64,000 bases of DNA, taken from IMG/VR virus record IMGVR_UViG_3300025930_000007, positions 1 to 64,000 of that record. One strand, 5' to 3'. Shown one piece after another: positions 1-64,000 of the stretch. The notes under the pieces were generated by a model. The model saw only the letters and a program-made list of their open reading frames with translations, did no database searches and was not told where the DNA came from. Numbering within the stretch: the first letter of the stretch is position 1; each line of letters starts with the position of its first letter. The translations under genes were made by a program, and so were the position numbers.

Positions 1-300
1 GGCTGCTGCCAGATGTTCTTCCTCCCCAACGGCACGCGCATCGTCGCGACGCTGTCGGGGATCCCGACGGGCGCGGGGGCGATCCGGATCAACACCGGCG
101 CCATCCTGGCGAACTACACGACGAAGGCGCGGCAGGGCTGCCTCTTCGGCGTCGGCGCCCTGGATGCCCAGCAGCAGGCCTATCCCGTGACGTACCCCTG
201 CCCGTCGACGTTCGGCGCGGCGCAGGCTCCCACCACGTCCCCGGCGGTCGCGCCGACGGGCGTGAGCTTCGGCCCGGCCTCGGGAGTCTCCGGGTCCTAA
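1..300 (+). CDS. 3' end of a hypothetical (probably structural) protein, open at the window edge
   Basis: Frame 1 is open from base 1 to TAA at 298-300 and is followed by a strong hairpin. Confidence 0.6.
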   Translation, partial: GCCQMFFLPNGTRIVATLSGIPTGAGAIRINTGAILANYTTKARQGCLFGVGALDAQQQAYPVTYPCPSTFGAAQAPTTSPAVAPTGVSFGPASGVSGS

Positions 301-325
301 GCTGATCCCAGCAATCCAGTCGATC

Positions 326-353
326 GGGGGAGGGCTCCTTCGGGAGCCCTCCC
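326..353 (+). terminator. Stable hairpin with C(UUCG)G loop, possible terminator or RNA stabiliser
   Basis: GGGGAGGGCTCC-TTCG-GGAGCCCTCCCC perfect stem; U-tract is weak. Confidence 0.5.
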
Positions 354-389
354 CACGGTCTTAACCCAAAAGCCGGACGGAGGCAGCCC

Positions 390-980
390 TTGGCCGAACT
401 TCCACAGTCCATTCTCTGCTACCCGATGTCCTTGGCGGACTACGCCAAGTACTGCTGCACGGGGCAGCTTCCGGCAAGCGTCAAGCACGCTCTTTCGCAG
501 GCGGCGCAGGATCCGGTTCTCAGGGCCATTCTCTGCGCGATGGAGATCGTCGGAGCGCTTGAACCTCTGTCCGCGACAAGACCAGGCGTTTGCGATCCGG
601 TGGTCTTCTTCACCCGGCAGATCACGCTGCCGGCCGCGACACTCAACCCGGACGGCTCGGTGACGCCGAGCGAAGCTCGAGTCATTTCGTTCTGCGCACC
701 GACCAACCGCGCGCTCGTGATTCAGAAGAGCCGGCTGAGCGCGGCCAACGACATCGCCGCCAATCAACCCGTTCCTCTCCCGATCTACAAGCGCGTCAAT
801 CTGGCGACGTTCGGAGAATGGTGCCTGCCCTTCGAGCCTGATAGCCTGCCGGGCGCCTTCGTGAATGTCGAGCACATCATCGTTCCTGCGGGCGCCGGAT
901 TCAGCATTTATACTCAGAACTGGAATCCCAACGGCGAAGCCGTCTTCTTCTACGAAGCTCGCTTCTGGGCTGCCTGCTGA
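390..980 (+). CDS. Hypothetical beta-rich protein, possible virion component
   Basis: 196-aa ORF, GGAGG upstream of TTG start. Confidence 0.6.
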   Translation: MAELPQSILCYPMSLADYAKYCCTGQLPASVKHALSQAAQDPVLRAILCAMEIVGALEPLSATRPGVCDPVVFFTRQITLPAATLNPDGSVTPSEARVISFCAPTNRALVIQKSRLSAANDIAANQPVPLPIYKRVNLATFGEWCLPFEPDSLPGAFVNVEHIIVPAGAGFSIYTQNWNPNGEAVFFYEARFWAAC

Positions 981-1000
981 TCCAGGCAATACTTTACTTC

Positions 1001-1104
1001 TTGCTACCGAGAGCTCCTTGAAGTAGACTTTGTAAGTCGAAGGTCTCCTCCCCCGGGATCTTCTTGATCCGTTAACGGATGTCCGCCCAAGGGAGAATCC
1101 CTTG
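1001..1104 (+). promoter_or_regulatory. Sigma70-type promoter plus conserved leader element, copy 1
   Basis: TTGCTA-17-TAGACT; hairpin GAAGGTCTC/CTCCCCC/GGGATCTTC; TCCGCCC at 1082-1088; SD and TTG start inside CCAAGGGA-GAA-TCCCTTGG hairpin. Confidence 0.8.
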
Positions 1105-3165
1105 GCCTCTCGCCTCCCAGACGGTTCCATTCAACTCTCCGATGGACGCATCGTCTACGCGAACTCCGTCATTTTGGGCGCTGATCTCTGCGAGATCGTG
1201 CCTCTGTGCGTTCCGCCGCCGGCGTGGCCCTTCGTTTCGGGTGGCGGCGGCGGTGGCGCGGGCCCGCAAGGCCCCGCGGGACCTGCAGGGTCGGGCGGCG
1301 GCGGTGCCGGCACGCAAGGCCAGCAGGGTTTCCAGGGAACAAATCCCGGACCTGCAGGACCGCAGGGTAATAACGGACCTCAGGGCTTCCAGGGCCTGGC
1401 AGGATCTGGAGCCCAGGGCCCTCAAGGTCTGCTTGGAAGCCAGGGAAATCAAGGGACTGCCGGAACCCAAGGCTTCCAGGGCCTGACCGGCGCCGGAGTT
1501 CAAGGCGCTCAGGGAAATCAGGGAACCGCGGGAACTCAGGGCTTCCAGGGCTTTCAAGGCGGCCTGAACCCCGACCTCTTCGCTTCGACCCGCATTGTCA
1601 GTTTGATCCCGGGAGAGGGGACAGATCTCACCATCTCTGCGGCTATCGCGGCATTGCCAGCCGCGGGCGGTGACATTTACGTCAAGCCCGGGACATATCC
1701 GATCGCAGCCTCGCTGGACTTCACCACCAAAGTGGTGAGGATCCGCGGCGCTGGGACCAGCATGAACTTCGCAACCGGACCTACGACACTGGTTCCTGCC
1801 GCAGGAATCTCGCTCTTCAAAAACGGCGCTGCGGGCTGCTCTATCGAGGACATGACCATTGAGGGAGACAACACCTCAGCCCAGGTCCTTTACGAGGGCA
1901 GCACCGATATCCGCTTCACCCGCATAGACTGCCACGATGTTGCGGGCATCATCAAGGGGACGCCTGAAGCCCTCTTCCGCGACTCCTTCGTGAACATCCC
2001 GAGCGGTCCTGCAGTCGGCGACCGGTTCTTCTGGCAGGGCGGCGCGGCCGGCGGGACGCTCATCTGGGACAATCTGGAAGTTTTCATCACCGGGTCGGGA
2101 GCGACCTTGATGAGCGGCGTCACGGCAGGCGCCAACGGTCCGACGTTCAAGGTCGTGAACTCCTACACCGGCGGCGGTGGCGGCGGCGGTGCGACGAACT
2201 TCTGGTTCGCCCAGGTCATCGACTGGGTCAACTTCGATTTCGACAATGGCCAGTTCGAGATCAGTGGCGCCCGGAACAACATCGTCAACTGCAACTTCCT
2301 GGACTGCTCGATCAAGTTCCTCGCCGTCTGGAACTTCGTCTCCAATTCCAACTTCTCCCAGGGCGGAACGAATGGCGGCGGCGGGATCTTCGATGCTCAG
2401 TTGTCCTTTGTCCAAAGCCTTGCCGGATTCCCGATCCAGAGCACCGTGACGGGGTGCAACTTCTACGGAAACGCTGTCTCCAACAAAGGTATCTCGATCA
2501 CGGGTCCCGCCGGTGCCTCGAGCGTTTCGGTGACGATCAGCGGCTGCAACTTCAGCAACCACACGCTGAACGACATCTACATCTCTGCCGGCCTGGACAT
2601 CATGATCACCGGATGCGTCTTCGACCACAGCACGGGAGCGAATGTCGACGCGATCGAGATCGTGGCTGGAGCGTCCTTCTCCGGCAGGGTCAATATCGTC
2701 GGGAATACCTTCGGAAGCGGCTATGCGCTTACCGTCAGTACCGCAGGGTTCAACGGCACCATCGCGAACAATATCAACCTTCTCACCGTATCCGACACAG
2801 GGAACGGCAACATCTGGACGGGCAATACAAATTTCGATCCCAGCGGAATCACCGGCAGCGCGGCATCAGACCTCATCAACGACACCAACGTCATCGGTCC
2901 AGTTGCGGCAGACACTCTTCTGAATCTTTTCTATCGGACTGTTACGGTAGACGCGAGCGGAGCTGCCCGGACCATCACGCTACCCACGGCCGCTTCCGCC
3001 AAGTGGCGGAAGTACATCATCAAGAAGGTCGATGCCTCGGCCAACACGGTTACCGTGGACGCGGACGGCGCCGAAACGATCGATGGCGCTCTGACATACG
3101 TTCTGATCGCGCAGTATCAGAGCGTCGAGATCCAGAGCGACGGTTCGACCTGGTGGATCATCTAG
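1102..3165 (+). CDS. Collagen-stalk fibre protein 1 with pectin-lyase-like beta-helix head
   Basis: Shared N-terminus MASRLPDGSIQ..PPPAWPF, G-X-Q repeats, 'AAIAALPAAGGDIYVKPGTY' tailspike-type motif, C-terminal 'TITLPTAA..KKVDASANTVTV..ETIDG' domain. Confidence 0.85.
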   Translation: MASRLPDGSIQLSDGRIVYANSVILGADLCEIVPLCVPPPAWPFVSGGGGGGAGPQGPAGPAGSGGGGAGTQGQQGFQGTNPGPAGPQGNNGPQGFQGLAGSGAQGPQGLLGSQGNQGTAGTQGFQGLTGAGVQGAQGNQGTAGTQGFQGFQGGLNPDLFASTRIVSLIPGEGTDLTISAAIAALPAAGGDIYVKPGTYPIAASLDFTTKVVRIRGAGTSMNFATGPTTLVPAAGISLFKNGAAGCSIEDMTIEGDNTSAQVLYEGSTDIRFTRIDCHDVAGIIKGTPEALFRDSFVNIPSGPAVGDRFFWQGGAAGGTLIWDNLEVFITGSGATLMSGVTAGANGPTFKVVNSYTGGGGGGGATNFWFAQVIDWVNFDFDNGQFEISGARNNIVNCNFLDCSIKFLAVWNFVSNSNFSQGGTNGGGGIFDAQLSFVQSLAGFPIQSTVTGCNFYGNAVSNKGISITGPAGASSVSVTISGCNFSNHTLNDIYISAGLDIMITGCVFDHSTGANVDAIEIVAGASFSGRVNIVGNTFGSGYALTVSTAGFNGTIANNINLLTVSDTGNGNIWTGNTNFDPSGITGSAASDLINDTNVIGPVAADTLLNLFYRTVTVDASGAARTITLPTAASAKWRKYIIKKVDASANTVTVDADGAETIDGALTYVLIAQYQSVEIQSDGSTWWII

Positions 3166-3175
3166 TGAGCGTGCG

Positions 3176-3955
3176 ATGAGTTTTCTTGAATCGAAGGTTA
3201 AAGGATCGATCGCGGTCGGCCGTGGGGATGGGGTAGGAATCCTTCCGGTTGGACCAGATGGCCAGGTCATTATAGCCGACAGCACTCAGCCTCTGGGAGT
3301 CAAGTACGGTAACAATGCCAGCGCCGTTGCAATGTCCATGGAGTCCCTCGCCCTCACGCAATACTTCTCAAATCTCGGGCTCAAGCCAAGCGTGCAGATC
3401 AAGTCCATGACGGAATCTCTGGACACGTTCGATGGCGTGTCCGGGGCCGGCGTGTTCAGCTATGACGGATCTCGCGCCAAGGAGACCGCCATCGCGTCGA
3501 CGTATGCCCGCTATGGTCTTGGTGCCGCGTACACGAAACTGTTGATGATCGTCGGAATGTTTCGCATGTCCACGGCAAACATGGGCATCTGGATCGCCGA
3601 CACGCTTGCGGCAAACGTACCGCAGGACGGAAATATATTCCTGAACGAGATGAACACCAATCGGACATCTCTTTATAAGCTTCCTGCTTTCTCGAACGTG
3701 ACATCGGATACGGATGTCAGCAGCACCCCGCAAACGTGGGCGCCGTACCCGATGATGGCAATTCACGTTGACCTGTCCCTGGCAACGCGCCGGATTCGCT
3801 GCTACTACCGTTGGAACGCCGAAATGTGGTGGCCTGTTCTCGACGTCGCGGACAATACGAAGATCGCCATTACGCAGATGCAGCACGCAGGCGTGCAGTT
3901 CAATTCGGGTCCAGGATTTGTCGGGTGCCCATTTGGAATTTGGGCTGACCTGTAA
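3176..3955 (+). CDS. Fibre-associated protein
   Basis: N-terminal 'KGSIAV..LPVGPDGQVIIADS' resembles a recurrent phage fibre repeat. Confidence 0.65.
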   Translation: MSFLESKVKGSIAVGRGDGVGILPVGPDGQVIIADSTQPLGVKYGNNASAVAMSMESLALTQYFSNLGLKPSVQIKSMTESLDTFDGVSGAGVFSYDGSRAKETAIASTYARYGLGAAYTKLLMIVGMFRMSTANMGIWIADTLAANVPQDGNIFLNEMNTNRTSLYKLPAFSNVTSDTDVSSTPQTWAPYPMMAIHVDLSLATRRIRCYYRWNAEMWWPVLDVADNTKIAITQMQHAGVQFNSGPGFVGCPFGIWADL

Positions 3956-4002
3956 GAAAATTCTGGTACCGGAACGACAAGATGAAGGCAGTGTTATCTC
4001 GC

Positions 4003-4111
4003 TTGCATTCCATCCGGTCATACACTAGAATTTCCTAGTCGGAGGTCTCCTCCCCCCCCTGAGGCCTCCCTGATTTCGAACTGTCGATCCGCCCCCGACC
4101 GGGGTTTCATG
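4003..4111 (+). promoter_or_regulatory. Promoter plus conserved leader element, copy 2
   Basis: TTGCAT-17-TAGAAT; hairpin GGAGGTCTC/C-rich loop/GAGGCCTCC; TCCGCCC at 4088-4094. Confidence 0.8.
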
Positions 4112-5077
4112 GCGATCAGGCTACCGGACGGCTCCATCCAGATGTCGGATGGGCGTATCATCTACGCCAATTCCATCATTCTCGCAAATGATCTGATCGA
4201 ACTCCTTCCGCTACTCATACCTCCGCCGGCGTGGCCTTTCGTCTCCGGCGGCGGTGGCGGCGGCCCAGGTCCTCAGGGGCCCGCGGGTCCCGCGGGCAGC
4301 GGCGGCGGGGGTGGCGGCGGGAGCCAGGGCACCCAAGGGTTCCAGGGAACAAATCCTGGAGTACAAGGACCTCAAGGGTTTTCCGGCGCGGCTGGAACGC
4401 AAGGCAGTCAGGGAAATCAAGGCTTCACTGGAACCGGCGCTCAAGGATTCCAAGGCCTCGGAGGTCCGCAGGGAAATCAAGGCCTCGTTGGATCTGGAGC
4501 ACAAGGAAACCAAGGCGATGAAGGGCCTCAGGGCAATCAAGGCCCTGGTGGTGCGGCCGGCGGTCCTCAAGGCAATCAAGGTCCTCAAGGCCCTCAAGGC
4601 ATCGCCGGGGTTCAGGGACCCCAGGGCTTCCAAGGATTCCAGGGCACCGGAGTCCAGGGACCACAGGGCATTCTTGGCACTCAGGGGAATCAGGGCTTCC
4701 AGGGAACCAGCGGAGCTGGCGCCGCAGCAATCTTCCAGAATGTCCAGGAAAACACACTTACCACGACGGATGCAACACCCACCGTCATTCTATCCGAGAC
4801 TATTGCGGCCGCGACAGTTGGAACTTTCCGAGTCGTGGTCGATGCTCGCTATGATGACGGATCTCTGCATGCAAGCTTCGTAAAGACAGTGAAGGTCGTG
4901 CGTGAAGGGGCCGGCGCGATTCTCGGAACGGAGAATTCCGACTATACCGACGATGAGAGCCTGGCGCTCACCGCAACGTTCACCGTTTCAGGGAACGACA
5001 TCCAAGTCACGGTGATCGGCGTCGCGGCGACCAGCATTACCTGGAAAGCGAGGATGGGTAGAGTCAATCTACCCTGA
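4109..5077 (+). CDS. Collagen-stalk fibre protein 2 with short beta-rich head
   Basis: Shared N-terminal anchor, long G-X-Q run, about 115-aa C-terminal domain. Confidence 0.85.
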   Translation: MAIRLPDGSIQMSDGRIIYANSIILANDLIELLPLLIPPPAWPFVSGGGGGGPGPQGPAGPAGSGGGGGGGSQGTQGFQGTNPGVQGPQGFSGAAGTQGSQGNQGFTGTGAQGFQGLGGPQGNQGLVGSGAQGNQGDEGPQGNQGPGGAAGGPQGNQGPQGPQGIAGVQGPQGFQGFQGTGVQGPQGILGTQGNQGFQGTSGAGAAAIFQNVQENTLTTTDATPTVILSETIAAATVGTFRVVVDARYDDGSLHASFVKTVKVVREGAGAILGTENSDYTDDESLALTATFTVSGNDIQVTVIGVAATSITWKARMGRVNLP

Positions 5078-5083
5078 TGAAAT

Positions 5084-5326
5084 ATGGCAGTAATCGCACA
5101 GATCACGATCGGGCACATCCGCATTCTGGATGTAAACGCAAACCCGAATGGATCCGTGTCCGCGCCTAAAGGTAGCCTTGCTTCCGATGAGGTTGCAGCA
5201 ATCCTTTACATCAACACCGACGGAGCAATGGCCTGGTCACAGGTTTCTGGGGCATCCTCTCTGGATCCTCGGGATGTCTTCCGCTTCAGCATGTTCCATA
5301 ACGTCGGCGTGACGGGAGGCGGCTAA
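5084..5326 (+). CDS. Small fibre-associated protein
   Basis: 'PNGSVSAPKGSLA..LYINTDG..W' motif; tightly coupled to neighbours. Confidence 0.6.
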   Translation: MAVIAQITIGHIRILDVNANPNGSVSAPKGSLASDEVAAILYINTDGAMAWSQVSGASSLDPRDVFRFSMFHNVGVTGGG

Positions 5327-5655
5327 TGCCTATAGTTGCTCTTAATCTTACTCCTGGCCTTCTAGGGACAGCAGAGACAAATCTGTTCGCCGCGATCCCG
5401 GTGGGCCATGAGTACGATCTACCCGTGATCCGTTTCGTGAACAATGACCCGTTGAACTCGCACCAGCTCAGAATCTGGAACAAAGTGGGTGCTGGCGCGG
5501 GGACGAACGCGGACATCGAGTCGATGCTGTCGATCCAGCCGCAGTCGACCTACGAACACGGGCCGCTCGCGCTTCCGGCCGGCCGCGTGATTTCGGTTGC
5601 TGCGGATGAGGCCGGATTCATTAGTTGCCGTCCTACGGGCTGGGATATCACGTAA
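5326..5655 (+). CDS. Small beta-rich structural protein
   Basis: TAATG overlap with the upstream gene, GGAGG SD. Confidence 0.65.
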   Translation: MPIVALNLTPGLLGTAETNLFAAIPVGHEYDLPVIRFVNNDPLNSHQLRIWNKVGAGAGTNADIESMLSIQPQSTYEHGPLALPAGRVISVAADEAGFISCRPTGWDIT

Positions 5656-5670
5656 GGAAGGGGAAATTAG

Positions 5671-5973
5671 ATGGGATTCAAACTTTATTCGGACCAGTTC
5701 TCGGATCTGCCGATGCTGGCCTGCGATGTCTGCGGGGAGAGAATCATCGACATCTGGAATGACCAGGCGACGGGATCTCCCGGACGCGACGGCCAGACGA
5801 CGGATGTCGTCATTCATCATGCAAGCCATGTGGTTACAGGCACGGTCACTATGGCCCTGGTCGATTTCATCCGTCTTTTCATCATCCAGAGTAGACCGGG
5901 CAACCTCGGCTCGGATGGCCAGCACGACCATGTGGACGTGCAATATCCGATGGGAGGGAGGTTCGAAGCATGA
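5671..5973 (+). CDS. Hypothetical protein with CxxC
   Basis: SD present; CDVC motif. Confidence 0.6.
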   Translation: MGFKLYSDQFSDLPMLACDVCGERIIDIWNDQATGSPGRDGQTTDVVIHHASHVVTGTVTMALVDFIRLFIIQSRPGNLGSDGQHDHVDVQYPMGGRFEA

Positions 5974-6086
5974 GCACGATGATCATCAGTCCAATCGTCA
6001 TCATCGATACTTCCTCGGCAAATCCTCAGATCGTCGAGCAGAGCGCTGGAACAGTCGGGGTGGCGATCTCCGTGATGGTGGTGTAG
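5970..6086 (+). CDS. Very small hypothetical protein (38 aa)
   Basis: ATGA overlap with upstream stop, GGGAGG SD, fills the gap exactly. Confidence 0.4.
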   Translation: MSTMIISPIVIIDTSSANPQIVEQSAGTVGVAISVMVV

Positions 6087-6087
6087 G

Positions 6088-6441
6088 ATGAGTAAATTCG
6101 TTCCGGATCCACAGATTCAGTCGCTCAAGGCGATGCGAGCCGGAGATATCGCCATCGCACTACCGACGCCATTGATAATGACGATCGGGACATCGGCTGT
6201 AGCGAGTCCGCAGCCTGTCCAGAACACTTCAATTACCGTGGTGCCCGCGGTGCCAAGCACGGAGGCCCTTGCAGGGACGCCGTCGGAAAGCCCGGTGGTA
6301 TCCAGCGCTTTCGCGACTGTTCTTTCAGCAGACCAAACTCAATCGGTAAGCGCAAGCGCAGTCGATTCTCTGGAAACGCTGGCCGGCACCCCTTCGGAGT
6401 CTCCCGTGGTTGGCGTCGCAACTGGAACTTCAGTCGTCTAA
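6088..6441 (+). CDS. Ser/Thr/Pro/Val-rich protein with an internal repeat (LAGTPSESPVV twice)
   Basis: Repeat visible in the translation. Confidence 0.6.
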   Translation: MSKFVPDPQIQSLKAMRAGDIAIALPTPLIMTIGTSAVASPQPVQNTSITVVPAVPSTEALAGTPSESPVVSSAFATVLSADQTQSVSASAVDSLETLAGTPSESPVVGVATGTSVV

Positions 6442-6454
6442 GGAGGAATTGATC

Positions 6455-7174
6455 ATGTCGACCGTCTATCTGAGGCAGTTTCCCGGGAAACGGCGCTTCC
6501 AGCGTGTCACGAAAGATGACTGGGATGCCCCGCTCCCTCACAAAGACATCGCAGGATTCGGACACATCCTGCGTCTCGAAGCAGACGTGCGTGTCTGGTC
6601 GCCTGACGGCGAACTCCAGATCGCCAGGAAGTGGCCTTCCAAGTCGTATATCCGGAATTTCGCCCGCATCCTGCGTAACACGTTCGGAGAAAATGTTCAG
6701 TTGGTGGACCGTACCGGGGGTGTTCGTACGGTCGCGCTCAACAACAACCCTGGCGTCGGAGCCGTAGGCCTGATCCCGCAGATCCTCCAGGAAACAGTGA
6801 GTGCCGGATCTTCGGGGAATCCGGACGACGCCGGCGCTGCGATGGCGATCGGCAACGGGGTCGCCGCTGAAGTTCATACGCGCAATGATCTTGTGAGCCG
6901 GGTTGGCGGGATTTATGGTGCTCGTCAGAACCTGGTCACCACGGTACTCAATACGGCGACCACGACCCTCCAGGTGACCACGGGCATCACGAATGGCACG
7001 GCGGCCTCCGTCAACATCACGGAAATCGGGATGTTCCTCTTCGCGATGACGACGGGCGTGGCCGCCTCCGTCGTTCCTTTCTCGACGCTGCTCGCCTATG
7101 ACGGTATCACGAGCACCCCGGTCGCGGCCGGCGGTGTGATCGCGCCGCGGTACACCATGGACTTCCCGATGTAA
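6455..7174 (+). CDS. Structural protein resembling phage tail-collar/baseplate fibre-attachment domains
   Basis: AAGGAGG SD before ATG 6455; 'MAIGNG..TEIGMF' pattern; paralog of the next gene. Confidence 0.65.
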   Translation: MSTVYLRQFPGKRRFQRVTKDDWDAPLPHKDIAGFGHILRLEADVRVWSPDGELQIARKWPSKSYIRNFARILRNTFGENVQLVDRTGGVRTVALNNNPGVGAVGLIPQILQETVSAGSSGNPDDAGAAMAIGNGVAAEVHTRNDLVSRVGGIYGARQNLVTTVLNTATTTLQVTTGITNGTAASVNITEIGMFLFAMTTGVAASVVPFSTLLAYDGITSTPVAAGGVIAPRYTMDFPM

Positions 7175-7201
7175 GTCTTTGAAATAAAGAGGAAGAAAAC
7201 A

Positions 7202-7954
7202 ATGAACAGCAAAAATGTGATCTTGAAGCCCGAGAAGGCGATCATCATGCCGGAGGACATTCCTCTGAAGGAAGCGATCCACCTGGGTCTGGCGACCCCG
7301 GCACGCCGGTCTGGCAGGAAGATGATTCCCGCTACACCAGCAGGAATGGGCGTCTTCGCGAAGTTCGCGATCCAGGTCCTGGACAAGAATGGCAAGGCTG
7401 TTGCCTTCCGTCATCCCGTCACCGGGAAGATGGTCAAGAAGATGGAACGGCCGGTCCATTCCTTCAATCGGAACTTCGGATTCTGGATCCGCGGCTTTCT
7501 CCAAAACGTCGACAGCGCACTCAATCTGAACGAAACGCTGACCGACGACGCCGGTGCTTCCTTCCTCTGCCGACTGAAGTCGGGTCTAACCAGCGGTTCT
7601 CAGTCGATCCTCACGGGCGCGGCGAAGATCAAGTTCGGGAACTCGAATGCTGCGCTGCTGACCACTCAGTTCAACCTTCAGGGCACGCTCCTGGGGGCTG
7701 TGACTGAAGCCGCTGTCGTGACGGCTCTCGTCGTCGAGGACTCGGTGCAGACGATCTTTACCTGCACCGGGCAGATCACCAATACGACCGGCGGAAGCTT
7801 CACGGTCCAGGAAATGGGCCTTTTCCCAGAGCTGAACGGATCGACGGGAACGACGAACAACACGACGATGATGCTGCGCGACCTCACCGGCGCGGTGGTC
7901 GTGAACAACGGCCAGACGATCATCGGCACCTATACCTTCACGATCGCGGTTTAA
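7202..7954 (+). CDS. Paralog of the preceding structural protein
   Basis: 'SFNRNF..IKFGNS..QEMGLF' aligns with 'SYIRNF..MAIGNG..TEIGMF'. Confidence 0.65.
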   Translation: MNSKNVILKPEKAIIMPEDIPLKEAIHLGLATPARRSGRKMIPATPAGMGVFAKFAIQVLDKNGKAVAFRHPVTGKMVKKMERPVHSFNRNFGFWIRGFLQNVDSALNLNETLTDDAGASFLCRLKSGLTSGSQSILTGAAKIKFGNSNAALLTTQFNLQGTLLGAVTEAAVVTALVVEDSVQTIFTCTGQITNTTGGSFTVQEMGLFPELNGSTGTTNNTTMMLRDLTGAVVVNNGQTIIGTYTFTIAV

Positions 7955-7994
7955 GCTAGAAGGAGGGGGCGGCATTTCCGCCCCCTCCTTTAGC
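7955..7994 (+). terminator. Long hairpin, probable terminator
   Basis: GCTAGAAGGAGGGGGCGG..CCGCCCCCTCCTTTAGC inverted repeat right after the stop. Confidence 0.6.
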
Positions 7995-8008
7995 TCACAT
8001 TATTCCTC

Positions 8009-8113
8009 TTGCTGTAAAGCTTGATGCCCTGTAGAATCTCCTAGTCGGAGGTCTCCTCCCCCGGGACCTTCTGGATCCTGTAAACGGACGTCCGCCCAAG
8101 GGAGATTCCCTTG
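8009..8113 (+). promoter_or_regulatory. Promoter plus conserved leader element, copy 3
   Basis: TTGCTG-17-TAGAAT; GGAGGTCTC/CTCCCCC/GGGACCTTC; TCCGCCC at 8091-8097; SD and TTG in a hairpin. Confidence 0.8.
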
Positions 8114-10156
8114 GCTTCTCGTCTACCAGACGGCTCAATTCAGCTCTCCGACGGCCGCATCGTCTACGCCAACTCTCTCATCCTTGGCGCTGATCTCTGC
8201 GAGATCGTGCCTCTGTGCGTTCCGCCGCCGGCGTGGCCCTTCGTCTCGGGCGGCGGCGGCGGCGGCGCGGGCCCGCAAGGCCCTGCGGGACCTGCAGGAT
8301 CTGGCGGCGGCGGTGCCGGAACTCAAGGGCAACAGGGCTTCCAGGGGACGAATCCTGGACCTGCAGGTCCGCAGGGAAATAATGGGCCTCAGGGCTTTCA
8401 AGGCTTGGCAGGATCTGGAACCCAGGGCTTCCAGGGAAGCAGTGGGCTTCAGGGAAATCAGGGAAACCAAGGTCTCACTGGAAGTCAGGGAAACCAGGGG
8501 AACCAGGGGAATGCCGGCGCTCAGGGCAATCAGGGAAATCAAGGAACCGCGGGAACCCAGGGCTTCCAGGGATTCCAAGGCCCATCGAATGCTGGTGCCG
8601 ATATCTTCGCAGCCACTCGCGTGGTCAGTCTCATTCCTGGCGATGGAACGGATCTGACCATTGCCGCGGCGATCGCGGCGCTGCCGGCTGAAGGCGGCTA
8701 CATCTACGTCAAGCAGGGGACCTATCCACAGGCCGCGACGTTGACGATGCCGGACAAACCCGTCATCATCAGGGGCTCGGGCGATGGCACCGTCATCTCT
8801 CTCGGCGCGAACGCCATCCCGGCGTTCACGATTCCCACTGGCTTGAGCGTCCGGCGCGACTATGTGTTCGAAAACATGCTCGTCACTGGCACCTCGGTTG
8901 CCAATCAAAAGATCTGGAGCATCGAGGATGCCAATGGCTTCGGTGTGGTCAGGGCGAGCCATGTAAACTCCACGGAAATCCAGTTCCCCATCCACATCAC
9001 GGACGGCTTCGGAACCGAGATTACGACCGTCTGCCTGGACGACTGCCACTTCCGCTTGCTGGCCGATGGATCGAGCATCCTGGTCAATCAACCAGCGCTC
9101 ACGGCCGTGCCCACGAACGTGTGGATGCAGCGCGTCTGGTTCTATACCGAATACTCCGATGCGATCACTGGAGCGCTTACCAGCGATGCTGTCTTTGCCA
9201 CAAGCATCAACTTCCTGGGAGAAGATTGCGTTCTGGCCATCGGCACGAGCTCGATTGTCGGGTGCTTGAATCTTACGGACAGCCATATCTTCAACTTCGG
9301 CCCGGGCGCGAACCCGGTCATCTCAGTATTTGGCGATGACTTCGGCATCATCCCCGACTGCCTCGTAGGCTGCAGCGGTCAGTTCGTCAACTTCAGCTTG
9401 GAAGGAAACGGCTGCGCCGTGATTGGCGGCAGGTATCGCTCCTGCAGTTTCACGGATGGAGCGATCAGCTTCTTCACGGACATATTCTTCTTCACTGATC
9501 TTACGGTGGAGTCGGCCGTCATCATCGGCACCGGCAATACATTCATCAAAGGCTGCGAGTTCACGAACAAGGGCACAACCTTCGTCCTGGACGGGAACTT
9601 TGCATCCATCGTCGGTTGCGAGTTCTCTCTGATCAGCTATGTCGGGCTGACCTCCGTCATCCGGACTACGAATGGTACCGCGAAGATCGCCGACAACCGC
9701 TTCGTGGCGAACACGGTGCCGGCGATCCTGGAAGCTGGTGCCATCTCCACGAACAATATCGACAATAACCGGTGGGCTACCAATCCGACGCTTCTGAATG
9801 ATTCCGACGCGGTCGTGAACGGCTTCAAGCGGAAGAACATCACTGGCGGCGCGACCGTAGATGCCTTGACGGCGGTCTTTACGCACGTAAATGACAAAGG
9901 TTTGGCCGGGGCAGGAAGCCTCAAGAACACTGGCGCGAATGACCTGACGGTCAGACGGACCGTGACCGACGGTTACGGAACGACCGACTTCCAGGAAGAT
10001 GTGGTTCTGTCGGGCGCGTCGATTCAATGGCCCATGGACACCGCCATCGGGACGGCGTTCTCAGCGTATGTGTCCTTCACGATCTCCGTCAAGTCGACCA
10101 CGCCGGGGAGTCCGACGACCTATGATCTCAGGCACTCTTCGACGGGAGCATACTGA
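8111..10156 (+). CDS. Collagen-stalk fibre protein 3, beta-helix head plus C-terminal 'KNTGAN' domain
   Basis: Shared anchor, G-X-Q repeats, 'IYVKQGTY' motif. Confidence 0.85.
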   Translation: MASRLPDGSIQLSDGRIVYANSLILGADLCEIVPLCVPPPAWPFVSGGGGGGAGPQGPAGPAGSGGGGAGTQGQQGFQGTNPGPAGPQGNNGPQGFQGLAGSGTQGFQGSSGLQGNQGNQGLTGSQGNQGNQGNAGAQGNQGNQGTAGTQGFQGFQGPSNAGADIFAATRVVSLIPGDGTDLTIAAAIAALPAEGGYIYVKQGTYPQAATLTMPDKPVIIRGSGDGTVISLGANAIPAFTIPTGLSVRRDYVFENMLVTGTSVANQKIWSIEDANGFGVVRASHVNSTEIQFPIHITDGFGTEITTVCLDDCHFRLLADGSSILVNQPALTAVPTNVWMQRVWFYTEYSDAITGALTSDAVFATSINFLGEDCVLAIGTSSIVGCLNLTDSHIFNFGPGANPVISVFGDDFGIIPDCLVGCSGQFVNFSLEGNGCAVIGGRYRSCSFTDGAISFFTDIFFFTDLTVESAVIIGTGNTFIKGCEFTNKGTTFVLDGNFASIVGCEFSLISYVGLTSVIRTTNGTAKIADNRFVANTVPAILEAGAISTNNIDNNRWATNPTLLNDSDAVVNGFKRKNITGGATVDALTAVFTHVNDKGLAGAGSLKNTGANDLTVRRTVTDGYGTTDFQEDVVLSGASIQWPMDTAIGTAFSAYVSFTISVKSTTPGSPTTYDLRHSSTGAY

Positions 10157-10362
10157 TGCCTTATCCTCAGGATCCGTTCGCCCTGAAAATCACGTCGGGC
10201 TATAAGTGCCCGACTTGCCAGAATCGTCCACTCATCCGCGAAACAAAAGATCAGCAATCTTCTTTCCTGGGACAGGTTCGTTGCGAAAGCTGCGGATTTG
10301 TTTCCGACGCGGCGTCGATGAGAACGGCTCAGACGGCCGCGAGGGTAAAAGCTAAGTCATGA
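10156..10362 (+). CDS. Small Zn-ribbon protein (CxxC..CxxC)
   Basis: CPTC and CESC; paralog of 14653-14859. Confidence 0.7.
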   Translation: MPYPQDPFALKITSGYKCPTCQNRPLIRETKDQQSSFLGQVRCESCGFVSDAASMRTAQTAARVKAKS

Positions 10363-10379
10363 GGAAGAGATAGCCTCGT

Positions 10380-12071
10380 ATGACGATACAATATAACGCT
10401 GTTCCGGACCGCGCGGCGACTATCGTGGTCCATCCCACGCCTGGTATCGGCGACGCGACGACCATTGCCGATGGCCTCAGGTTGCTTCCCGCAGGCGGCG
10501 GGGACATTTTCGTGCGCGAAGGGACGTATCCGATCTCTGCCACGATCACGTTGCCGGTGGGTAAGCCGGTCGCGATCCGCGGCGTGGGAAATGCTGCGAT
10601 CATCGATCTCGGTGCCAACGCGATCCCGGCCTTCACGATTCCTGACGGGGCGACCGTAAACACTCCCGTCATCTTCGATGGCTTCAAAGTCACCGGGAAT
10701 GAGACGGCTGGACAAAAATTGCTCGTTTACGGAGACAACAGCGGCCTGGTCGAAGTCTACATGGAGAACATCGTCACGACTGGAGTCGAGACGACGATCG
10801 ATTCCACGAGCAACGCCTCGGCATCCTCTACCCCGGGCCAGGATGATCCGCGCTTCCATCTCCTCCGGTGCCGGATCCGTCCCTGCGCCACCAACAACAG
10901 CGTCATCCTCCACAATACCGGCTTCGGCCTTCCGCGCGCCTGGCTGACCGAAGTCGAGTTCATCGGGGACTCCCTCTTCGCCATTCCTGCGCTCCGGACA
11001 GCCCCGCTCTTCGGCAGGTTGGCCGATGACAGTTGGTTCGGCGACTGCTACCTGGACAGTTGCGAGATGTCGATCGGGACGGACGAAAGCGACTTCGCGA
11101 CGTTCGAGTGCTTCAATAGCACTCTCTGGAACAATGACAACGTCAATCTGACCGTCACCTACTTCCTGTTCGGCAGCTTTGAGGGCTTGAACCCGGGCAC
11201 CGTCCGCGACTCGGCCTGCCGCGGCATCTACTTCGAGGCTGAAGAAGCCGGGTCGAACTTCTTTTCGAACTGGCTCCAGGACTGCCCCATCGGGATCTTC
11301 GGCGCTGGTGTCGTGGTCGGTGACAACCAGATCATCGAAGTGCGGAATCCATGGCCTGTCGCTCATCCCTTCGGCATCCAGATTCAGAATGAGCAGGCGG
11401 TAATCCGAAACAACCGGTTCCGGTTCCGGCAGACGACTCCCCAGCAGATCATTGATGTCGAGGTCTCCACAAGAATTCTCGGAAACGATTTCTCCGAGTG
11501 CTTCCCCCCTGTAAACGGGACGATCCTGCTCAATAGCGGCGAGAACATCATCACCGACAACTATTTCACATTCGCGCCGACCACGGGACCGAACGTCAAC
11601 GAGACAGGCGGCGGTGGTGCGAGCTATTACGACAACAACAACCGCCTCTTCACGAACAAGACGGGCGGCGGCCCCATCGTGGATCCGATCCTCCCTCATG
11701 GAAACGGGTCGACTATTCAGGGGACCACTGGCGTAGCTGGGAACAGTTCCGTGGGCGGGACGGCCACAAACAGCATCATCGTCTGGTATAGGAATCCCTA
11801 TGGCCTGGCGATGGTGAAGGGATATATCCAGAACACGGGCGCGAACAATATTACCGTCCAGGAGACCTTCCGCCTCGATACCTTAGGCACATTCACGAAG
11901 TCTACGGTAGTAGCCCCGGGTGCTAAGCTGACGCTCGACCCGTATGACTTCGCGGGAACAGCTATCCCGGCGGGTTCATTCCAGTGCTACGACTACCGAG
12001 CGGACGTTTCAGGTACTACGATTTCCTGGTATACGTTCTTCCCGATGCCTGGCGGCGTGCTCGGAACCTAA
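10380..12071 (+). CDS. Beta-helix fibre/spike head lacking the anchor and collagen
   Basis: 'GDIFVREGTYP' motif; C-terminal 'IQNTGANN' domain. Confidence 0.8.
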   Translation: MTIQYNAVPDRAATIVVHPTPGIGDATTIADGLRLLPAGGGDIFVREGTYPISATITLPVGKPVAIRGVGNAAIIDLGANAIPAFTIPDGATVNTPVIFDGFKVTGNETAGQKLLVYGDNSGLVEVYMENIVTTGVETTIDSTSNASASSTPGQDDPRFHLLRCRIRPCATNNSVILHNTGFGLPRAWLTEVEFIGDSLFAIPALRTAPLFGRLADDSWFGDCYLDSCEMSIGTDESDFATFECFNSTLWNNDNVNLTVTYFLFGSFEGLNPGTVRDSACRGIYFEAEEAGSNFFSNWLQDCPIGIFGAGVVVGDNQIIEVRNPWPVAHPFGIQIQNEQAVIRNNRFRFRQTTPQQIIDVEVSTRILGNDFSECFPPVNGTILLNSGENIITDNYFTFAPTTGPNVNETGGGGASYYDNNNRLFTNKTGGGPIVDPILPHGNGSTIQGTTGVAGNSSVGGTATNSIIVWYRNPYGLAMVKGYIQNTGANNITVQETFRLDTLGTFTKSTVVAPGAKLTLDPYDFAGTAIPAGSFQCYDYRADVSGTTISWYTFFPMPGGVLGT

Positions 12072-12080
12072 GGGGGAGCC

Positions 12081-12302
12081 ATGCTAGTTGCCTACTGTGC
12101 CGAGTGCCTTCCACAGAAAGTGGTCCTTGGATATAACGACCGAATCTGTGAGCTCCGGACTCCGCACAACGCACACCCACAGACCAAGAAGAACGGCTAC
12201 TTCCCGATCTCCTACAATGGATGGAAGCAGGTCTTCGTCGAAGGGGACGAAACTCAAACCAAGGCCAATATCGTCGCACAGTTTGGCGGAGAGTTCGTCT
12301 AA
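12081..12302 (+). CDS. Small Cys/His protein
   Basis: CAEC..C..H..H; GGGGGAG SD. Confidence 0.6.
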   Translation: MLVAYCAECLPQKVVLGYNDRICELRTPHNAHPQTKKNGYFPISYNGWKQVFVEGDETQTKANIVAQFGGEFV

Positions 12303-14645
12303 ATGGCTATTCGGCTTCCAGACGGCTCGATCCAGATGGCGGACGGGCGTATTCTCTACGCCAACTCCGTCATCCTCGCAGCCGATCTGATCGAGATCCT
12401 TCCGCTCCTCACGCCTCCGCCGGCGTGGCCTTTCGTCTCGGGCGGCGGCGGCGGCGGCGCGGGCCCGCAAGGCCCCGCGGGACCTGCAGGATCGGGCGGC
12501 GGCGGCGCCGGCACGCAAGGCCAGCAGGGTTTCCAGGGAACGAATCCCGGACCTGTAGGACCGCAGGGCAATAACGGACCTCAGGGCTTCCAGGGCCTGG
12601 CGGGATCCGGAGCTCAGGGCTTCCAGGGAAGCAATGGGCCTCAGGGAAATCAGGGGACTGCCGGAACTCAGGGCTTCCAGGGTCTTACGGGGGCTGGAGT
12701 TCAAGGAAACCAGGGAAATCAGGGCATTGCCGGAGCTGGAACTCAAGGGTTTCAGGGTAATCAGGGCCTGACCGGTGCAGGAGTTCAGGGAAACCAAGGC
12801 AATCAAGGATTGCAAGGGTTCCAAGGTCTAACAGGTGCAGGGACTCAAGGTCCCCAAGGGCCTCAGGGTCTACAGGGGAGTCAAGGTTTCCAAGGCATCA
12901 CAGGAGCTGGAGTCCAGGGCGCGCAGGGACTCCAAGGCCCATCCAGTGCGGGCGCTGACATCTTCGCCGCGACACGCGTCGTCAGCCTGATCGCTGGCGA
13001 CGGCACCGATCTGACGGTAGCCGCCGCGATTGCTGCACTTCCGGCCGAGGGCGGCCGGATCTACGTGAAACAGGGGACGTACACGCTCGCCGCGACGAAC
13101 TCGCTGCCGGACAAGCCGGTCGACATCATCGGCTCCGGCGACGGCACGATCTTCGACCTGACCACGAGCGCCATCGCCGCCTTCACGATCCCGGACATTC
13201 TCACGGAGCGTCGATCCTACACCTTCCAGAACTTCAAGGTGATCGGGAACTCGACAGCCAGCCAGAACGTCGTCGAAATCGCGGATTCCCAATTCTTCGC
13301 GGTCACGAGCATCAAGCGCGTGAACACCGAGGGCATCAAATTCCCCGTCGAGATCACGGGCGGCGGCTTCTCCGCGACCGAGGCCACCCAGATCGAAATC
13401 GAAGACTCCTGGTTCGTCCCCGTTGCGGCTGGTGACGGCGCCCTCGCCAATAACAGCGGGTTCACGAGCTCAGTAGCGGTCACGTGCCGGAACGTGAACT
13501 TCTACGATCCGAACGATAATACGATCGGCGGCACGATCAACAACGACAACTTCTCGAGCCTGGACATCGTCTTCTACGACTGCAACATCTCCTACACCGG
13601 GGAAGACGGCCTCAATACGATCCGGGCTGAGAACAGCAGGATCTTCAACTATCTCGGTCAGGGCGTCGCCACGAACCCGAACTCGATCTTTCTGGGCGGC
13701 CTTGGCGTAGACGACAATAACATCCACCCCTCGTGCTCCTTCGTGAACTGCAACGTCGTGGGAATGTCCTGGATCTTCGGCGAGCAGGTCACCGCCACCG
13801 GTGGCTGGTGGGATTCGAACGTCGTCCAGGCAGAAGTTGTAAACGGGAAATGTACTTTTGATGGGGTTGTCTTCCGCTGCGCCGCGGACGTTCCGCAGTT
13901 CCCGCACTTCGGGACGGACCCCACCGCATATATTCGGGACGGCGGCGAGCTCAATATCATCGGGTGCCGCTTTACGAACCCTGGCGGCCTCGTGAACCGC
14001 TACATCGAAGCTGCGGACTCGATGTACATCGCCTTCTGTGCCTTCGCCAACCAGGCGGCCGGGGCGAATAATTGCGGCATCCATGTAACGGGCCCGAACA
14101 ACATCATCGTCGGCTGCGACTTCGATGCTCTTTGGGCGGCTCCTCCGATCAAGGAGGAAGGTGCCAATGCCGTCGCGAACAACTATACCGACTGCATTGG
14201 CTTGAACGGCAACGGCGGCACGGAGTCGGTCTACGTGACGCCATCGAATATCAGCCCCTCGACCTTCAACGGTTCGGCGCTCTTCCACGCGACAGGGTCG
14301 ACCACCGACGCCCTTGTTGTGATCAAAATGACCCTCTCCGGCCTGGGCACGTCGGACTCCGGCACGAGGATCAACCCGGCTGGCCTGACCGGGCAAGGCA
14401 CGATCAAGAACACGGGTGCCCAGTCCATGGACGTGAAGGAAACGGTTACGGATGCCTTCGGGGTTACCGATAGCGTGACTACGACAGTCACTGCAGGAAA
14501 CGACCTCCTCCTTACGATGGCCGTGAATATAAACACGGCGCGGCCACCCTATGTGTCCTATAAGATCGAGGTAAAGAGCACTGCGGCTGGCGTTCCTACG
14601 ACCTACAGCTACCAGCACACCATGAACTCCGAGGTGACTTGGTGA
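12303..14645 (+). CDS. Collagen-stalk fibre protein 4, beta-helix head plus 'KNTGAQ' domain
   Basis: Shared anchor, G-X-Q repeats; head N- and C-termini homologous to fibre 3. Confidence 0.85.
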   Translation: MAIRLPDGSIQMADGRILYANSVILAADLIEILPLLTPPPAWPFVSGGGGGGAGPQGPAGPAGSGGGGAGTQGQQGFQGTNPGPVGPQGNNGPQGFQGLAGSGAQGFQGSNGPQGNQGTAGTQGFQGLTGAGVQGNQGNQGIAGAGTQGFQGNQGLTGAGVQGNQGNQGLQGFQGLTGAGTQGPQGPQGLQGSQGFQGITGAGVQGAQGLQGPSSAGADIFAATRVVSLIAGDGTDLTVAAAIAALPAEGGRIYVKQGTYTLAATNSLPDKPVDIIGSGDGTIFDLTTSAIAAFTIPDILTERRSYTFQNFKVIGNSTASQNVVEIADSQFFAVTSIKRVNTEGIKFPVEITGGGFSATEATQIEIEDSWFVPVAAGDGALANNSGFTSSVAVTCRNVNFYDPNDNTIGGTINNDNFSSLDIVFYDCNISYTGEDGLNTIRAENSRIFNYLGQGVATNPNSIFLGGLGVDDNNIHPSCSFVNCNVVGMSWIFGEQVTATGGWWDSNVVQAEVVNGKCTFDGVVFRCAADVPQFPHFGTDPTAYIRDGGELNIIGCRFTNPGGLVNRYIEAADSMYIAFCAFANQAAGANNCGIHVTGPNNIIVGCDFDALWAAPPIKEEGANAVANNYTDCIGLNGNGGTESVYVTPSNISPSTFNGSALFHATGSTTDALVVIKMTLSGLGTSDSGTRINPAGLTGQGTIKNTGAQSMDVKETVTDAFGVTDSVTTTVTAGNDLLLTMAVNINTARPPYVSYKIEVKSTAAGVPTTYSYQHTMNSEVTW

Positions 14646-14652
14646 GGATTAA

Positions 14653-14859
14653 ATGAAGCCGTTGCCGCCTGAAGCGCTCTCCGTTAGGGGCCGACTGCTC
14701 AATCGCATGGCCGACTGCCCTGGATGTCAGGTCCACGGGTTGATCTGGACAACGAAGGACGCCAATAGCCCCTACTTGGGCCAGGTCCTATGTCCCTCCT
14801 GCGGCTGGACCAAGACGAAGGAAGAGTTCATGGTCATCTGGAAGGATGCGAATAGCTAA
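14653..14859 (+). CDS. Small Zn-ribbon protein
   Basis: CPGC..'YLGQVLCPSCG' matches 10156-10362. Confidence 0.7.
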   Translation: MKPLPPEALSVRGRLLNRMADCPGCQVHGLIWTTKDANSPYLGQVLCPSCGWTKTKEEFMVIWKDANS

Positions 14860-14862
14860 CCA

Positions 14863-15681
14863 ATGACCGCAACGGCGAGAGCTAATCCTGGAACTACCGC
14901 CCAATTCGTCCAGAACCCCACCGGGTTTGTGGATGGGATCCTATCGGGCGAAATTCTCGCCCAGGCGGTCCCGGCGATGAGCGTTCGGACCGTGAGCTTG
15001 GTCGTCATGCGGAACGGTCTCCAGGAGTCCATTCCCGATCAGACCCTGACGATTACTGCGGCGCCTGCTGCAGGCTTGGTCCGTTGCGATATGGTTCAGT
15101 GGAATGGGACCACGATCAACGTCAAGAATGGCACCGCGGCGGCGATCTCTTCGGCAGACGCACCTACGCCGGACTCTGGCTTCATCCCCCTCGCTCTTAC
15201 GATGGTGTTCAACGGCGACACCACCGTCAGGGATATGGGCAAGCTCGACAGCACATCGTCGAGCAAGGGTCGTATTTATGCCTATTATTTCGCGCGCCGC
15301 GGTATCTTCGCCTCTTCCCAGGCAGCGCAGGACACGACGACGAGCGGCGACGACGTGGAAGTCGCGCTGCCGCTCTACCATCCCAGAAGCAGCGTGATTC
15401 ATATCAAGGGAGCAGGCTCCGCGACTCAAAACTCGAACTTGTCCGGTCTTCAGGTGATCTTGAGACTGGACGGCACACTCATCACGCGATCCCAGGCCAA
15501 GAATCAGTGGAACAGCAATACCGGTTCCATCGGCGACACGGGCAACCAGGATACCGTTGAGACCGAGATGCCGCGCGCCGGCGTGGCCTCCGGAACTCAT
15601 CGCTGGGTGGTCAACTGGACCTTCCGCGCCGCCGGACAAACGCTGACCTATCGGCTTCTGCAGTTGCAGGAAGTCCTGTAA
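14863..15681 (+). CDS. Structural/fibre protein, tandem paralog A
   Basis: First 29 aa identical to the next gene; 'RCDMVQW..KNGTAAA..APTP..IPLA' motif. Confidence 0.75.
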   Translation: MTATARANPGTTAQFVQNPTGFVDGILSGEILAQAVPAMSVRTVSLVVMRNGLQESIPDQTLTITAAPAAGLVRCDMVQWNGTTINVKNGTAAAISSADAPTPDSGFIPLALTMVFNGDTTVRDMGKLDSTSSSKGRIYAYYFARRGIFASSQAAQDTTTSGDDVEVALPLYHPRSSVIHIKGAGSATQNSNLSGLQVILRLDGTLITRSQAKNQWNSNTGSIGDTGNQDTVETEMPRAGVASGTHRWVVNWTFRAAGQTLTYRLLQLQEVL

Positions 15682-15690
15682 GGCGAAACT

Positions 15691-16518
15691 ATGACCGCGA
15701 CAGCGAGAGCTAACCCTGGAACCACCGCCCAATTCGTCCAGAACCCCACCGGGTTTGTGGATGGGATTCTCAGCGGTGTGATCCAGGCTGGTGCTGGCGC
15801 GATGCAGGTCAATTCCTCGAGCCTGATCGTCATGAGGAACGGCATTCAGGAAACCGTTCCTGACACGACGCTCAACGTCACGGCCGCCGACGCTACGAAC
15901 CCTCGCGTGGACATGGTCCAATGGAACGGCACCACGCTTTCCATGAAGAACGGGACAGCGGCGGCGATCGCCACCATGAATGCCCCGACGCCCGATGTAG
16001 GCAACATTCCGCTGGCGCTGATCTTCATCTACGCGAACGGGACGACGATCAAGAACCTCGGTCAGCAGGATGCGACCGGACAGTTTAATGCCATCTTCGC
16101 GTATTATTATGCGCGCCGCGGCCTCTATGCATGCCTCCTTTCGAGGCAGTCGTCGTCGGGACCCTTCGGTGGTACTGCCGACCCGATCGTGGCTCTGCCG
16201 GTGTACAACGCTCGTTCCGGCATCTATCGATTCGAGTACACCGGAAACCTCACGGTAGCAGATGGAAGCACCGTGTGCAGGCTCCAGGTCATTGTAGCCT
16301 TGGATGGGACTCAGTTTACTGGAGCCGGCGGCCCGAACACGACGGTATCTCAGGTCGACACAGCGGCCAGCACCAGCAGTGGTTCGTGCAATGCTCATGT
16401 GAACTACTCTCGAGGGATCATCAGTTCTGGTGTTCACCGCTGGAATCCCTTCATCACGGGGGGAGGCAATACACAGAGTCTGGGCTACCGCCAGGCGGAG
16501 CTCCAGGAGATCCTCTAA
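15691..16518 (+). CDS. Structural/fibre protein, tandem paralog B
   Basis: 'ADATNPRVDMVQW..APTP..IPLA' phage fibre-type motif. Confidence 0.75.
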   Translation: MTATARANPGTTAQFVQNPTGFVDGILSGVIQAGAGAMQVNSSSLIVMRNGIQETVPDTTLNVTAADATNPRVDMVQWNGTTLSMKNGTAAAIATMNAPTPDVGNIPLALIFIYANGTTIKNLGQQDATGQFNAIFAYYYARRGLYACLLSRQSSSGPFGGTADPIVALPVYNARSGIYRFEYTGNLTVADGSTVCRLQVIVALDGTQFTGAGGPNTTVSQVDTAASTSSGSCNAHVNYSRGIISSGVHRWNPFITGGGNTQSLGYRQAELQEIL

Positions 16519-17709
16519 ATGGCTACGCGGCTTTCAGACGGCTCGATCCAGATGGCGGATGGGCGTATCCTGTACGCCAACTCCGTCATCCTCGCAGCCG
16601 ATCTGATCGAGATCCTTCCGCTCCTCATTCCGCCTCCGGCATGGCCTTTCATTTCCGGTGGCGGCGGAGGCGGCGCTGGAACTCCTGGAGCGCGCGGTGC
16701 AGACGGAGCTCCTGGAGCGAATGGCCCTCAAGGCTTCCAGGGACAGAATGGTGCCTTCGGCGGCCCCCAAGGCTCGCAGGGCTTCCAAGGCATGGATGGG
16801 GGTGAGGGGTTCCAAGGCAATCAGGGCTTCCAGGGAACGGGTGCTCAGGGTCCTCAGGGAACGAATCCTGGCGCTCAGGGGCCGCAAGGAAACTTTGGAG
16901 CCCAAGGCTTTCAGGGCTTTCAGGGCATCGATGGGACTCAAGGTACCCAGGGCATTCAAGGGCTGCAGGGAACCAATCCTGGCGTTCAAGGCCCGCAGGG
17001 CAACGACGGGATGCAGGGGATCAACGGTACGCAGGGCCTTCAGGGTTTCCAAGGCAATGAAGGCCTTCAGGGCCTGCAGGGAACGAACCCGGGCGTCCAA
17101 GGGCCTCAGGGCAACCAAGGCTTCCAAGGGATGAACGGAGTCGACGGACCGCAGGGTTTCCAGGGCATTCAGGGCCTGCAGGGAACGAATCCCGGCGTTC
17201 AAGGGCCTCAGGGCAACCAAGGGTTTCAGGGAACGGGAGCGCAAGGCCTGCAGGGTTTCCAAGGCTCCGGCGGCCTTCTCGGGTTTCAAGCACAGGATGC
17301 CGGCACTCTAAGTATCAGCGCGGCTAGTGGAGTCACGGATCTGCCGTCATCCACGCTCAGCTTCACCTTGGCCGCCACCACGCGCGTCGAGTTTTTTGCG
17401 ACCATTTTCAGCAATCAGATGTCACAAGGCCAGCCGGACTCCGGATTCTCCGGCCGTACGCTCCTGCGCGACGTCGGGAACGCGATCACCTACGATCTGG
17501 TTCAGCATGTGAATGCTGGCGCTACCGGTGGAGCTGGCTCATGGACCGGGACAATCGATGCGGGCGTTAGCGGTCGCCGTCTTTTGACGCTTGCTGCCGG
17601 GTCATACACCTTCAAGCTCCAAGCCGTCTGCGACAGCGGTACGGGACTGGACACATTGAATTACACATATCCGCTCGTCTTTACGGTCAAGGACTACGGG
17701 CCGCCGTAA
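16519..17709 (+). CDS. Collagen-stalk fibre protein 5
   Basis: Shared anchor, about 200 aa of G-X-Q, beta-sandwich-like head. Confidence 0.85.
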   Translation: MATRLSDGSIQMADGRILYANSVILAADLIEILPLLIPPPAWPFISGGGGGGAGTPGARGADGAPGANGPQGFQGQNGAFGGPQGSQGFQGMDGGEGFQGNQGFQGTGAQGPQGTNPGAQGPQGNFGAQGFQGFQGIDGTQGTQGIQGLQGTNPGVQGPQGNDGMQGINGTQGLQGFQGNEGLQGLQGTNPGVQGPQGNQGFQGMNGVDGPQGFQGIQGLQGTNPGVQGPQGNQGFQGTGAQGLQGFQGSGGLLGFQAQDAGTLSISAASGVTDLPSSTLSFTLAATTRVEFFATIFSNQMSQGQPDSGFSGRTLLRDVGNAITYDLVQHVNAGATGGAGSWTGTIDAGVSGRRLLTLAAGSYTFKLQAVCDSGTGLDTLNYTYPLVFTVKDYGPP

Positions 17710-17782
17710 TTGAAGGCTAAGAGGCCGTTCGGGATGAAAATTGACGATCCTTCCGTTCCCTCGTTCAAAGTATAAGTCCAGC

Positions 17783-17906
17783 TTGCTTCCTCGGCTCCTT
17801 AAGCGTAAACTTCTAGTACGTCCCGGGCCTCCCCCGGCCTTGGGCTGAGCATTCCAGAGCGTCTTTTCCGCCCAATCTTGGATTATGTCATGAGGCGGAA
17901 TTGATG
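17783..17906 (+). promoter_or_regulatory. Promoter plus conserved leader element, copy 4
   Basis: TTGCTT-17-TAAACT; CCCGGGCC/TCCCCC/GGCCTTGGG; TCCGCCC at 17867-17873 can pair with GGCGGA just before the start. Confidence 0.75.
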
Positions 17907-18560
17907 GCCGATCCAGGCGCCGTCCTCAAGTTTCCCGGGGGAAAGCCTCCTCCTGCTGAAACGCCCCTGCCGCTGACCAGCAAAGGCACGACTGTTCCCA
18001 AACTGAGCTCGTACGACTACGACGAGACCGTAAACCTCTATCAGATCGCCACTTCCGTTAAGAAGAAGGCTGAGGATCTCATTCTGTTCGTAGAACAGAA
18101 TAGATCGGTCGCGCGCCAGGCTGGAATCGAAATGCTGGCCGTGCAGCTCACGTCGATTCTTGAAGGAGAGAAATTCCAAAGAGTAGTCGATTCCCTCGAG
18201 GACTCGGTTTATCGACGCATCCCGGTTGCCTTGACTCAGGCGGGCGTCGATAAAGTCCATCGCATGGAACGGCTCATCGCGGACGCCGATCACGTCATCG
18301 TCAATTACATGAACGGCCGCAAGGTCGAACCGATGATGGGACAGAGTTCGGGTCCTTCCTATTCTCAGATGCCCTTCCCGGTCTATGCCAATTCTGGATC
18401 GAGCGATGCCGGAACCTGGATCCCGGTCGTCATCATCGGGATCGCCGGCATCATAGGAGTGATCGCCATCATTGCGCTCACTAATCGTCCTCGCGAAGCC
18501 GCCCCTGTGGCGCCGGCACCGGCGCTGGCATCGGTGAAAGCCAAGTCGAGAAAAACCTGA
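17904..18560 (+). CDS. Helical protein with C-terminal TM anchor and internal MMGQ motif
   Basis: Hydrophobic 'WIPVVIIGIAGIIGVIAIIAL' followed by a basic tail. Confidence 0.75.
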   Translation: MADPGAVLKFPGGKPPPAETPLPLTSKGTTVPKLSSYDYDETVNLYQIATSVKKKAEDLILFVEQNRSVARQAGIEMLAVQLTSILEGEKFQRVVDSLEDSVYRRIPVALTQAGVDKVHRMERLIADADHVIVNYMNGRKVEPMMGQSSGPSYSQMPFPVYANSGSSDAGTWIPVVIIGIAGIIGVIAIIALTNRPREAAPVAPAPALASVKAKSRKT

Positions 18561-18566
18561 GCTCAA

Positions 18567-20918
18567 ATGAGCGACCTCGACAAGGACATGCAGGGCGGCC
18601 GACTCCGTCGAGTCGGAAAGCCCGAGGACCCGGATGACGCAGTTCGACTTCGCGATATCGCAGGAATCGCGAAGATCGAAGCGCAGAAATGCATTCCTGC
18701 GGCATTCCCGACTGGAATGGGCGGTGGCCGCGGCGATCGCGGAGAGCGCGGGCCACAGGGCCCTGCAGGATCTGGCAGCGGCGGCGGGGGATTCCAGGGA
18801 AATCAGGGCAATCAAGGAAACCAGGGCCCGAGTGGTGCGTTTGGTGGGCCGCAGGGAAATCAAGGATTCCAGGGACAGACAGGACCTCAGGGAAACCAAG
18901 GCAATCTTGGAGCTCAGGGATCCCAAGGATTTCAAGGCTTGCAGGGAAGCGGTGTCCAGGGAAATCAGGGACTTCAGGGCACTTTGGGCCTACAAGGGCC
19001 GCAGGGCTTCCAAGGGACCGGGGCCCAGGGAAATCAGGGTCTACAGGGCTTTCAGGGCCTACAAGGGCCACAGGGCTTTCAGGGAAGCGGATTCCAGGGT
19101 GCTCAAGGTCTGCAGGGACTTCAGGGTATCGATGGAACTCAAGGGTTCCAGGGCTTCCAAGGAACCGGGGCTCAAGGAAATCAGGGCCTGCAGGGCTTTC
19201 AGGGGTTCCAGGGATTCCAGGGATTCCAGGGAACTGCGAACGGCGGAGCTCAAGGGTTCCAGGGATTCCAGGGACCTCAGGGTCTACAAGGTCTCCAGGG
19301 CCTTCAGGGAAATCAGGGCTGGCAGGGTCTACAAGGTCTCCAGGGCCCTCAAGGATTCCAAGGGGCCGACGGGCCGCAAGGTCCTCAGGGCCCCCAAGGA
19401 TTCCAGGGACTTCAAGGAGCTCAGGGAAACCAGGGCTGGCAAGGTCTGCAAGGCCTTCAGGGTCCTCAAGGATTCCAAGGGAACGATGGCCCTCAGGGAA
19501 ACCAGGGGCTGCAGGGACTTCAAGGTCTTCAGGGACCTCAAGGCTTCCAAGGCCTAACCGGGCCTCAGGGAAACCAGGGGCTACAAGGACTTCAGGGGCC
19601 CCAGGGATTCCAAGGACTCACTGGGCCTCAAGGCAATCAAGGTCTCCAAGGCCTTCAGGGTCTGCAAGGGCCTCAAGGGCTGCAGGGACCTCAGGGCTTC
19701 CAAGGATTCCAGGGACCATCCAGTGGATTCTCTGCGGGAGTCTCGACCGGCGGCAATACAGCCGGCAGCACGGGAACAGTTTCCGCGCAGGTCGTGTTTG
19801 CCGGCGGCAATAACATCACGCTCTCGCAGTCAACCCTCGCTGGCGGCCTTGCGACAATCACGATCTCGGGTCGCGATGCTGTTTTTGGTCTCGGCGTATC
19901 GACTGGCGGAAACACTTCGGGCAATACGGGAACGACGAATGGCACCGTTGTTCTAGAGGGAATCGGAGCTGTAACTCTCTCTCAGTCTACTGATGCCGGA
20001 AGTCAAGCGACCATCAGGATTTCCGTAGCGAATGGCATTTTCGGTGCCGGCGTCTCTACGGGCGGCAATACTTCCGGAACGACTGGAACCGTCACAGGCA
20101 CGCTGGTCTTGGCCGGTGGAAACAATATTACTCTCTCGCAATCGACTGATACCGGCGGCGCGACGATCACGATCTCTGGCGCCAATGGCTTCGGCGCCGG
20201 CGTCTCGACGGGCGGCAACACTTCCGGGACGACAGGAACAAATGGCGGGACGCTGGTGCTTGTTGGGGGCAATGGAGTTACGCTCTCTCAAGCAACCGGC
20301 ACCGGCGGTAACACTATCACGATCTCCGGCGATGCTACCAACCTTCGGATCTTGTCCCACAATGCCGAATGGGTCTCCAACTGGACGGTGTTGAACCAGA
20401 CGCTCAGCCTAGTCCGGATCACGGTGCCACGCCTTGTCGTCGGGACGCGCATGGAATTCGTGATCGATCTGACGGGCAACTCGAACTCATCCGGCGCGTT
20501 CACGATCTCGGCCGGCTTCTATACGATGTCGGGATCGACTGCATCTCTCGCTACGAGCGGTTCCAGGCAAATCTCCTGGAGCTCCGGCAGCGCCACCAGC
20601 GTCTCAACCATCTATGGCGGCAATTCCGGAACGAGATTCCGGACATTGGCTATCAATGCCACTCTGACTCCGGGCGATTACCTTGTCGGCCTGAACTTCC
20701 AGACTTCCAATAACGGGACATGGAGGATATTCGGACGGCAGGGAATGTCGATCGTCGGGGCTCTGGACACCAATGAAACAAATATCTTCCTGGATGGAAC
20801 GTCAGTGTCTTCGACAGGCGCGTTCCCGGTCTCCATCAACGTCACGGACACGAACTACGCGCGCACGGGAGGAAGTGCCCTCAGGCAGCCAGGGTTCATC
20901 GTGGCAGGCACGTTGTAA
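18567..20918 (+). CDS. Long collagen fibre with GVSTGGNT(S/A)G repeats
   Basis: About 310 aa of G-X-Q, four roughly 52-aa repeats, C-terminal head. Confidence 0.85.
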
Positions 20919-20927
20919 CGAGGAATT

Positions 20928-22052
20928 ATGGCCGGCGATAACTTTCAGGACAATGTAAAGCTCGACAGCCTGACAAGGCTCGTCAACGAAGGACCGGCCG
21001 TCGTTATCGGCACCGATCCCGGCGCAAAGAGCGTCATCCTCAAGAACGATCTCGGCGAAATGCACGTCGTCGGCAACCCGACCACGAACCGGACGGTTGT
21101 CCTTCCCGACTCCGATGGAACGCTGATCTTTTCAGGTCAGGCTGTTCAAGGGCTCGGAGTCTCAACGGGCGGAAATACCGCAGGCAGCACGGGCACAACG
21201 ATTGGCACCATCGTGTTTGCTGGCATGGGGGGCGTGACGCTCTCGCAATCGACGGCAGCAGGCTCGCTTGCCACAATCACCATCAGTGCTAATCCTGGGG
21301 CGAACGTTAACGCCATCGGCGTTTCCACTGGGGGGAATACCGCAGGAACCACGGGCACGACCATCGGGACCGTCGTGCTCGTCGGAATCGGAAACGTGAC
21401 CCTCAGCCAGTCGACCGCAGCCGGCTCGAACGCGACGATCACGATCAGCGGGGGAGACGCGACACTTAAGAGCTACTCGTATCCCGATCAGCCAGCCGGA
21501 TCCTTCGGATCCTCGAACGGCGGTCTTTCGCTCATGCCGGTTCAGATCCCGGTCAATGTCAACGCGACCAAGGTTGTCTTCCTTGGGCACCTGACGGCAG
21601 CCACAAACTCGACCGGCTCGGTGATTTTCAGCCTTGGCGTCTATACGCTATCGGGATCCACGGCGAGCCTGGCGAGCTCCACGGTACGTCAGTTCTCCTG
21701 GACTACCGGAACCACGAATTCCACAGCGACGACGGCTCTCGGTGGACAGAGCGGAACGCGTTACCGGAGCTTCGATTTGGGAGGCACCTGGGCATTTACG
21801 CCAGGCAACTATCTCTTTGCCTTCTATGGCCGAACCTCGAACGCTGGGAGCTGGACCTTCTGGGGGATGGATCAGACGCTCTCCATCGCGGGTGGCGGCG
21901 AAGCCAACGATACCCAGTTCTTCTACCCTGGCTTCTCAACCTCAAGCTTTACGACCGCAATGCCGGCTTCGATCAACGTGACGGATACAAACTATGTTCG
22001 CACTGGTATCAGTGCCTTCCGGCAAATAGGTTATTGGTTGATAGGGCCGTAA
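20928..22052 (+). CDS. Fibre protein with [10 protein letters not shown] repeats, head paralogous to the previous gene
   Basis: Shared '[35 protein letters not shown]'. Confidence 0.8.
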   Translation: MAGDNFQDNVKLDSLTRLVNEGPAVVIGTDPGAKSVILKNDLGEMHVVGNPTTNRTVVLPDSDGTLIFSGQAVQGLGVSTGGNTAGSTGTTIGTIVFAGMGGVTLSQSTAAGSLATITISANPGANVNAIGVSTGGNTAGTTGTTIGTVVLVGIGNVTLSQSTAAGSNATITISGGDATLKSYSYPDQPAGSFGSSNGGLSLMPVQIPVNVNATKVVFLGHLTAATNSTGSVIFSLGVYTLSGSTASLASSTVRQFSWTTGTTNSTATTALGGQSGTRYRSFDLGGTWAFTPGNYLFAFYGRTSNAGSWTFWGMDQTLSIAGGGEANDTQFFYPGFSTSSFTTAMPASINVTDTNYVRTGISAFRQIGYWLIGP

Positions 22053-22053
22053 A

Positions 22054-22383
22054 ATGCCTTTTACCGTTTCCGGCGTCACGATCAACGGTTTCGTCCAGGT
22101 TGCCCAAGTGGATGGAGGCGACCAGGGACTTTGCTTCTTCGGTTCGATCGTCAATACAGGAGCGAATGGTCTTTCCCTAAGAATCACGGTAACGGACTAT
22201 TATGGAAATACGGATGTCTTTACGCCGGCGACAATAGCAGCGGGAGCGTCCGCAAAGTTCGATAGTATTTCCTTTTCGTTTGGGCCCAATACGAAGCCGC
22301 CGTTTAGGAACATCAAGCTGGAGGTAGCGGCGGCGACCAACAACCAACAAACCACCTTCACGTTCGTCGTCACGCAATTTTAA
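22054..22383 (+). CDS. Stand-alone 'NTGAN' domain protein
   Basis: 'GSIVNTGANGLSLRITVTDYYGNTD' matches the C-termini of fibres 3 and 4. Confidence 0.7.
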   Translation: MPFTVSGVTINGFVQVAQVDGGDQGLCFFGSIVNTGANGLSLRITVTDYYGNTDVFTPATIAAGASAKFDSISFSFGPNTKPPFRNIKLEVAAATNNQQTTFTFVVTQF

Positions 22384-22449
22384 CCCTATTCGTGTTGAGG
22401 GTTTACTTCGGTGGCCTATAATCAATCTTGCCGATGAGGAGATAAAAGG

Positions 22450-23019
22450 ATGTTCATAACGAATAGCGGCGATTACATGACCGGCGGCAAGTTCGTGTTT
22501 GCCGGCCAAGTGGCTCCTTCCGTGGCGGTATCCAGCATTACGTTTTCTGGACTCAATGGTGACAATGATCGGCTCTATGGGGTGAGCTTCCTTTGGAGGA
22601 ATCCAATCACTGGGGCCAGGAAGCTCAAGTTCCAGCCCAATGGGTCGGCAGTACCCTCGGGCTCTTCTATGCGAGTCGATGAGTTCGAAATCCTGGGCGT
22701 CGTAGCAACTCAGCAGAACGACTCGGATTTCGGATGCGCTCAACTGACCGCTGCGGGGGCGGACACTTTCGTTCAGGGAACGGCGTTCTTCGCATGTCAG
22801 TCGATCAACGCAGACGGATCCCCGGTTGGCCGCGCCTACGAAGGCAGAGGCTATGCCGAGGATTCGGCGGCCATCGTCGGCGTCCGGCGCCGCCACTTCT
22901 ACAGGAGTGGCTTCTGGAAGGATGTCAATGACGTGATCGAGTCGATCACCATCATCGCAGATCCGTCAGCCAATGCGATCGATGCGGGTTCGGACTTCAG
23001 GCTTTGGAGGGCAGCATAG
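22450..23019 (+). CDS. Hypothetical beta-rich protein resembling a phage fibre tip domain
   Basis: 'VSSITFSGL..IESITI..IDAGSDFRLW'; TATAAT and GAGGAG upstream. Confidence 0.6.
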   Translation: MFITNSGDYMTGGKFVFAGQVAPSVAVSSITFSGLNGDNDRLYGVSFLWRNPITGARKLKFQPNGSAVPSGSSMRVDEFEILGVVATQQNDSDFGCAQLTAAGADTFVQGTAFFACQSINADGSPVGRAYEGRGYAEDSAAIVGVRRRHFYRSGFWKDVNDVIESITIIADPSANAIDAGSDFRLWRAA

Positions 23020-23021
23020 TT

Positions 23022-23213
23022 ATGAAAATAAAGAGATGGAATGGGAATACGCTCGTCGAAGTGCCCAATCCGAAACTCGATGAGTTCGCAAGAGAAGGCC
23101 TTTATGTCGAGAACGCAGACGGAACCCGACACCTGTGGATCTACAACGGACCTGATCCCGTGCCTTCGTCTGCCGTGATCAAACAGAGGATCGAGAAGGA
23201 AGTTCCCCATTAG
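23022..23213 (+). CDS. Small hypothetical protein
   Basis: ATG at 23022 after GGAGG. Confidence 0.5.
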   Translation: MKIKRWNGNTLVEVPNPKLDEFAREGLYVENADGTRHLWIYNGPDPVPSSAVIKQRIEKEVPH

Positions 23214-23264
23214 ACCCTTGAAGTAAACCGCTTCCATGTTACAATCCTGTCCTGGAGAGAAAAC

Positions 23265-24095
23265 ATGGGAGCGCCTTCATCTGACGGGAACAACCTGGTT
23301 TCTTCGGAAGAGGCTCTGAAGTCTTCCGAAGGACTTGGTTTCGAACGGATCGTCACGATCCCGGGGTCGACGTACAAAGATAATTCGACCATCATCATCG
23401 TGCCGATGCGGGGCATCCTCATTCACTCGAATGATCCGGTCTGCAAGAATGGGGACCATCGCTATTGCAAGAAGCCCTTCGCCCATCAGAAGGTCATCTC
23501 GTCCTGGATGAACCTCATCGCCCCCATGAATCAGAAACGGATGCTCATGCAGATCGTGGGGCATGAGGTCGGGGAAGCCTACAACGACGCCATCCGGCAG
23601 ATTCTAGCCAATCCCGAGTGGTCGAAGTGGAAGTACATCATGACCCTCGAGGATGACAACTTACCTCCGCCGGACGCGCATATCCGGCTCCTCGAGAGCA
23701 TCGAATGGGCCGGCTTCGACGCCATGAGTGGACTCTATTTCACGAAGGGCGACTGCGGGATGCCCATGGCCTACGGAGATCCGGACGAATACCGCCGAAC
23801 CGGCAACCTCGACTTCCGGCCGCGCGACGTTAGGGCTGCTCTCCAGCACGGAAATATCATGGAAGTAAACGGCATCGCCATGGGCTGCGCGCTCTGGCGG
23901 CTGGATCTCTTCAGGCAGGTTCCGCCGCCCTGGTTCGTGACCGTCGCCGACGTCGTTCCTGAACGTGGCGGCGCGATCGCGCAGACGCAGGACCTCAACT
24001 TCTGCGAGAAGGGGCGCCGAGTGGGGAAGAAATTCGGCGTTGACTTCCGTGTCCGGGTCGGCCACCTCGATCTCGACAGCGGCGTTGTCTACTAA
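23265..24095 (+). CDS. GT-A/GT2-like glycosyltransferase
   Basis: 'YIMTLEDDNLPPPD' DxD motif, 'GIAMGCALW..F..VPPPWF', 'QDLNFC', 'VGHLD'; promoter TTGAAG-17-TACAAT upstream. Confidence 0.75.
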   Translation: MGAPSSDGNNLVSSEEALKSSEGLGFERIVTIPGSTYKDNSTIIIVPMRGILIHSNDPVCKNGDHRYCKKPFAHQKVISSWMNLIAPMNQKRMLMQIVGHEVGEAYNDAIRQILANPEWSKWKYIMTLEDDNLPPPDAHIRLLESIEWAGFDAMSGLYFTKGDCGMPMAYGDPDEYRRTGNLDFRPRDVRAALQHGNIMEVNGIAMGCALWRLDLFRQVPPPWFVTVADVVPERGGAIAQTQDLNFCEKGRRVGKKFGVDFRVRVGHLDLDSGVVY

Positions 24096-24134
24096 TGTCC
24101 GTCTTTTTCTACCCCCTACATTCCGGAGCCCGCC

Positions 24135-24824
24135 ATGCCTGAAGGAGCCGACCTGGGCCTCAAACTGGCCATTCCCGCGCCACAGGAAGAGAAAGCGCCT
24201 CTCAAAATGGCCGAAGCCACGAAGGGCGTCCGAATCGACCTGGCATGCGGGCAGAGCTGCCGAGATGGGTTCGATGGCGCGGATCTCCTAGCTCCGAACG
24301 TGAAGTACAAAGTCGACCTCATGAAGTTCCCATGGCCATGGAAGGACAACTCCGTGGATGAGCTCCACTCGTCGCACTTCATCGAGCATATCGAGGCCCG
24401 GAATATCGAGGAGCGAGACTTGGACCTCTCGCGCTGCGCGGAGATCGGCATCGCGGAGAGCGTCGTGAAGAAGGACTTCGTCGGTAAGGACATGCTCTTC
24501 GGGTTCTTCGACGAGTGCTACAGGATCCTCAAGCCCAATGGGAAGATGAACGTGATCTGTCCCGCTCTTAGGAGCAACCGGGCATTCCAGGATCCCACGC
24601 ATAGGCGCTTCATCCCGGCAGAGACGTTCCTTTACCTGAATGGCAAGTGGAGGAGCGACAACAAGCTCGACCACTATCGGGCCATCTGCAACTTCGACGT
24701 GAAGTGCGATCCGATCGTACCGATCGAGATGACGACCTACCACCCAGAGGCACAGCAGGTCAAGCTGATGCACTACTGGAACACCATCGTCGACTGGACG
24801 GCGAATCTGATCGCCTTGAAATGA
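24135..24824 (+). CDS. Class I SAM-dependent methyltransferase (type 11-like)
   Basis: 'IDLACG', 'WPWKDNSVDELHSSHFIEHI', 'RILKPNG', 'DPTH'. Confidence 0.85.
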   Translation: MPEGADLGLKLAIPAPQEEKAPLKMAEATKGVRIDLACGQSCRDGFDGADLLAPNVKYKVDLMKFPWPWKDNSVDELHSSHFIEHIEARNIEERDLDLSRCAEIGIAESVVKKDFVGKDMLFGFFDECYRILKPNGKMNVICPALRSNRAFQDPTHRRFIPAETFLYLNGKWRSDNKLDHYRAICNFDVKCDPIVPIEMTTYHPEAQQVKLMHYWNTIVDWTANLIALK

Positions 24825-25111
24825 CGATGGCGATTCCGGGCGAAGGTTACGTCGATCGCGGGAAGCTCCAATACTTCGGTGGCCGACCATTCGTCTCGGA
24901 TGGGGAGTTCAAGGCTCCCGCGGCCCCTTGCGAACACGCCCTGCTGATCGGGAAGGTCAGGGAAGACTCTGAAATGGGAGTCTGGCGCATCCCGCTGACC
25001 TACGTCATCTTCAAGGGGCATCCCGAGGAATATAAGACTGAAGGCTACTGCGTCCATTGCGCGCTGGCCTATTTGATGCGGTCTCAGGGACGCGAAGAAG
25101 GGATCCCTTGA
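24821..25111 (+). CDS. Small hypothetical protein with C..H..CxxC
   Basis: ATGA overlap with the upstream stop. Confidence 0.55.
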   Translation: MTMAIPGEGYVDRGKLQYFGGRPFVSDGEFKAPAAPCEHALLIGKVREDSEMGVWRIPLTYVIFKGHPEEYKTEGYCVHCALAYLMRSQGREEGIP

Positions 25112-25202
25112 AAGTCCTGGCGCTAAGGATTAGACTCTAATTAGCCCGTCCTCCCCAGGCGGGTTTTGTTTCAAGGCTCCGCCCGGTTGAAGGCGCATCG
25201 TG
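25108..25202 (+). promoter_or_regulatory. Promoter plus conserved leader element, copy 5
   Basis: TTGAAA-17-TAGACT; AGCCCGTC/CTCCCCA/GGCGGGTT; TCCGCCC at 25178-25184. Confidence 0.75.
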
Positions 25203-25931
25203 GCCGATCCGCGGATCTTCGAACCCTTTCGGGATGCTTCCTTTAGGGTCATCCTTTCAAGAGCCTTCAAGTCTTTCCCGAAACGGGTTGAGGAGATCCT
25301 GGCTCGCGAAAACTGGAATCATTTCACGGATTTCATGGCAGCCGTCGAAAGATCCGGACGCGTACTGTTCCAGTTCGAAGGAAAACTTAGCCAAAAACTG
25401 ATCGAGATACACGGTCCTGATGCTGCCGTCAAAACGATGTACAACATTGCCAATACGAATGCGATGAATCAGCTTCTGTCAGGAGCCTTCTTCGGGATTC
25501 AAGAGGGAGAAGTTGATCGAAGACTTTCGGGTGCGGCGATGGCCTCTCTGGGCATAGAGTCCTGGTACAACTTTTCAATGCATATACTTCACTGGTCCTT
25601 GGCAGCCTATTCGGAGATGACCGGAGGAAAGACTCCTCTGGATACTGCGCAACCAGACACGCTCTTGTTTATGGGGCTGACGGATAGCGTTCCGACTCCC
25701 GAAACCATGAACAAGGTGATGAAGGCCTTTGGGATGCCAACGGTCGAGCACCTGACGGCAGCATTTTCTGCGTTCCTCCCAGGCGAGCTCACGGTGGAGG
25801 ATCTTGATCGCTCTATTGGAGATCCGGCTCTACTTACCGAGCTCGTCAATCGCTGTCCATCAAATCCCCATAAAGGCATTGTCTTTTCTGCCGTTGATAA
25901 TCCTATGGCTCTCGGATATGCTGGAGTTTAG
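25200..25931 (+). CDS. Hypothetical protein
   Basis: 243-aa ORF directly after the leader element. Confidence 0.7.
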   Translation: MADPRIFEPFRDASFRVILSRAFKSFPKRVEEILARENWNHFTDFMAAVERSGRVLFQFEGKLSQKLIEIHGPDAAVKTMYNIANTNAMNQLLSGAFFGIQEGEVDRRLSGAAMASLGIESWYNFSMHILHWSLAAYSEMTGGKTPLDTAQPDTLLFMGLTDSVPTPETMNKVMKAFGMPTVEHLTAAFSAFLPGELTVEDLDRSIGDPALLTELVNRCPSNPHKGIVFSAVDNPMALGYAGV

Positions 25932-26405
25932 ATGATCTCTCTCTCCGAATGCGCTCCCTGCAAGGCCATGAGAATGCAGGCCGAGGCTGAAGAAGAATTC
26001 CGCAAGCGCTTTGGCGTCGTCAATCCCCGTCCTGCCGGCATGATGGGCTGGCGCCCCTATATGGGCCAGGCTTCAAGCATGTTCTCCACACCGGCCGCGT
26101 CCCCTGGACTGGCACCCAAGCCCTATGCGAGCCAGGTCCAGGAGCGTCTCTTGTGGTTCGCGGCCGGAAACGTCTTCGGGTTTCCTCTGGGAATCCTCTC
26201 GAATGTTGCCTTCAAGAGTCTTCGCCGGTATCGCAGTGAGGCTGCCATGTTCGCCGCAATGGCCGCTGGCGTGGGACTTCTCTCCGCAGTCCTTCCCATC
26301 GAGAGCCCAGTGATGGGCATGATTTCCAAGGTTTCCGGTATCCTCTCGGGTGGAGCGATGGCAGACATCGTCCTTCCGAAGAAACCGGTCCTGCTGCCCG
26401 CATAA
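25932..26405 (+). CDS. Multi-TM protein with 'RPYMGQ' motif
   Basis: Three hydrophobic segments after MGQ. Confidence 0.7.
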   Translation: MISLSECAPCKAMRMQAEAEEEFRKRFGVVNPRPAGMMGWRPYMGQASSMFSTPAASPGLAPKPYASQVQERLLWFAAGNVFGFPLGILSNVAFKSLRRYRSEAAMFAAMAAGVGLLSAVLPIESPVMGMISKVSGILSGGAMADIVLPKKPVLLPA

Positions 26406-26469
26406 AATTCCCTTTCCAGCCATCGGTAAACGCGGTATTATCCCTTCGATAAAATGTCGAGGGGGATAA

Positions 26470-29400
26470 TTGCCGATTGCGGGGATCAAGCTTCTCATCA
26501 TCGGGCCCGCCATCCAGCTTCCGTACGAGTGCAAGGTCATCAGCGACAGCGCAGCGATTCTTCCGACGATTGCACAGTTCCAGCCGGACGTCATCATGAC
26601 GACGGCCTTCATACCGGGATCGCTTAACAGCGCTACCTTCGAACTTAGGAAGCGCTGGATCCATGTACCGGCAAACACGTCGCCGGAGGCCGCAAGGCAG
26701 GCCGTGGAGAACTGCTATCTGTCCAACATCTGGGCTGTTCATCAATACCAGGCCGCCAACCCTCTGATCTCCGTCTATACCGGCACCTATAACACCGGCG
26801 ATTACCTGAGAGATACCTACCAGTCGCTTCGAGACCAGACCTATGCGAACTGGGAGTGGGTCGTTATCGACGATCATTCAAACGATGGGACCTGGGAACG
26901 TCTTGAGGCCTTGGCGAAAGACGACATCCGGGTTCGTCCATATCGTTCAGGAAAACGGCTCGAAAAGATTGGGGCAGTGAAGGACCAGGCCACCCGTCTT
27001 TCGAAGGGCGTTTATCTCGTGGAACTCGACCACGACGACATGCTGACGGATTTCGCTCTCGCTGATATTAGGGATGCCTTCGAAAAGAATCCGGAAGTAG
27101 GCTTCGTCTATTCAAACTCGAGCAACTTCTTCGAGAACGGCCAATTCCATCGGTTCGACGACGAATTCTGGAAGAATCGCTACCGGGAGACCGAGTACCG
27201 CGGGAAGAAATGGCTGGAATGCCTGAATCCGGACATCTACGACCGCTTCGGACCTGACTTCCAACAGCAGTTCGGATGGTTTCTGACGGTCGGTCCCAAT
27301 CACGTCCGGGCCTTCCGGGCGAAGACCCTGTTTGAACTCGGCGGTTATAATCCGAGTCTTCCGGTCGCCGATGACTGGGACCTCTATGCGAGATTCTTCC
27401 TTTATTCGAAGTGCCATCACGTCGACAAGATGCTGTATCTCTACCGTTTCAAGGACAACTGGGCGAACACGACCTTCACAAGGAACAAGGCGATCCAGGA
27501 TCACCTGCAACTCGGCCGTGGTAACTACGCGGCGGCGTTCAAGGCCTTCAACGAGCAGCGCCAGAGATCGGCGTCGACCGGAGGTGGCGAGCTCCTGCTG
27601 ACGGTCATCGTTCCCTCCATCCCATCGCGGATGGAATCCTTGTATGGGGTGCTGAACGATCTCTTTAAGCAGGCGGATGGGAAGCCGGTCGAAATCGTCT
27701 GCCTGCTCGACAACAGGAAGAGCAACCTCAGCGAGAAGCGAAACCAGGCGATCAAGAATGCCAAGGGCAGGTTCATCTCGTTCGTCGATGATGACGACAA
27801 GATCGAGCCGGATTACGTCGATCAGATCCTCGAAGCCATCAAGACCAATCCTAAGGCCGACTGCGTTGTCTTTGACGTTCTGGTTCACGGCTACACGCCG
27901 GAGCCCAAGCTCTGCGCTTACGGGATCGAGTACGAACAGGGGGAAAACGAGACCTCCTATCTCCGGAAGCCGAATCACGTCATGGCCTATCGGACGGAGA
28001 TCTCTCGGAAGCACGAGTACCGGAAGGATCTCTCCGCGATCAGCGAAGACACCGAATGGGCTGAAAGGGCCTCGAAAGACATTCAGTCCCAGGCCAGGAT
28101 TTCGAAGACCCTTTATCACTACTTCTACAACCCGAAGACCACGACGCAGCTCATGCCGGCTCCAGGCCAGAGAACGCTGAAGGATGTCTCGTTCATCGTG
28201 CTCGAGGCCGCCGAGACTGCGCTCACAAAACGCTGCATCCAATCCATCCGGGAGCATGCACCTGGCTCGGAAGTCGTCTACGTCTCAAACGGCGTCATTT
28301 CCTGTCCGGATCGGAAGGCAGACGTCCAGGTCGACTTCAACGTCAATCTGGGGTTTGCGGCTGGATGTAACGCCGGCGCGGCCGCGGCCACGCGCCCAAT
28401 CCTATGCTTCATGAACAATGATGCGGCTTTCGTGGACGATACTCCGGCGAAGCTGCTCGCGGGCCTGTCGGATGCGAATCCGATCACCGCGCCATTCTCC
28501 AATAAGGCAAAACCCCCTCAGGGTGATATTCCCAGGGCAGCCGTCCCTAAGACCGACGTCTTTCCGGATATGGTAGTCGGGCTCTGCATGATGATCCCAA
28601 AGGCGCTCTTCCAGGAGCTCGACGGCTTTGATCCCGATCTTCTCACCTACGAAGACGACGAATTCTGCCGGAAGGCGGCGATCAAGGGCTTCAAGCCCAA
28701 GGTCGTGGCCAATACCTGGGTCGACCATGAACGTCATGAAACCTTCAAAAAGCTGGGCCTCGATGTCGACAAGGTGATGGCCAAGAATGCCCTCATCTAC
28801 CGGAAGAAGAACCCTGTCATCCGCGTGATCGTGATTGCAAAAGACGAGGAAAAGGCGCTGCCCGGCTTCTTCAAGCAGTTCGAGCAGATCACGCGCGACT
28901 GGTGCGTCCTGGACACAGGTTCGAAAGATCGCACGGAGATCCTGGCGAAGGATCTCGGATGTCGCGTGGAGAAAGGGCCTTTCGAGGACTTTGCCTCCGC
29001 GCGGAACGATGCGGTCAGCCGCTTCGGCGCCGGCGCCGACTGGATCATCATGATCGATCCGGATGAAAGGCTGGATGAACATACGCTCAAGCATCTCAAG
29101 GAGCTGCTCTATCGCACGACGGACGACATCCTTTATTCGATGCTCCAGGCGAAATATCCGGATGGGAGCATACGCCGTTTCGTTTCAAAGCCCTTCATCT
29201 GGCGTAACAAGCCGGAAATCAAGTGGGTGTTCAAGGTCCATGAGAAGCTCATTGGATCCAAGCACCAGGCCGTGGTCGTGAACTCCATGAATACGCACCT
29301 GATCGAGCTCCACGAAGATGGACGTCGGCAGGCCGCGAGCGGCTTCTACGACGCGCTCATGAAGGCGGAGCCCTATTTCACGGATCCGGCTTACAAGAGG

Positions 29401-30105
29401 AAGATGATCGAGGAATGGCCGATCCTCGATTACGACCGCATGGAAGATCCTCGCATCCGGGCGATCTATGCTGGACCCCTAGTCTCCGTCGTCATTCCGA
29501 CCTACAAGCGGGCCGAGCTGCTTAATCGAGCCATTTCATCGGCGCTTGCCCAGGATTACGCCAATATCGAAGTGATCGTCGTCGGTGATAAGTGCCCTGA
29601 TCTTGCGGAACTGATACCGCTCGGTCCTCCGCCAGATCGCGTCCGGCTGTTCAATCTGGTCCACAATCATGGCGCCGGCGGTGCCGTTCCGCGCAATCAT
29701 GCGATCGCCGCGGCCGGCGGTTCGCTCATCGCCTACTTGGATGACGACAATGTCTGGAAGTCGGATCACGTCTCATCGCTCTATACGGCGATGATGGAAA
29801 ATGGAGCCTCGTTCGCCTTTTCATCCATGGAAGTGAACGGTACCGACCTCAAATTCTCGGAACCGAAACACGGTAGCATCGACACGTCATGCATCCTCCA
29901 TCGGAAGAACCTCGTGGAGAAGTACGGAGGCTGGAAGGACCGGACGAAGGCAAATTACTATCACGATTGGGAGTTCGTGAGTCGCTGGGTGAATGGTAGC
30001 GAGAGGTGGGTGGCTACCAGGAAGCCGACGCTGATCTATAACGCGGAGACCTGCGGACAGCGTGAATTCCTCGAGGCGCTTGCCTTGTCGAAGGCATCCA
30101 AGTAG
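26470..30105 (+). CDS. Multi-domain glycosyltransferase with five GT2-type modules
   Basis: Five strand-1 plus DxD-type sets: LISVYTGTYN/LDHDD, LTVIVPSIP/FVDDDD, VSFIVL/MNNDA, VIVIAKDEE/IDPDE, VSVVIPTYKR/LDDDN. Confidence 0.85.
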   Translation: MPIAGIKLLIIGPAIQLPYECKVISDSAAILPTIAQFQPDVIMTTAFIPGSLNSATFELRKRWIHVPANTSPEAARQAVENCYLSNIWAVHQYQAANPLISVYTGTYNTGDYLRDTYQSLRDQTYANWEWVVIDDHSNDGTWERLEALAKDDIRVRPYRSGKRLEKIGAVKDQATRLSKGVYLVELDHDDMLTDFALADIRDAFEKNPEVGFVYSNSSNFFENGQFHRFDDEFWKNRYRETEYRGKKWLECLNPDIYDRFGPDFQQQFGWFLTVGPNHVRAFRAKTLFELGGYNPSLPVADDWDLYARFFLYSKCHHVDKMLYLYRFKDNWANTTFTRNKAIQDHLQLGRGNYAAAFKAFNEQRQRSASTGGGELLLTVIVPSIPSRMESLYGVLNDLFKQADGKPVEIVCLLDNRKSNLSEKRNQAIKNAKGRFISFVDDDDKIEPDYVDQILEAIKTNPKADCVVFDVLVHGYTPEPKLCAYGIEYEQGENETSYLRKPNHVMAYRTEISRKHEYRKDLSAISEDTEWAERASKDIQSQARISKTLYHYFYNPKTTTQLMPAPGQRTLKDVSFIVLEAAETALTKRCIQSIREHAPGSEVVYVSNGVISCPDRKADVQVDFNVNLGFAAGCNAGAAAATRPILCFMNNDAAFVDDTPAKLLAGLSDANPITAPFSNKAKPPQGDIPRAAVPKTDVFPDMVVGLCMMIPKALFQELDGFDPDLLTYEDDEFCRKAAIKGFKPKVVANTWVDHERHETFKKLGLDVDKVMAKNALIYRKKNPVIRVIVIAKDEEKALPGFFKQFEQITRDWCVLDTGSKDRTEILAKDLGCRVEKGPFEDFASARNDAVSRFGAGADWIIMIDPDERLDEHTLKHLKELLYRTTDDILYSMLQAKYPDGSIRRFVSKPFIWRNKPEIKWVFKVHEKLIGSKHQAVVVNSMNTHLIELHEDGRRQAASGFYDALMKAEPYFTDPAYKRKMIEEWPILDYDRMEDPRIRAIYAGPLVSVVIPTYKRAELLNRAISSALAQDYANIEVIVVGDKCPDLAELIPLGPPPDRVRLFNLVHNHGAGGAVPRNHAIAAAGGSLIAYLDDDNVWKSDHVSSLYTAMMENGASFAFSSMEVNGTDLKFSEPKHGSIDTSCILHRKNLVEKYGGWKDRTKANYYHDWEFVSRWVNGSERWVATRKPTLIYNAETCGQREFLEALALSKASK

Positions 30106-30185
30106 AATTCTGAGACAGCAGGAAGGTCTCCCCCGACCCGTCCCTGGTGATTTGCTTGGTCCGCCCCCGTCAGCCTATACCCATG
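30080..30185 (+). promoter_or_regulatory. Promoter plus conserved leader element, copy 6
   Basis: TTGCCT-17-TAGAAT (the -10 overlaps the GT stop codon); GGTC/TCCCCC/GACC; TCCGCCC at 30160-30166. Confidence 0.7.
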
Positions 30186-30734
30186 GCTTGGCAACGCTGC
30201 GGAAACCTGCCCTACTATCGCAAGGCCATGGGAAGGACGACGTTCTACGTCAACCCCTTCAACTGGAGCCAGGTCATCGTCTCGGCGGAGAGGCAAGACG
30301 AATGGGCGGGCATCGCCACTATCCTATACCGAAAAGCCTTGAGATATGATTGGGACGCGCTAAAAAGCGGCTCCAGGATCATCGACGAAAAAGACAAGAC
30401 GAACGTTCTCCGGGCTACGCATGAATGGTTTGTCGATCGAATGAAGGCGGAAGAAGCGAAGCTTCCGAGTTCCGAGGTCATTCGACTCTTCAAAAATGCG
30501 CCCAATGATGCCCGAGATTTCGTGCTGGAAGGCGTGGGAGCATTGATCACTGGCCTGGGCGCATCGATCGAAGCTCCCGTCACGCTCATCGCCGTCGAGA
30601 AAGACAGTCCGGCTTACAAGGATATCTCGGATCTACGCGAAGTGTTCAATTATGCCCAGAAGTTCTTCATCGCTCCGACCCTCGACCAGGCGATCAGCGA
30701 GGCTCTCGATTACCTGGGCATCTACGAATGCTAA
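30183..30734 (+). CDS. Hypothetical protein
   Basis: In-frame ATG at 30183 follows the leader element. Confidence 0.65.
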   Translation: MAWQRCGNLPYYRKAMGRTTFYVNPFNWSQVIVSAERQDEWAGIATILYRKALRYDWDALKSGSRIIDEKDKTNVLRATHEWFVDRMKAEEAKLPSSEVIRLFKNAPNDARDFVLEGVGALITGLGASIEAPVTLIAVEKDSPAYKDISDLREVFNYAQKFFIAPTLDQAISEALDYLGIYEC

Positions 30735-30742
30735 AAAGCATC

Positions 30743-30835
30743 TTGCCCATAAGTCATTCTAGCGCTACACTTCGTTAGCCCTTTCCCCAAAGGGTCTTTG
30801 GCATTAGGTATCCGCCCTCGGCCCGTGTGGTGATG
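30743..30835 (+). promoter_or_regulatory. Promoter plus conserved leader element, copy 7
   Basis: TTGCCC-17-TACACT; GCCCTTT/CCCC/AAAGGGT; TCCGCCC at 30811-30817. Confidence 0.75.
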
Positions 30836-31279
30836 GGAAGCGATAACTTCGAGCAGGACCTTGGGGAACTCAGCGGGCAGCTCAAGGCGCTCATGCCTAC
30901 CCTTGAGCGGATGGAGGCCCGGCTTCACCAGGCCCAGATCGATGCTGCGGCCGCAGAAGCACGGAATCAGGCCCTCCGCAAAGAATTCGATGACCTGAAA
31001 ACCAAGGTCTCCAACCGTCTGGCTGATCTTTACAAGAAGGCCCAAGATGCCGTTCTCGAAAACGGCAAAATCAAAAATCAGAACGGGAACCTGAAACGTG
31101 ATATCAAGGAAGCAGTAAATAATGCGGTACAGCCGTTGCTGACGCGCGTTACTGACTTGGAAACCAAGCTCACGGCAATTGAAGAGAAAAAAAAGAGCAT
31201 CTGGAATAAGGCTTGGGAAGTTGCGAAAATTCTGATGGCTGCCGGCGTTGGAGCAGTGGTGACCAAGCTGCTCAAGTAG
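30833..31279 (+). CDS. Coiled-coil protein with C-terminal TM helix
   Basis: Heptad-rich body; 'ILMAAGVGAVVTKLLK' end. Confidence 0.7.
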   Translation: MGSDNFEQDLGELSGQLKALMPTLERMEARLHQAQIDAAAAEARNQALRKEFDDLKTKVSNRLADLYKKAQDAVLENGKIKNQNGNLKRDIKEAVNNAVQPLLTRVTDLETKLTAIEEKKKSIWNKAWEVAKILMAAGVGAVVTKLLK

Positions 31280-31289
31280 GAGATCGACC

Positions 31290-31727
31290 ATGGACAAGAA
31301 GAAGAGGGTCCTGGTTGTCGAGGACGACAATGGAATCCGATTGGCCATCTCCAGCATCTTGGAGCGCCAGGGATACGAAGTGACCAACGTCACCGACGGC
31401 GAGAAGGCAATGGAACAGGTGGACAAGGCCGACGTCGTCCTGCTGGATATCTTTCTGCCCAAGATCACGGGGGACGAGTTCCTGAGACGGATCCGAAACA
31501 AAGGGAATATGGTGCCCGTCGTCCTCATGAGCGCCGCAATGCCGGAGGCTGAAGCAATGGAATGCTTCAAGCCATTCAAAGTGGTCGATTACGTGGCAAA
31601 GCCGTTCCGAACCAAGGAACTGGTCGAGAAGGTCAACAAAGCGGCTTCAATCGCGGACAATCTTTCCGTGGTCAAGAACACGGCGGATCGACTGAAGGGC
31701 TTCATCAGCCGGCAGGCGGCTCTCTGA
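31290..31727 (+). CDS. Single-domain response regulator (CheY-like receiver)
   Basis: 'VLVVEDD', 'LLDIFLPKITG', 'LMSA', 'KPF'. Confidence 0.9.
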   Translation: MDKKKRVLVVEDDNGIRLAISSILERQGYEVTNVTDGEKAMEQVDKADVVLLDIFLPKITGDEFLRRIRNKGNMVPVVLMSAAMPEAEAMECFKPFKVVDYVAKPFRTKELVEKVNKAASIADNLSVVKNTADRLKGFISRQAAL

Positions 31728-31728
31728 G

Positions 31729-32286
31729 ATGAGCTTCGAATCCTACCTTGGCGCCGTTGTGGAAGCGGAAGCCGCCTCCGGCGCATCCCAGAAAGCCCTT
31801 GAAGAGATGATCGCGGAGATCATCGGCATCTTCAAAGATCCCGTCATCCTCTATCCGGGAGGCTGGGAAGACTCCTTGCCTCCTACACTCTGGGAGATGA
31901 TTCGCCTGGAGCGCTTGGTCCAGCAGATGAAGGCGAAGGGCAAGAAGATCGAGGAATCGACCGACGCGGAGGCCATGGCATACCTCTATTCGGCATCGCT
32001 CGTAGCCCCCATGAGCAATGATTGGGCGAGCATCTACATGTGGCTTGGAAGAGATCTGTTGCCGGAGGGCGTTCCCAGAGATCAGTTCGTGCCGAAGGCC
32101 CTCAGCAGCGATCAGCAGCGCCAGCTTGATGACCTGAAGCGCTGGATTTACCGGAAGAAGACTTCTGGAAGAAAGAGCATCAAGCCATATCCCCTGGAAA
32201 AGCCTTCCAGAAAGAAGAAGGCCAGGAAGCTGCAGCCGGCAATCGGCGATCTCTATGGGCCCGAGATCATCGAAGCCGAGTACTAG
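31729..32286 (+). CDS. Conserved-looking hypothetical protein
   Basis: 'TDAEAMAYLYSASLVAPMSNDWASIY' motif; ORF coupled to the upstream gene. Confidence 0.7.
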   Translation: MSFESYLGAVVEAEAASGASQKALEEMIAEIIGIFKDPVILYPGGWEDSLPPTLWEMIRLERLVQQMKAKGKKIEESTDAEAMAYLYSASLVAPMSNDWASIYMWLGRDLLPEGVPRDQFVPKALSSDQQRQLDDLKRWIYRKKTSGRKSIKPYPLEKPSRKKKARKLQPAIGDLYGPEIIEAEY

Positions 32287-32328
32287 TCCCGGCACCCCCG
32301 GGCAAACGTGAAAAAACGCGATCTCCTG

Positions 32329-32460
32329 TTGAATTTCATAGCCCATCCCGTATAATCAAGTCGCCTTCCCCCAAGGCACCTGTAGTGGTCTGGCAGACAA
32401 TTCCGCCCAACGAGACAATATGTCTATTTGCAACTTGAGTGGCGGAGAAAAAAAATCATG
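32329..32460 (+). promoter_or_regulatory. Promoter plus conserved leader element, copy 8
   Basis: TTGAAT-16-TATAAT; GCCTT/CCCCC/AAGGC; TCCGCCC at 32402-32408 can pair with GGCGGAG (the SD) before ATG 32458. Confidence 0.75.
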
Positions 32461-33258
32461 ACGGCTCCGCAAATCTATCCTTTCGTCGTTGATCAGACTC
32501 GCCATGGGGGCACGGGATCGGGCCAACGTCATGGATTCAACCTGATGGCCGGTCCGCGCTGGAAGACGGATCCCAATGCCGCTCCCCAGCAGCAAGCCCA
32601 TGCTCCGGCCCCGGTTCAAGCCATGGTCCGCCAGGAAATCGCGCCTCCTCCCATGAGGCTCGGAGAACTGGGGTACGGACTCATGGCGGCTCCGCAGCTT
32701 ACGGCGGACCAGGTCAAGGCCATTCAGACTGCGGCGGGTCCGCTCGTCGAGGCGATCCGGACGGAGCTCGAGGGCCTCAAGCTTGAAGGAAGAACGCTCA
32801 GTCCTGAGAGCATCCGGGAAAACCCGGATATCTACAAGAGCATCAGCGAACTGGGGCTTTACTTCACGCCGGCCGAGATGCGGACTCAGGTCATCACGGA
32901 TACCAAGGCCTTGATGGGTGAGGCGTCGCGTCTTCTTACGGGCGCGGTAGCGTCCTATCTGACAGAACCCCAGGTGACGGCCCTCAATACGGCTGTCAAT
33001 GATTCCAGGGATCTCATCGCCTATCTTCAGCAGTTCGACATCAGCCCGGTGACGGGCGCAAAGTCGAAGCTGTCGGACGATGAAGTCAAGCAACGCCTTA
33101 CCGCTATCCGCTCCGCGGTCGCGGATACCGAAAAGATGGTCGTCTCACAGGAAGCTCCAAGCGTTCCAGTCGCCGAAGACAGCGGAAGCACGATCGGCAC
33201 GATCATCGCGCTTGGCGTGCTTGCGGCCGTGGGTTGGTATCTGATCGATCAAGGGTAG
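32458..33258 (+). CDS. Helical protein with RLGE leader motif and C-terminal TM
   Basis: 'PPMRLGE'; TM 'IGTIIALGVLAAVGWYL'. Confidence 0.75.
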   Translation: MTAPQIYPFVVDQTRHGGTGSGQRHGFNLMAGPRWKTDPNAAPQQQAHAPAPVQAMVRQEIAPPPMRLGELGYGLMAAPQLTADQVKAIQTAAGPLVEAIRTELEGLKLEGRTLSPESIRENPDIYKSISELGLYFTPAEMRTQVITDTKALMGEASRLLTGAVASYLTEPQVTALNTAVNDSRDLIAYLQQFDISPVTGAKSKLSDDEVKQRLTAIRSAVADTEKMVVSQEAPSVPVAEDSGSTIGTIIALGVLAAVGWYLIDQG

Positions 33259-33269
33259 GAGGGCAGGCA

Positions 33270-33644
33270 ATGGATGGGAACTTCACTCAGTGGGATCTCC
33301 TGACGTATCCAGGGCTGATGGCGGCGGTCATCGCCATCATCGGCGCGATCAAGAAGTTGTTCCCGAGCTGGGCCGTGGACAAGGAACCCTATCTCGGCTT
33401 GGCTTTCTCCTATGTGCTGGGCATCGCGACCAAGCTTTCGATTCCCGGGGCCTTTGCCAAGGTCCACTGGATCGTCTTCCTGGTCTCCCTGCTGTTCGTG
33501 GCGGTGGGTGCCAAGCTCGGTCATGATCACCTTCTGAACGAGGTCATCAAGGGGCATTCGCCGGATAAGAAGCTCGATGAGAAGGTCACCGAGAAGGTCG
33601 AAGAGAAGATCGAAGAGAAGATCGCGGAAATCAAGAAAGCCTAA
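33270..33644 (+). CDS. Three-TM holin-like membrane protein
   Basis: Three hydrophobic helices plus a highly charged C-tail; GGAGG SD. Confidence 0.55.
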   Translation: MDGNFTQWDLLTYPGLMAAVIAIIGAIKKLFPSWAVDKEPYLGLAFSYVLGIATKLSIPGAFAKVHWIVFLVSLLFVAVGAKLGHDHLLNEVIKGHSPDKKLDEKVTEKVEEKIEEKIAEIKKA

Positions 33645-33653
33645 GGAGAACCC

Positions 33654-33896
33654 GTGAAGAAACTGGCCATCGCGCTCCTGTCGTGCGTCCTAGCGCTCTC
33701 GCTCTCCTCCTGCAAGTGCTCGGTTGAGAAGACCGCAGTGACGCAGGTTGAGAACAGCCACAAGCTGATCGCCACCAAGTTGCTCAAATACGTGGATGCG
33801 GATGCATCGCTCGATGCGAAGGCCAAGGATGACTGGCACAAGCTGGTCGAATCCGACCAGCGGAATATCGACGCCCTCAAGAAGGCGATGGAGTAA
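33654..33896 (+). CDS. Small lipoprotein
   Basis: MKK + hydrophobic core + LSSC lipobox. Confidence 0.7.
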   Translation: MKKLAIALLSCVLALSLSSCKCSVEKTAVTQVENSHKLIATKLLKYVDADASLDAKAKDDWHKLVESDQRNIDALKKAME

Positions 33897-33899
33897 GGC

Positions 33900-34250
33900 A
33901 TGGCCATCGACTACGCCAAAATCGTCGAGGACCTGAAGAACTCGATCATCGCCCCGGTCACCGAGGCCGCGAAGAAACTGCTTCGTGACAATCAGGATGC
34001 TGCTCAGTTCCTCGAGGAGCGGGCCAAGCGCGTTGCCGAGCTCGGCGTCGAGTACCTGAAGGCTTCGGACGATGCCGCCCGGGCACAGGTGATCGAACAG
34101 CTCGAGGTGGTCAAGCAGTCGATCCAGAACGAGATCTCTCAGGTCGCGGTGAATGCCTCTGCCGCGGCTCGGGCGACCTTCAAGAACGTGCTGGACGTCG
34201 CGCTGGGCGTTCTGATCAAGGCTCTTCCGATCATCGTATCGGCTCTTTAA
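33900..34250 (+). CDS. Helical hypothetical protein
   Basis: SD present; amphipathic helices. Confidence 0.7.
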   Translation: MAIDYAKIVEDLKNSIIAPVTEAAKKLLRDNQDAAQFLEERAKRVAELGVEYLKASDDAARAQVIEQLEVVKQSIQNEISQVAVNASAAARATFKNVLDVALGVLIKALPIIVSAL

Positions 34251-34261
34251 GGTGGAATGAC

Positions 34262-34432
34262 GTGTTCGATCATTTCGACGATCAGGGGGCCATCCGGTGC
34301 GCGGTGGCGGATATCCTGATCATCGTGTCGAAGAAGAACTGTCCGGATGAGATCAAGAAGGAAATCCGGGCACTTCTGGAGAAGGCTGTGGACGTGGCGC
34401 ACAAGAACAGCATCGAGGAGATGAAAGCGTGA
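34262..34432 (+). CDS. Small hypothetical protein (56 aa, not in the ORF track)
   Basis: GTG..TGA frame MFDHFDDQGAIRC..EEMKA fills the gap and overlaps the next start. Confidence 0.5.
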   Translation: MFDHFDDQGAIRCAVADILIIVSKKNCPDEIKKEIRALLEKAVDVAHKNSIEEMKA

Positions 34433-35130
34433 GCGAGCCTTTCCAGGTCAAGCCGAAGAGCCAGAAGTCGGAGAGTATCCGGCAGTGGTATGGACGTACC
34501 ACATCCGGAGCTAGGAAGGCTCTCTTGATCTTCTCGGCCCTCGCGATCGGCGTGGCCGTTCTCCTCTTCATCTATGCTCCCCAATCGATGCATCAATCGC
34601 TCCAGCAGTTCAACGGCGCTTATGTCATCCCGGTCGCCGGAGGCATCTGGATTGCCGGGTTCCTGTACATCTTCCTCATTCCGCAGCGCGAGGTCGGCTT
34701 CCGTAGCCAGGAGTTCATCGAATCCATGGCGACTGTGGTGAAGGAGACGATCGAGAAGGATATCGTCCCCGCCGCCATCGTTTGGAAACGCCTCGGTGAA
34801 AAACTGGAAGAACAGCTTCCAATCTTCATGAAGAAGCTGGATGAAGGCGTTCTCGAGATCCGCGCGGCCTCCCAGAAGCTTTCGGGAGCCATCGAGAAGA
34901 ACGAAGGACTTGCTGCAGAAGCAAAGCCTGCGATCGAAGCCCTGCGCCGGATCGAGGCGAAAGTCGAAGAAGAAATCAAGGGCGGCTTCTTCGAAAACGT
35001 CAAGGCCACAATGGAATCCGTCCGCGGATTCGCCGGGATCCCCAAGCAGGCCGATGCCGAAGAAGACTTGAGCTACGCCCTGCAGTCCATCCGGAAGAAT
35101 AAGGAGAAGGCTGCCGGGAGGACCTCGTGA
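34429..35130 (+). CDS. Two-TM coiled-coil membrane protein
   Basis: Two N-terminal hydrophobic helices. Confidence 0.7.
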   Translation: MSEPFQVKPKSQKSESIRQWYGRTTSGARKALLIFSALAIGVAVLLFIYAPQSMHQSLQQFNGAYVIPVAGGIWIAGFLYIFLIPQREVGFRSQEFIESMATVVKETIEKDIVPAAIVWKRLGEKLEEQLPIFMKKLDEGVLEIRAASQKLSGAIEKNEGLAAEAKPAIEALRRIEAKVEEEIKGGFFENVKATMESVRGFAGIPKQADAEEDLSYALQSIRKNKEKAAGRTS

Positions 35131-35318
35131 GCCGTCTTCGGTGGGTCCCGGCCAAAGCGAAGCTGGGACAGTCGGAGCCGATGATTTCGGCGCCCATATA
35201 TAGCCAGGAGCAGCCTGCGCCGGCCGACAAGAGGGTGTTTCTTGAAAAAGTCATCTATGGTGGCCTGATTTTGGCAGGTGCCGCGGCCTTCATAACCTTT
35301 GTCTTTGGGAAGGACTAG
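35127..35318 (+). CDS. Small LGQ-leader membrane protein
   Basis: MSRLRWVPAKAKLGQ + C-terminal TM. Confidence 0.7.
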   Translation: MSRLRWVPAKAKLGQSEPMISAPIYSQEQPAPADKRVFLEKVIYGGLILAGAAAFITFVFGKD

Positions 35319-35327
35319 GAGCTTGGC

Positions 35328-35723
35328 ATGAGAAGCATGTTCGTGAACGCGGCCTTCAGCCGATACGATCTGGGGCGTCATGCCCTGGGCGGCGGCGTCG
35401 GCCTACCCAGGCTCCAGCTTGGCGCCGGTTCGCCCGGTCTGCTGTCGCAGATCCAGGCGCTCGCGAGCGAGACGGACAAAGCTGCGCTCAAGAAAAAATA
35501 TGATGAGTGCGAGAGCAAGAGCGGCACGGCGGAGATCGTCTGCTATGCGGGATTGGCTGCTGACATCTACGCTGGCAGGACAGGCACCACCGCCACAACT
35601 CCAGCGCCGATGCCGATGCCGCAGCCTGCGCCGGCCTCGTCTTTCCCAATCGTACCCGTGCTGATCGCGACTTTGGGCGCCGGCGCGCTCATCTATTTCC
35701 TGGTCTCCAGAGGTAAGAAATAG
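35328..35723 (+). CDS. LGA-leader membrane protein
   Basis: 'LPRLQLGA'; C-terminal TM followed by GKK. Confidence 0.75.
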   Translation: MRSMFVNAAFSRYDLGRHALGGGVGLPRLQLGAGSPGLLSQIQALASETDKAALKKKYDECESKSGTAEIVCYAGLAADIYAGRTGTTATTPAPMPMPQPAPASSFPIVPVLIATLGAGALIYFLVSRGKK

Positions 35724-36244
35724 TGTTCGGACAGAGTGGTTTCCGTCCTATGGGATCCCAAGGGCTTCGGATGGCGCCGATGGCTAACGGCCATGGTAGC
35801 GCGGCCCGGATGGGCCAGGCTACTTCTGCCGCGGCCTGGTGGCCGTCTGAAGGATTGGCGACCGTCCAGGCATGGGACGCTCTGCTTGCCCGGACGGCAA
35901 AGCTGGCCGACAAGAATGCCCAGACGCAAATTCTGGACTGGGTCGGACGTTCGGATACTCCCAGCAGCCCGGCCGAACGATACCAGGTCGTCGTCAACGA
36001 CATCAATTCGCAATTCAGCCCCTCGACGGATGCGGAAATTGCGAGCTTGAGACAGCGGCTCGATCAACTTGAGAGTTTTCTTCATCAACTCGAAGCGAAA
36101 GTGAAGGCTGCGGAACAGTCTTCCGGTGCGCTTCCGGCTTCGTCTGAAGCCCGGAGCACGCCGGAACGGGACATGATGATGGAGTGCGTAACCGCGGGCA
36201 TTGCGCTCCTCGGGCTCATCATCCTGCCCTTGGTTCTGGATTGA
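35723..36244 (+). CDS. MGQ-leader helical membrane protein, paralog family A
   Basis: 'AARMGQ'; 'WDALLARTAKLADK..QILDWVG' matches 48894, 49461 and 50037. Confidence 0.75.
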   Translation: MFGQSGFRPMGSQGLRMAPMANGHGSAARMGQATSAAAWWPSEGLATVQAWDALLARTAKLADKNAQTQILDWVGRSDTPSSPAERYQVVVNDINSQFSPSTDAEIASLRQRLDQLESFLHQLEAKVKAAEQSSGALPASSEARSTPERDMMMECVTAGIALLGLIILPLVLD

Positions 36245-36258
36245 CGGAGGGATTTCCG

Positions 36259-36375
36259 ATGATCGTCCGGGTGAAGATGAAGGCGAGCGGTGCGTGCCGG
36301 AAGGGTTCGCGGCACATCAAGGGCCGGAAGGGCTGCTGGCGCAAGACCGGCTCGAGCATGGGGAAGAGGAAGTAG
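36259..36375 (+). CDS. Very small basic protein (38 aa), possibly nucleic-acid binding
   Basis: GGAGG SD; K/R-rich with two Cys. Confidence 0.5.
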   Translation: MIVRVKMKASGACRKGSRHIKGRKGCWRKTGSSMGKRK

Positions 36376-36463
36376 GAAGCTTAGGGGCTTTCGGCCTCCC
36401 CTTCGCCAAGGGAGGCCGAAAAACTCCCTTTTCAGCTTCTACGAATAAAAGGAGAAAAGAACT

Positions 36464-36931
36464 ATGGGCAGCTTGGACAACTTCAAGCCTGCTGGCGGCG
36501 TGCAGGTCAATGCGTATGCCCTGTCCGGACCCTCGGGTCCTCCTCAGGGTGTGCCCATCGGCAAGCCGAACGGCCAGTACACGCAGCCGATCCTGCAGCA
36601 GGGTCAGCAGCAGGTCATTCAGCAGCCGGTGACGGGTGGAACGATGTTCGGCGGCGGCGCTCCTCAGGGAGCTCCCAAGGGCGCGCAGCCCGTTCCGCTG
36701 GCCGGATCTCCGATGATGGCCGGAAACAACGGGCCGAAGCTGCCGCTGTCCCCTCAGGGCCAGCAGGCGCAGGCGGCTCTTCAGGGTCCGAAGGCCCCGT
36801 CGGACAGCGAGGTCCACATCATCAAGGTCGAAGGGAAGGGCTTGGACGGCAAGACGTATATCGCCGAGTTCGAGGCTCTGTTCCCCCGCGGCACGAAGGT
36901 GATGGGCGTCACGGAGGTCGAGCCCGGATAA
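36464..36931 (+). CDS. Pro/Gly/Gln-rich protein with a small C-terminal beta domain
   Basis: AAGGAG SD; preceded by a hairpin at about 36390-36420. Confidence 0.75.
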   Translation: MGSLDNFKPAGGVQVNAYALSGPSGPPQGVPIGKPNGQYTQPILQQGQQQVIQQPVTGGTMFGGGAPQGAPKGAQPVPLAGSPMMAGNNGPKLPLSPQGQQAQAALQGPKAPSDSEVHIIKVEGKGLDGKTYIAEFEALFPRGTKVMGVTEVEPG

Positions 36932-36941
36932 GGAGGCGTCT

Positions 36942-37358
36942 GTGAACCTGCTTCTGGATCCAAGATCTGCGGCTCTGCTGGCTGAAAAGACCGCGCACCT
37001 GATCGTCGCTGGACGTGAGCTTTCGGCATTCGGAGAAGAGGATCCTTCGCTGGCCGGCGAGTGCGGCGTGGAGATCTGTTCTCTGGAGGCGAGGACCATT
37101 CTATCGAGCGGCGCTCCTATTCGCGTAGCTCAGTTGGCAGGAGAAGCAGCCAGATCCAGGCGGCAGGTGAGCGTTTCCTCCCAGGACCTCGAGACGCTGT
37201 CTCGGCTGGAAGCTGTGGTCGCAATGGGATCTTCAAGGATCGGCCTGAAACTGGCGACGCTAGATGCTTCGGCTTCTCAGGAACCGATGGCAAGGCTTGG
37301 AAATCTGATCGGTCTTGCGACCGGAGCAGCCGGTTTGATTCGGAGCCTTCTCTCGTAA
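36942..37358 (+). CDS. Helical protein, paralog family B
   Basis: AAGGAGG SD; 'VSVSSQDLETLSRLEAVV'. Confidence 0.7.
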   Translation: MNLLLDPRSAALLAEKTAHLIVAGRELSAFGEEDPSLAGECGVEICSLEARTILSSGAPIRVAQLAGEAARSRRQVSVSSQDLETLSRLEAVVAMGSSRIGLKLATLDASASQEPMARLGNLIGLATGAAGLIRSLLS

Positions 37359-37368
37359 GAGAATAACC

Positions 37369-38253
37369 ATGGATTCGAACGTAAAGTCCGAAGGTGGGCG
37401 CAAGCTCATCGTTGCTCAGCCAAAGAGCGATGAGAAGTGCGTTCATGGCAAAGAAAAAGGCATGGGCTGCTGCGGCTACGACGAGCTGGCCGTAAAGCCT
37501 GCCACCACCAGGCCGATCACCTTCGGAACGAGCATCCCGAAGGCGAAGCCGAAGGCGGAAGAAAAGCCGGAACCTGAGATGGGCGCGCGTCCGCGTATCC
37601 AGGCGAAGGCCATGCCGGCACCGGACATTCAGCTTCCAATGGCGCCTCAGGGGATTCCTGTTCAGGGCGCCAATGGTGGGCGCATCCCGGATAACAACAT
37701 GGGCATGGGTGCCCAGGCCCGTAGTTTTTTCGATGCTCCAAAAGCTCAGCCTCAGATTCAAGCTGCTCAACAGCGTCCTCGGGTCACCGCCGTTGCGATG
37801 GGTCAGACTCCGGCCCCGGAAGCTCCTGCTCCTACGCCTGCGCCTCCTCCTCCAGCACCGCCAAGCCCTCCCAAGATCGAGGCGATTCTGAAGAGAGAGG
37901 CGACGCCAGAAGGACTGACCAAGGTCGAGGCTCAGGATCTCGCAATGGCTCTCGCTCCAGCCCTGGAAAATTCGGCCCTGGCCTTGGCGGAAGGGGAACA
38001 GTGTTTCGGAATAGACAATTCCACTCTGGTAAAAGCGACCGGCCTTCGGGACGGCCTGACCAAGTTCGCGACGACGGCCGCGGATAATGCGCGTCTGCAG
38101 ATCGAGGTCAAGGACATCACGCTCATGGAACAGGTCCTCGATTGCAGCGCGATCTATCTGAACAAGAAGCAGGCCGATATGGCCAAGACCGTGGCGTTCG
38201 TGGCCGGAGGTCTCCTCGTAGGCGGTGCCATCCTCTGGTGGGTGAATTCATGA
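37369..38253 (+). CDS. Long-leader MGQ membrane protein, family B
   Basis: MGA and MGQ motifs, Pro-rich linker, C-terminal TM. Confidence 0.75.
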   Translation: MDSNVKSEGGRKLIVAQPKSDEKCVHGKEKGMGCCGYDELAVKPATTRPITFGTSIPKAKPKAEEKPEPEMGARPRIQAKAMPAPDIQLPMAPQGIPVQGANGGRIPDNNMGMGAQARSFFDAPKAQPQIQAAQQRPRVTAVAMGQTPAPEAPAPTPAPPPPAPPSPPKIEAILKREATPEGLTKVEAQDLAMALAPALENSALALAEGEQCFGIDNSTLVKATGLRDGLTKFATTAADNARLQIEVKDITLMEQVLDCSAIYLNKKQADMAKTVAFVAGGLLVGGAILWWVNS

Positions 38254-38555
38254 TGGGACCAAGTCGTATTCCTATCGTTCATAATCGGGCTTTCGGCCAC
38301 GTCGCGCTGTTTCCGATGGCGCCGACGATCGCCGGCCGGGGCAATCGGCTGGGCGAACCGCCAGGCCCGACGATCGATGGGAGCACGATCGACTATCAGA
38401 AGACGAAGGACTATTACGAGGGCATTCGCAACAATTACGGCGCGCTGGTTTCGCTGATCGGTGAAGATTCAGCGAAAGCGGCGCTGGATGAAGCGAAACA
38501 GTCTTATGAGGAGGCTCTTCAGGCTTGGACGGCGTCCCAGCCGACGAGGATCTGA
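38250..38555 (+). CDS. LGE-leader small helical protein
   Basis: ATGA overlap; 'GRGNRLGE'. Confidence 0.65.
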   Translation: MMGPSRIPIVHNRAFGHVALFPMAPTIAGRGNRLGEPPGPTIDGSTIDYQKTKDYYEGIRNNYGALVSLIGEDSAKAALDEAKQSYEEALQAWTASQPTRI

Positions 38556-38557
38556 CC

Positions 38558-38899
38558 ATGAGATGGCGCCTGTGTCAGTGCGAGATCAATGGACTCGTTC
38601 GTCCTACGAATGGACCTCTCCGGATCAAATGGACGGACATCAAGGACAAGGATGTCCTCAGGGCTCGGCTATCCGGCCCGCAAGGCGGGACTGCGCACAC
38701 GGTCCGGATCCAGGGCAAGTATTTCTACGTCGGGCCCGACAAGGAGTTTCGGGAGGTCCCGGCGGATACTCTGACCGATGCTCTTCATGCGGGAGTATTC
38801 ATGCGCAATGAAGAGATCAAGGCCAAAAAGAAACTGCCTCACAAGAAGCGGCCGATGCCGCACGTATCCCTCAGCAAACCGAAAAAGAAGAAGGCTTAG
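38558..38899 (+). CDS. Basic hypothetical protein
   Basis: GAGGA SD; Lys-rich tail. Confidence 0.6.
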   Translation: MRWRLCQCEINGLVRPTNGPLRIKWTDIKDKDVLRARLSGPQGGTAHTVRIQGKYFYVGPDKEFREVPADTLTDALHAGVFMRNEEIKAKKKLPHKKRPMPHVSLSKPKKKKA

Positions 38900-38907
38900 G
38901 AGGATCT

Positions 38908-39258
38908 ATGATGACCGTGGTTCCTATTTCGAAGGCGGCCCCGGGCTGGAGCCCGTCGCCTTTCCAGGCGCCTGTGCTGAAGCCCGCCGCGCGGCCGATG
39001 CTGGCTCAGGCGGTCGTGGCCACGCCGTCGACGCCTCCAGGCACGGTCATCGTGAATCCACCGACGACGCCTCCACCTTTCGTGGATAGCGCGTTTGTGA
39101 ACGCGATCGTCGCGGGCCTGGGGACGGTGGCCTGGTACACCATGACGAGGGCGTTCTACAGCGCCGAACGCTACAAGACGGCGATCTTCACGGGCACTCT
39201 GACCGGGCTTCTCGGCATCAAGACTCTGTTTGATATCTGGGATCTGCGTGTGCGATAG
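38908..39258 (+). CDS. Two-TM membrane protein with basic Pro-rich leader (MLAQ variant)
   Basis: AGGAGG SD; two TM segments. Confidence 0.7.
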   Translation: MMTVVPISKAAPGWSPSPFQAPVLKPAARPMLAQAVVATPSTPPGTVIVNPPTTPPPFVDSAFVNAIVAGLGTVAWYTMTRAFYSAERYKTAIFTGTLTGLLGIKTLFDIWDLRVR

Positions 39259-39269
39259 AGGATGAAGCG

Positions 39270-39542
39270 ATGATTGCAAAGCCGAACAAGATGTCCTGGG
39301 CGCCGGCGCCAATGAAGCGCATGCCGATCCCTGCATCCAGACCGAATCTGGGGCAGCAGCCGCCGAAGACGGCCTTGTCGTCCAAGGAAGTCGCGATTGC
39401 GACCGACATGGCGGTGCTGACCGGCTCGGCGCTGATGGTCTGGGCGAACAAGAAGGCCGGAAATGACTGGAGCACCTTCTGGTGGATCGTCAGCGGCGTC
39501 ACGGCAATGAAGATGCTGCACGACTTCTCCAGGCCCTACTAA
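39270..39542 (+). CDS. LGQ-leader two-TM protein
   Basis: 'SRPNLGQ'. Confidence 0.7.
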   Translation: MIAKPNKMSWAPAPMKRMPIPASRPNLGQQPPKTALSSKEVAIATDMAVLTGSALMVWANKKAGNDWSTFWWIVSGVTAMKMLHDFSRPY

Positions 39543-39555
39543 CAGGGGGATCACG

Positions 39556-39822
39556 ATGAAGATCAAGCTCTCGGATCTTCCGGTAGGGAACTGTTTCACC
39601 GGAAAGAACGGTGAAATGAAGAAGAAGATCGGCGATCGGAAGGTCGCGACCGTCGGAGAGATGAGCGGTCGCGTCCGGACCCGCAAGGTGAAGGGTAATC
39701 CCGAAGTCGAGCCTTCGCCGTGTTCGCTCCGGCTGTTCGGAGTCGGATTGCGTCGGCATCCCGACCTGATGGTGGAGATCGGCGACGGTAACCCCCTGAA
39801 GAACAAGAAGAACAGCAAATAG
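39556..39822 (+). CDS. Small basic protein
   Basis: K/R-rich; SD present. Confidence 0.65.
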   Translation: MKIKLSDLPVGNCFTGKNGEMKKKIGDRKVATVGEMSGRVRTRKVKGNPEVEPSPCSLRLFGVGLRRHPDLMVEIGDGNPLKNKKNSK

Positions 39823-39836
39823 ACGAGGGGAAATTT

Positions 39837-40241
39837 ATGAAACTGAAGATTCAGATGGGTGCCCGCGAACTGGTCGAGCTCGGCCGCGGCTGCGGCCCCG
39901 GGCAGATCATGCGCCACGGCTTCACCCGAAAAGACGGCGTATACGTTCCTCCCGGCTGCGTGAAAGATCAAGGCGCTAGGGGCCGGACGCCGGCGTCCAA
40001 GAGGATCCTCCCTCAGCCGAAGGCCGGCATGCTGAAGGGCTGGGAAGCCAAGAAGAGCGCAGAGCAGCGTCATGCCTCTCTCCGCAAGGCCGTCAAGGCG
40101 GAAGGCTGCCGCAACGTCATCAATCGGCTCAGCCTCGAGCGTGGCTTCACGAAGACAACATCTCCCAAGACTGCGGCGACTGCCAAGAAAGATTGGCAGT
40201 GGCTTCGTAAGCAGGGCTTCTGCAAGCTCAAGACCAAATAG
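39837..40241 (+). CDS. Basic protein resembling a conserved giant-virus (NCLDV) hypothetical family
   Basis: 'CGPGQIMRHGFTRKDGV..CVKDQG..RHASLRKAVK..RL..KKDWQWL' pattern recalled from NCLDV proteins; unverified. Confidence 0.65.
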   Translation: MKLKIQMGARELVELGRGCGPGQIMRHGFTRKDGVYVPPGCVKDQGARGRTPASKRILPQPKAGMLKGWEAKKSAEQRHASLRKAVKAEGCRNVINRLSLERGFTKTTSPKTAATAKKDWQWLRKQGFCKLKTK

Positions 40242-40253
40242 TGATCGAGGAAT

Positions 40254-41417
40254 ATGTTGAAGGCGCGTCCTCTCATCCAGAACTCCCTGTTTCCGCTGCG
40301 GCGTGGGCCGTCCTTGGGAGCCGAGATGCTGATCGAGCTCGGCCAAACGGTCGCGTCTCCCAGTGTGCCTCCGCCTACCGCCCCCAGGGTTTCTACTCCT
40401 ACGACGCCTGCAACTAAGACTCCGCAACTGGTTCAGATCTCGGCGGATGAAGGAAACCTCGTCATCAAGACCGTCGAGAACATCGTCAACTTCTCCCAGG
40501 ATTTCCCTATCGAGTTCACTTCCTACTGTCCCACCGACCGCTGGCAGGAGACGCTGACCCAGGTCGGCACCTGGAGCCATGAGGTCGAGCGTCAGATCAA
40601 GGCGGGGGCCCAGACGGTATCGGTTCCGGCGGAGGCGATCTTCCGTCTGGTGGATCTCGAGAAATGCGCCACCGCGGCACGGGAGTCTCGCTTGACGGCG
40701 GCAAAATGGGCCTTCAGCCTGTCCGCCGGCGGGACGATAGCCAACGTCCTCTTCGGGCTGTCATGGATCACGGTACCGACGTACATCGCGGGCCTTGCAA
40801 TTCTCTTCGGAGGCCCGTTGATTGCGAGAATGAGGGCTCAGCCGGAAGATCCCTACAAGCCGTCGATCGGTTGCACGAAATCTCATCAGCTCTCGGGTTG
40901 CGCGGCGCCATACGAGAGCGAAGAAGAGCAAAAGATGATCAAGCTGGTGGAGCGCGTCATTCTGGTCGAACGGCCAGGCCGACGCGAACACTGGTGGGGA
41001 TCGGTCGACTGCAATCCGGGTGGCGCCCAGGCGTCGACGTGTCTCAAGAAGGGACGCCTTCGCGTTCGTATCGAAGGCTGGGAGGGCGACACGGTGAATC
41101 CGGCTCCGGGATGGGAGTTCTCCACGGACTGCGAGGAAGGCTCTCTCAACGTGATCGCCGTCATGGAGACTGGATCCGAAATCCGCGAGACTGGTTTCGG
41201 AGCGGTTCCGGAGAAATCCAGGCACAAGGAAACCTACTGGGTCGAATATATCGGACCGAAGACCGGCGGCATTATCCGTCGCGCCGGTCCCTTCGGCTGT
41301 CCAATGGATACCCGCGATCATGCCATCGATGACGGCGGGATCACGAAGAAGGGCCAGGACGGCGATTACGTGCTTCTCAACATGGAAGGCGAGGAAGTGC
41401 CGGTGCCCAAATCATGA
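40254..41417 (+). CDS. LGA/LGQ-leader membrane protein, family B, with Cys-containing C-terminal domain
   Basis: 'PSLGAEMLIELGQ'; two TM segments. Confidence 0.75.
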   Translation: MLKARPLIQNSLFPLRRGPSLGAEMLIELGQTVASPSVPPPTAPRVSTPTTPATKTPQLVQISADEGNLVIKTVENIVNFSQDFPIEFTSYCPTDRWQETLTQVGTWSHEVERQIKAGAQTVSVPAEAIFRLVDLEKCATAARESRLTAAKWAFSLSAGGTIANVLFGLSWITVPTYIAGLAILFGGPLIARMRAQPEDPYKPSIGCTKSHQLSGCAAPYESEEEQKMIKLVERVILVERPGRREHWWGSVDCNPGGAQASTCLKKGRLRVRIEGWEGDTVNPAPGWEFSTDCEEGSLNVIAVMETGSEIRETGFGAVPEKSRHKETYWVEYIGPKTGGIIRRAGPFGCPMDTRDHAIDDGGITKKGQDGDYVLLNMEGEEVPVPKS

Positions 41418-41917
41418 CGACGTTCGCGAAAGGTCTTGCAAGCGGAACGATTCAGGCTCCGCCGAAGACATCCTGGTGGCCGCGTCATACGCGGACCATG
41501 ATGAGGTACCTGGCGTTGTCCGGGGCAAAGACACCGAATGCGAAGATCGAGATTCAGGGTAATATGCAGAAGGGCGCCCAGGAATGGGAGGCCATGATTC
41601 CAAAGGTCGCCAAGCAAGGGCTGATGATCGAACATGCCGCTCTCGAGATCGCACTGGTTGATGCCGTGCGCCTGAATAAAGAGGCGGATATCGATGGTAT
41701 CGGCAGAAAGCTGCTGGACAATGCCGGTCAGCTTGCGGCGGTCCTGGGGATCGCGGTCAAGGAGTTTCCGGAAGAGCATTTCAGGCGGCTGTTCATGGAT
41801 CACGTAGGTTTGTATGCTGGTAGTGTTCGAAAGAAAATAGAAGGCGTGGTGGTGAACAGCGCCGAAATCGAGTCGAACATGCTGCAGCTTGCGGACTTTA
41901 CCGCAGAGTGGCTTTAG
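41414..41917 (+). CDS. Helical-bundle hypothetical protein
   Basis: ATGA overlap; spaced His residues in helices. Confidence 0.7.
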   Translation: MTTFAKGLASGTIQAPPKTSWWPRHTRTMMRYLALSGAKTPNAKIEIQGNMQKGAQEWEAMIPKVAKQGLMIEHAALEIALVDAVRLNKEADIDGIGRKLLDNAGQLAAVLGIAVKEFPEEHFRRLFMDHVGLYAGSVRKKIEGVVVNSAEIESNMLQLADFTAEWL

Positions 41918-41926
41918 AGGGACGAT

Positions 41927-43651
41927 ATGGCTGAATACTTCATGGGACAAGAGCTCATCCAGGGCGAGCTCCCGGCCAATTCGCCCAAGCCCGCTGCGAC
42001 TCCGCCGGAAGGCGTGATCATGACCGATGTCTCCCGGGACGGATGGAGCCGCCGATACATCTACATCGCCATGGCCGGAGCCGCTCCGGAGGAAATTCTG
42101 ATCTCGGAGACTCCTCCGACCCAGAAAGCTCGCGTTTCCGGCGCCGCGGTGGCGGTCGAAGATGATTTCTCTTCTTCGATGGAAGGCGTTTCGGTACCTG
42201 ACGGCGTGATTCTGCCGGAAGGTGCCGTGCTTCCCGAAAATGCCGTCTTCAGCGGCATCCCTTCTCAGGGCAGGCCCACCATGGGACGGCCGGCGGTTCC
42301 GACTGCTGCTCCTAGAATCGCGGTTCCCGTCCAGGGGCAGAATGTGCCGCTGGTCGCGCGTCAGAATCCGCTGCCGCAGCCTCAGCAGTCTTTCCGCACG
42401 AATATTGCGGTTGCGGCTCCTTCGTCGGTTCCAACGGTGAGCATCCAGAAAGCAGCTCCTCCGGCTCCCGTCATGGTTCAGCCGCAAGGCCCTCTTCCTG
42501 GAGTGGAAGTTCAGGTGCCCTTCATCCAGACGCCGATCGACAAGTCTACAGACATACCGAGCAACGTCAGGATCTCGAATTCCATCGACTCTCTCAGGCC
42601 GGCCGTGGCTCAATCCGTTATGGATTCGCCTCGTCCGGTCCAGCAGGAGCGCCCCGCCATGATGCTCGGGCAGATCTCCAGGCCTCTTCCACTGACCACC
42701 CAGGAGGGCAGGAAGGACACTTATCCGGTCAGCAACCCGATCGCGCCGGCAGGGCCCATGGGCGGAATGAGCCAGATCGGAGGATCTCCGGGCTTGAGCC
42801 AGAATCAGATCCCGCTGCGGCATATGGGTCAGACCCCTGCGCCTGCTCCCGCGCCTGCTCCCGCGCCTGCTTCGACGGGCGGCAAGTGCCCGGGTGCTGT
42901 GGAAATGCCGGATGGCACCACGATCGAGCCGGATCAGTACATCACGCTGGCAGCGCTCTGCGAGCTGATGCCGTTCCTCGCGAGCACGCTCACCGACCTG
43001 CAGGCCAAGAGCCTGGCTCCAGGACAGAAGGTCTCCGTCGTCGGCCAGCAGCCTAATGGCCAGACCGTCGTTCCCACGTCCGCGTCGTTCGGTCCAGCCG
43101 GACAAGGCGGCCCGATGGGCCGTGCCGTGGGTGGCATGGGGAGCTTCGGCGGCGGCGGTGGGTCGCCCGGCCCGGCAGGATCTCAGGGCCCGAGGGGCCT
43201 CACCGGTCCCGCGGGACCGGGCAGCATCACGGAACCTCCCGTCGTCAAGGTGGACGGAGACTTCGTGGCAGGCCCCGGCGCCTTCGTCCCGGTCCCCGGC
43301 ACGGCGGTGCCGTTCTCGATGTCCACGGCAGGGGTCGCCGAAGTCAAGGTCCTGGTCACTCTCGGCACCGGGCCCACACAGCAAGCCGAGAACGTGCAGC
43401 TCGGGATCCGAGTCAACGGAACCGACTACCCGCTTACCGTTCGCCTTCTTCACACGTTCGCGGCCAACGTCGGGGAGTTCGACATCGGCCAGTGCTTCCT
43501 CTTCCCGATCCAGCTCCCGGCCGGCAGCTACACCGCGGAATTGCTGCTCCGTGGTCTCCTGCCGGGGGAATTCGGCGGCGGCACCGGCGCTTCGGCGGCG
43601 GTGAACGCGAATCCGTCGATCCCGCTTATCATCACTGTTTCCCATAACTAG
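41927..43651 (+). CDS. Fibre-like protein: long Pro-rich pro-region with MGQ/LGQ sites, divergent anchor, mini-collagen and head
   Basis: 'EMPDG..LAALCELMPFL' resembles the fibre anchor; GPAGSQGPRGLTGPAGPG. Confidence 0.75.
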   Translation: MAEYFMGQELIQGELPANSPKPAATPPEGVIMTDVSRDGWSRRYIYIAMAGAAPEEILISETPPTQKARVSGAAVAVEDDFSSSMEGVSVPDGVILPEGAVLPENAVFSGIPSQGRPTMGRPAVPTAAPRIAVPVQGQNVPLVARQNPLPQPQQSFRTNIAVAAPSSVPTVSIQKAAPPAPVMVQPQGPLPGVEVQVPFIQTPIDKSTDIPSNVRISNSIDSLRPAVAQSVMDSPRPVQQERPAMMLGQISRPLPLTTQEGRKDTYPVSNPIAPAGPMGGMSQIGGSPGLSQNQIPLRHMGQTPAPAPAPAPAPASTGGKCPGAVEMPDGTTIEPDQYITLAALCELMPFLASTLTDLQAKSLAPGQKVSVVGQQPNGQTVVPTSASFGPAGQGGPMGRAVGGMGSFGGGGGSPGPAGSQGPRGLTGPAGPGSITEPPVVKVDGDFVAGPGAFVPVPGTAVPFSMSTAGVAEVKVLVTLGTGPTQQAENVQLGIRVNGTDYPLTVRLLHTFAANVGEFDIGQCFLFPIQLPAGSYTAELLLRGLLPGEFGGGTGASAAVNANPSIPLIITVSHN

Positions 43652-43659
43652 GAGGCATC

Positions 43660-44091
43660 GTGGCCACGCTCGTTGAGAAGACCGTCCTGGTGAACAGCAA
43701 AGTCCAGGATCTCTGGGGTCTGTTCATGGACCTTCGCCGGGCGGATTTCAAGGTCCGCAACGTGGGCATGGACGTTCGGGGGACTTACGTTCACCTCGAG
43801 CTCAATGAGGAGAAGGATCCGACGCCGATCGTGGAAGCCTGGGTTGGGAAAGAACCGGCAAAAAGTTCTCTCTTGGTGAAAGAGATCCGTCAAAAGGAGC
43901 TCGAAAAGGTGAAGGAAGAAGAGCAGATCCGCCTTCAGGCTCAGATCGAGGCAGAACGAAAGGCAGAAGCAGCGAAGCAGAGATCGCCGGAAATAGTCGT
44001 GAATAGTGCGCCGCCGGAAGTCTCCGTCAAGGAGACGGAAACCGCGGAGAAAGTTGGAATCTTGAAGAGGATCTTCAGGAAATTCTTCTAA
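43660..44091 (+). CDS. Hypothetical protein with coiled coil
   Basis: AGGAGG SD, GTG start. Confidence 0.7.
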   Translation: MATLVEKTVLVNSKVQDLWGLFMDLRRADFKVRNVGMDVRGTYVHLELNEEKDPTPIVEAWVGKEPAKSSLLVKEIRQKELEKVKEEEQIRLQAQIEAERKAEAAKQRSPEIVVNSAPPEVSVKETETAEKVGILKRIFRKFF

Positions 44092-44094
44092 GAA

Positions 44095-44730
44095 ATGCTG
44101 TCGTATAAACCCGTCCTGGCCTCGCGACATCGGCTCGGGCAACTCGAAACGCTGACGAGCGGATTGACGTCCAATTTCGCCAAGCAGATCGTGACCGAGG
44201 CGGAGCCGGTCGTCCGCAAGATCATCAAACAGGAACGGAACAAGTACGCCCAGGCATTGATCGGAGCCATTCCGTTCGGAGTCATCTCCGCACTGGCATA
44301 CGTCGGAACGAAGTACATGATCCCCGATGAGAAGGCGATGGCCAAGACGGTGGGCTATGTCACATCCGCCATCGCCGCTGCGGGCGGCGCTTGGTGGACT
44401 GTTTCGAACCTGACCGAGGATATTCGTCCCGAGCCTTCCAAGGGAGGGCCGACTGCCGCAGATCCTTATGTCCAGCAAGCATCGCAGGCTATTGTGACGG
44501 CTGCGGAACCCAAGGTGCGGGCTATCGTCGACGACGAACGGCGGAAGCTGGCAGAAGCCGGCATTATGGCTCTTCCATTCGCTATCGCGTCGCTGGGGGC
44601 ATTCCTTTCGACCATGTTCCTTGTGGATCCCGAGAACAAGGGGACCAAGGCCATCGGATATGCTGGGAGTGCCCTGCTACTCGGCGCTGGAGCCTGGTTC
44701 GGGCTTCAGAAAGAACTGGAGGCCGCGTGA
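44095..44730 (+). CDS. LGQ-leader four-TM protein with an internal duplication
   Basis: 'RHRLGQ'; 'IVTEAEPVVRKII..ER' and 'IVTAAEPKVRAIV..ER' repeats. Confidence 0.8.
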   Translation: MLSYKPVLASRHRLGQLETLTSGLTSNFAKQIVTEAEPVVRKIIKQERNKYAQALIGAIPFGVISALAYVGTKYMIPDEKAMAKTVGYVTSAIAAAGGAWWTVSNLTEDIRPEPSKGGPTAADPYVQQASQAIVTAAEPKVRAIVDDERRKLAEAGIMALPFAIASLGAFLSTMFLVDPENKGTKAIGYAGSALLLGAGAWFGLQKELEAA

Positions 44731-45137
44731 TCGCGCAGGCTCAAAGAATTCCCAGCCGAGACATCTTTATGGGCGGCGGAGGCCCTTTCGGAAGACAGGG
44801 AGCATCGCTTGGCCAGTGGGGAGAGATCATCAGCATTGCGACCGGACTGCTTCAAGCTACTCCTGCCGTCATCGCGACCTATCAGGCAAAGCGTGCGGCA
44901 GATCGGGCAAAGCAGGACAAGGAAAGGCAAGAGGCTGCTTTGAAGGCCCAGGCTGAGGCAGACGCAGCAAATGCTGAAGCTGCCAAAGCCCAAGCAATGG
45001 CTCAGCAGGGTCTCACGCCGCAGGGAACACCTATTGCGAACCAGAAGCCTTTCGGAGTCGATCCGGTGGTACTGGCTGTCGGCGGCCTCGGAATTCTGGG
45101 CCTTGGTGCGGCTCTCTTTATGGCTTTGAAGAAATAG
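44727..45137 (+). CDS. LGQ-leader Ala-rich membrane protein
   Basis: GTG at 44727 after GGAGG; 'GASLGQ'; C-terminal TM + KK. Confidence 0.7.
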   Translation: MIAQAQRIPSRDIFMGGGGPFGRQGASLGQWGEIISIATGLLQATPAVIATYQAKRAADRAKQDKERQEAALKAQAEADAANAEAAKAQAMAQQGLTPQGTPIANQKPFGVDPVVLAVGGLGILGLGAALFMALKK

Positions 45138-45144
45138 TGATGCT

Positions 45145-45576
45145 ATGAAAACACTCTTCACGACCGGCTTCAGCAGACCCTCCTTCAACCCGATGCTGGG
45201 ACAGGAGATCATCACGTCTTATGATGAAGGCCAGTCTTCGGGAGGGATCCCGAATCTGTATACTTCCGTCGATCAGGGTCCTGCAGCGACAACTGTCCCA
45301 GGGCTTGTGACCGATCGGGATCTTTATAAGTCTCCCAGTTCGACGGCATCCACGGACTTTGGGAAAATCCTTCAGGAGATGGTCAAGGCCGGTTCGGCGA
45401 GCTATGCCGGCTACACGAAGGCTCAGATCGCTGAAGCTGCAGCCAAGCAGAAGGCTGGCCTTCCTACAGGACTTCCGAAAGTGCTTCCGCAACCTTCCGG
45501 CATCAGCCCCAATACGGTATTCTTGGTCGGAGGACTCGCGGCGGCGGTGATCATTGCGGTAATCGCGGCAAGCTAG
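45145..45576 (+). CDS. LGQ-leader membrane protein
   Basis: 'FNPMLGQ'; C-terminal TM. Confidence 0.75.
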   Translation: MKTLFTTGFSRPSFNPMLGQEIITSYDEGQSSGGIPNLYTSVDQGPAATTVPGLVTDRDLYKSPSSTASTDFGKILQEMVKAGSASYAGYTKAQIAEAAAKQKAGLPTGLPKVLPQPSGISPNTVFLVGGLAAAVIIAVIAAS

Positions 45577-45577
45577 G

Positions 45578-46996
45578 ATGCATTCTATCTCTGGACGTCA
45601 CATGTTCTGGCAGGCTCCCGCTCAAGGCGGGAGCCTTCGGACAATCCCATTTCGTCAGGGCGGTCGTTCGGTCATGCTGGGCGGTGGAATGTTCATGGGC
45701 CAGATGCCCATCAACAGGCTCGACCAGGTCAGCATTCCGGCGATCATCGGACGTATCCAGATCGAGCCCGCGGTGCAGCAATATCTCGATGATCTGAATA
45801 AAGAGAATGCGGGCTTGGGCGCGATCTGGGCTGCCAGACCTCAACCAAAGCCGGTACCGAGTTTCCCCCCGATGACCGAAGCGGAAAAACAAATCCTCTT
45901 CGAGATCTCCAAGAATCCGACCGATGAGGAGCTGAAGGACCTGGCAACCATCGACAGTCTCTTCAGCCAGAATTTCCAGGCGGATTATCTTACGACAAAC
46001 GAGGTTTGCTATTACGCGGACAGCGGCAAACTGCCGGGGGTACGCGTGTTTGCCAAGGCGCCAGCTATCATTCCGACTACGGGGCAAGAAGGTGCCGAGT
46101 ACGCTGTTGCCCATTATTTTAATCCCAAACCTATTCCAATGTTCGGTAAATGGGGCGGGAAGAAGCCGCCTCCCCCTCCGGATAAATCCTTTACCAACGA
46201 CAAGTTCTGGTGCCCTGATCCATCCACTACGGAACCGACGCTATTCCTGGATCATGTGCGGCAACTTGGAAAGTTCGGGTCCTTCGCCCAGATGTTCGGG
46301 ATCGATGTGAACAAGACATGGGGGCAGATCAAGTTACAGACAAAGAATGGCTTGATCGTCCTGAACGTGAAATCGTCGTATCCTCTTCCTCCGCCGCTCG
46401 ACATGGCGCCAGATTTTGTCTGGAACATGGCCGCGGTTCCTCATCTTCCGGAGATGGTGAACCTCGGCGTTGTCGTCGATCCGGAGGCCTTCCGCTCCTG
46501 GTATACGATGGCAGTGCTCGAGAAGTACAACGACGCGGCCGATGCTATCATTGCCGAACAGAAGAGGAAGGCGAAGAAAGCAAAACGCAAGGCTATCCTG
46601 AAGGCCGTCGGCTTCGCAATCGCTGGAGTCGTTCTTTCCTTCATCGTTCCAGCCATCATTGCAGCAGCCGTCGCCGCGATCAAAGCGGCCGTGGACGTCT
46701 ACATCCAGGCCAAGCAGCGCGCGGAAGCCGCGAAGGCGATGGCCGAGGCCGCCAAGATGTTCGAGGAGGATGCTCCGGCCTTTGCAGCCGAAGTCCAGAA
46801 GACCGCCGACATGATGGATTATGCCGTGGCGCAGGAAGAGGCGAATGCGCCGCTCACTCAAGAGCAGCTTGATGCGATTCAAGAGGTCAAGGATAACCCT
46901 GAGCCCGGCACCGGCCCCACGACGGGACAGGCCCTCGTGACGGGCGGCGCCGCAGCGGGAATCATCGCGGCGATGATCGCCATCTTTCATCGGTGA
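45578..46996 (+). CDS. Large MGQ-leader membrane protein
   Basis: 'GGMFMGQ'; internal and C-terminal hydrophobic helices. Confidence 0.75.
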   Translation: MHSISGRHMFWQAPAQGGSLRTIPFRQGGRSVMLGGGMFMGQMPINRLDQVSIPAIIGRIQIEPAVQQYLDDLNKENAGLGAIWAARPQPKPVPSFPPMTEAEKQILFEISKNPTDEELKDLATIDSLFSQNFQADYLTTNEVCYYADSGKLPGVRVFAKAPAIIPTTGQEGAEYAVAHYFNPKPIPMFGKWGGKKPPPPPDKSFTNDKFWCPDPSTTEPTLFLDHVRQLGKFGSFAQMFGIDVNKTWGQIKLQTKNGLIVLNVKSSYPLPPPLDMAPDFVWNMAAVPHLPEMVNLGVVVDPEAFRSWYTMAVLEKYNDAADAIIAEQKRKAKKAKRKAILKAVGFAIAGVVLSFIVPAIIAAAVAAIKAAVDVYIQAKQRAEAAKAMAEAAKMFEEDAPAFAAEVQKTADMMDYAVAQEEANAPLTQEQLDAIQEVKDNPEPGTGPTTGQALVTGGAAAGIIAAMIAIFHR

Positions 46997-47637
46997 GGTT
47001 CATGAACACTATTTTTCTCGGCGGAGTTCAGCCGCGATCTGGCTTCCGGATTGGCCAGCGCTTCGTGATGGGACAGACTCTCACGAAAGCGGACCGCGAT
47101 CACTATCTCGTCGCCGTCAATCGCGCCCTCTCGGAAGCGGATGAGATCGATGCGTGGCTGCTCGCCAATCCGCTCGCAAAGCTGAAGCCCACGGAACTGG
47201 AGATGGCCCAGGGTTCCGATGTCGTCATCTCTCCATTCTTCACCAAGTGGATCAACTTCCAAGCTCAGCGGCCGGGCATGGTCGCCTTCCGGGATCGTCT
47301 TCAGAATGAAGACCCCAGCACTTGGGGATCTCTCTCGGATGCCGAGCACAAGATCTTCGGTTGGGTCAACGTAGTCGACCAGATCTATGGTTCATTCAAG
47401 GCGGATCCCAAGAATCTGACTGCTGGAAGATGGGTAGCTGGCGTAAGGCAGCCGGATCCGGTTTCCACGGGTGCCGCGACGACAGCACCTGCCATGCCCC
47501 TCGAGCCCGTCACAGTCCTGGGCTATGAGCTTCCTCCGACGATGTTGGGGATGCCTACGAAAGTAGCCCTGGTAGTGGGGACCATGGGTTTGATCAGTAC
47601 CGGAGTAGCTCTCTGGGCCCTATTCCGGAAGAAGTAA
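46993..47637 (+). CDS. MGQ-leader membrane protein
   Basis: 'RFVMGQ'; C-terminal TM + RKK. Confidence 0.75.
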   Translation: MRFMNTIFLGGVQPRSGFRIGQRFVMGQTLTKADRDHYLVAVNRALSEADEIDAWLLANPLAKLKPTELEMAQGSDVVISPFFTKWINFQAQRPGMVAFRDRLQNEDPSTWGSLSDAEHKIFGWVNVVDQIYGSFKADPKNLTAGRWVAGVRQPDPVSTGAATTAPAMPLEPVTVLGYELPPTMLGMPTKVALVVGTMGLISTGVALWALFRKK

Positions 47638-47642
47638 GGCTC

Positions 47643-48077
47643 ATGGGCTGCAGCCCTGGCGCTATTTCCTTCGGAAAAGAACTCAGCCAATTCCTTTCCA
47701 ACCTCCTCTACATGAAAGAATGGTGGACCCATGGAGGATGTTGGACGCTTGCCCAAGCACTTCACGAATACCTGGGAGACGATCGCACGGAGCTCTGGGG
47801 TATTGGAAGTCCATTTGCCGGAACTGCGTATCACGTGGCAGTGAAGGCGGATGACTGTTTCTTTGATGCGGACGGAGCTTCTACGCTTGAGCAGATTCTG
47901 AAGCGCTGGAAAAAGAAGTTTCCGGGGCAATACTTGATTGCGAGGAAGCTTTCGGACAATGAAAAGAAGACCCTTCTCTGTAAAGATTCCGAAGACTTCG
48001 CTGTCGAGGAAATGGTCGATCAACTGACGTTAAAGCTAGGCCCATCCGAACTCCTCTGGAGGCGATTTTTCTCTTAA
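47643..48077 (+). CDS. Small protein with papain/transglutaminase-like Cys-His-Asp pattern (candidate protease)
   Basis: 'GGCWTLAQALH', 'YHVAV', 'FFDADG'. Confidence 0.6.
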   Translation: MGCSPGAISFGKELSQFLSNLLYMKEWWTHGGCWTLAQALHEYLGDDRTELWGIGSPFAGTAYHVAVKADDCFFDADGASTLEQILKRWKKKFPGQYLIARKLSDNEKKTLLCKDSEDFAVEEMVDQLTLKLGPSELLWRRFFS

Positions 48078-48084
48078 AAAGGGC

Positions 48085-48211
48085 TTTTCTTACAGGCTTC
48101 CCTATAGTAATATTCAGGCAGTTCCCAAGGCGTCCTCCCCCGACGCCGCAAGAGCTGCCTCACGGCAATCTTGCATTGAACTAAATCCGCCCGCGGAGAT
48201 CCTTTGCAATG
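48085..48211 (+). promoter_or_regulatory. Conserved leader element, copy 9 (promoter match weaker)
   Basis: GGCGTC/CTCCCCC/GACGCC; TCCGCCC at 48186-48192; TATAGT/TAATAT upstream. Confidence 0.7.
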
Positions 48212-48673
48212 TTCTGGCGCGGCGGGATGAGCCCAACGGGCTACTTCAATCGTGACGGATGGTATGGTCGCGGTCCGCTTCTAGGAGCGGCCGATACCGA
48301 GTGCAACGGCGATACCTGCGTCATCATTGCTTCTCGTCTCACTCCAGATCAAGCGAAGGCCTCTTACGAGAAGATGAAGTACGCGATGCTCAATAAGACC
48401 GACTGCATCAGCCAGGGAGTCCCTGGAGATGTGAGTGACTCGGTCGCCTCGAAGCTTGAGAAGGCGGTTCTCGGCATCGAGTCGTCCGCGCCTCTCACTA
48501 GGTCCGAAGCGGACTATTTGGCGAAGTTGGAAGCGTGCGTAGGCGTCATCCCGGCTGCAGTAGTGCCTCGGGGACCGATTGCTGCGCTGCCTAATCCTTC
48601 GTCGCCAAGCCCGCTTCTGATTGGAGCGGGGGCGCTGGCTGTCATCGGGGTTCTTGTGGCGCTTGCAAGCTGA
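48209..48673 (+). CDS. LGA-leader membrane protein, family B
   Basis: 'RGPLLGA'; 'PLTRSEADYLAKLEAC'; C-terminal TM. Confidence 0.75.
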   Translation: MFWRGGMSPTGYFNRDGWYGRGPLLGAADTECNGDTCVIIASRLTPDQAKASYEKMKYAMLNKTDCISQGVPGDVSDSVASKLEKAVLGIESSAPLTRSEADYLAKLEACVGVIPAAVVPRGPIAALPNPSSPSPLLIGAGALAVIGVLVALAS

Positions 48674-48683
48674 AGGGAAGGAC

Positions 48684-48887
48684 ATGAACGTTCTCAGGAT
48701 GCCCGGAGCTCCTCGCATGGGTCAGGCGGCCGCTCCTGCTGCTCCTGCTGTTCCGTCCGCAGGGCCGATCGTCGCCGTGGGCCCCGCTGCCGTGGTGGGA
48801 CCAACCGACGGTTACCTCTGGCCGATCGTCATCGGCGCGCTAGTACTGGGCGGAGTCGCCCTGCTGATCAGCGCCTCTAAGAAGTAG
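48684..48887 (+). CDS. Minimal MGQ-leader membrane protein
   Basis: MNVLRMPGAPRMGQ + Ala/Pro linker + TM + KK. Confidence 0.75.
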   Translation: MNVLRMPGAPRMGQAAAPAAPAVPSAGPIVAVGPAAVVGPTDGYLWPIVIGALVLGGVALLISASKK

Positions 48888-48893
48888 GAGCTC

Positions 48894-49460
48894 ATGAATC
48901 TCGGAACTGTGCGCATGATGCCGATCTCGGGTAAGAGCGCCCGGCCTTCTCTGTTCGGCTTTTCGGCCGATCAGTCGAGGGGATTCTTCGGCTTAGGCGC
49001 GATTGAAACCCCCTCCGATTGGTATCAAAGGGCCAAAGAAGGACTGGCAAAATACGATGATCTCTTCGCTCGTGTAGGCCGGATCGCCGATCAGACGGAA
49101 CGCCAGAACATACAGAATTGGCTCGGATCTCCGATCGTCGACGGCACTCCTGCAAACGCCGCTCAGCAGGTGTTGACGGATATCCGGGAAGACGTGGAGT
49201 CGTTCATTCCTGCGAACGTCAATGCCTATCAGGTATCGAGCAGAACGGAGAAGATCCAGAAGCTCGAATCGATCAATCATGATTTCGAGGCGATGGTGGC
49301 CAACGCATCGGCCAAGGCGGGTGTCTTGCCGGTGACCCACGGCATCGTCCCTCCTCCTCAGCCTGATCCCGGTCCGTCATGGCTCCTTCCGGTCGTGGTC
49401 GTCGCCGGAGCCCTGGGGATCGCGACGCTAGTGACCTACGTCTACGGAGGGAAGGCTTAG
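48894..49460 (+). CDS. LGA-leader membrane protein, family A
   Basis: 'WYQRAKEGLAKYDDLFAR..ESFIPANVNAY'. Confidence 0.8.
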   Translation: MNLGTVRMMPISGKSARPSLFGFSADQSRGFFGLGAIETPSDWYQRAKEGLAKYDDLFARVGRIADQTERQNIQNWLGSPIVDGTPANAAQQVLTDIREDVESFIPANVNAYQVSSRTEKIQKLESINHDFEAMVANASAKAGVLPVTHGIVPPPQPDPGPSWLLPVVVVAGALGIATLVTYVYGGKA

Positions 49461-50027
49461 ATGAATCTCTCCGGAGCTCCGATCGGAAGAAACGCCAACA
49501 TGGGCGGCTCCATGTTCCATAGGTCCGGTTTTGCGCCGGTCATATCCTCTCCCGTGCAGAAGCGCCGGCTGGGAGAGGACGAGCAGAAGTGGTTCACCCG
49601 GGCCAAGGCTGCAGTAGCGGCTTATGACGATCTCTGGACTCGCACGCTGCTGATCAACGACAAGACCTATCGCGAACAGCTTGCGGCGAAGTACCACCCG
49701 AAGCCCGAAGATCAGAATGGGGCATTGTATCGCCGCAATTCGGTTGCGTACAAAGTCTCCGAAGCGGAAAGCTTTACGCCGGTCAATTATAAGATCTTCG
49801 AAGACACCCAGCAGCAGGATAAAGTCACCAAGCTGGAAGAGCTGAACTCCGACTTCCGCAAGGACGTCGAGTACGGTGAGAAGACCTACGGTCTTCTTCA
49901 GGCGCCGGCGATTATTGAACAGACGACGACAACTGCTCCGCCGACGGAGGTTCCTGGTTGGCTGATTCCAGCCGGGATCGGTCTTGGAGCTTTGATTATC
50001 GGTGCTCTGCTGTTCGGCGGAGACTAG
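49461..50027 (+). CDS. LGE-leader membrane protein, family A
   Basis: 'WFTRAKAAVAAYDDLWTR..ESFTPVNY..TYGLL'. Confidence 0.8.
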   Translation: MNLSGAPIGRNANMGGSMFHRSGFAPVISSPVQKRRLGEDEQKWFTRAKAAVAAYDDLWTRTLLINDKTYREQLAAKYHPKPEDQNGALYRRNSVAYKVSEAESFTPVNYKIFEDTQQQDKVTKLEELNSDFRKDVEYGEKTYGLLQAPAIIEQTTTTAPPTEVPGWLIPAGIGLGALIIGALLFGGD

Positions 50028-50036
50028 GAGGAATTC

Positions 50037-50621
50037 ATGATCCCATTGCGGATGGCTTCGATCGGTGGTTTCAACGGTCCCCGCGGAACGATGTTCCACG
50101 GCAGCGCGACTGATTCTTTCAGCGTGGGTCGGATCTCCCTGGGCGAATCCGATCTGGGCGTGAACACGACCGGACTGGCTCGCTATGAGCTGGCGAAGAA
50201 GGAACTCGCTCAGTACGACAGTCTGGTCGAGCGGGTCAAGCGTATCGGCAACAAGGCTGCCCGCGAGCAGATCATCGATACCTACGGCCTGAGCGAGCCG
50301 GACAACAAGGACAAGTCGCTCTACGCGCGTAACGTGGTCGCGTCCGACCTCGCGAACGCGGAGAGCTACACGCCCATCAACTATGACATCTACACGGCTC
50401 CTGGACCCGCCAAGAACCGTCCTGGCAGGCTCCAGGATTGGAACTCGAGTTTCGCAAAAGACGTCAAGTACGCGGAAGACACGTACGGCATCCTGCCGGA
50501 ACCCCAGGTGATCGAGCGGACGACCACCGTCAGCCAGGTTCCGGCCTGGGTGATGCCGGTCACGATCGGTGCGCTCGCGGTGGCTGGTCTGGCTGCCTTG
50601 GGAGTCTTCAGCAAAAAGTAA
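50037..50621 (+). CDS. LGE-leader membrane protein, family A
   Basis: 'YELAKKELAQYDSLVER..ESYTPINY..TYGIL'. Confidence 0.8.
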   Translation: MIPLRMASIGGFNGPRGTMFHGSATDSFSVGRISLGESDLGVNTTGLARYELAKKELAQYDSLVERVKRIGNKAAREQIIDTYGLSEPDNKDKSLYARNVVASDLANAESYTPINYDIYTAPGPAKNRPGRLQDWNSSFAKDVKYAEDTYGILPEPQVIERTTTVSQVPAWVMPVTIGALAVAGLAALGVFSKK

Positions 50622-50649
50622 TGGCCTTATTTTTATAAAGGGGAGAAAG

Positions 50650-51021
50650 ATGATTGCCTTCCAGCCGGTTTACTCGCGTGGTCGGTACATGGGTCAGGCG
50701 GCTCCGGCCGCGGCTCCTGCTCCCGCTCCTGCTGCAGCTCCGGCTGCGCCGGCGGCGGCTCCTGTCGTGCCGATGGTGACCACCACGTCCTACACGGGCG
50801 TTCCGGGCTTCCTCGAGACCGTCGCCGTTCTGGGCGTTTCCGCGGCGGCCGCCTGGACCGGCGTCCGCGCGGGCATGAACAAGAGCACGCCGAAGCTTCA
50901 GCGGGCGGCTGGCTGGGTCGGCGGCGTGGGCGGTGCGCTGCTCGGGCTGCTCTATCTCGGCACCAAGACCGGCATCACGCGCTCGATCGCGCTGCCGCAG
51001 ATCCAGGTGAACCCCGCATGA
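50650..51021 (+). CDS. MGQ-leader two-TM protein
   Basis: GGGAG SD before ATG 50650; 'RGRYMGQ'; paralog of the next gene. Confidence 0.75.
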   Translation: MIAFQPVYSRGRYMGQAAPAAAPAPAPAAAPAAPAAAPVVPMVTTTSYTGVPGFLETVAVLGVSAAAAWTGVRAGMNKSTPKLQRAAGWVGGVGGALLGLLYLGTKTGITRSIALPQIQVNPA

Positions 51022-51410
51022 GACCCTTCACGCCGTACAATCGGACGATCGAGCCGGCCAGGATCGGATTGGGCCAGTTCTCTCCATTCATAAATCCGTT
51101 CGAAGTGACTGGAGATCAGACGCCCACGACGACCCCGTCGCCTTCCGTTCAGGCGGCAGGACCTGCATCCGCGATCAAGCCGATCGTGGTACTGACTGGG
51201 CTCATGCTGACGGGGCTATCGGCCGCCACGGCTTATGTCGGGATGTCCTACGGCATGGACAAGAGCAAGAAGGATCTCCAGCGTGCGATCGGCTGGACGG
51301 TCGGCGTAGCCGGTGTGCTGTCCGGCCTGGTCCGACTGGCCGGAACCACTGCCGCACTGCTCATTCCGGCGCCCACTTCAGCGCCCATGGTCATGGCAGG
51401 GAGACGCTAA
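51018..51410 (+). CDS. LGQ-leader two-TM protein
   Basis: 'RIGLGQ'; 'GMDKSKKDLQRAIGW' matches 'GMNKSTPKLQRAAGW'. Confidence 0.75.
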   Translation: MRPFTPYNRTIEPARIGLGQFSPFINPFEVTGDQTPTTTPSPSVQAAGPASAIKPIVVLTGLMLTGLSAATAYVGMSYGMDKSKKDLQRAIGWTVGVAGVLSGLVRLAGTTAALLIPAPTSAPMVMAGRR

Positions 51411-51413
51411 GAG

Positions 51414-51932
51414 ATGCGCTTCGACCTCGTCGCCTTCCTGGGAGGCCTGACTGTTGGAGCCGCGGCTGCGGCTCTATACGGTGCCACACGGAGCACGAAG
51501 CTCGGCTGGAGTGGCGGCGGTGCAGGCGGTGGTCCTGGCGGCGGCGGTAGCTTCGGAGGCAGTCCCAGCGGCTCGGGGGGCTCATCCTATGCCCCCGGTG
51601 GTACAGGAGTCTATTCTGGACCGCCTGGACCCTTCGGTGGAGGGTTCATGGGACCTAGCGTCCTGGAATCGACGCCTTCTGAGGGAGAAGGAGAGATCGG
51701 GCCGATCGTTTCCGTTCCTCCGATCATTCATGACGGAGATGGTAACGGAATATTCGGAGGCTCATTCTTTGGGGTCAACGTGGCCCCTTGGTTCTGGCCT
51801 CTGAACATCGTGCCCCGGAACGACGAGATCATCTGCAAGAAGATTCCAGGCGATCCTGAAGAGACGATGGTATGTAAACGCAGATATCCGGTTCGAGCGG
51901 TGGCTTGGGGGCCACCCGCCGGCTGGCTCTAG
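51414..51932 (+). CDS. N-terminal TM, Gly-rich protein
   Basis: N-terminal hydrophobic helix, 'TKLGW', Gly-rich linker. Confidence 0.7.
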   Translation: MRFDLVAFLGGLTVGAAAAALYGATRSTKLGWSGGGAGGGPGGGGSFGGSPSGSGGSSYAPGGTGVYSGPPGPFGGGFMGPSVLESTPSEGEGEIGPIVSVPPIIHDGDGNGIFGGSFFGVNVAPWFWPLNIVPRNDEIICKKIPGDPEETMVCKRRYPVRAVAWGPPAGWL

Positions 51933-51940
51933 GAGATCTT

Positions 51941-52288
51941 ATGAGAACTCTTTTTGATACATCTTGGGTTCGCGATGCCTGGTCTCCTAATCTGAGCCTC
52001 GGCCAGGCTGGAACAGGAAACGTCTTCGGCGACATTGCCAATGCCGCCGCTACGGGCACGGCAGCGTACTTCCAGGCCGAAAAGGCAAAGGAAGAAGCCG
52101 CCGCCAAAGAAGCGCAGGCGAAGGCTCAGGCCGCCACCGCGGCCGCGCAGGCTCAGGCAGCGGCGGCTGCCGCCTATGCTTCCGGTCAGAATACTATTCT
52201 TGGCATGTCGCCGGGCACGGCAGCGATTGTAGGGTTGCTCGGAGTGGGCGCCATCGTCGCCGTGGTTATGGCTACGAAGAAGAAATAG
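51941..52288 (+). CDS. LGQ-leader Ala-rich membrane protein
   Basis: AGGAG SD; 'NLSLGQ'; TM + KKK. Confidence 0.75.
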   Translation: MRTLFDTSWVRDAWSPNLSLGQAGTGNVFGDIANAAATGTAAYFQAEKAKEEAAAKEAQAKAQAATAAAQAQAAAAAAYASGQNTILGMSPGTAAIVGLLGVGAIVAVVMATKKK

Positions 52289-52297
52289 GAGACGATC

Positions 52298-52567
52298 ATG
52301 TACCAGTACTCCCGCGCTCCACAGCAGATCGCGCCCCGCAACGGCTACGCGCCGTCGAGCCTCGGTCAGCTCCAGATGAGCCCCACGACTCCAGTCGGTC
52401 GTGAGAACCTCATGAAGCTCACCACGGGCGTCGCTCTCGGCGGCGGCGCTGCGTACGCGCTCTACAACATGCCCGGCCAGTCCAAGAAGAACAAGACTGC
52501 CCTGGGCGTGCTGGCTGGCGGCCTGGCCGCGACGGCGATCCTGAGCCTCGTGGACGCGTTCATCTAA
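52298..52567 (+). CDS. LGQ-leader two-TM protein
   Basis: 'APSSLGQ'. Confidence 0.75.
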   Translation: MYQYSRAPQQIAPRNGYAPSSLGQLQMSPTTPVGRENLMKLTTGVALGGGAAYALYNMPGQSKKNKTALGVLAGGLAATAILSLVDAFI

Positions 52568-52596
52568 GAGCCCTACGAACTTGAGGGAAGCTGCCG

Positions 52597-53439
52597 ATGA
52601 TCGGCAGCTTCCCTAGTTCGATCCAGGTCGCGCAAACAGCGGAGATTCGGATGCTGCTTCACTCCGGACCACGGCTTCTGCCTCCGCTACCACTCCGTCC
52701 TAAGCTCAGCCGGCGCATGGGCCAGATGGTCGCTTTCGATCCCAAAGTAGACTTCAACCCGGATGTCAAGGTGCAGGTTCCCGTCAACGTGGAACTGGGC
52801 GGCCTTCCGCTTTCGGTTGGCCTATTCTTGGGTTCCGGCCTTTCCTTTCTGATTCGGCCTCAGCTTCAGGAAGGATTCGCCAAAACAGCGGCATTGGTTC
52901 TTGGGGCGGGCCTGGCGGTCGCAGGCATCACGAATCTGATCTTGCCGAAGGCTCAGGCCTCGGCACCCGCGCCCGCAGCACCGAGCTCGACCCCAACAAC
53001 AGCAGCTCCCTCGGCTCCTGGCGGCGGCGGCGCCGTCAGCGCGCCGGCTGGAGTTGCGGTTTCGGACCAGGGGATCTTTAACGGCATCAGTGGGCAGGTG
53101 ACTTATCCCGGAGAGGGTGAATCGGTCAATATCTGGCCGTTGGCTTCGACCTATCCGATACGGGTTCAGGTCTACAATCCATCTGCAGCCTCGGCGACCT
53201 TCTATCTGCAGATCGTCGCAAACGAATCCCCGTTGCCATTCGGCAACGCGGCCCGCACGACGTTCCCCCTGCAAGTCACCGTCGGACCTGGTCAGACGCG
53301 AGATATCGACATCAATATGCCGATCTCGACGTGGGCCTGGAACGTGAAGTACGTGGACGTCGCTCTATCCGTCTATAAGCAACGTATGGCTGGGGAGAAC
53401 CCAGTGCTGATGGCGCAACGCTATCTTGTCGTTTCATAG
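52597..53439 (+). CDS. MGQ-leader two-TM protein with C-terminal Ig-like beta domain
   Basis: 'LSRRMGQ'; 'IRVQVYNP..VTVGPGQTR'. Confidence 0.75.
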   Translation: MIGSFPSSIQVAQTAEIRMLLHSGPRLLPPLPLRPKLSRRMGQMVAFDPKVDFNPDVKVQVPVNVELGGLPLSVGLFLGSGLSFLIRPQLQEGFAKTAALVLGAGLAVAGITNLILPKAQASAPAPAAPSSTPTTAAPSAPGGGGAVSAPAGVAVSDQGIFNGISGQVTYPGEGESVNIWPLASTYPIRVQVYNPSAASATFYLQIVANESPLPFGNAARTTFPLQVTVGPGQTRDIDINMPISTWAWNVKYVDVALSVYKQRMAGENPVLMAQRYLVVS

Positions 53440-53453
53440 GAGAGATTACGGCG

Positions 53454-53879
53454 ATGACACTGACGAAACCTTCCGGCTGGGCCCCCTATAAGAAGGGGTT
53501 GGGCACTTCTCGCGTGTCCATGGGCGCCATGTCCAATGCCGAGACACAGATGCTCGGAGTCGCGGTGCTGTCGGCGATCTCCATCGCAGGCATCCATTCG
53601 GCGATCTGCCCGAGCTACTTCACGATGAAGACGTTCGCGTCGCAGCCTGAGGCCAAGGCTCGCTCGATGGAAGGTCTCTGGATCTCTCTGGGTGTGTCGG
53701 CCCTGACGTCGGCGTCCCTCTACTGGGTCTTCAAGAGCTGGATGCCCGTGATCTTCGCCGGCGCCACCTCGCTCCTGCTCTTCGGCATCGGCGTTGCGGC
53801 GACGAATTCTGAGCCGCCGAAGAACATCCCGCCGATCGAGAAGCAGAGCGTCGTGACCGAGTCAGCGGGCATTCCTTAG
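53454..53879 (+). CDS. MGA-leader three-TM protein
   Basis: 'RVSMGA'; three hydrophobic helices. Confidence 0.75.
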   Translation: MTLTKPSGWAPYKKGLGTSRVSMGAMSNAETQMLGVAVLSAISIAGIHSAICPSYFTMKTFASQPEAKARSMEGLWISLGVSALTSASLYWVFKSWMPVIFAGATSLLLFGIGVAATNSEPPKNIPPIEKQSVVTESAGIP

Positions 53880-53905
53880 ACGGCCAATGTATAATCAGAG
53901 GCGCG

Positions 53906-54715
53906 ATGAATGCATGGCTCGGTCCGGTGGCTCTCAGCCTAGCTGATCGGAGACCATCACTAGGCGGCTTCCGTCGGCCGATCCAGGGCATTTATCGGCC
54001 TTCGGCTGCACGGTCGCATCTGGGTGCCACACAGTCTTTCCCACAGATCACGGCTACTCCGGAGGCACCCAATACCATCACCGGCTTCTCTCCAGAGAGC
54101 GCCAAAGATGGCGTAGTGATTGGGATCGGAGGAATCGGGTTGGCTCTGGTTTCCAGGTTCATTCCTGGAGTCGGCGAACCTGTTGCCCTGGTCGGCGGCG
54201 TCGGAATGATCGGTCTGGGTCTCTACAAGATCTACGAAGCAGTCACCGGTCGAGGAACTCCTACGGTTCAGAGCTTCATCACGCCTCCGGATCAGCAGGT
54301 TAGCGACATCTCCTTCATTACCGGCAAGATCCTTGAGCCGTCCGATAAGGGCCAGGCAGATGTAGGAGCCGGGTGGCAGGCGGTCTTTGAAGGCAAACGT
54401 ACCTTCAAGATCAAGTTCATGGTGACGAATACCGGTCCGAAGCCGATGACCGTCCTTGTCGAATTCCGGACGGAGCAGACTTCCAGGCCGTGGGTGGGAG
54501 ATCCCGAGGTATCCAACTTCTCGACCAGCTACGTCCTTGAACTTTCGCCTGGAGAAAGTAAGGTCATCCCAGGCTACCAGCCGGCCAAGGTTCTGGAATC
54601 CATGCTGCAGATCCAGTCCTATAGAAGCCAGGACATTACGGCGACTCTGCTCGCTCGGACTTCTTCGAGCGACACGGGAAAGAAGCTCGACCAGATCAGT
54701 TTTACAGCTTGGTAA
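53906..54715 (+). CDS. LGA-leader two-TM protein with Ig-like domain (paralog of 52597)
   Basis: 'RSHLGA'; 'IKFMVTNTG..LELSPGESK'; TATAAT upstream. Confidence 0.75.
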   Translation: MNAWLGPVALSLADRRPSLGGFRRPIQGIYRPSAARSHLGATQSFPQITATPEAPNTITGFSPESAKDGVVIGIGGIGLALVSRFIPGVGEPVALVGGVGMIGLGLYKIYEAVTGRGTPTVQSFITPPDQQVSDISFITGKILEPSDKGQADVGAGWQAVFEGKRTFKIKFMVTNTGPKPMTVLVEFRTEQTSRPWVGDPEVSNFSTSYVLELSPGESKVIPGYQPAKVLESMLQIQSYRSQDITATLLARTSSSDTGKKLDQISFTAW

Positions 54716-55669
54716 GTGATGAACGAATGGCTTGGTCCTGTTTCTTTGAGGCTCGTTGATCGTGGTCCTCTCTTTGGGGGCTTCGGATCTCGTATCCAGG
54801 ACATCCGCCAGCCACAGCCTTTTCTCGGCCAGGCAAGATTGAAGCAGTCCTATGAACTTGGACGGCCGGTCGCGCATCTGGATCAACCTCCGGACTGCTG
54901 CAATAGTCCGGATGGAACCAAATGCTTCGATCACTCGACCGGCGAATGCATCAATACCTGGAACAGCACTGTGGCAACTCCAAATGCTCCTGATTGCGTT
55001 CAGGACACTCGTGGAGAATTGGTTCATCCCTATTGCTATACCCCTCCTGTAGCTCCCACTCGCATGGAAGGAAGAGTTCGTAGAGTTCCTTTCTTCTCTC
55101 TGGGGGCTTGGGTCAACGATAAACCGGCGAAGTGCTGCAATAGGACTCATCCGGATGGAACGGCCTATCTGGAATGCTGCGAACCACTATGGAATGGTCC
55201 GGGATCAGATCCGAGCTTCCCGAGCTGCGACTCTCCGGATAATCCCTGCCCCTCCACGGGAGCCGCCCCGACTCCGACCCCGACCCCGACTCCGACTCCG
55301 ACTCCGACCCCGACTCCGACTCCGACCCCGACTCCGACTCCGACCCCCACCCCAACGCCAACACCGACACCTACACCAAGCCCGACCCCGACGTCTACAA
55401 CTGGTCCAATTCCAACGGATAATACGACCTCGGCTGGCAATGAACCGATACCGGCTACCGGAGGCGGCTCTTTTGTTCCCGTGCTTCCGCCTCGGCAGAG
55501 CATGACGACGGCATCTCCTCCGACCGGAGCCTTCCCTGGTCAACCATTTGCCGCCATGCGCCCTCCTCAGAAGCCTGTTCCGATCGCCAAGGCTCCTGCT
55601 CCACTTCCGCCGCCATGTCCGCTTGGACCGGTCCCTCTTCGTAAGTGGATCGAAGGCTGCATGGGGTAA
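54716..55669 (+). CDS. LGQ-leader Cys-rich protein with a (PT)n stalk
   Basis: Two CCN-containing Cys-rich modules; about 20 PT repeats. Confidence 0.75.
   Translation: MMNEWLGPVSLRLVDRGPLFGGFGSRIQDIRQPQPFLGQARLKQSYELGRPVAHLDQPPDCCNSPDGTKCFDHSTGECINTWNSTVATPNAPDCVQDTRGELVHPYCYTPPVAPTRMEGRVRRVPFFSLGAWVNDKPAKCCNRTHPDGTAYLECCEPLWNGPGSDPSFPSCDSPDNPCPSTGAAPTPTPTPTPTPTPTPTPTPTPTPTPTPTPTPTPTPTPSPTPTSTTGPIPTDNTTSAGNEPIPATGGGSFVPVLPPRQSMTTASPPTGAFPGQPFAAMRPPQKPVPIAKAPAPLPPPCPLGPVPLRKWIEGCMG
55268..55393 (+). repeat. Hexamer tandem repeat (CCGACY)n encoding Pro-Thr
   Basis: Directly visible; degenerate toward the 3' end. Confidence 0.85.
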
Positions 55670-55676
55670 TCGCTTC

Positions 55677-55988
55677 TTGATCTGTTCGAAGTGCCAAGCT
55701 CCCAATCCTCCAGTTCACATGGCCATCAAGGTCGGGAACGCCTACCTCGAGCTGAATTTCTGCGAAGGTTGCGCACCCAATCCCGACATCAAGGTTGAAC
55801 AGATCGCGACGAACATGATTTGCTGCCCGCGCTGCGGCACCCAGGCGAAGGACATCAATACTCGTGGCTTCGGCTGCGCAGACGATTACGAAATCTTTGC
55901 GACTGCGATCGCCAATTGGATTCAGCAATACCATGGGGCCTCCAGGCACGTCGGGAAGAATCCGGCGAAAAAATTATTTTGCGCTTGA
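55677..55988 (+). CDS. McsA-like zinc-finger protein lacking the C-terminal UVR domain
   Basis: CSKC..VH..ELNFCEGCA..CPRCG..GCADDYEIF..HG..HVGKNP follows the McsA layout; TTG start inferred. Confidence 0.7.
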   Translation: MICSKCQAPNPPVHMAIKVGNAYLELNFCEGCAPNPDIKVEQIATNMICCPRCGTQAKDINTRGFGCADDYEIFATAIANWIQQYHGASRHVGKNPAKKLFCA

Positions 55989-56013
55989 CAGCGAACCTTT
56001 TCGCGGGTACCGT
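55985..56013 (+). promoter_or_regulatory. Sigma70-type promoter at the head of the RNA island
   Basis: TTGACA-17-TACCGT. Confidence 0.65.
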
Positions 56014-56019
56014 GTTTAC

Positions 56020-56296
56020 TGTAATAGCTGTTCGAACCGTGGGAAGGAGCTGACCTTCAATGTTCCGCGCGATGGACTCAAGAAAAACGCAAGCAAGGAC
56101 AACCTTGCGGTGCGATCTGAGTCTGTCCGTAGATCGCCCGCACCAGGGTTCGTATCTCCGCACGAATGGGAAGTTCCCCGCGGAGATCGAACGAGCCACC
56201 GTGTGGGGACAAGATGGGCGCGGAGACACGGTGGCGTAAAAAACGAAAAAACCGAAAACCCCGCGCCCGGAAACGGACGCGGGGTTTTTTGTTTTT
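56020..56296 (+). ncRNA. Structured RNA (three long hairpins plus terminator), possibly containing a 59-aa uORF at 56060-56239
   Basis: Tandem stems including GCCACCGTGT/ACACGGTGGC; AAGGAG SD before ATG 56060. Confidence 0.5.
56256..56296 (+). terminator. Intrinsic terminator or attenuator
   Basis: AAAACCCCGCG..CGCGGGGTTTTTTGTTTTT. Confidence 0.8.
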
Positions 56297-56588
56297 CCGG
56301 ATGAAGTAAAAATTTTGGCCCGTCGGAGAAGTCTCCGACGGGCCGTGCTGAGAAGTCCTCAGTAGGAGCGATGGGGTACGCCCCCGTGCCTACCGAGAAG
56401 TGTGCTGCGTGGTTAAGACGCAGCGTTTTGACAATCGGGCTTGAATCTAAAGAGCGAAAGGCCGGGGGCACCGGCCGGGAAAGCTGGTGCCCCCGGACCT
56501 CATTCTATCTCTTCGTCCCAAAACTTCAAGCTGTCACTTGAGCGGGTGGCGGTTTGGCATTTGGCGCCCTGGGCTCAGGGCGCCTTTC

Positions 56589-56948
56589 GGGGCCGAAATA
56601 GTATCGACGGAGATCCAAGACAGGAAAGCTGCGTGTCGTGGACGCCGGTTGGCCACGTAAAACATCCGGTAAAAACCTAACTGGCAAGAGCCAGCTCGCT
56701 CGCGCGGCCTAGCCGTGTCGTCGCCCCTAGTGACGCCGATAGCCTGGGTGCGACGTTAATAATCGGTCGCTACCCGTAAGGTGATTCCTACCTTCCGGGG
56801 ATAAGAATAAGTGGAACGTGAAGCCCGCAAACCTGCTGGTGAGCGAGCGGAGCTTCGAGAGCCGCAAGGCAGAATCATCAGATACACACGTAGATGCCCC
56901 TAGACTGTGATCTTCGGACGGGGGTTGCAAAGCCCCCCGGCTCCACCA
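56589..56948 (+). ncRNA. ssrA: tmRNA with tag peptide (A)GKSQLARAA
   Basis: 5' GGGGCCGAAA..TCGAC and 3' CGGCTCCACCA with G3:U70; TAACT-GGC resume context, tag at 56683-56712. Confidence 0.9.
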
Positions 56949-56949
56949 T

Positions 56950-57023
56950 GCGGTCAAGATGTTACAGTAGCATGCCAGTTTTCCAAACTGGACGCGCGGG
57001 TGCGACTCCCGCTGACCGCACCA
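56950..57023 (+). tRNA. tRNA-Gly(TCC)
   Basis: Cloverleaf; CCAGT-TTTCCAA-ACTGG; CCA end. Confidence 0.9.
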
Positions 57024-57138
57024 ATATTTTTAGAAATAGAATGAGCGGCGCTTTTCGCCTACAATAAGAGGGTACGACCGGGGCTCTCCTCCAGAGGTTG
57101 GCGGAGATCGACATCTTGAAGAATGTCTTGGGGGCCCT

Positions 57139-57396
57139 GTGGTGGAGTTTCCGGAAGACAAGACACTTCAACCCGGATCCTGGTACCTCTGGCGCACCGG
57201 GAAGCAACGCATCTTCATTGCCTGCCCGCTCTGCAGCCAGGTCGTCTCGATCGATCCGGAGGAGATCGAGATTCTGGAGGACGGCAGATTGTCCAAGATC
57301 ATCGACTGTCCCAACATGATCTGCGATTTCACTGATGCAATACGGCTGCAGGGCTGGGGTGAACAGGGATCATCTTCCAGTCTTCCGAAAGTTTAG
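57139..57396 (+). CDS. Small Cys-rich hypothetical protein
   Basis: 'IACPLC..CPNMIC..IRLQGW'; start uncertain. Confidence 0.5.
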   Translation: MVEFPEDKTLQPGSWYLWRTGKQRIFIACPLCSQVVSIDPEEIEILEDGRLSKIIDCPNMICDFTDAIRLQGWGEQGSSSSLPKV

Positions 57397-57398
57397 AT

Positions 57399-57472
57399 CG
57401 GGGCGTGTTGTAGCGGCAGCAAGCGACGTTCCCAACGTTGAGGTGTGGGTTCGACTCCCATCGCCCCGTCCA
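57399..57472 (+). tRNA. tRNA-Gly(CCC)
   Basis: CGACG-TTCCCAA-CGTTG; GTTCGA; CCA. Confidence 0.9.
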
Positions 57473-57480
57473 ATTTTGCT

Positions 57481-57600
57481 GTGAATCAAGACCGTGGGTC
57501 ACCCAAGGGACGCTGCAAGGTGACATCTGGCCCGGCAGCCGTGGAGTCCTCCCGGCCGGGGAATAACTGAGGACCTAGGCGTCCCACTATCTTGATTCAC
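57481..57600 (+). ncRNA. Unidentified end-closed structured RNA
   Basis: GTGAATCAAGA..TCTTGATTCAC terminal stem between tRNAs. Confidence 0.5.
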
Positions 57601-57602
57601 AT

Positions 57603-57673
57603 AGGCCACGATCCAGCGATCAGCTTGGTCTCCAAAACCGAGCAGTGGGGGGCGGCACCCCGGTGGCCTGCCA
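57603..57673 (+). tRNA. tRNA-Trp(CCA), atypical D and T arms
   Basis: AGGCCAC/GTGGCCT acceptor; CTCCAAA loop; CCA. Confidence 0.7.
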
Positions 57674-57681
57674 GAATTCAT

Positions 57682-57755
57682 GGTCCCTGAGTATGTCGGC
57701 AGTACGCTACCTTGTCACGGTAGAAGGACGGGTTCGACTCCCGTAGGGATCGCCA
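57682..57755 (+). tRNA. tRNA-Asp(GTC)
   Basis: CTACC-TTGTCAC-GGTAG. Confidence 0.9.
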
Positions 57756-57763
57756 AAAGAAAA

Positions 57764-57840
57764 CCCCCGGAGGCCGAAGTCGTGGAGGCGCCGGCTTGTC
57801 ACGCCGGAGAAAGCGGGTGCGACTCCCGTCCGGGGGGCCA
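57764..57840 (+). tRNA. tRNA-Asp(GTC), second copy
   Basis: CCGGC-TTGTCAC-GCCGG. Confidence 0.85.
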
Positions 57841-57856
57841 ACCTTAGTCTCGATAC

Positions 57857-57931
57857 TCCCAGATCGTCTAACTGGTAGGACGACAGACTCTGAATCTGTA
57901 AATTGGGGTTCGAATCCCTATCTGGGAACCA
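57857..57931 (+). tRNA. tRNA-Gln(CTG)
   Basis: ACAGA-CTCTGAA-TCTGT. Confidence 0.9.
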
Positions 57932-57934
57932 GTC

Positions 57935-58249
57935 TTATGCGCCGAGATGCTTGGCGATCAGGGCCTCGAGCTGTTCCCTGGTCATCTCGCCTTCAGTCCG
58001 ATGGACCTCCTGGCCCTCCTTGAAGAAGACGAGTGCCGGCAGGCCGTCGATGTCGTAGCCGTTGGCCGACTTCTTGCACTGGTCGATCCGGGCGCCCACG
58101 ATCAGGACGGAATCGTTGTAATCGTTGGCAGCCTGCTCGATCACGGGCTTGAAGTCGACGCAATGGGTGCATTCGGGGTGCCAGAAGTCGACGATCGCGA
58201 GCGGCGCCCCCAGGACTTCGCTGAAGTTCTTGTCCGTCACGGAAAGCAT
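57935..58249 (-). CDS. Thioredoxin family protein
   Basis: 'IVDFWHPECTHC', 'IDGLPALVFFKEG..R..G'; AGGAG SD. Confidence 0.85.
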   Translation of the reverse strand: MLSVTDKNFSEVLGAPLAIVDFWHPECTHCVDFKPVIEQAANDYNDSVLIVGARIDQCKKSANGYDIDGLPALVFFKEGQEVHRTEGEMTREQLEALIAKHLGA

Positions 58250-58281
58250 TCGAATTCTCCTAATCTCCAAGCATTATACAA

Positions 58282-58356
58282 GCCGGTCTAGCTCAGCAGT
58301 AGAGCGCCCGTCTGAAAAGCGGGAGGTGGCGGGTGCGACACCCGCGGCCGGCACCA
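58282..58356 (+). tRNA. tRNA-Phe(GAA)
   Basis: CCCGT-CTGAAAA-GCGGG. Confidence 0.9.
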
Positions 58357-58363
58357 AATATTT

Positions 58364-58438
58364 GGGGGCATCGTCCAATTGGTAGGACACCAGCATGGCA
58401 TGCTGGGGATCGGGGTTCAAGTCCCCGTGCTTCCACCA
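58364..58438 (+). tRNA. tRNA-Ala(GGC)
   Basis: CCAGC-ATGGCAT-GCTGG; G3:U70. Confidence 0.9.
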
Positions 58439-58446
58439 GAAAACTT

Positions 58447-58522
58447 GCGCAGGAGAGGCACGGTGACCTCACCAGTCTCATAAGCTGGGGATAGCGGGTT
58501 CGACTCCCGCCTGTCGCTACCA
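58447..58522 (+). tRNA. tRNA with CAT anticodon (Met or Ile2), bulged acceptor stem
   Basis: CCAGT-CTCATAA-GCTGG; GTTCGA; CCA. Confidence 0.7.
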
Positions 58523-58538
58523 AGATTCCCTTATACGA

Positions 58539-58615
58539 CGCGGGGTGGAGTAGCCCGGTAACTCGCCAGGCTCATAACCTGGAAACCGCAGGTTCAAATC
58601 CTGCCCCCGCAACCA
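58539..58615 (+). tRNA. Initiator tRNA-fMet(CAT)
   Basis: CGCGGGG..CCCCGCAACCA with C1:A72 mismatch. Confidence 0.9.
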
Positions 58616-58622
58616 AAAATTC

Positions 58623-58748
58623 GGAGGCTGACTGACGAGGGTACTTCGCTGGTTCAATTCCAGCCTGCCCGACTAGGGCGCTCGGATCCCGAGCTCCCCA
58701 GCGGGCAGGCGCCCGATGCCTGGGCACCCCTTGTCTCCAATCGCCTCC
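58623..58748 (+). ncRNA. Y-RNA (YrlA)-like RNA 1
   Basis: GGAGGC/GCCTCC closing stem, GAGGGTACTTC, then T arm, acceptor-like stem and D-like arm. Confidence 0.6.
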
Positions 58749-58757
58749 AAAATCTTC

Positions 58758-58887
58758 AGGGGCTGCAGAGCGAGCTTACTTCACCAGACTCTTAATCTGG
58801 AGGACCTGGTTCGAGTCCAGGCTTCGGCCGAAAGGTCGATGTGGTGTATCGGTAGCACACTCAGTGGCTTGTTCGACAATTGCCCCT
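58758..58887 (+). ncRNA. Y-RNA-like RNA 2 containing a circularly permuted tRNA-Lys(CTT)-like module
   Basis: AGGGGC/GCCCCT stem, TTACTTC, anticodon arm, T arm, GAAA-capped acceptor stem, D arm. Confidence 0.65.
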
Positions 58888-58897
58888 ATAAAAATTC

Positions 58898-59082
58898 GCG
58901 GGCTGATGGATCGAGGTTACTTCGCCCTACAAAACCCCCGAAAAGGAAGGTCCGTCGAACCTTCCTCTACCGCGAAAGCGAACGGGTTGAGCGTGAGGTG
59001 CTTGTGGTAACACGCCGGCGCAAGCCGGAGAAGGAGGTTCGACTCCTCCCAAATCGACATGGCCTTGGCCGTAATTGCCCGC
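58898..59082 (+). ncRNA. Y-RNA-like RNA 3
   Basis: GCGGGC/GCCCGC stem, GAGGTTACTTC, D arm + GCAA-capped stem + T arm. Confidence 0.6.
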
Positions 59083-59091
59083 ATAATATTC

Positions 59092-59182
59092 GAGCGCTGA
59101 CTAGCGGCGTTACTTCGGAGCCTGGGCTCGAAGCCCGACACGGCGAAAGCCGTGGGCAAGTCGCTGCTTAATGATTGCGCTC
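59092..59182 (+). ncRNA. Y-RNA-like RNA 4 (short)
   Basis: GAGCGC/GCGCTC stem, GCGTTACTTC, two small hairpins. Confidence 0.55.
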
Positions 59183-59186
59183 ACAA

Positions 59187-59261
59187 GGGGCCATAGCTCA
59201 GCAGGGAGAGCGCCGGTTTCGCATACCGGAGACGCGAGTTCGATTCTCGCTGGTTCCACCA
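59187..59261 (+). tRNA. tRNA-Ala(CGC)
   Basis: CCGGT-TTCGCAT-ACCGG; G3:U70. Confidence 0.9.
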
Positions 59262-59282
59262 AAATTTAGCATCATCAGACCT

Positions 59283-59358
59283 GGGCCGGCATGTACCGTA
59301 GTGGCGACACTGCCTTGCAAGCAGCGTGTGGTGGGTGCGACTCCCATCCGGTCCACCA
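59283..59358 (+). tRNA. tRNA-Ala(TGC)
   Basis: CTGC-CTTGCAA-GCAG; G3:U70. Confidence 0.8.
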
Positions 59359-59365
59359 AATATTC

Positions 59366-59492
59366 GAGAGCTGCAGATTGAGGTTACTTCTCTACCACTT
59401 ACGAGACGTGGTGTAGCGGTCTGCACACCGGCCAAAAGCCGGAGGTGGTCGTCCGACTCGACCCGTTGTTGCCTTGATCATCAATTGCTCTC
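59366..59492 (+). ncRNA. Y-RNA-like RNA 5
   Basis: GAGAGC/GCTCTC stem, GAGGTTACTTC, D arm + anticodon-less stem + T-like arm. Confidence 0.6.
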
Positions 59493-59496
59493 AAAT

Positions 59497-59583
59497 GGGG
59501 TCGCTTGGAGAGAAGGATCTCCACCTGTCTGTAAAACAGGCGTCCGTTTGGACTAAGCGGCGCGATACCGCACGGCCCCACCA
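59497..59583 (+). tRNA. tRNA-Tyr(GTA)
   Basis: CCTGT-CTGTAAA-ACAGG; long variable arm. Confidence 0.8.
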
Positions 59584-59584
59584 C

Positions 59585-59660
59585 TGCCTCGTCTGTCTAA
59601 TTGGTAGGACGCCGGTCTTTGAAGCCGGAGATCTCGGTTCGAATCCGAGCGAGGCAACCA
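59585..59660 (+). tRNA. tRNA-Gln(TTG)
   Basis: CCGGT-CTTTGAA-GCCGG. Confidence 0.9.
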
Positions 59661-59673
59661 AAGCTCTCTAGAT

Positions 59674-59749
59674 GCGGCCGTGGTGTAGCTTGGTAGCACG
59701 AGAACTTGCCATGTTCTAAGCACGGGTTCAAATCCCGTCGGCCGCTCCA
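59674..59749 (+). tRNA. tRNA-Gly(GCC)
   Basis: AGAAC-TTGCCAT-GTTCT. Confidence 0.9.
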
Positions 59750-59760
59750 ATATTTCCCAT

Positions 59761-59834
59761 CGGCTCGTAGTTCAACAGCAGAACGTTCGCTTGATAAGCG
59801 AAAAACGCAGGTGCGACTCCTGCCGGGCCGACCA
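59761..59834 (+). tRNA. tRNA-Ile(GAT)
   Basis: TTCGC-TTGATAA-GCGAA. Confidence 0.85.
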
Positions 59835-59837
59835 TAC

Positions 59838-59913
59838 GGTGGCCGTGGTGTAATGGTTTGCACATCTGGTTGTGGCCCAGAGGGTGCGGGTTCGATCCCC
59901 GTCGGTCACCCCA
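59838..59913 (+). tRNA. tRNA-His(GTG)
   Basis: G-1, TCTGG-TTGTGGC-CCAGA, C73. Confidence 0.9.
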
Positions 59914-59936
59914 AAAAATAATGCTACAATGGCTGG

Positions 59937-60134
59937 GTGCCATATGTAGAACCGTCCTGGCGACAATGGCCTCAGTGGAGATGGCTCTCCCGGACTCTTT
60001 GCTTCTTCGGAAACCATCACTGGATGAGGAGCAAAAGCCTCCAGAATCTTCCGATCGCCTGCGCGGTCTGCTCGAAGAAGACGAAGCATTTCAATACGTA
60101 CATCAAGCTCGCCAAGAAACACGCCGGGCTGTAG
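59937..60134 (+). CDS. Small Cys/His hypothetical protein
   Basis: 'LCFFGNHHW..CAVC'; its stop overlaps the tRNA-Pro 5' end. Confidence 0.5.
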   Translation: MPYVEPSWRQWPQWRWLSRTLCFFGNHHWMRSKSLQNLPIACAVCSKKTKHFNTYIKLAKKHAGL

Positions 60135-60200
60135 GGTAGCGGCCAACCCGCCTGCTTCGGGAGCAGGAAATCGCGAGTTCGAATCTCGCCAGCCCGACCA
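60125..60200 (+). tRNA. tRNA-Pro(CGG)
   Basis: CCTGC-TTCGGGA-GCAGG. Confidence 0.9.
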
Positions 60201-60203
60201 TTC

Positions 60204-60280
60204 CAGGGACATGGGGAGATAGCGCCCCACCTGTTTCGGATACAGGCATAGGCCCGGTGCGAGTCCGGGGTCCCTGACCA
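60204..60280 (+). tRNA. tRNA-Pro(CGG), divergent
   Basis: CCTGT-TTCGGAT-ACAGG (A37). Confidence 0.75.
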
Positions 60281-60289
60281 AAAACTCAT

Positions 60290-60366
60290 CAGGCACAGGG
60301 TCAGATAGCGGGCCGCCTGCCTTGGAAGCAGGAGATAGACTGGTGCAAGTCCAGTGTGCCTGACCA
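60290..60366 (+). tRNA. tRNA-Pro(TGG), divergent
   Basis: CCTGC-CTTGGAA-GCAGG (A37). Confidence 0.75.
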
Positions 60367-60379
60367 ATCTTTTTAATCT

Positions 60380-60455
60380 CGGGCTCAAGGGAAGGTAGCG
60401 TCCCGCCTGTTTGGGGTACAGGAGCAGGCCGGTGCAAGTCCGGCGAGCCCGACCA
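60380..60455 (+). tRNA. tRNA-Pro(GGG)
   Basis: CCTGT-TTGGGGT-ACAGG. Confidence 0.8.
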
Positions 60456-60462
60456 AAATCAT

Positions 60463-60543
60463 CCGGAGGCAGGTCGGCTGACGGCTGGCTGGGTCGCTCC
60501 CAGCATGACAGCCGGTTGGGTTCGGTTCCCGAACTCCGGTCCA
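60463..60543 (+). ncRNA. tRNA-sized CCA-ending RNA without a normal cloverleaf
   Basis: CCGGAG/CTCCGG-T-CCA ends; one long internal hairpin. Confidence 0.4.
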
Positions 60544-60617
60544 CGGCGCGTATTTCAATAGCAGAATATCTGCGTGACATGCAGAAGATGGGGGTGCGAT
60601 TCCCTCCGCGCCGACCA
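60544..60617 (+). tRNA. tRNA-Val(GAC)
   Basis: TCTGC-GTGACAT-GCAGA. Confidence 0.85.
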
Positions 60618-60640
60618 ATCTTGTTTGCTATGATTTCGCC

Positions 60641-60838
60641 ATGGGACCCAACAAAGACGAAATCCTTCGGAACGCCAAGAAGATGGCCGAGGAAGAAAAG
60701 AAGCGACGTGCCAGCATAGCGACGGAGAAGCCCCTTGGGAGAATGCAGTCCAGGATGCCGATCGGCTGCTGGATGTGGATCCTGGCCGCGGCCGCGCTGA
60801 TCATCTGGCTCATCAAAAAGTACGGACCTGGGATATAA
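60641..60838 (+). CDS. Small membrane protein
   Basis: Charged N-terminus plus TM 'WMWILAAAALIIWLI'. Confidence 0.6.
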   Translation: MGPNKDEILRNAKKMAEEEKKRRASIATEKPLGRMQSRMPIGCWMWILAAAALIIWLIKKYGPGI

Positions 60839-60947
60839 TCCTTGCGACGGCTGAGATGGACCCCTAACTCTGGTGGCGGGGTTTCGGGTCGCGCGTCGTG
60901 AGGGTGTGTGCCTTCACGGAGGGTGTTTCGGGGCCCCGCTCCCATTT

Positions 60948-61023
60948 GCCGGCGTAGTTTAGCAGCTCTGAATGCCAGTTCGGTAAACTGGAGGTGTGGG
61001 GGCAGCACCCACCGCCGGCTCCA
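60948..61023 (+). tRNA. tRNA-Thr(GGT), atypical (C33, non-canonical T loop)
   Basis: CCAGT-TCGGTAA-ACTGG. Confidence 0.75.
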
Positions 61024-61194
61024 GAAATAAAAAACCACGGCGACAGGCCGTGGCATTTGAGGGATCGGCGAATCCCGAAATTGGGATTCGTGCGAACAAG
61101 ATACGGGAAACAATAGCGAGGTGTCCAGAAAAGAAAAAGCCCGGGGAACACCCCCGGGCCTCGAGCGGGATTCGGTGCTTGCAGTGTACCACAT

Positions 61195-61269
61195 GCTGGC
61201 ATAGCTCAATAGTAGAGCACCTGTTTTGTAAACAGGCGGTTGCCGGTGCAAGTCCGGCTGCCAGCTCCA
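61195..61269 (+). tRNA. tRNA-Thr(TGT)
   Basis: CCTGT-TTTGTAA-ACAGG. Confidence 0.9.
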
Positions 61270-61281
61270 AATATTCATCAC

Positions 61282-61355
61282 GCCGGCCTAGTTCAACAGT
61301 AGAATGCTCGCTTCATAAGTGAGAGATCCCAGGGCAGCTCTGGGGGCCGGTACCA
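61282..61355 (+). tRNA. tRNA with CAT anticodon (Met or Ile2)
   Basis: CTCGC-TTCATAA-GTGAG. Confidence 0.75.
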
Positions 61356-61387
61356 TTTCATCTACCCAAAGGAAGGATAGGAACACC

Positions 61388-61564
61388 GTGAAGTACATCG
61401 TGGAGGCCCGCGCCGGCGACCGCTGGGTGACGCTGGGCCAGCCGTACATCCTCAAGGAAAAGGCCATGGCGGCCGAGGAAGCGGCTCTGGAAAGCACGCT
61501 CTGGGAAGACGCCAGGATCCTGGTCGTGAACGATCGGCAGCAGATCGTCAAGATCATCGACTGA
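61388..61564 (+). CDS. Small hypothetical protein
   Basis: GTG at 61388 after AGGA. Confidence 0.6.
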   Translation: MKYIVEARAGDRWVTLGQPYILKEKAMAAEEAALESTLWEDARILVVNDRQQIVKIID

Positions 61565-61568
61565 CCTC

Positions 61569-61660
61569 GGAGGGGTTGGTACATAGGCAGGTCCGCTCGT
61601 TTCGAAAACGAGTAGGTCTCGAAAGGGGCCTTGCCGGTTCGACTCCGGTCCCCTCCTCCA
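61569..61660 (+). tRNA. tRNA-Ser(CGA)
   Basis: CTCGT-TTCGAAA-ACGAG; long variable arm. Confidence 0.85.
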
Positions 61661-61721
61661 GAATTCTCGATTGATGCAGCGCCTCGAGGCCGGTATACTT
61701 TCCTTATTGGGGGGTATCAAG

Positions 61722-61973
61722 ATGATCGGTTACCAGGCTCCTGCATATCGTCCGGCGCAGCGGTCTCAAATGGGCGCGATCTCGTCCATGACCGGCACGG
61801 ACTGGTTGCTGCTGCTCGGCGGCGCCGTGGTCGGCGGCGCAGGCATCAATGGGCTCCGGAATCAGTTCACGGGCCCGGAGAAGGCCAATGCGATCGGCGT
61901 GCTCGTCGACCTGGTCCTGACGGGCGTCGGCCTCACGCTCTTCATCCAGAAGGGCTCACAGGCGATCGCGTAA
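61722..61973 (+). CDS. MGA-leader two-TM protein inside the tRNA island
   Basis: MIGYQAPAYRPAQRSQMGA; own promoter TTGATG-17-TATACT at 61671-61699. Confidence 0.75.
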   Translation: MIGYQAPAYRPAQRSQMGAISSMTGTDWLLLLGGAVVGGAGINGLRNQFTGPEKANAIGVLVDLVLTGVGLTLFIQKGSQAIA

Positions 61974-62093
61974 GGCGGCGAGAATCCATCTGCTCATGCG
62001 ACGGAGATTCTCTAAAAAGAAACACCCAGGGCTCTTCGAAGGAAGAGTCCCGGGTGCGAGAGAGGGAAACCTTTCGGTACTGTAATTATACCC

Positions 62094-62184
62094 GGAGATG
62101 AAGGCAGTGGGCATGCCACCACGTCTTGAAAACGTTGGACCCGGGAAACCGGGGCGGTGGGTTCGAGTCCCCCCGTCTCCGCCA
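62094..62184 (+). tRNA. tRNA-Ser(TGA)
   Basis: ACGT-CTTGAAA-ACGT; long variable arm; G73. Confidence 0.8.
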
Positions 62185-62195
62185 AAAATCAGTGC

Positions 62196-62322
62196 AGATC
62201 GATCCGCCGTTGCTCACTGGCAGCACGAGGAATGCGCGAAGCTGGCGTGTGAATCGTGAAGGGCGTGACGGCTTCCGGAGCCTTGGGGTGCAAACACATC
62301 CTCAGCGGCGGGTCAATCTCCA
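62196..62322 (+). ncRNA. Unidentified end-closed structured RNA
   Basis: AGATCGATCCGCCGTTG..CAGCGGCGGGTCAATCT long terminal stem. Confidence 0.45.
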
Positions 62323-62325
62323 TTT

Positions 62326-62416
62326 GGAGGGGTTGGGCATTGGCAGGCCCACCTCGTTGGAAACGAGACAGCCGGCGCAAGCCGGCTTGCAGGTTCGACC
62401 CCTGTCCCCTCCGCCA
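62326..62416 (+). tRNA. tRNA-Ser(GGA)
   Basis: CTCG-TTGGAAA-CGAG; long variable arm. Confidence 0.85.
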
Positions 62417-62419
62417 GAA

Positions 62420-62905
62420 TTACTTGAAGATCGCGTAGAGGATCCCGGCGACCGCAACGGCGCCGATCGCATAAGGCGCGATCTCCTTCGCCGTGGGAGC
62501 GGCTGGCGTCGGTTCCTGAGCGACCAGAACGGTCGTCCGGGGCTGAGGATAGGCCGTCACGGGGAAGAGGTAGGGATACGGATAATAGACATTCCAGGGG
62601 TTCGGCCCAGGCGGGCACGGACCATTTCTCTTCTCGAAGGTGATCACGCCGTCCGTGTTGCACTCGAACATCTGGTAGCAGATGCTGTTCTCCACGAAAG
62701 GCTTCCCAACCGGCTTGCAGGTCTTTACGGGAGGAGGAGGCGGCGGCGGGGGCGGCGGCTCCGGTTCCGGAGCAGGTTCTGGTTCAGGAGCTGGAGGTGG
62801 CTCGGGCATCGGGGCCGGCTCAAGTGGCGCTTCATCGACGCCGAGCCGGAAAGGTGTCCCGAACAGGTATCCGGTTCTACGAAGTGAGACCAGACGCATG
62901 ACCAT
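62420..62905 (-). CDS. LG-leader Pro-rich membrane protein
   Basis: AAGGAGG SD; 'PFRLGV', poly-Pro, Cys module, C-terminal TM. Confidence 0.75.
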   Translation of the reverse strand: MVMRLVSLRRTGYLFGTPFRLGVDEAPLEPAPMPEPPPAPEPEPAPEPEPPPPPPPPPPVKTCKPVGKPFVENSICYQMFECNTDGVITFEKRNGPCPPGPNPWNVYYPYPYLFPVTAYPQPRTTVLVAQEPTPAAPTAKEIAPYAIGAVAVAGILYAIFK

Positions 62906-62982
62906 CCTCCTTTTACCGCGGTGCCGGGGGGGATGGCGACCTTGGTCTTCTTTGAGTATACTGAAACCAGGAAGGAAATAAA

Positions 62983-63714
62983 GTGAGAATTGCGATCATC
63001 TCGGATACCCATCTGAGGCACCGGAAATATCCGATCGATGTTCCTGAATGTGATCTGCTGATCCACTGCGGCGATGCCATGATCGAGGGTACGGCCGCTG
63101 AGGTCAGGATGTTCGCGTCCTGGTTCGAAGCTCTCAAAGCAAAATATAAGGTCTTCGTCGCGGGAAATCACGACTGGCTTTTCGAGAAAGACAATGCCCT
63201 GGCAAGAAGCCTTCTCCCCAAGGGCGTCATCTATCTCCAAGACAGCCAGATCGAGATCGAGGGCCTCAAGATCTACGGAAGTCCCTGGCAGCCGGAGTTC
63301 TGCGAATGGGCTTTCAACCTGAAGCGGGGCTGGCCTCTCCGGAAGAAGTGGGAGCTGATCCCGGCCGGAATCGACATCCTGATCACGCATGGACCGCCGC
63401 TCGGGATCCTGGATTTCAGCAAGTTCGGAGACGAGCATGTCGGCTGCGCGGATCTCCGGCAGGAACTTCAGCGGATCAAGCCGAAGGTGCATTGCTTCGG
63501 CCACATCCACGGAGATTATGGGACGGCCACCTGGGCAAATACGCTCTTCGTGAACGCCTCTCTCTGCGACGAGGCATACGTCGCGAATCATCCTCCGATC
63601 CTGATCGAGATGGAAGCCGGCAAGGCTCCCGTGCTTCTGAAGGCGCCTGGTCTCCCGCCTCCCACGAAGGGAGCCGTTCCCATCAGGGCAACTGGAAAAG
63701 CTCTCTGGACCTAG
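62983..63714 (+). CDS. Calcineurin-like metallophosphoesterase
   Basis: SDTH, HCGD, GNHD, THGPP and FGHIH motifs. Confidence 0.92.
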   Translation: MRIAIISDTHLRHRKYPIDVPECDLLIHCGDAMIEGTAAEVRMFASWFEALKAKYKVFVAGNHDWLFEKDNALARSLLPKGVIYLQDSQIEIEGLKIYGSPWQPEFCEWAFNLKRGWPLRKKWELIPAGIDILITHGPPLGILDFSKFGDEHVGCADLRQELQRIKPKVHCFGHIHGDYGTATWANTLFVNASLCDEAYVANHPPILIEMEAGKAPVLLKAPGLPPPTKGAVPIRATGKALWT

Positions 63715-63715
63715 A

Positions 63716-63853
63716 GAGAGTTCTTCCCAGGCGAATCCAGTGTTGAAGCTCGACGTCCGTCTAGCTAGCGCACGTCGAGGGGAAACAACGCGAATGCCGG
63801 CCGCGATGGCCGGACTGCATGCGCGCGGCTGGGTTCTCCTCGAAAGAACTCTC
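63716..63853 (+). ncRNA. Unidentified end-closed structured RNA
   Basis: GAGAGTTCTT..AAGAACTCTC terminal stem. Confidence 0.45.
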
Positions 63854-63857
63854 AACT

Positions 63858-63954
63858 GGAAGCGACGCGGATAGCAGGTGGCCGCAACGATTTGCTAAAT
63901 CGTCCACCCGGCACAAACCGGGTGTTGCCGGGGCAGCACCGGCCGCTTCCGCCA
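63858..63954 (+). tRNA. tRNA-Ser(GCT)
   Basis: ACGAT-TTGCTAA-ATCGT; long variable arm; G73 CCA. Confidence 0.8.
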
Positions 63955-64000
63955 AAATTTCTGATTCGCTTTTTTGTTCTTGACAGAAAGCGATTCATCC

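What the first reader, a model, noticed from the sequence alone, without database searches (positions are those of the whole stretch)
1..55988. Overall identity: possibly a large membrane-containing, tailless bacterial virus
Seen: 55 kb of co-oriented, largely structural-looking genes with dozens of TM proteins and capsid-fibre-like collagens. There is no recognisable terminase, portal, sheath, tube or tape measure, and the region is joined to a jumbo-phage-like tRNA/tmRNA island. Inference: an undescribed lineage of large internal-membrane or enveloped prokaryotic virus. Only part of the genome is visible.
Basis: inference. Interest (0 to 1): 0.7.

Follow-up and report, generated by a model that had tools for sequence, protein, structure and literature searches.

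The report
Huge soil virus-like genome, no tail genes
The window is the conserved "particle-building" block of a complete 349-kb circular genome from an abundant, uncultivated soil element that looks like a huge phage but has no detectable terminase, portal, capsid or tail gene of tailed phages, so it may be a new kind of large bacterial virus, though its particle type is unproven.

Summary
Window 1-55,988 carries 70 genes, all on the + strand. Of these, 34 have predicted membrane helices (49% against 13% elsewhere). There are six collagen-like fibre genes, no recognisable head, tail or packaging gene, and a tmRNA plus tRNA island follows.

The contig is a fragment. A second IMG/VR record overlaps both of its ends, giving a circular map of 349,408 bp and 507 genes. 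No scan of this genome found a terminase, portal, HK97 capsid, sheath or other tail gene, and none found an NCLDV-type capsid, VirB4 or endolysin. The scans were Pfam and PHROGs on every ORF of 200 aa or more outside the window and 75 aa or more inside it, six-frame family searches, and a custom unfiltered TerL profile.

A HerA-type ATPase is present, but its family co-occurs with true terminases in ordinary phages, so it is not diagnostic.

The best-conserved genes of the lineage are two adjacent small jelly-roll proteins at the window start. They lie in a syntenic module with a transglutaminase-like protease, a coiled-coil protein and membrane proteins. Structural matches are generic (Z about 7).

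The tailless, membrane-containing reading is therefore plausible (about 0.35-0.4) but unproven. The rivals are a very divergent tailed phage or a non-viral giant element.

The parts
13..300 (+). Last 95 codons of a 240-aa jelly-roll protein ('j240'). The gene starts 423 nt before the window (L019:15514-16236). It is the best-conserved protein of the lineage.
   Evidence: 93 homologue clusters at 50-99% identity. It is 79% identical on a 216-kb contig where the HerA ATPase is only 43% identical. AF2 model pLDDT 70, beta-sandwich. Best matches have Z about 7: phage KP1 baseplate cup, SPV1 capsid protein, STIV A223, HHIV-2 capsid protein. Many metagenome contigs break inside it. A metatranscriptome holds an exact 443-nt contig on window 1-311 only.
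390..980 (+). 196-aa protein ('j196'): three N-terminal helices plus an eight-stranded jelly roll, with six invariant cysteines.
   Evidence: 70 homologue clusters at 45-91% identity, including contigs of 352,816, 216,145 and 191,412 bp. AF2 pLDDT 84, pTM 0.78. Best Z 6-7.2 to GOLD domains, Ena spore-appendage subunits, HHIV-2 capsid protein and STIV A223.
1102..17709 (+). Fibre cassette. Five collagen-like paralogues share one 45-aa N-terminal domain: 1102-3165, 4109-5077, 8111-10156, 12303-14645, 16519-17709. Interleaved are small genes, a 563-aa relative without collagen (10380-12071), and a 272/275-aa paralogue pair (14863-16518).
   Evidence: All-against-all BLASTP cluster; G-X-Y runs; Pfam Collagen. 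The cassette varies in content between relatives while its flanks are syntenic.
18567..22383 (+). 783-aa collagen protein with 53 G-X-Y triplets, followed by two fibre-family relatives (20928-22052, 22054-22383).
   Evidence: Pfam Collagen E = 9e-38; same BLASTP cluster.
26470..30105 (+). 1211-aa protein with several family-2 glycosyltransferase domains.
   Evidence: Pfam Glycos_transf_2 E = 5e-70 in 5 stretches. tblastn hits to actinophage glycosyltransferases. 58% identical in relatives.
32428..54715 (+). Membrane-protein block: 37 genes, 26 with predicted TM helices, 16 of them C-terminally anchored. Many carry an N-terminal R-x-x-[LM]-G-[QA] motif. One of the non-TM proteins is a 574-aa proline-rich, collagen/BclA-like protein (41927-43651).
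   Evidence: Atlas lead for 41927-43651. Several members are conserved in a 353-kb relative (L198).
40254..41417 (+). 387-aa protein whose N-terminus carries the long form of the motif (RRGPSLGAEMLIELGQ).
56589..56948 (+). tmRNA gene
   Evidence: Rfam RF00023, 116 bits, E = 1.5e-44. ARAGORN did not call it.
56950..62416 (+). First part of the tRNA island, which runs on to about 84 kb of the genome.

Best explanation
SHOWN. The window is about four fifths of a 66-kb, 79-gene, single-strand block in a complete genome. That genome maps as a 349,408-bp circle and belongs to an uncultivated element that is abundant in rhizosphere and soil. Relatives occur on contigs of 190-353 kb. The genome has the accessory repertoire of a 'huge phage': about 45 tRNAs, a tmRNA, a release factor, Ro60, RNA ligases, Thg1, many HNH endonucleases and DNA methylases, RNR and an integrase. 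It has no detectable hallmark gene of tailed phages.

INFERRED (my best reading, about 0.4). The block builds a particle that is not a head-tail virion. The two adjacent, extremely conserved small jelly-roll proteins (240 and 196 aa) would form or organise the shell. The upstream 794-aa coiled-coil protein and the transglutaminase-fold cysteine protease would act in assembly and maturation. The roughly 26 tail-anchored membrane proteins would populate a viral lipid layer. The collagen-like fibres share one N-terminal anchor domain but have different distal domains, and would be interchangeable glycosylated host-recognition spikes, modified by the large glycosyltransferase set. The conserved N-terminal motif R-x-x-[LM]-G-[QA] (long form LGAEELIELG) is proposed to be a targeting or cleavage signal that marks proteins for incorporation.

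How the DNA would be packaged is unknown.
For: Complete genome. G001 1-153,090 equals G000 113,401-266,490 at 99.999% identity. G001's last 82 bp equal G000's first 82 bp. An independent 119-kb ENA contig spans that junction.

No tailed-phage hallmark. Six-frame searches found none for PF03237, PF03354, PF05065, PF20441 and PF04984. PF04860 gave only 13 bits, and PF17289 gave 13.7 bits inside the SNF2 helicase. PHROG or Pfam scans of all ORFs of 200 aa or more, and of window ORFs of 75 aa or more, gave no head, tail or packaging family. An unfiltered HMM built from 10 soil-phage TerLs, run against 3,203 six-frame ORFs, had a best E of 0.06. No unexplained large ORF has a terminase-like P-loop.

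Conserved module. In nine relatives whose fetched stretch spans it (j240 55-94% identical), the order is helicase(-) | 794-aa HTH/coiled coil | transglutaminase-like j266 | (j210) | two TM proteins | j240 | j196. Fibres, glycosyltransferase and TM proteins follow where the stretch reaches that far.

j240 is the most conserved gene, and assemblies break inside it as they do at genes shared between strains. Both j240 and j196 fold as jelly rolls. Hits include capsid proteins of the membrane-containing viruses SPV1, HHIV-2, HCIV-1, STIV, PRD1 and FLiP. j266 has a transglutaminase fold (TM 0.57/0.79) with Cys/His/Asp in place.

TM enrichment has p = 8e-11 and motif enrichment p = 2e-9. The motif is encoded by CTG/CTC codons, so it is not a start-codon artefact. 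It is conserved in homologues at 33-73% identity.

The element is found in at least 19 soil or rhizosphere samples, and it is contig number 1 of its assembly.
Against: All structural matches are below Z 8, which the tool itself calls a common arrangement. For both proteins the best AlphaFold DB cluster is named 'Phage tail protein'. For j240 the best ESM Atlas clusters are unnamed proteins labelled Uroviricota. The top PDB match of j240 is a phage baseplate protein.

No double-jelly-roll protein was found, and no packaging ATPase lies in or near the module. The HerA-type ATPase belongs to a family present in phages that have TerL (10 of 30). No lysis enzyme was found.

Only 2 of 507 proteins were folded with an alignment, so a very divergent HK97 capsid protein, portal or terminase could have been missed. 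PHROG scans of 200-330-aa proteins were read only as the 25 best families, so weak hits could be hidden.

The j240 + j196 complex prediction gave no answer. There is no evidence that the DNA is ever encapsidated: all holders are bulk metagenomes. No prokaryotic virus outside Caudoviricetes is known above roughly 30-40 kb (my own knowledge), so the prior is low.
Confidence: 0.4

Rival explanations
1. A tailed jumbo phage (Caudoviricetes) whose terminase, portal, capsid and tail genes have diverged beyond profile-HMM recognition. The window would be its tail-fibre, baseplate and host-interaction region. j240 and j196 would be baseplate or decoration proteins to which the fibres attach.
For: Fibres with a shared N-terminal anchor are typical of baseplate-attached tail fibres. 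The best AlphaFold DB cluster for both jelly rolls is 'Phage tail protein', the best PDB hit of j240 is a baseplate cup protein, and the ESM Atlas neighbours are labelled Uroviricota. Transglutaminase-like proteins of this size cluster with Uroviricota. IMG/VR accepted both fragments as viral. All known prokaryotic viruses above 100 kb are tailed (own knowledge).
Against: Not one of the 30-60 structural genes expected in a jumbo phage is recognised in a complete genome, not even TerL, which is the most conserved of them (and all PHROG scans). There is no terminase-like P-loop ORF. The genome has very few large proteins: 12 above 600 aa, and none that looks like a tape measure, sheath or portal. 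A baseplate or decoration protein is not normally the most conserved gene of a phage lineage.
Confidence: 0.22
2. Not a virus. It would be a giant extrachromosomal or integrative element of a soil bacterium (a bacterial counterpart of Borg-like elements or a megaplasmid). The window would then encode a cell-surface structure: disulfide-linked jelly-roll fibres, collagen-like glycoproteins and membrane proteins, cross-linked by a transglutaminase, rather than a virion.
For: No capsid, packaging or lysis gene of any known virus type was found. An integrase and a RepB-type primase are present. j196 matches Ena spore-appendage subunits over its whole length, including the Cys-rich N-terminus (Z 5.2-6.6). 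Collagen-like BclA-type proteins plus a transglutaminase recall spore-surface assembly (own knowledge). Only bulk metagenomes hold the sequence. Borgs show that huge elements with glycan clusters and structure-only 'capsid-like' proteins can remain unclassifiable (PMC12660748).
Against: No VirB4 was found, and no partition or conjugation family appeared in any scan. The content is otherwise phage-like: many HNH endonucleases, RNA repair and tRNA-repair genes, a tRNA array with a tmRNA, short densely packed ORFans in long co-oriented blocks, and Mom-like and other DNA modification genes. Coverage is high enough for the element to be the largest contig of a soil assembly.
Confidence: 0.25
3. The 349-kb circle is an assembly artefact that joins two or more unrelated elements, so the absence of hallmark genes means nothing.
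For: The circle was inferred from contigs of different samples. One join rests on an 82-bp overlap inside a gene where many assemblies break.
Against: Over 153 kb the two records agree at 99.999% identity. The 82-bp join is bridged by an independent 119-kb ENA contig and by several relatives with the same gene order. A relative gives a single contig of 352,816 bp. GC content is 57.7% in both records.
Confidence: 0.04

Closest known systems
Huge / jumbo phages of Caudoviricetes (e.g. the clades of Al-Shayeb et al. 2020, PMC7162821)
   Same: Genome above 200 kb; large tRNA array, tmRNA and release factor; RNA-repair and nucleotide-metabolism genes; many HNH endonucleases and methylases; mostly ORFans in long co-oriented blocks; known only from metagenomes.
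   Different: No terminase, portal, HK97 capsid protein, prohead protease, sheath, tube, baseplate or tape measure was detectable in a complete genome. No DNA or RNA polymerase of the usual jumbo-phage kinds is present (only PolX, a primase-polymerase-like protein and an exonuclease subunit). Very few large proteins.
Membrane-containing icosahedral viruses with two small vertical jelly-roll capsid proteins: Sphaerolipoviridae (HHIV-2, HCIV-1, P23-77) and Portogloboviridae (SPV1)
   Same: Two adjacent genes for small jelly-roll proteins of about 170-290 aa (own knowledge for the reference viruses), next to small membrane proteins. SPV1, HHIV-2 and HCIV-1 capsid proteins are among the best structural matches (Z 6-7.2). 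SPV1 also has no recognised packaging ATPase (own knowledge).
   Different: Those genomes are 16-31 kb and this one is 349 kb. The matches are no better than generic jelly-roll similarity. No A32/FtsK-type ATPase lies beside the pair. The two proteins show no mutual homology. No evidence of capsomer formation.
PRD1-like Tectiviridae and other double-jelly-roll viruses (Bamfordvirae)
   Same: An internal-membrane virion model with many small membrane proteins. The PRD1 spike P5 has an N-terminal anchor, a collagen-like stretch and a jelly-roll knob (own knowledge). The second jelly roll of PRD1 P3 is among the weak hits (Z 5.2).
   Different: No double-jelly-roll protein was detected (PF04451 none, no PHROG hit). 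No small A32-like ATPase. No protein-primed polymerase. Genome more than 20 times larger.
Borg extrachromosomal elements of Methanoperedens (PMC12660748)
   Same: Huge elements of unresolved status, with multicopy glycoconjugate clusters. Putative capsid-like proteins are visible only through structure prediction. The translation-related gene repertoire is similar.
   Different: Borgs are archaeal, linear with inverted terminal repeats, up to about 1 Mb and AT-rich. This element is bacterial in style (SD sites, bacterial tmRNA), maps as a circle and has 58% GC.
Bacillus spore-surface system (Ena appendages, BclA collagen-like glycoprotein, Tgl transglutaminase)
   Same: A Cys-rich jelly-roll subunit resembling Ena (Z 5-6.6), collagen-like proteins with BclA-like features and a transglutaminase-fold enzyme, all in one block.
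   Different: No sequence homology. The carrier is a phage-like mobile genome, probably of a non-sporulating soil phylum. The similarity is at fold level only.

Membership tests
Caudoviricetes (tailed phages) | Large terminase subunit (ATPase + nuclease) | tested here: not met
   PF03237, PF03354 and PF20441 found none in six frames of G000+G001. PF17289 gave 13.7 bits inside the SNF2 helicase. No PHROG hit on any ORF of 330 aa or more. A custom TerL HMM with --max had a best E of 0.06. Profile methods only, so a structure-level relative is not excluded.
Caudoviricetes (tailed phages) | HK97-fold major capsid protein | tested here: not met
   PF05065 found none. No PHROG 'head and packaging' family apart from collagen-repeat artefacts and the HerA ATPase. 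Not tested by structure for most ORFs.
Caudoviricetes (tailed phages) | Portal protein | tested here: inconclusive
   PF04860 gives one 13-bit match (E = 0.005, cut-off 39 bits) in a 185-aa ORF at G000 119,016-119,228. This is probably chance. No PHROG portal hit.
Caudoviricetes (tailed phages) | Tail (tube, sheath, tape measure, baseplate) | tested here: not met
   PF04984 found none. No PHROG 'tail' family except matches to G-X-Y repeats. The fold-level resemblance of j240 and j196 to a 'Phage tail protein' cluster and to a baseplate cup protein is weak.
Double-jelly-roll viruses (Bamfordvirae, e.g. Tectiviridae) | Double-jelly-roll major capsid protein | tested here: not met
   PF04451 found none. 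The two folded candidates are single jelly rolls. Other ORFs were not folded.
Double-jelly-roll viruses (Bamfordvirae, e.g. Tectiviridae) | FtsK/HerA-type (A32-like) packaging ATPase in the morphogenesis module | tested here: inconclusive
   A 603-aa DUF87/HerA ATPase with a coiled coil and two winged-helix domains exists (L033:9059-10867, Pfam E = 1.3e-11). It lies 45 kb from the module on the other strand. Its family occurs in phages that have TerL and in prophages of many phyla.
Two-jelly-roll-capsid viruses (Helvetiavirae / Portogloboviridae type) | Two adjacent genes for vertical single-jelly-roll capsid proteins that form capsomers | tested here: inconclusive
   Adjacent 240-aa and 196-aa jelly rolls are present and are the most conserved genes. 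Similarity to SPV1 and HHIV-2 capsid proteins is Z 6-7.2, which is generic. Complex prediction gave no answer.
Membrane-containing virion | Lipid layer in the particle | not testable with these tools
   Only indirect evidence: 26 of 37 genes at 32-55 kb encode TM proteins in the same operon-like block.
Conjugative plasmid / ICE | Type IV secretion ATPase (VirB4), relaxase, coupling protein | tested here: not met
   PF03135 found none. No such family appeared in any Pfam or PHROG scan. Relaxase and coupling-protein families were not searched separately.
Cellular chromosome fragment | rRNA, ribosomal proteins, core metabolism | tested here: not met
   Rfam finds only tRNAs and the tmRNA over about 330 kb. 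The last 20 kb of G001 was not scanned with Rfam. The genome closes as a 349-kb circle.

The most novel reading that the evidence does not exclude
This lineage (genomes of about 190-353 kb, abundant in soils, perhaps infecting Acidobacteriota) is the first giant non-tailed virus of bacteria. Its particle would be built from small jelly-roll proteins around a protein-rich lipid membrane. It would be decorated with exchangeable glycosylated collagen-like spikes, and assembled using a shared N-terminal targeting/cleavage motif and a transglutaminase-fold protease. Such a virus would lie outside every established realm-level morphogenesis module.
Probability: 0.3. Interest if true: 0.95.

Novelty: categorically new. 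Interest (0 to 1): 0.8.

Why it matters
Every prokaryotic virus known above roughly 100 kb is a tailed phage, and genome gigantism in bacterial viruses is explained within that one architecture. Here is a complete 349-kb, phage-like genome that is among the most abundant assembled entities in several rhizosphere metagenomes, and it has no detectable head, tail or packaging gene.

If it makes a jelly-roll, membrane-containing particle, it would be a bacterial counterpart of the giant viruses of eukaryotes and would add a new branch to virus taxonomy. If it makes no particle, it would be a new class of giant bacterial mobile element.

Either way the question is directly testable. The two conserved jelly-roll proteins are concrete handles for metaproteomics, antibodies, recombinant assembly tests and marker-gene surveys.

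The case also shows that CheckV-type completeness values (92% and 90% for two fragments that are really 76% and 68% of the genome) can mislead for such lineages.

Tried and rejected
1. Nearest cultured phages. Megablast of 25 kb found nothing. tblastn of the glycosyltransferase and of a helicase found only 25-30% identical hits.

2. The HerA/DUF87 ATPase as a packaging enzyme. Rejected as diagnostic, because 10 of 30 IMG/VR phages carrying a homologue also have Terminase_6N. It travels as a two-gene module with a DUF5131 protein.

3. The 574-aa protein (41927-43651) as capsid candidate. The ESM model is poor (pLDDT 0.46) and the features are collagen/BclA-like.

4. The 112-128-kb region as a hidden head-tail module. 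The gene sizes resemble portal, capsid and sheath, and there is a 13-bit portal hit. However, the 381-aa protein looks like an ADP-ribosyltransferase (lead only), the 588-aa protein belongs to a five-member paralogue family, and none has a PHROG structural hit.

5. The R-x-x-LGQ motif as an artefact of calling starts too far upstream, with the SD site and start codon read in frame. Rejected: the Leu codons are mostly CTG or CTC, and no SD-like sequence lies upstream.

6. j240 and j196 as paralogues. hhalign found no similarity.

7. j240 + j196 complex prediction. No answer.

8. Relatives of j240 in IMG/VR. Only the genome itself was found.

9. PDB sequence searches with j240, j196, j266 and the 563-aa fibre relative. 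Nothing.

10. Literature searches for a described lineage of this kind. None found.

11. Host. Only a weak lead: the closest cellular-MAG homologues of the ATPase are mostly in Acidobacteriota. One j240 homologue is filed under a Planctomycetota MAG.

Full report
WHAT THE WINDOW IS PART OF

The window is bases 1-64,000 of an IMG/VR record of 266,490 bp (57.7% GC, 'linear', CheckV 92%). In the JGI metagenome collection it is contig Ga0207701_10000001. That record is a fragment.

An exact-protein look-up showed other assemblies running past the window's left end. One of them is IMGVR_UViG_3300005544_000020 (236,090 bp, handle G001). G001 1-153,090 equals G000 113,401-266,490 at 99.999% identity. 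G001 then continues for 83 kb, and its last 82 bp equal the first 82 bp of the window. A 119-kb ENA contig and several relatives bridge that 82-bp join with the same gene order.

The genome therefore maps as a circle of 349,408 bp. My hexamer-trained gene call finds 507 genes at 81% coding density. A relative gives a single contig of 352,816 bp. Shine-Dalgarno-like motifs precede 61% of starts against 27% of random sites, peaking 8-12 nt upstream, so the genes are translated the bacterial way.

CHECKING THE OBSERVATION

In 1-55,988 there are 70 genes, all on the + strand. The block actually starts 9.2 kb before the window and holds 79 genes. Thirty-four of the 70 have predicted TM helices, against 56 of 437 elsewhere (p = 8e-11). 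In 32-55 kb, 26 of 37 do, and 16 of those are C-terminally anchored.

Five collagen-like proteins share a near-identical 45-residue N-terminus but differ distally. A sixth has 53 G-X-Y triplets. Three non-collagen proteins belong to the same BLASTP cluster.

Ten large window proteins were scanned one by one against Pfam and PHROGs, and 52 more against PHROGs as a set. The only 'tail' hits were to the collagen repeats. The rest was glycosyltransferase, methyltransferase or unnamed families.

The tmRNA (56,589-56,948, 116 bits) and the tRNA island are real. The island runs to about 84 kb. ARAGORN finds 42 tRNAs from 57.4 to 84 kb, and two more lie elsewhere in the genome.

Six-frame family searches of both records found no Terminase_6N, TerL_ATPase, TerL_nuclease, HK97 Phage_capsid or sheath. 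The same searches rang in control genomes. Phage_portal gave one 13-bit match in a 185-aa ORF. Terminase_6C gave 13.7 bits inside the SNF2 helicase.

Every ORF of 330 aa or more outside the window was scanned individually against PHROGs or Pfam. Every ORF of 200-330 aa was scanned in two sets, of which only the 25 strongest families are shown. No head, tail or packaging family appeared.

I then built a profile from ten terminases of soil phages and ran it without filters against all 3,203 stop-to-stop ORFs. The best E-value was 0.06. A search for P-loops found no unexplained large ORF with a terminase-like Walker A.

No rRNA or other cellular RNA was found. So neither canonical head-tail genes nor cellular core genes are present, within the reach of profile methods.

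Capsid_NCLDV found none, and there is no PHROG hit to a double-jelly-roll capsid protein.

One FtsK/HerA-type ATPase exists (603 aa, L033:9059-10867, DUF87 E = 1.3e-11). It has Walker A SGGGKS and Walker B VVMVDEAH, followed by a coiled coil and two winged-helix repeats.

It is not diagnostic. Homologues at 35-55% identity sit in hundreds of 30-80-kb phages and prophages of many phyla, and 10 of 30 of those tested carry a Terminase_6N gene elsewhere in the genome. It usually travels with a DUF5131 gene. In this genome it lies among replication and nucleotide-metabolism genes, 45 kb from the block and on the other strand.

WHAT THE REST OF THE GENOME ENCODES

- RNA and translation: Ro60/TROVE, three RNA ligases, tRNA-His guanylyltransferase, a release factor.
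- Nucleotide metabolism: class II ribonucleotide reductase, thymidylate synthase, a nicotinate phosphoribosyltransferase-like protein.
- DNA replication, repair and recombination: ATP-dependent DNA ligase, PolX, a RepB-type primase, UvrD-, DinG- and SNF2-type helicases, a tyrosine integrase.
- DNA modification and homing: several DNA methylases, a Mom-like protein, many HNH endonucleases.
- Glycan synthesis: three nucleotide-sugar epimerases, many glycosyl- and methyltransferases.
- Others: DnaJ, a VWA protein.

This is the accessory repertoire described for huge phages (PMC7162821). No VirB4, Amidase_2 or phage lysozyme was found.

THE CONSERVED CORE AT THE WINDOW'S LEFT EDGE

The 196-aa protein at 390-980 has 70 homologue clusters at 45-91% identity, some on contigs of 191-353 kb. 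The gene cut by the window start (240 aa, L019:15514-16236) has 93 clusters at 50-99% identity. It is 79-83% identical on contigs where the ATPase is only about 43% identical. It is thus the most conserved gene found. About half of the 54 metagenome contigs that hit it start or end inside it. This is what assemblers do at sequences shared between co-occurring strains.

In nine relatives whose fetched stretch spans the module, down to 55% j240 identity, the gene order is fixed:
- DinG-like helicase on the other strand
- a 145-aa protein
- a 794-aa protein with an N-terminal HTH and a long coiled coil
- a 266-aa protein (j266), with a degenerate 210-aa paralogue in the closer relatives
- two membrane proteins
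- j240, then j196

Where the stretch reaches further, a variable fibre cassette, the large glycosyltransferase and the membrane proteins follow.

j266 has the Cys/His/Asp signature of transglutaminase-fold cysteine proteases. Its ESM model matches Transglut_core clusters at TM 0.57/0.79.

FOLDS OF THE TWO CORE PROTEINS

With alignments of 40 and 42 homologues, AlphaFold2 gives j196 as three helices plus an eight-stranded jelly roll (pLDDT 84, pTM 0.78). It gives j240 as a beta-sandwich (pLDDT 70, pTM 0.63).

Foldseek and VIA-align rank many single-jelly-roll capsid proteins among the best matches. For j240 these include SPV1 (E = 1.2e-3, Z 7.2, the whole chain aligned), STIV A223, HHIV-2, HCIV-1, FLiP, and the EhV and PBCV capsid proteins. 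For j196 they include HHIV-2, STIV A223 and PRD1 P3.

Equally good matches are a Klebsiella phage baseplate cup protein, phage cement proteins, GOLD domains, nucleoplasmin and Ena spore-appendage subunits. All are below Z 8, which the tool describes as compatible with a merely common arrangement.

The top AlphaFold DB cluster for both is named 'Phage tail protein'. The nearest ESM Atlas clusters for j240 are unnamed and labelled Uroviricota (TM 0.5). The two proteins are not detectably homologous to each other. The complex prediction returned no answer.

A rhizosphere metatranscriptome holds an exact 443-nt contig on the 3' end of j240 and nothing else exact in the first 6 kb. This is a weak hint of high expression, because DNA carry-over is not excluded.

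A SHARED N-TERMINAL MOTIF

Many proteins of the block carry R-x-x-[LM]-G-[QA] within their first 60 residues. [LM]GQ occurs in 14 of 31 proteins at 35-55 kb against 25 of 476 elsewhere (p = 2e-9). The Leu is encoded mostly by CTG or CTC and no SD-like sequence lies upstream, so this is not a mis-called start.

A longer form, LGAE[EM]LIE[LM]G, occurs in three settings:
- At the N-terminus of the conserved membrane protein j235. It is kept in homologues of 33-73% identity and is duplicated in one of them.
- At the N-terminus of the protein at 40254-41417.
- On both sides of the PolX domain of the protein at L011:1694-2836.

Two other proteins repeat a related motif at both ends. A short motif that is conserved, N-terminal or domain-flanking, and shared by dozens of otherwise unrelated proteins is what one sees for capsid-targeting and maturation-cleavage signals in large phages and in giant viruses (own knowledge). 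I propose that role, with j266 as the candidate protease. None of this is shown.

WEIGHING THE READINGS

A very divergent tailed phage (0.22) fits the size, the accessory genes and the prior. It requires that not one of dozens of structural genes, TerL included, is recognisable in a complete genome. It also requires that a baseplate-like protein be the most conserved gene.

A non-viral giant element encoding a cell-surface structure (0.25) fits the absence of any capsid, packaging or lysis gene, and it fits the Ena/BclA/transglutaminase resemblance. It fits poorly with the phage-like remainder and the lack of transfer or partition genes.

A non-tailed particle built from jelly-roll proteins, a membrane and glycosylated spikes (0.4) fits several things. 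These are the conserved module, the extreme conservation of j240, the operon-like block of tail-anchored membrane proteins, the shared anchor domain of the fibres and the motif. It has no confident fold assignment, no packaging machine, no evidence of encapsidation, and a low prior.

An assembly chimera is unlikely (0.04).

WHAT I COULD NOT DO

Only two proteins could be folded with alignments, so a structure-level HK97 capsid protein, portal or terminase is not excluded. For the 200-330-aa proteins, weak PHROG hits may be hidden behind the 25-family display limit. TM prediction was a simple hydropathy scan. The host is unknown. The ATPase's closest homologues in cellular MAGs are mostly from Acidobacteriota, whose GC content is similar. 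One j240 homologue is filed under a Planctomycetota MAG.

Noticed in passing
window 35,000-55,000 (e.g. 39270-39542, 44095-44730, 51018-51410); also L004, L005, L010 and others: A protein-level motif, R-x-x-[LM]-G-[QA], lies within the first 60 residues of dozens of otherwise unrelated proteins, most of them tail-anchored membrane proteins. It is enriched 15-fold in 35-55 kb (p = 2e-9). It is not a start-codon artefact and is conserved in relatives. It may be a targeting or cleavage signal.
   Followed up: partly
L011:1694-2836 (-) = genome 241,691-242,836: A PolX-type polymerase domain is flanked on both sides by the long motif MGAEMLIE[ML]G, as if it were excised from, or targeted as part of, a polyprotein. 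The same motif opens the proteins at window 40254-41417 and at L019:13823-14530.
   Followed up: partly
L004:10949-12103 (+) and L010:7667-8779 (-): Two proline-rich proteins carry related motifs at both ends. One has FPVVNLSPRLGQ at the N-terminus and RRSFPVVNL at the C-terminus. The other has RGPTLGQ at the N-terminus, GRRLGQ internally and GRRYRVINSQ at the C-terminus.
   Followed up: no
window 1-300 and L200-L253: About half of the 54 metagenome contigs that hit j240 start or end inside the gene, at many different codons. The window's own contig and its partner G001 do the same. This probably reflects assembly-graph tangles at the most conserved gene shared by co-occurring relatives. It means that genomes of this lineage are systematically split there.
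   Followed up: partly
whole records G000 and G001: CheckV completeness is given as 92% and 90% for two overlapping fragments that are really 76% and 68% of a 349,408-bp genome. Both are classed 'linear', although together they close a circle.
   Followed up: yes
L033:9059-10867 (-) and its downstream neighbour (genome 301,423-302,217): The HerA/DUF87 ATPase with two C-terminal winged-helix domains is paired with a DUF5131 protein in 21 of the fetched phage and prophage loci. Some homologues of the ATPase carry inteins (Hint_2, LAGLIDADG_3). This is a widespread two-gene phage module of unknown role.
   Followed up: partly
L001:5257-6978 (+) = genome 65,257-66,981: A Ro60/TROVE + vWA protein sits in the middle of the tRNA island. 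Rfam found no Y RNA at gathering threshold nearby. Together with three RNA ligases, Thg1 and two small P-loop kinases, it suggests an extensive RNA-repair set.
   Followed up: no
L019:12397-13197 and L019:13194-13826 (just upstream of the window): A transglutaminase-fold protein with an intact Cys/His/Asp triad is followed by a paralogue in which the Cys and His are replaced. The pair is conserved in the closer relatives.
   Followed up: partly
window 51,634-51,725: ARAGORN reports a 'tRNA-???' with a four-base anticodon inside the ORF at 51414-51932. Rfam does not confirm it, so it is probably a false positive.
   Followed up: partly
window 31,290-31,727: A 145-aa protein whose sequence looks like a CheY-type receiver domain (MDKKKRVLVVEDDNGIRL...). 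It stands alone, between the glycosyltransferase and the membrane-protein block. Read from the sequence only.
   Followed up: no
genome-wide: An unusually large glycan toolkit: at least three nucleotide-sugar epimerases, a rhamnosyl O-methyltransferase fusion, and GT1, GT2 and GT4 enzymes. This parallels the fibril-glycosylation sets of giant eukaryotic viruses and of Borgs.
   Followed up: no

Follow-up and report, generated by a model that had tools for sequence, protein, structure and literature searches.

A repeated leader with a C-run hairpin loop and a UCCGCCC box at nine operon starts of an uncultured jumbo phage: a candidate regulatory RNA

Nine intergenic sites in the first 64 kb of a 266-kb jumbo-phage contig from IMG/VR (an uncultured soil phage; these 64,000 nucleotides are referred to as the window) share a leader in which a promoter is followed by a hairpin with a C-rich loop, the heptamer TCCGCCC and a start codon. 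Ten syntenic metagenomic relatives bear the element at orthologous positions (54–91% identity of the adjacent protein), giving 35 copies (33 distinct) in the window and the relatives, and they keep it with compensating changes in the stems; judged from this conservation, the element is a real regulatory RNA and not a described one. The reading proposed here, which is tentative and falls somewhat short of an even chance, is that of a bipartite cis-regulatory leader RNA serving at least nine promoters in one gene block (window 1–48 kb).

Uncultured jumbo phages dominate soil viromes. To our knowledge, RNA leaders that serve a whole regulon are rare among phages, and almost none are known from uncultured jumbo phages.

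Architecture and distribution of the element

The layout TTGnnn-N17-TAnAnT promoter, hairpin, spacer, TCCGCCC and start codon had been proposed from the sequence-only reading, and all nine sites are present (Table 1): the pattern TCCCC-N14-44-TCCGCCC-N11-18-DTG has nine matches against 0.33 expected, and none of 100 shuffles reaches nine. Taken by itself, the heptamer shows no enrichment (16 observed, 21.9 expected), and nine of its ten plus-strand copies in the window lie inside the nine leaders, so that its placement is the non-random part. The two promoter hexamers are 17 nt apart in eight copies and 16 nt apart in one, with TAGACT, TAGAAT, TAAACT, TACACT, TATAAT or TAATAT at −10. These promoters, earlier described as σ70-like, match the consensus at only 8 of 12 positions and were for this reason not flagged by a generic promoter scan; they are nonetheless kept in the relatives. 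The hairpin begins 6–16 nt 3' of the −10 in all nine copies, its loop is pyrimidine and C-rich (CUCCCCC, UCCCCC, CCCC(C) or CUCCCCA), and 12–38 nt separate it from the heptamer. From the promoter prediction, itself conserved in the relatives, the hairpin is predicted to be 5'-terminal in the transcript. The promoter-to-heptamer distance is variable (39–72 nt), unlike the fixed distance from heptamer to start codon, which is 11–16 nt in the nine window copies and 11–18 nt in all 33 distinct instances.

A start codon follows the heptamer in all nine copies, as had been claimed, but in copies 4 and 8 it is that of an upstream open reading frame (uORF) and not of the main gene; the main gene lies farther off and the uORF begins at +11. 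The description of the downstream units as structural operons holds for copies 1–4, which head collagen-like tail-fibre genes, whereas the genes after copies 5–9 have no recognisable function. Copies 1–3 are paralogous duplicates and thus non-independent. Within a transcription unit the element is confined to the first cistron, and the fibre paralogues at 12303 and 16519, which are internal to an operon, are without it. It marks a subset of transcription units, being absent after the promoters near 22395, 23218, 26430 and 53890. Around 87 kb of the contig there is a sixth fibre paralogue, which has the heptamer, Shine-Dalgarno (SD) sequence and ATG without the hairpin; this indicates that the hairpin and heptamer modules are separable.

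Table 1. Positions of the nine elements in the window (all on the plus strand).
Element	Span	−35	−10	Hairpin	TCCGCCC	Start codon	Downstream genes and remarks
1	1001..1104	1001-1006 TTGCTA	1024-1029	1039-1063 (9 bp, loop CUCCCCC)	1082-1088	TTG 1102	687-aa collagen-like fibre gene (PHROG tail fibre); covariance model 26.8 bits
2	4003..4111	4003 TTGCAT	4026-4031	4041-4069 (9 bp, loop CUCCCCCCCCU)	4088-4094	ATG 4109	322-aa fibre paralogue; covariance model 19.2 bits
3	8009..8113	8009 TTGCTG	8032-8037	8047-8071	8091-8097	TTG 8111	681-aa fibre paralogue and 9.6-kb operon
4	17783..17906	17783 TTGCTT	17806-17811	17822-17844	17867-17873	main ATG 17904	two-codon mini-uORF 17885-17893 (ATG TCA TGA)
5	25108..25202	25108 TTGAAA	25131-25136	25143-25165 (8 bp, loop CUCCCCA)	25178-25184	GTG 25200	243-aa gene; orthologues L124_3566, L130_626, L134_187, L135_4556
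6	30080..30185	30080 TTGCCT	30103-30108	core 30125-30138 (GGUC/GACC, outer CAGG/CCUG)	30160-30166	ATG 30183	183-aa gene; promoter overlaps 3' end of 1211-aa glycosyltransferase gene; orthologues L132_2770, L135_9731, L124_8239 (last with loop GUCCUCC)
7	30743..30835	30743 TTGCCC	30766-30771	30778-30795 (7 bp, loop CCCC)	30811-30817	ATG 30833	operon of 148-aa protein, stand-alone receiver domain (PF00072) and 185-aa protein; nine orthologous copies
8	32329..32460	32329 TTGAAT	TATAAT 32351-32356	32363-32377 (stem covariation)	32402-32408	main ATG 32458	13-codon uORF 32420-32461, then 15.6-kb operon 32458-48077
9	48085..48211	48085 TTTTCT	48108-48113	48129-48147 (6 bp, loop CUCCCCC), inside outer helix	48186-48192	ATG 48209	154-aa gene; orthologue L137 16704-16769

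Conservation and covariation

A search of IMG/VR returned only the contig itself, no relatives were found among cultured phages by megablast or tblastn, and a protein-profile search of GTDB genomes gave no matches and hence no clue to the host. A gapped loop-plus-heptamer DNA pattern gave only random matches among the IMG/VR matches listed, and a three-copy repeat in one contig (L024) is an unrelated palindromic element.

Selection on an RNA hairpin had been suggested from the divergence of the stems, and the orthologous leaders of the ten relatives bear this out, their stems covarying around an invariant loop and heptamer; copies 1 and 2 do differ by the compensatory change from A-U to G-C, at the second stem pair. 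Among 25 distinct hairpins, each stem position is occupied by at least four base-pair types, and the mean stem is 6.96 bp long against 3.74 bp in flank shuffles (Fisher p ~1e-12). Aligned without gaps and without regard to structure, five orthologues are 100% paired, with both sides changed in four of six pairs and the −10 and loop invariant. MAFFT/RNAalifold on whole leaders misaligned the 5' hairpin, and the alignment fitted to a covariance model was only 70% paired, because stem and loop lengths differ; the ungapped subset and a loop-anchored count were used in their place. The compensatory substitutions among homologues by which structured cis-regulatory RNAs are recognised are therefore present.

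In 240 kb of the window and its relatives, the covariance model scores the 35 copies at 19 bits or more and everything else at 15.3 bits or less; 35 of 35 matches are on the sense strand, and no match occurs in 729 kb of unrelated viral contigs. The element is strand-specific and occurs in neither coding nor antisense positions. An antisense match at 43725–43783 is attributed to chance, being unconserved, lacking a promoter and opening merely a 31-codon ORF. That the arms covary freely, the loop is fixed and all copies are in sense orientation argues for action at the level of RNA rather than as a DNA operator.

Within sense coding sequence, the strongest depletion among 42 heptamers of the same composition is that of TCCGCCC and C5 runs (3 against 14–15 expected), TCCGCCC itself ranking second. 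Shared ancestry and the avoidance of C-rich heptamers in general confound this depletion, which is also seen in part for the reverse complement and C-runs. The depletion is a weak pointer to potency on RNA.

Comparison with known RNA elements

The earlier statement that the element matches no recognised RNA family stands: Rfam 15 at the gathering threshold returns only the tmRNA and tRNAs and nothing at the nine sites, and at E up to 5 (positions 1–56000) two unrelated weak matches are obtained, none of them at the nine sites. 6C RNA (RF01066) and the UCCC-loop sRNAs of Firmicutes also have hairpins that display a C-run loop, and these can pair with G-rich, SD-like sequences, but they are stand-alone sRNAs, whereas the element is a leader in which loop–SD pairing is possible in some of the nine copies only; loop–SD kissing as a general rule was rejected. 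In the Mu Com/mom, T4 RegA and MS2 coat–replicase systems, the ribosome-binding site (RBS) lies in a local structure, the recognition site overlaps the RBS or precedes it, and a small phage protein switches translation in such operators; the RegA regulon spans many mRNAs. The element resembles these operators in the predicted sequestration of its RBS and the position of the putative recognition site, but shares no sequence similarity with them and has an extra 5'-terminal hairpin with a conserved loop.

The SAS of Cluster K mycobacteriophages is a 13-mer (GGGATAGGAGCCC) that includes the SD and lies 3–7 bp from the start; it occurs 11–19 times per phage genome, in the non-structural half and at many internal genes, with a suspected translational function, and the associated ESAS are 17-bp sequence-conserved, non-covarying inverted repeats thought to be DNA sites (PMC3203893). 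Both are short asymmetric motifs repeated in one orientation just 5' of a subset of start codons, frequently with an upstream inverted repeat, and conserved across related phages. The present motif differs from SAS and ESAS in that TCCGCCC lies 11–18 nt upstream of the start and 5' of the SD, at first cistrons only behind a promoter, with a hairpin that covaries as RNA.

Proposed mode of action and alternatives

The element may be a late-gene switch, as suggested from the sequence alone, and may act by antitermination or as a translational lock. The uORFs, the fixed spacing of 11–18 nt between heptamer and start codon, and the complementarity of the heptamer to SD sequences lean towards a role in translation; restriction to first cistrons is equally compatible with a role at the level of the transcription unit, such as antitermination. 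In family 8, the TGA of the uORF overlaps the main ATG (ATGA), and this overlap and the uORF frame are kept in 11 of 11 orthologues despite a 6-nt indel. In most families the heptamer has a complement in the SD or start region, with UCCGCC matched to a GGCGGA SD in element 4 (17894–17899, main ORF) and in family 8, CCCAUG to CAUGGG in family 7, and CC plus AAGGGA to UCCCUUGG in elements 1 and 3. No single one of these pairings is supported by covariation, and the predicted partners differ between families. In element 1 the SD and start lie within a hairpin (CCAAGGGA/UCCCUUGG). First cistrons often start with TTG or GTG or lack an SD, and internal genes have a canonical GGAGG. Pairing of the heptamer with the 3' tail of 16S rRNA was rejected, because the heptamer lies 5' of the SD, beyond the reach of the rRNA end, and internal genes use the ordinary GGAGG; UCCGCCC(A)CC was also rejected as a tRNA-like element or acceptor arm, as the CCA is unconserved and there is no adjacent T-arm.

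In the mechanism favoured here, again with somewhat less than even confidence, the leader is a bipartite operator through which a trans factor controls translation of the first cistron and stability of the mRNA. The first module would be the hairpin, free in stem sequence and required to present a pyrimidine C-run, (C)UCCCC(C), in its loop, and the second a single-stranded UCCGCCC box directly 5' of the RBS of the first translated ORF. The initiation region of the first cistron would be intrinsically poor or locked, with frequent non-AUG starts and weak SDs, and often the SD or start codon would pair with bases in or next to the 3' half of the heptamer. A factor acting in trans, possibly an RNA-binding protein of the phage or its host or else a G-rich RNA with GGGCGGA/GGGGAG, may then read both C-rich modules and set ribosome loading, and the 5'-terminal hairpin may additionally protect the end of the mRNA. 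For this reading we infer the transcription start sites, the action on translation at the RNA level and the existence of a trans factor. Modules read in trans and shared in this way would place the element-bearing operons under post-transcriptional co-regulation as one regulon. In the 74 kb examined of the 266-kb genome, no such factor or complementary G-rich RNA was found, and none of the window proteins is recognisable as RNA-binding. Possible candidates in the window are the stand-alone receiver domain and two sub-threshold Zn-ribbon ORFs.

A serious rival, though on balance an unlikely one, is a processive antitermination or RNAP-modification site, at which the nascent hairpin and linear box would recruit a phage or host elongation factor or act on RNAP directly and let long operons be read through. 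One copy per transcription unit just 3' of the promoter and never at internal genes, the order of hairpin and linear box as in rrn boxB–boxA, and the length of the operons after elements 3 and 8 all speak for it. Lambda nut, HK022 put and the LoaP leader are likewise leader RNAs just 3' of a promoter, in which a hairpin with an important loop is combined with a short linear box, one copy per operon. On the other hand, boxA (CGCUCUUA / UGCUCUUUAACAA) is absent from the nine leaders at up to 2 mismatches, the loops are pure pyrimidine C-runs rather than purine-rich, GNRA-like boxB loops, and the RfaH ops/JUMPstart sequence (GGCGGTAG) has no match in the leaders at ≤1 mismatch and only two chance-level 2-mismatch strings (elements 4 and 7). 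Internal and leader terminators are not above chance, and only hairpin 5 has a T-run, which is lost in the L134, L130 and L135 orthologues, so that the leaders do not resemble intrinsic terminators or attenuators either. Among the proteins of the 64-kb window none was recognised as N-, Q- or NusG-like, and antitermination leaves unexplained the conserved uORFs and the linear box tied strictly to the start codon. A purely cis-acting leader, its hairpin a stabiliser against 5'-end-dependent decay and its UCCGCCC an anti-SD or standby site tuning the first cistron, agrees with the position of the hairpin next to the −10 and with the complementarities described above, but is decidedly unlikely: a stabiliser requires no conserved loop and a cis anti-SD no invariant 7-mer, and the drift of the stems around a fixed loop and heptamer, seen in all 33 distinct copies and at protein identities as low as 54%, argues for recognition in trans.

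UCCGCCC could instead be the recognition or cleavage site of a sequence-specific endoribonuclease, trimming of the 5' UTR activating or inactivating the message; the coding depletion of the heptamer and its constant distance to the RBS are in keeping with this, but the depletion is in part common to its reverse complement and to C-runs generally, no nuclease candidate was found and the hairpin loop is left unexplained, making such processing improbable. A DNA-level element is very improbable, whether an operator, a minimal promoter for a phage RNA polymerase or a recombination module. The last would resemble the PeSL of T4-type phages, repeated intergenic cassettes of a σ70-like promoter and a stem-loop at mosaic boundaries, whose stem-loops are terminator-type, conserved in sequence and promote recombination (PMC2839356, PMC4122927). 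Mosaic junctions do coincide with the present cassettes, as in L123, where a P6-like promoter precedes a fibre-type leader and gene, and the heptamer is always near gene starts. However, the inverted-repeat arms diverge and covary, contrary to what a protein operator would show, around a constrained loop and in one unit with a start-codon-linked heptamer, the promoter-to-heptamer distance varies where the heptamer-to-start distance is fixed, and no heptamer at a gene start in the window lacks the upstream promoter and hairpin.

Implications

The comparative support is unusually clean (an invariant loop and heptamer, free stems and strict rules of position), and the element is therefore directly usable for a covariance model, for reporter and binding assays and for a search for the trans factor. 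A more speculative and rather unlikely extension of the bipartite-operator reading is that the C-rich modules are an address label that directs ribosomes to late or virion mRNAs of the phage itself. The label would be read by a phage-encoded factor, which could be a protein or a small G-rich RNA specified by another part of the 266-kb genome. Such a system would be in keeping with the tmRNA and more than 30 tRNAs that the genome also encodes and, if true, would amount to a phage-private translation-initiation code layered over the host SD system. The element would serve as a ready marker of operon starts in this phage clade and, should the factor prove to be encoded by the phage, would reveal how a huge phage gives its fibre and virion genes their timing or priority while using host-type promoters.

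Architecture of the leader element

The nine leader elements of the window (elements 1–9) have the same order of parts at 9/9 sites, comprising a −35 box, a spacer, a −10 box, a hairpin, a second spacer, the heptamer TCCGCCC (UCCGCCC in RNA) and a start codon, which bears out the shared layout claimed by the sequence-only reading. The promoters consist of TTGnnn and TAnAnT separated by 17 nt (16 nt in element 8). The hairpin begins 6–16 nt past the −10 box and has a stem of 4–9 bp, with an additional outer helix in element 6, and a pyrimidine C-run as its loop; the heptamer follows after 12–38 nt and precedes the start codon by 11–16 nt. The nine promoters were not flagged by a generic promoter scan of the window because each is only a modest match; they are nevertheless kept in relatives.

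The linear pattern TCCCC-gap-TCCGCCC-gap-DTG occurs nine times where dinucleotide shuffles predict 0.33; among the nine, elements 1–3 are duplicates of each other, heading paralogous genes. TCCGCCC alone is not over-represented (16 observed versus 21.9 expected), and 9/10 of its plus-strand copies in the window lie inside the nine leaders; the non-random feature is the leader placement of the heptamer, not its abundance. The tenth copy forms the 3' arm of a strong terminator-like hairpin at the end of operon 2.

What the element marks is the start of a transcription unit and not membership of a gene family. Of the five collagen-like fibre paralogues in the window, it heads the three that follow a promoter and is missing from the other two. 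In a sixth, further along the contig, a promoter-like site and a C-rich tract precede the heptamer, a Shine–Dalgarno sequence (SD) and ATG, and the hairpin is missing. The six have a 46-aa N-terminal domain in common (RLPDGSIQ..PPPAWPF) and differ in their C-terminal parts; they resemble an exchangeable set of receptor-binding proteins.

Conservation, covariation and specificity

The protein downstream of element 8 has 40 metagenomic homologues (53–91% identity), and ten syntenic contigs from this listing were compared. The element recurs in them before fibre genes and at positions orthologous to elements 5, 6, 7, 8 and 9, giving 35 instances (33 distinct) in the window and relatives. The heptamer does not vary among them and every loop is a C-run, with one variant, GUCCUCC. 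In one relative (L138), a methyltransferase/restriction-type gene and a DDE transposase occupy the place of the element 9 region.

Within family 8 (element 8 and its orthologous leaders) the stems vary, including GCCUU/AAGGC, GCGCCU/AGGCGC, ACGCCC/GGGCGU, GCCCCC/GGGGGU, GCCCUC/GAGGGU and GCGCCUUU/AAAGGCGC. In a gapless alignment of five family 8 leaders of equal length, the −10 and loop columns do not vary and the 6-bp stem is paired in 30/30 cells, with 4/6 pairs changed on both sides, in agreement with the earlier claim that stems of differing sequence still pair; shifting the partner by one column reduces pairing to 37–57%. Across 25 distinct hairpins, each stem position shows at least four pair types, and the mean stem is 6.96 bp versus 3.74 bp with shuffled flanks (Fisher p ~1e-12).

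A covariance model built from the copies, the check proposed with that claim, recovered these 35 instances and no others in 240 kb of window and relatives searched on both strands, 35/35 on the sense strand, with the lowest true copy at 19.2 bits and the best noise at 15.3 bits. It found no copy in the contig region 63.7–73.6 kb, and only element 9 itself in a search of 729 kb of unrelated viral contigs. Rfam gave no match, whether at gathering thresholds or with E-values allowed up to 5, in agreement with the view that the element is no known RNA family, and boxA and ops motifs were not found in the nine leaders. A pattern search of IMG/VR also turned up, by chance, three copies of a ~120-nt palindromic repeat rich in CCCCCTCCGG/CCGGAGGGGG in an unrelated GC-rich viral contig (L024, IMGVR_UViG_2585428106_000001).

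Start codons, upstream open reading frames and complementarity

In every instance a start codon lies 11–18 nt downstream of the heptamer, and where the main gene is more distant this codon opens an upstream open reading frame (uORF). That of element 4 reads ATG TCA TGA. In family 8 it spans 11–13 codons, and its frame and the overlap of its TGA with the main ATG (ATGA) are kept in 11/11 relatives; the overlap hints that translation of the 15.6-kb operon is coupled to that of the uORF.

The heptamer or its 3' half is complementary to the neighbouring SD or start region: UCCGCC to GGCGGA in element 4 and family 8, CCCAUG to CAUGGG in family 7 (element 7 and its orthologues), CC-AAGGGA to UCCCUUGG, spanning the UUG start, in elements 1 and 3, and UCCG to CGGA in element 9. 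These pairings have no covariation support, since they are invariant or heterogeneous. First cistrons often have TTG/GTG starts or a weak SD, whereas at internal genes the SD is a canonical GGAGG. In sense coding sequence TCCGCCC is 5-fold below the synonymous-shuffle prediction and second lowest among 42 same-composition heptamers, alongside C5 runs, a depletion that is suggestive only because relatives are non-independent and C-rich heptamers are depleted in general.

Genome setting

The contig (IMGVR_UViG_3300025930_000007 = Ga0207701_10000001; 266,490 bp, 59% G+C), of which the window is bases 1–64000, resembles no cultured phage at the DNA or protein level. Genes in the first 56 kb are tightly packed and nearly all on the plus strand, followed by a phage-encoded tmRNA and a tRNA array. 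The 10 kb past the window encodes a Ro60/TROVE protein, DnaJ, peptide deformylase, ribonucleotide reductase and additional tRNAs; the Ro60/TROVE-vWA gene and a weak YrlA (Y RNA-like) match upstream of it may form a phage Ro–Y RNA module. An odd tRNA with a four-base anticodon, called by ARAGORN within a coding region, is probably a false positive as it is without Rfam support. The window encodes a 1211-aa protein with four GT2 glycosyltransferase domains, and relatives carry several GT2-type genes and methyltransferases, which suggests glycosylated fibres or virion.

Features of the window, of further stretches of the contig (L139, L142) and of other contigs
Feature	Stretch	Position	Remark
Collagen-like fibre genes (n=6)	window; L142	1102, 4109, 8111, 12303, 16519; 3001	L142 copy (contig ~87 kb) on opposite strand
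Terminator-like hairpin	window	7955-7995	arms GGAGGGGGCGG/CCGCCCCCUCC
68-aa ORFs (two)	window	10156-10362, 14653-14859	directly 3' of fibre genes
GT2 protein	window	26470-30105
Receiver-domain protein	window	31290-31727	PF00072, E=1e-24; element 7 operon
uORF MSICNLSGGEKKS	window	32420-32461	orthologues in relatives L123, L124, L126, L128, L130, L132-L136
Four-base-anticodon tRNA	window	51634-51725
tmRNA	window	56589-56948	116 bits
tRNA array (~22 genes)	window	56950-62416	directly after tmRNA
YrlA match	L139	11502-11611	30 bits, below 69-bit threshold
Ro60/TROVE-vWA gene	L139	12275-13999	contig ~65.2-66.9 kb region
Further tRNAs (at least 11)	L139	14000-18600	next 10 kb beyond window
Element 9 replacement	L138	16366-19724
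Palindromic repeats	L024	1017-6048

Mode of action

Because the arms diverge with compensating changes around a fixed loop and the copies are co-oriented with transcription, we infer that the hairpin functions at the RNA level; its position by the predicted +1 fits a 5'-terminal stem-loop. A DNA-level role trails behind, as a protein operator on DNA would keep its arms conserved, and so do tuning in cis only and a processing site; the invariant loop and invariant heptamer point to something that recognises them in trans. No such factor was identified in the window, where the only candidates are a stand-alone response-regulator receiver-domain protein, kept in most of the relatives compared and not seen in L135, and two ORFs with sub-threshold zinc-ribbon matches (Lar/Elf1/TFIIB-type), which are possible nucleic-acid binders.

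The tie to the start codon, the uORFs and the SD complementarity lead us to favour, tentatively and at somewhat less than even odds, a leader that would control translation of the first cistron, possibly along with mRNA stability. Processive antitermination would accord with the single element per operon; it leaves the start-codon spacing unexplained and is the less likely, though still serious, rival.

Comparison with known systems

Conceptually, the closest system is SAS/ESAS of Cluster K mycobacteriophages (PMC3203893), from which the element differs in sequence, position and gene set, the SAS/ESAS repeats being DNA-like. The nut/rrn boxB-boxA, put and LoaP leaders have the same architecture, a hairpin and box behind a promoter; in Mu Com/mom and T4 RegA the logic is again that of a locked ribosome-binding site, with RegA also matching in regulon scale; PeSLs (PMC2839356, PMC4122927) are similar in combining a promoter and a stem-loop in one cassette and in their tie to mosaic junctions. 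The element belongs to none of these, and it is well supported as a real leader RNA motif, not described before, by which a regulon is defined in a clade of uncultured jumbo phages from soil.

What the first reader, a model, noticed from the sequence alone, without database searches (positions are those of the whole stretch)
1102..17709. Plug-and-play collagen fibre arsenal with mosaic genes
Seen: five genes share a roughly 50-aa anchor (RL[PS]DGSIQ..YANS.IL..DL.E..PL..PPPAWPF.SGGGGG), Gln-rich collagen stalks of different lengths and different heads. The first 300 nt or so of fibres 1 and 3 are nearly identical. Fibre 4 is a mosaic: anchor like fibres 2 and 5, early stalk like 1 and 3, head ends like 3. 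Three fibres have their own leader-element promoter. Inference: interchangeable surface fibres docking at one site and shuffled by recombination.
Basis: partly seen in the sequence, partly recalled or inferred. Interest (0 to 1): 0.6.

Follow-up and report, generated by a model that had tools for sequence, protein, structure and literature searches.

The report
Modular collagen-stalked fibre genes, huge soil virus
A roughly 349-kb soil virus carries at least six fibre genes that share one short N-terminal "plug", a collagen stalk of variable length and swappable tailspike-like or small heads, and these genes are self-contained, recombining cassettes, but no capsid or tail gene could be found, so what they plug into is unknown.

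Summary
Five window genes share a 46-52 aa N-terminal module (67-98% aa identity), a Gly6 hinge, and Gln-rich collagen stalks of 106-207 aa in these five (74 aa in the sixth, outside the window) with different heads. A sixth full copy and a partial seventh lie outside the window.

F1 and F3 are 99% identical in protein over 100 codons but only 88% in DNA, so this is old paralogy under purifying selection (anchor dN/dS 0.04-0.24), not recent copying.

F4 is a true mosaic: no permutation in 200,000 reached the observed signal. An orthologous F1 locus in a relative shows patchwork identity of 40-95%. Across 32 family members, anchor, stalk and head types occur in all combinations.

Relatives carry anchor-fibre cassettes at four or more further backbone sites, twice next to an HNH endonuclease.

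The leader is real and genome-wide. It is a sigma70-like promoter, a 5' hairpin with a C-rich loop and an invariant TCCGCCC box, found at about 16 sites and absent from Rfam.

The F1 head is a tailspike-type beta-helix (Z 26.7 to the cyanophage Pam1 tailspike).

Docking at one virion site remains an inference. The closed circle of about 349 kb shows no recognisable terminase, HK97 capsid, portal or sheath. I class it as a new variant of a known kind.

The parts
1001..1101 (+). Leader of F1: -35 TTGCTA (1001-1006), 17-nt spacer, -10 TAGACT (1024-1029), 5' hairpin with a C-rich loop (about 1039-1063), CCGCCC box (1083-1088), SD-like GGGAGA
1102..3165 (+). F1 (687 aa, TTG start): anchor 1102-1257, collagen stalk to about 1575 (106 aa, about 30 nm), right-handed beta-helix head, C-terminal end domain of about 85 aa (about 2905-3165)
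3176..3955 (+). 259-aa accessory gene directly behind F1. It has a homologue in the fibre cluster of a relative (L022). No family match
4003..4108 (+). Leader of F2: TTGCAT, 17-nt spacer, TAGAAT, C-loop hairpin, CCGCCC box (4089-4094)
4109..5077 (+). F2 (322 aa): anchor, stalk of 154 aa (about 44 nm), small head of 118 aa (head cluster H2, shared with P0001, P0005, P0006)
8009..8110 (+). Leader of F3: TTGCTG, 17-nt spacer, TAGAAT, C-loop hairpin, CCGCCC box (8092-8097)
8111..10156 (+). F3 (681 aa, TTG start): anchor of the Cys30/Cys36 subtype like F1, stalk of 109 aa, beta-helix head with a 'KST..PTTY' type C-end
10380..12071 (+). H6 (563 aa): head-only paralogue of the F3/F4 heads, without anchor or collagen. 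A similar 603-aa gene follows fibre P0012 in relative L008
12303..14645 (+). F4 (780 aa): mosaic. The anchor is of F5/F2 type up to about 12418; nt about 120-330 of the gene are of F1/F3 type; the stalk is 167 aa; the beta-helix head has an F3-type C-end. It has no leader, and its start abuts the stop of ORF 12081-12302
14863..16518 (+). Two paralogous accessory genes (14863-15681, 15691-16518). Their first 29 aa are identical (87% nt identity over 90 nt) and the rest is diverged. A homologue sits beside fibre P0011 in relative L017. The second abuts the F5 start
16519..17709 (+). F5 (396 aa): anchor, longest stalk (207 aa, about 59 nm, four GTNPG interruptions), small head of 139 aa (cluster H3, shared with P0002-P0004). 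No leader
17783..22052 (+). A further leader (17783-17887), then a 219-aa gene, then C7 (18567-20918) and C8 (20928-22052). C7 is a collagen fibre with a different N-terminus and matches phrog_6320 'tail fiber' beyond its collagen part. C8 shares a repeat region with C7

Best explanation
The five genes, plus a sixth elsewhere in the genome, encode a family of homotrimeric fibres. Each has four modules.

1. An N-terminal anchor of about 46 aa (a predicted beta-hairpin, PDGSIQxxDGRIxYAN, then DLxEIxPLxxPPPAWPF). I infer that it docks every family member to the same partner on the particle.
2. A Gly6 hinge.
3. A Gln-rich collagen triple helix whose length sets the reach, about 21-59 nm in this genome.
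4. A C-terminal head that binds, and in the beta-helix types probably cleaves, a host surface glycan.

The virus therefore carries several specificities at once. The genes behave as self-contained cassettes. Some have their own sigma70-like promoter and structured leader. Others are translationally coupled to a small accessory gene. Homologous recombination at the conserved module borders (anchor/hinge, stalk repeats, helix cap, C-end domain) reshuffles the modules between paralogues and between related viruses. Whole cassettes also sit at different backbone sites in relatives.

Shown: the architecture, the purifying selection on the anchor, the mosaicism, the cassette dispersal, the leader, and the tailspike fold of the F1 head.
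Inferred: trimeric docking to a single virion site, enzymatic activity of the heads, and the role of the leader.
For: Shared anchor and hinge.

Anchor dN/dS is 0.04-0.24 while dS runs from 0.3 to above 1.5.

Collagen.

The anchor family is N-terminal in about 75 representative clusters, with many different C-termini. One member (P0134) is three tandem anchors in a single chain, which matches trimer stoichiometry.

F1 head: the AF2 model has pLDDT 84.8. VIA-align gives Z 26.7 (rmsd 3.3 over 398 residues) to the cyanophage Pam1 tailspike, 26.1 to CBA120 TSP3 and 24.5 to the Sf6 tailspike. Close homologues carry Pfam Beta_helix or Pectate_lyase_3.

The F1 C-end domain is 42-50% identical to annotated tail proteins of cultured tailed viruses. 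A relative has, at F1's position, an anchor-collagen fibre with a head of SNSAFG-type repeats that matches PHROG tail-spike and virion-structural families.

Recombination.

Cassette dispersal: with an HNH endonuclease beside the cassette in L008 and L021.

Leader.

No reverse transcriptase is present, so a diversity-generating retroelement does not explain the variation.
Against: No docking partner was identified. The closed circle of about 349 kb gave no Pfam terminase, HK97 or NCLDV capsid, or sheath. The portal family reached only 13 bits. About 70 of the larger ORFs gave no PHROG structural hit. Virion association therefore rests on domain homology and analogy.

Fibre cassettes in relatives lie among replication-type and small genes rather than in a tail module.

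No RNA run was available, so the promoter and leader are unverified.
Confidence: 0.6

Rival explanations
1. The fibres are capsid-vertex or surface fibres of a non-tailed, membrane-containing giant bacterial virus, not tail fibres. On this reading the anchor works like the N-terminal tail of the adenovirus fibre or of PRD1 P5, which inserts at the penton. This is a variant of the best explanation that differs in where the fibres dock.
For: No terminase, HK97 capsid, portal or sheath was found in the full circle. A HerA/FtsK-type ATPase of 603 aa is present. A block at 30-55 kb encodes at least 15 proteins with C-terminal membrane anchors, several of them under the same leader type as the fibres. 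No protein in the genome exceeds 1211 aa, and that one is a glycosyltransferase, so nothing resembles a tape measure or a large baseplate hub. From my own knowledge, PRD1 P5 combines an N-terminal vertex domain, a collagen-like shaft and a trimeric knob.
Against: No double-jelly-roll capsid protein was detected (PF04451: no hit; the control genomes also gave none, so the test is weak). The HerA-like protein has winged-helix-like repeats and lies among replication-type genes on the other arm. The F1 C-end domain and the C7 C-terminal part match tail proteins of tailed viruses. Only part of the ORFs was scanned and none of the candidates was folded.
Confidence: 0.2
2. The conserved N-terminus is not a virion-docking module. 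It is instead a targeting, export or assembly signal, for example a chaperone-binding or register-setting element, or a signal that sends the fibres to the host envelope or another structure. The fibres would then decorate something other than the virion.
For: No partner and no structural genes were found. The genes have sigma70-like promoters of their own and lie scattered like morons. The genome also encodes many membrane proteins and at least five glycosyltransferases. From my own knowledge and PMC10470788, BclA-type spore fibres use just such an N-terminal targeting domain followed by collagen.
Against: The N-terminus has no signal-peptide features; it reads MA(I/S)RLPDGS and is not hydrophobic. 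The heads have the tailspike fold and tail-protein end domains. A single-chain triple anchor (P0134) and a partial-anchor protein, F7, that lacks collagen fit a structural plug better than an export signal.
Confidence: 0.12
3. The likenesses come only from tandem duplication followed by divergence, or from chimeric metagenome assembly, without real recombination.
For: The genes are clustered paralogues. Short-read assemblies break inside the anchor and proximal stalk.
Against: The F4 triplet tests gave 0 and 11 of 200,000. The orthologous locus in L027 alternates between 40% and 95% identity. All module combinations exist in independent samples. An independent contig, L026, is 99.97% identical over 3450 nt, and Logan contig X2 record 10 spans 1371-5900 without a difference. 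The F4 region itself was not re-checked in a second assembly.
Confidence: 0.04

Closest known systems
Modular receptor-binding proteins of phages with a conserved N-terminal anchor and an exchangeable depolymerase module (Klebsiella phages; CBA120 TSP1-4). PMC6872550, PMC8262889
   Same: [quoted passage not shown] One genome carries several such proteins. The heads are beta-helix tailspikes (CBA120 TSP3 Z 26.1).
   Different: The anchor here matches no Pfam or PHROG family. Six proteins share the same anchor, whereas those systems use a branched set of different anchors. A collagen stalk sits between anchor and head. The genes are dispersed cassettes with their own leader. No tail was identified.
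Collagen-like repeats flanking the host-range region of Streptococcus thermophilus phage antireceptors (PMC5601072, citing Duplessis and Moineau 2001), and collagen-like tail-fibre PHROGs (phrog_5073, 6320, 819)
   Same: Gly-X-Y repeats separate the domains of a receptor-binding protein and coincide with module borders. The stalks here match those PHROGs.
   Different: The matches cover only the collagen part. The anchor and most heads are unrelated, and the scale differs: six or more paralogues in one genome.
Adenovirus fibre and PRD1 spike protein P5 (own knowledge)
   Same: A short conserved N-terminal tail docks a trimer at a capsid vertex. The shaft varies in length and the C-terminal knob is variable. 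P5 has a collagen-like stretch.
   Different: No sequence relation was tested or seen. No double-jelly-roll capsid or penton protein was found here. The resemblance is functional only.
BclA family of Bacillus and Clostridioides spore fibres (PMC10470788, PMC13188886)
   Same: A short N-terminal domain gives stable attachment to a trimeric basal protein. It is followed by a collagen-like, glycosylated stalk and a globular trimeric head. Several paralogues share the targeting domain. The genome here also encodes many glycosyltransferases and a rhamnosyl O-methyltransferase domain.
   Different: These are bacterial spore proteins, not viral ones. There is no sequence similarity. Glycosylation of the present fibres is untested.
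SPP1 gp12, a collagen-like trimeric capsid decoration protein (PMC7602432)
   Same: A collagen-like trimer binds a capsid site and may serve in adhesion.
   Different: gp12 is a single small protein without exchangeable heads, and no homology was found.

Membership tests
Collagen triple-helix repeat proteins (Pfam PF01391) | Runs of Gly-X-Y triplets that score over the Pfam gathering cut-off (27.2 bits) | tested here: met
   F2 32.2, F3 36.4, F4 35.4 and F5 68.4 bits. F1 scores 24.3 bits, below the cut-off, but has the same stalk. There are 24-63 triplets per stalk, with Gln at Y in 53-62%.
Collagen triple-helix repeat proteins | Homotrimeric triple helix | not testable with these tools
Trimer state is inferred from the repeat pattern and from the single-chain triple anchor P0134.
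Right-handed beta-helix tailspike / polysaccharide depolymerase | Parallel beta-helix fold | tested here: met
   The F1 head model has pLDDT 84.8. VIA-align Z is 26.7, 26.1 and 24.5 to the Pam1, CBA120 TSP3 and Sf6 tailspikes, and 25 to the AlgE epimerases. Homologues carry PF13229 or PF12708. The F3 head folded alone failed (pLDDT 34). F3, F4 and H6 are assigned by 28-36% BLASTP identity to each other and to F1.
Right-handed beta-helix tailspike / polysaccharide depolymerase | Catalytic acidic residues in the groove, and glycan cleavage | not tested
   No active-site mapping or assay was done. A shared fold shows no function.
Tail fibres of tailed phages (Caudoviricetes) | The genome encodes the large terminase, portal, HK97-fold capsid and tail proteins to which fibres attach | tested here: not met
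   PF03237, PF17289, PF03354, PF05065 and PF04984 gave no hit over cut-off in G000. PF03237 and PF05065 gave none in G001. PF04860 reached only 13.1 bits. No PHROG structural hit appeared among about 70 ORFs other than the fibres. Divergent genes may have been missed, so this lowers the claim 'tail fibre', not the claim 'virion fibre'.
Tail fibres of tailed phages (Caudoviricetes) | Domains homologous to known tail-fibre or tailspike proteins | tested here: met
   The F1 C-end domain is 42-50% identical to tail proteins of Thermocrinis, Halorubrum, Gordonia and Pseudomonas viruses. C7 residues 257-768 match phrog_6320 'tail fiber'. P0243 matches phrog_4636 'tail spike'.
PRD1/adenovirus-type vertex fibres | Double-jelly-roll capsid and penton proteins, FtsK/HerA packaging ATPase, internal membrane | tested here: inconclusive
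   PF04451 gave no hit, but the control genomes gave none either. A HerA/DUF87 ATPase is present. Many tail-anchored membrane proteins are present. No capsid candidate was folded.
Diversity-generating retroelement targets | A reverse transcriptase with template and variable repeats near the fibre gene | tested here: not met
   PF00078 gave no hit in G000 or G001.
Known RNA leader families (Rfam 15) | A match to a curated covariance model | tested here: not met
   No family reached E of 0.01 or better on 950-8150. Only tRNAs and a tmRNA reached gathering score in the window.

The most novel reading that the evidence does not exclude
The fibres may belong to a giant (about 349 kb), non-tailed, membrane-containing virus of soil bacteria that lacks the HK97 capsid, terminase and portal set. 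On this reading the PPPAWPF anchor is a vertex- or envelope-docking peptide analogous to the adenovirus fibre tail. It would be co-regulated, through a new C-loop/TCCGCCC leader, with a battery of more than 15 tail-anchored membrane proteins.
Probability: 0.15. Interest if true: 0.9.

Novelty: new variant of a known kind. Interest (0 to 1): 0.58.

Why it matters
Modular receptor-binding proteins are the main determinant of phage host range and the main handle for engineering it. This family shows an unusually clean natural design: one small anchor that fits no known family, a stalk of adjustable length, and at least 14 head types.

The genes are packaged as autonomous cassettes that move between genome positions and between related viruses. 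These viruses are widespread in rhizosphere soils; the stretch was found near-identically in 16 studies.

The family gives a defined set of junctions for testing how fibres are exchanged in nature. The anchor can also serve as bait to find the docking protein, and through it the still unrecognised structural genes, of a 349-kb virus lineage.

Tried and rejected
- megablast of the region and tblastn of three neighbouring proteins against 50,697 phage records: no match.
- Anchor profile against IMG/VR: no relative. Against GTDB genomes: only a 14-residue motif in an Opitutaceae MAG protein, judged not homologous.
- Anchor profile against 1.84 billion representatives: the multi-stretch hits are WD40 and DUF6799 repeat proteins sharing a short PDGS..DG.I hairpin motif. 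I rejected them as relatives.
- Single-sequence AF2 of the F3 head: pLDDT 34, unusable.
- ESM Atlas on the anchor: no usable hit. On ORF 122010-123155: only weak ART/RES-like leads, score 0.87 and TM 0.32.
- PDB sequence search with the F2 and F5 heads, C8 and ORF 3176-3955: nothing at E of 0.01 or better.
- The generic promoter and terminator scan does not pick up the leaders (each is under 9 of 12 to the E. coli consensus) and finds no more sites than in shuffles.
- RNAalifold on the MAFFT leader alignment found no consensus pairs, because the stems are out of register. A loop-anchored count was used instead: mean stem 6.4 bp against 3.25 in shuffles.
- Logan contigs of four runs show no head swap within this strain. 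The joints at 2170, 2190 and 4246 have sides of 20-24 nt on Gly-codon runs and were dismissed.
- Searching metagenome loci by handle was not possible.
- The idea that the missing contig end holds a tail module was rejected. The 82.9-kb gap carries replication and metabolism genes.

Full report
**Setting**

The window is the first 64 kb of an IMG/VR virus record (G000, 266,490 bp, about 59% G+C) from a rhizosphere metagenome.

A second IMG/VR record of the same virus, G001, closes the gap. G001:148001-153090 equals G000:261401-266490, and G001:236009-236090 equals G000:1-82, both at 100% identity. So 82,918 bp lie between the two ends of G000, and the circle is about 349 kb.

Genes run outward on both strands from a switch point about 9 kb upstream of window position 1 and converge near 148 kb. 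The fibre cluster therefore lies at the start of the + strand arm. The stretch 900-5900 occurs near-identically in 20 runs from 16 soil and rhizosphere studies.

**The observation**

Five + strand ORFs start with the same module:
- F1: 1102-3165
- F2: 4109-5077
- F3: 8111-10156
- F4: 12303-14645
- F5: 16519-17709

The module reads M-A-x-R-L-P-D-G-S-I-Q-x-x-D-G-R-I-x-Y-A-N-S, then D-L-x-E-I-x-P-L-x-x-P-P-P-A-W-P-F, then a Gly6 run. Pairwise aa identity over 52 residues is 67-98%.

A sixth full copy (F6) lies at G000:86487-87257 on the minus strand. A 179-aa protein (F7) at 155522-156061 has only the first 36 residues of the module, followed by a predicted helical, charged region. The 82.9-kb gap holds no further copy.

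The stalks are collagen-like:
- Pfam Collagen is over cut-off for F2-F5. F1 scores 24.3 bits, just under the 27.2 cut-off.
- Lengths are 74-207 aa, roughly 21-59 nm.
- Composition is about 35% Gly and 19-22% Gln, with Gln in the Y position of 53-62% of triplets.
- A recurrent one-residue interruption, GTNPG, is present.

PHROG matches ("tail fiber", "collagen like minor tail") cover only the collagen part.

The statement that F1 and F3 are nearly identical over 300 nt needs correction. They are 99% identical in protein but 88% in DNA, with 68% identity at third positions. Nei-Gojobori estimates for the anchor give dN/dS of 0.04-0.24, with dS from 0.3 (F4/F5) to saturation. The anchor is therefore kept by selection in old paralogues and is not freshly copied.

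**Mosaicism**

In F4, sites that discriminate between parents follow F5 or F2 up to about nt 116 of the gene. They follow F1 or F3 from about nt 120 to 330. The maximum-descent statistic was reached in 0 of 200,000 permutations with F2 and F1 as parents, and in 11 of 200,000 with F2 and F3.

Comparison with relatives gives independent support. Contig L027 carries the orthologous F1 locus; its upstream 196-aa gene is 94% identical in aa. The sliding-window nt profile below is:

| Segment | Identity |
|---|---|
| Flank | 90-100% |
| Anchor | about 90% |
| Proximal stalk | 40-60% |
| First half of the beta-helix | 85-95% |
| Second half of the beta-helix | 42-65% |
| C-end domain | 80-94% |

The next fibre in L027 carries an F1-like leader and anchor (86.6% identity) where G000 has F2.

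The heads fall into 14 clusters. All four combinations of anchor subtype (Cys30/Cys36 or hydrophobic pair) and proximal-stalk subtype (GPQGPAG or PGxRGA) occur. Within the beta-helix cluster, both stalk types, both anchor types and both C-end types occur.

No reverse transcriptase is present, so a diversity-generating retroelement is not involved.

**Cassettes**

Contigs of relatives are syntenic with the G000 backbone but hold anchor fibres at places where G000 has none:
- between the homologues of 191359-191661 and 190234-190980 (L008 and L021, both with an HNH endonuclease on the opposite strand just upstream);
- between 126157-126600 and 126934-128031 (L017);
- behind the 1211-aa glycosyltransferase at 30.1 kb (L018);
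- at 229.67 kb (L020).

At F1's own position, relative L028 has an 823-aa anchor-collagen protein. Its head consists of SNSAFG-type repeats that match PHROG "tail spike" and "virion structural" families.

Small accessory genes travel with the fibres. ORF 3176-3955 has a homologue in L022. The paralogues 14863-15681 and 15691-16518 share an identical 29-aa N-terminus and have a homologue beside the L017 fibre.

**The leader**

F1, F2 and F3 are preceded by the following elements in order:
- TTGnnn, a 17-nt spacer and TAnAnT;
- a hairpin starting a few bases after the expected start site, with YCCCC(C) in its loop;
- an invariant TCCGCCC box 22-32 nt further on;
- an SD-like GGAG and the start codon (TTG in F1 and F3).

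The same design precedes F6 and the fibres of three relatives. It also precedes about ten other G000 genes: 17901, 25200, 30147, 30827, 32428, 48209, 124615, 137786, 188164(-), 190887(-) and 231243(-).

Stem sequences differ between copies while pairing is kept. The mean contiguous stem is 6.4 bp, against 3.25 in shuffles, and the highest of 500 shuffled means was 4.38.

RNAalifold on the raw alignment found nothing, and Rfam has no match. F4 and F5 have no leader and abut the stop codon of the upstream ORF. Promoter function and the role of the RNA elements are inferred; no RNA run was available.

**The heads**

F1's head has 106 homologues. The close ones carry Pfam Beta_helix or Pectate_lyase_3, and many are anchor-less proteins with two tandem head units.

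With a 28-sequence alignment AF2 gave pLDDT 84.8. Foldseek and VIA-align place residues 1-440 of the head with phage tailspikes and polysaccharide enzymes:

| Match | Z |
|---|---|
| Cyanophage Pam1 tailspike | 26.7 |
| CBA120 TSP3 | 26.1 |
| AlgE epimerases | 25 |
| Sf6 tailspike | 24.5 |
| phi29 gp12 | 23.2 |

The last 75-87 residues of F1 are 42-50% identical to annotated tail proteins of cultured tailed viruses: Thermocrinis, Halorubrum, Gordonia and Pseudomonas viruses.

F3, F4 and the anchor-less H6 are related beta-helix heads. F2, F5 and F6 have small heads of 118-139 aa with no detectable relatives of known structure.

**What they attach to**

This is the weak point. Six-frame Pfam searches found no terminase (three families), HK97 capsid, NCLDV capsid or sheath. 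The portal family reached only 13 bits. About 70 of the larger ORFs gave no structural PHROG or Pfam hit.

The annotated content is replication, nucleotide and RNA metabolism:
- two UvrD helicases, a RepB-primase-like protein, SNF2, PolX, RNA ligases, RNR and Ro60;
- an integrase and a HerA/DUF87 ATPase;
- at least five glycosyltransferases;
- a tRNA array and a tmRNA.

Between 30 and 55 kb lie at least 15 genes for proline/alanine-rich proteins with C-terminal membrane anchors. Many of them have an N-terminal ...(L/M)G(Q/E) motif, and several sit under the same leader as the fibres.

The fibres are therefore either tail or head fibres of a tailed phage whose structural genes are too diverged to be recognised, or surface fibres of a different kind of particle. 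I keep the second reading as the novel case.

**Mechanism and comparison**

The best-supported reading is a set of trimeric fibres that share one docking module and differ in reach and specificity. They are diversified by recombination at conserved junctions and by gain and loss of whole cassettes.

This is the logic of modular receptor-binding proteins with an N-terminal anchor (PMC6872550, PMC8262889) and of collagen-flanked host-range regions (PMC5601072). In architecture it resembles the adenovirus fibre, PRD1 P5 and BclA (PMC10470788).

It differs in four ways:
- an anchor that fits no described family;
- six or more paralogues using the same anchor in one genome;
- the dispersed, leader-equipped cassette organisation;
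- the unresolved nature of the particle.

I therefore rate it a new variant of a known kind, with moderate interest.

Noticed in passing
window 30147-54715 (+ strand): A block of at least 15 small to medium proteins, rich in Pro, Ala and Gln. Each has a C-terminal hydrophobic anchor followed by basic residues. Many have an N-terminal motif ending in (L/M)G(Q/E), which could be a processing or targeting site. Three paralogues lie at 48894-50621. Several operons here start with the same leader as the fibres. None has a PHROG match.
   Followed up: partly
window 56589-62416: A tmRNA (56589-56948, 116 bits) and an array of about 21 tRNAs, including two Gly, two Gln, three Pro and three Ala. These are the residues that dominate the collagen stalks.
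   Followed up: no
G000 whole record and G001:153091-236008: G000 is not complete. A second IMG/VR record bridges its ends with 82,918 bp, giving a circle of about 349 kb. CheckV's 90-92% estimates are too high. No terminase, HK97 capsid, portal or sheath was recognisable. A HerA/DUF87 ATPase of 603 aa (G001:189056-190867, minus strand) also matches phrog_2666 'terminase large subunit' at 4e-11.
   Followed up: partly
window 14863-15681 and 15691-16518: Two paralogous 272/275-aa proteins have an identical first 29 aa (MTATARANPG...) and a diverged remainder. This may be a second family with a shared N-terminal plug. A homologue sits beside the fibre in relative L017.
   Followed up: partly
G000:155522-156061 (-) and protein P0134: F7 has only the first 36 residues of the anchor, fused to a predicted helical, charged region. 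The metagenomic protein P0134 is three tandem anchors without collagen. Either could be a cap or a competitor for the docking site.
   Followed up: no
window 26470-30105; G000:106457-108556, 109143-110156, 97302-98768, 99474-100493: There are many sugar-modifying genes: a 1211-aa protein with three glycosyltransferase regions, a GT2 fused to a rhamnosyl O-methyltransferase (CmcI) domain, GT1 and GT4 enzymes, and a nucleotide-sugar epimerase. They might glycosylate the fibres, as happens in BclA and in mimivirus fibrils.
   Followed up: no
L008:9413-9904 (-) and L021:4372-4839 (-): An HNH endonuclease gene lies directly upstream, on the opposite strand, of the fibre cassette in two relatives at the same backbone site. 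This may be a mobility helper for the cassette.
   Followed up: no
window 1102 and 8111; L018:10001; L017:8840: F1, F3 and P0013 start with TTG and P0011 with GTG, at the position where the other anchors have ATG. Non-ATG starts behind a strong leader may tune the relative amounts of each fibre.
   Followed up: no
window 13-300 and L026:1-182: The first ORF of the window has a 90.7% identical copy about 740 nt further upstream, seen in contig L026 (99.97% identical to G000), which extends 742 nt beyond the record's left end.
   Followed up: no
window 18567-22052: C7 is a collagen protein with a stalk of 336 aa (about 96 nm, Gln at Y in 79% of triplets) and a different N-terminus. Its C-terminal half has repeats of the [12 protein letters not shown] type, which C8, lacking collagen, shares.
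   Followed up: partly
window 2781-2812: In one soil run (X9) the contig covering F1 shows 10 or more clustered differences within 32 nt, in the same part of the beta-helix that diverges in relative L027. Elsewhere the strain is identical. This suggests a small recombination patch within the population.
   Followed up: no
G000:65257-66981: A Ro60/TROVE protein with a vWA domain is encoded by the virus (E 5.8e-21). No Y-RNA-like partner was looked for.
   Followed up: no
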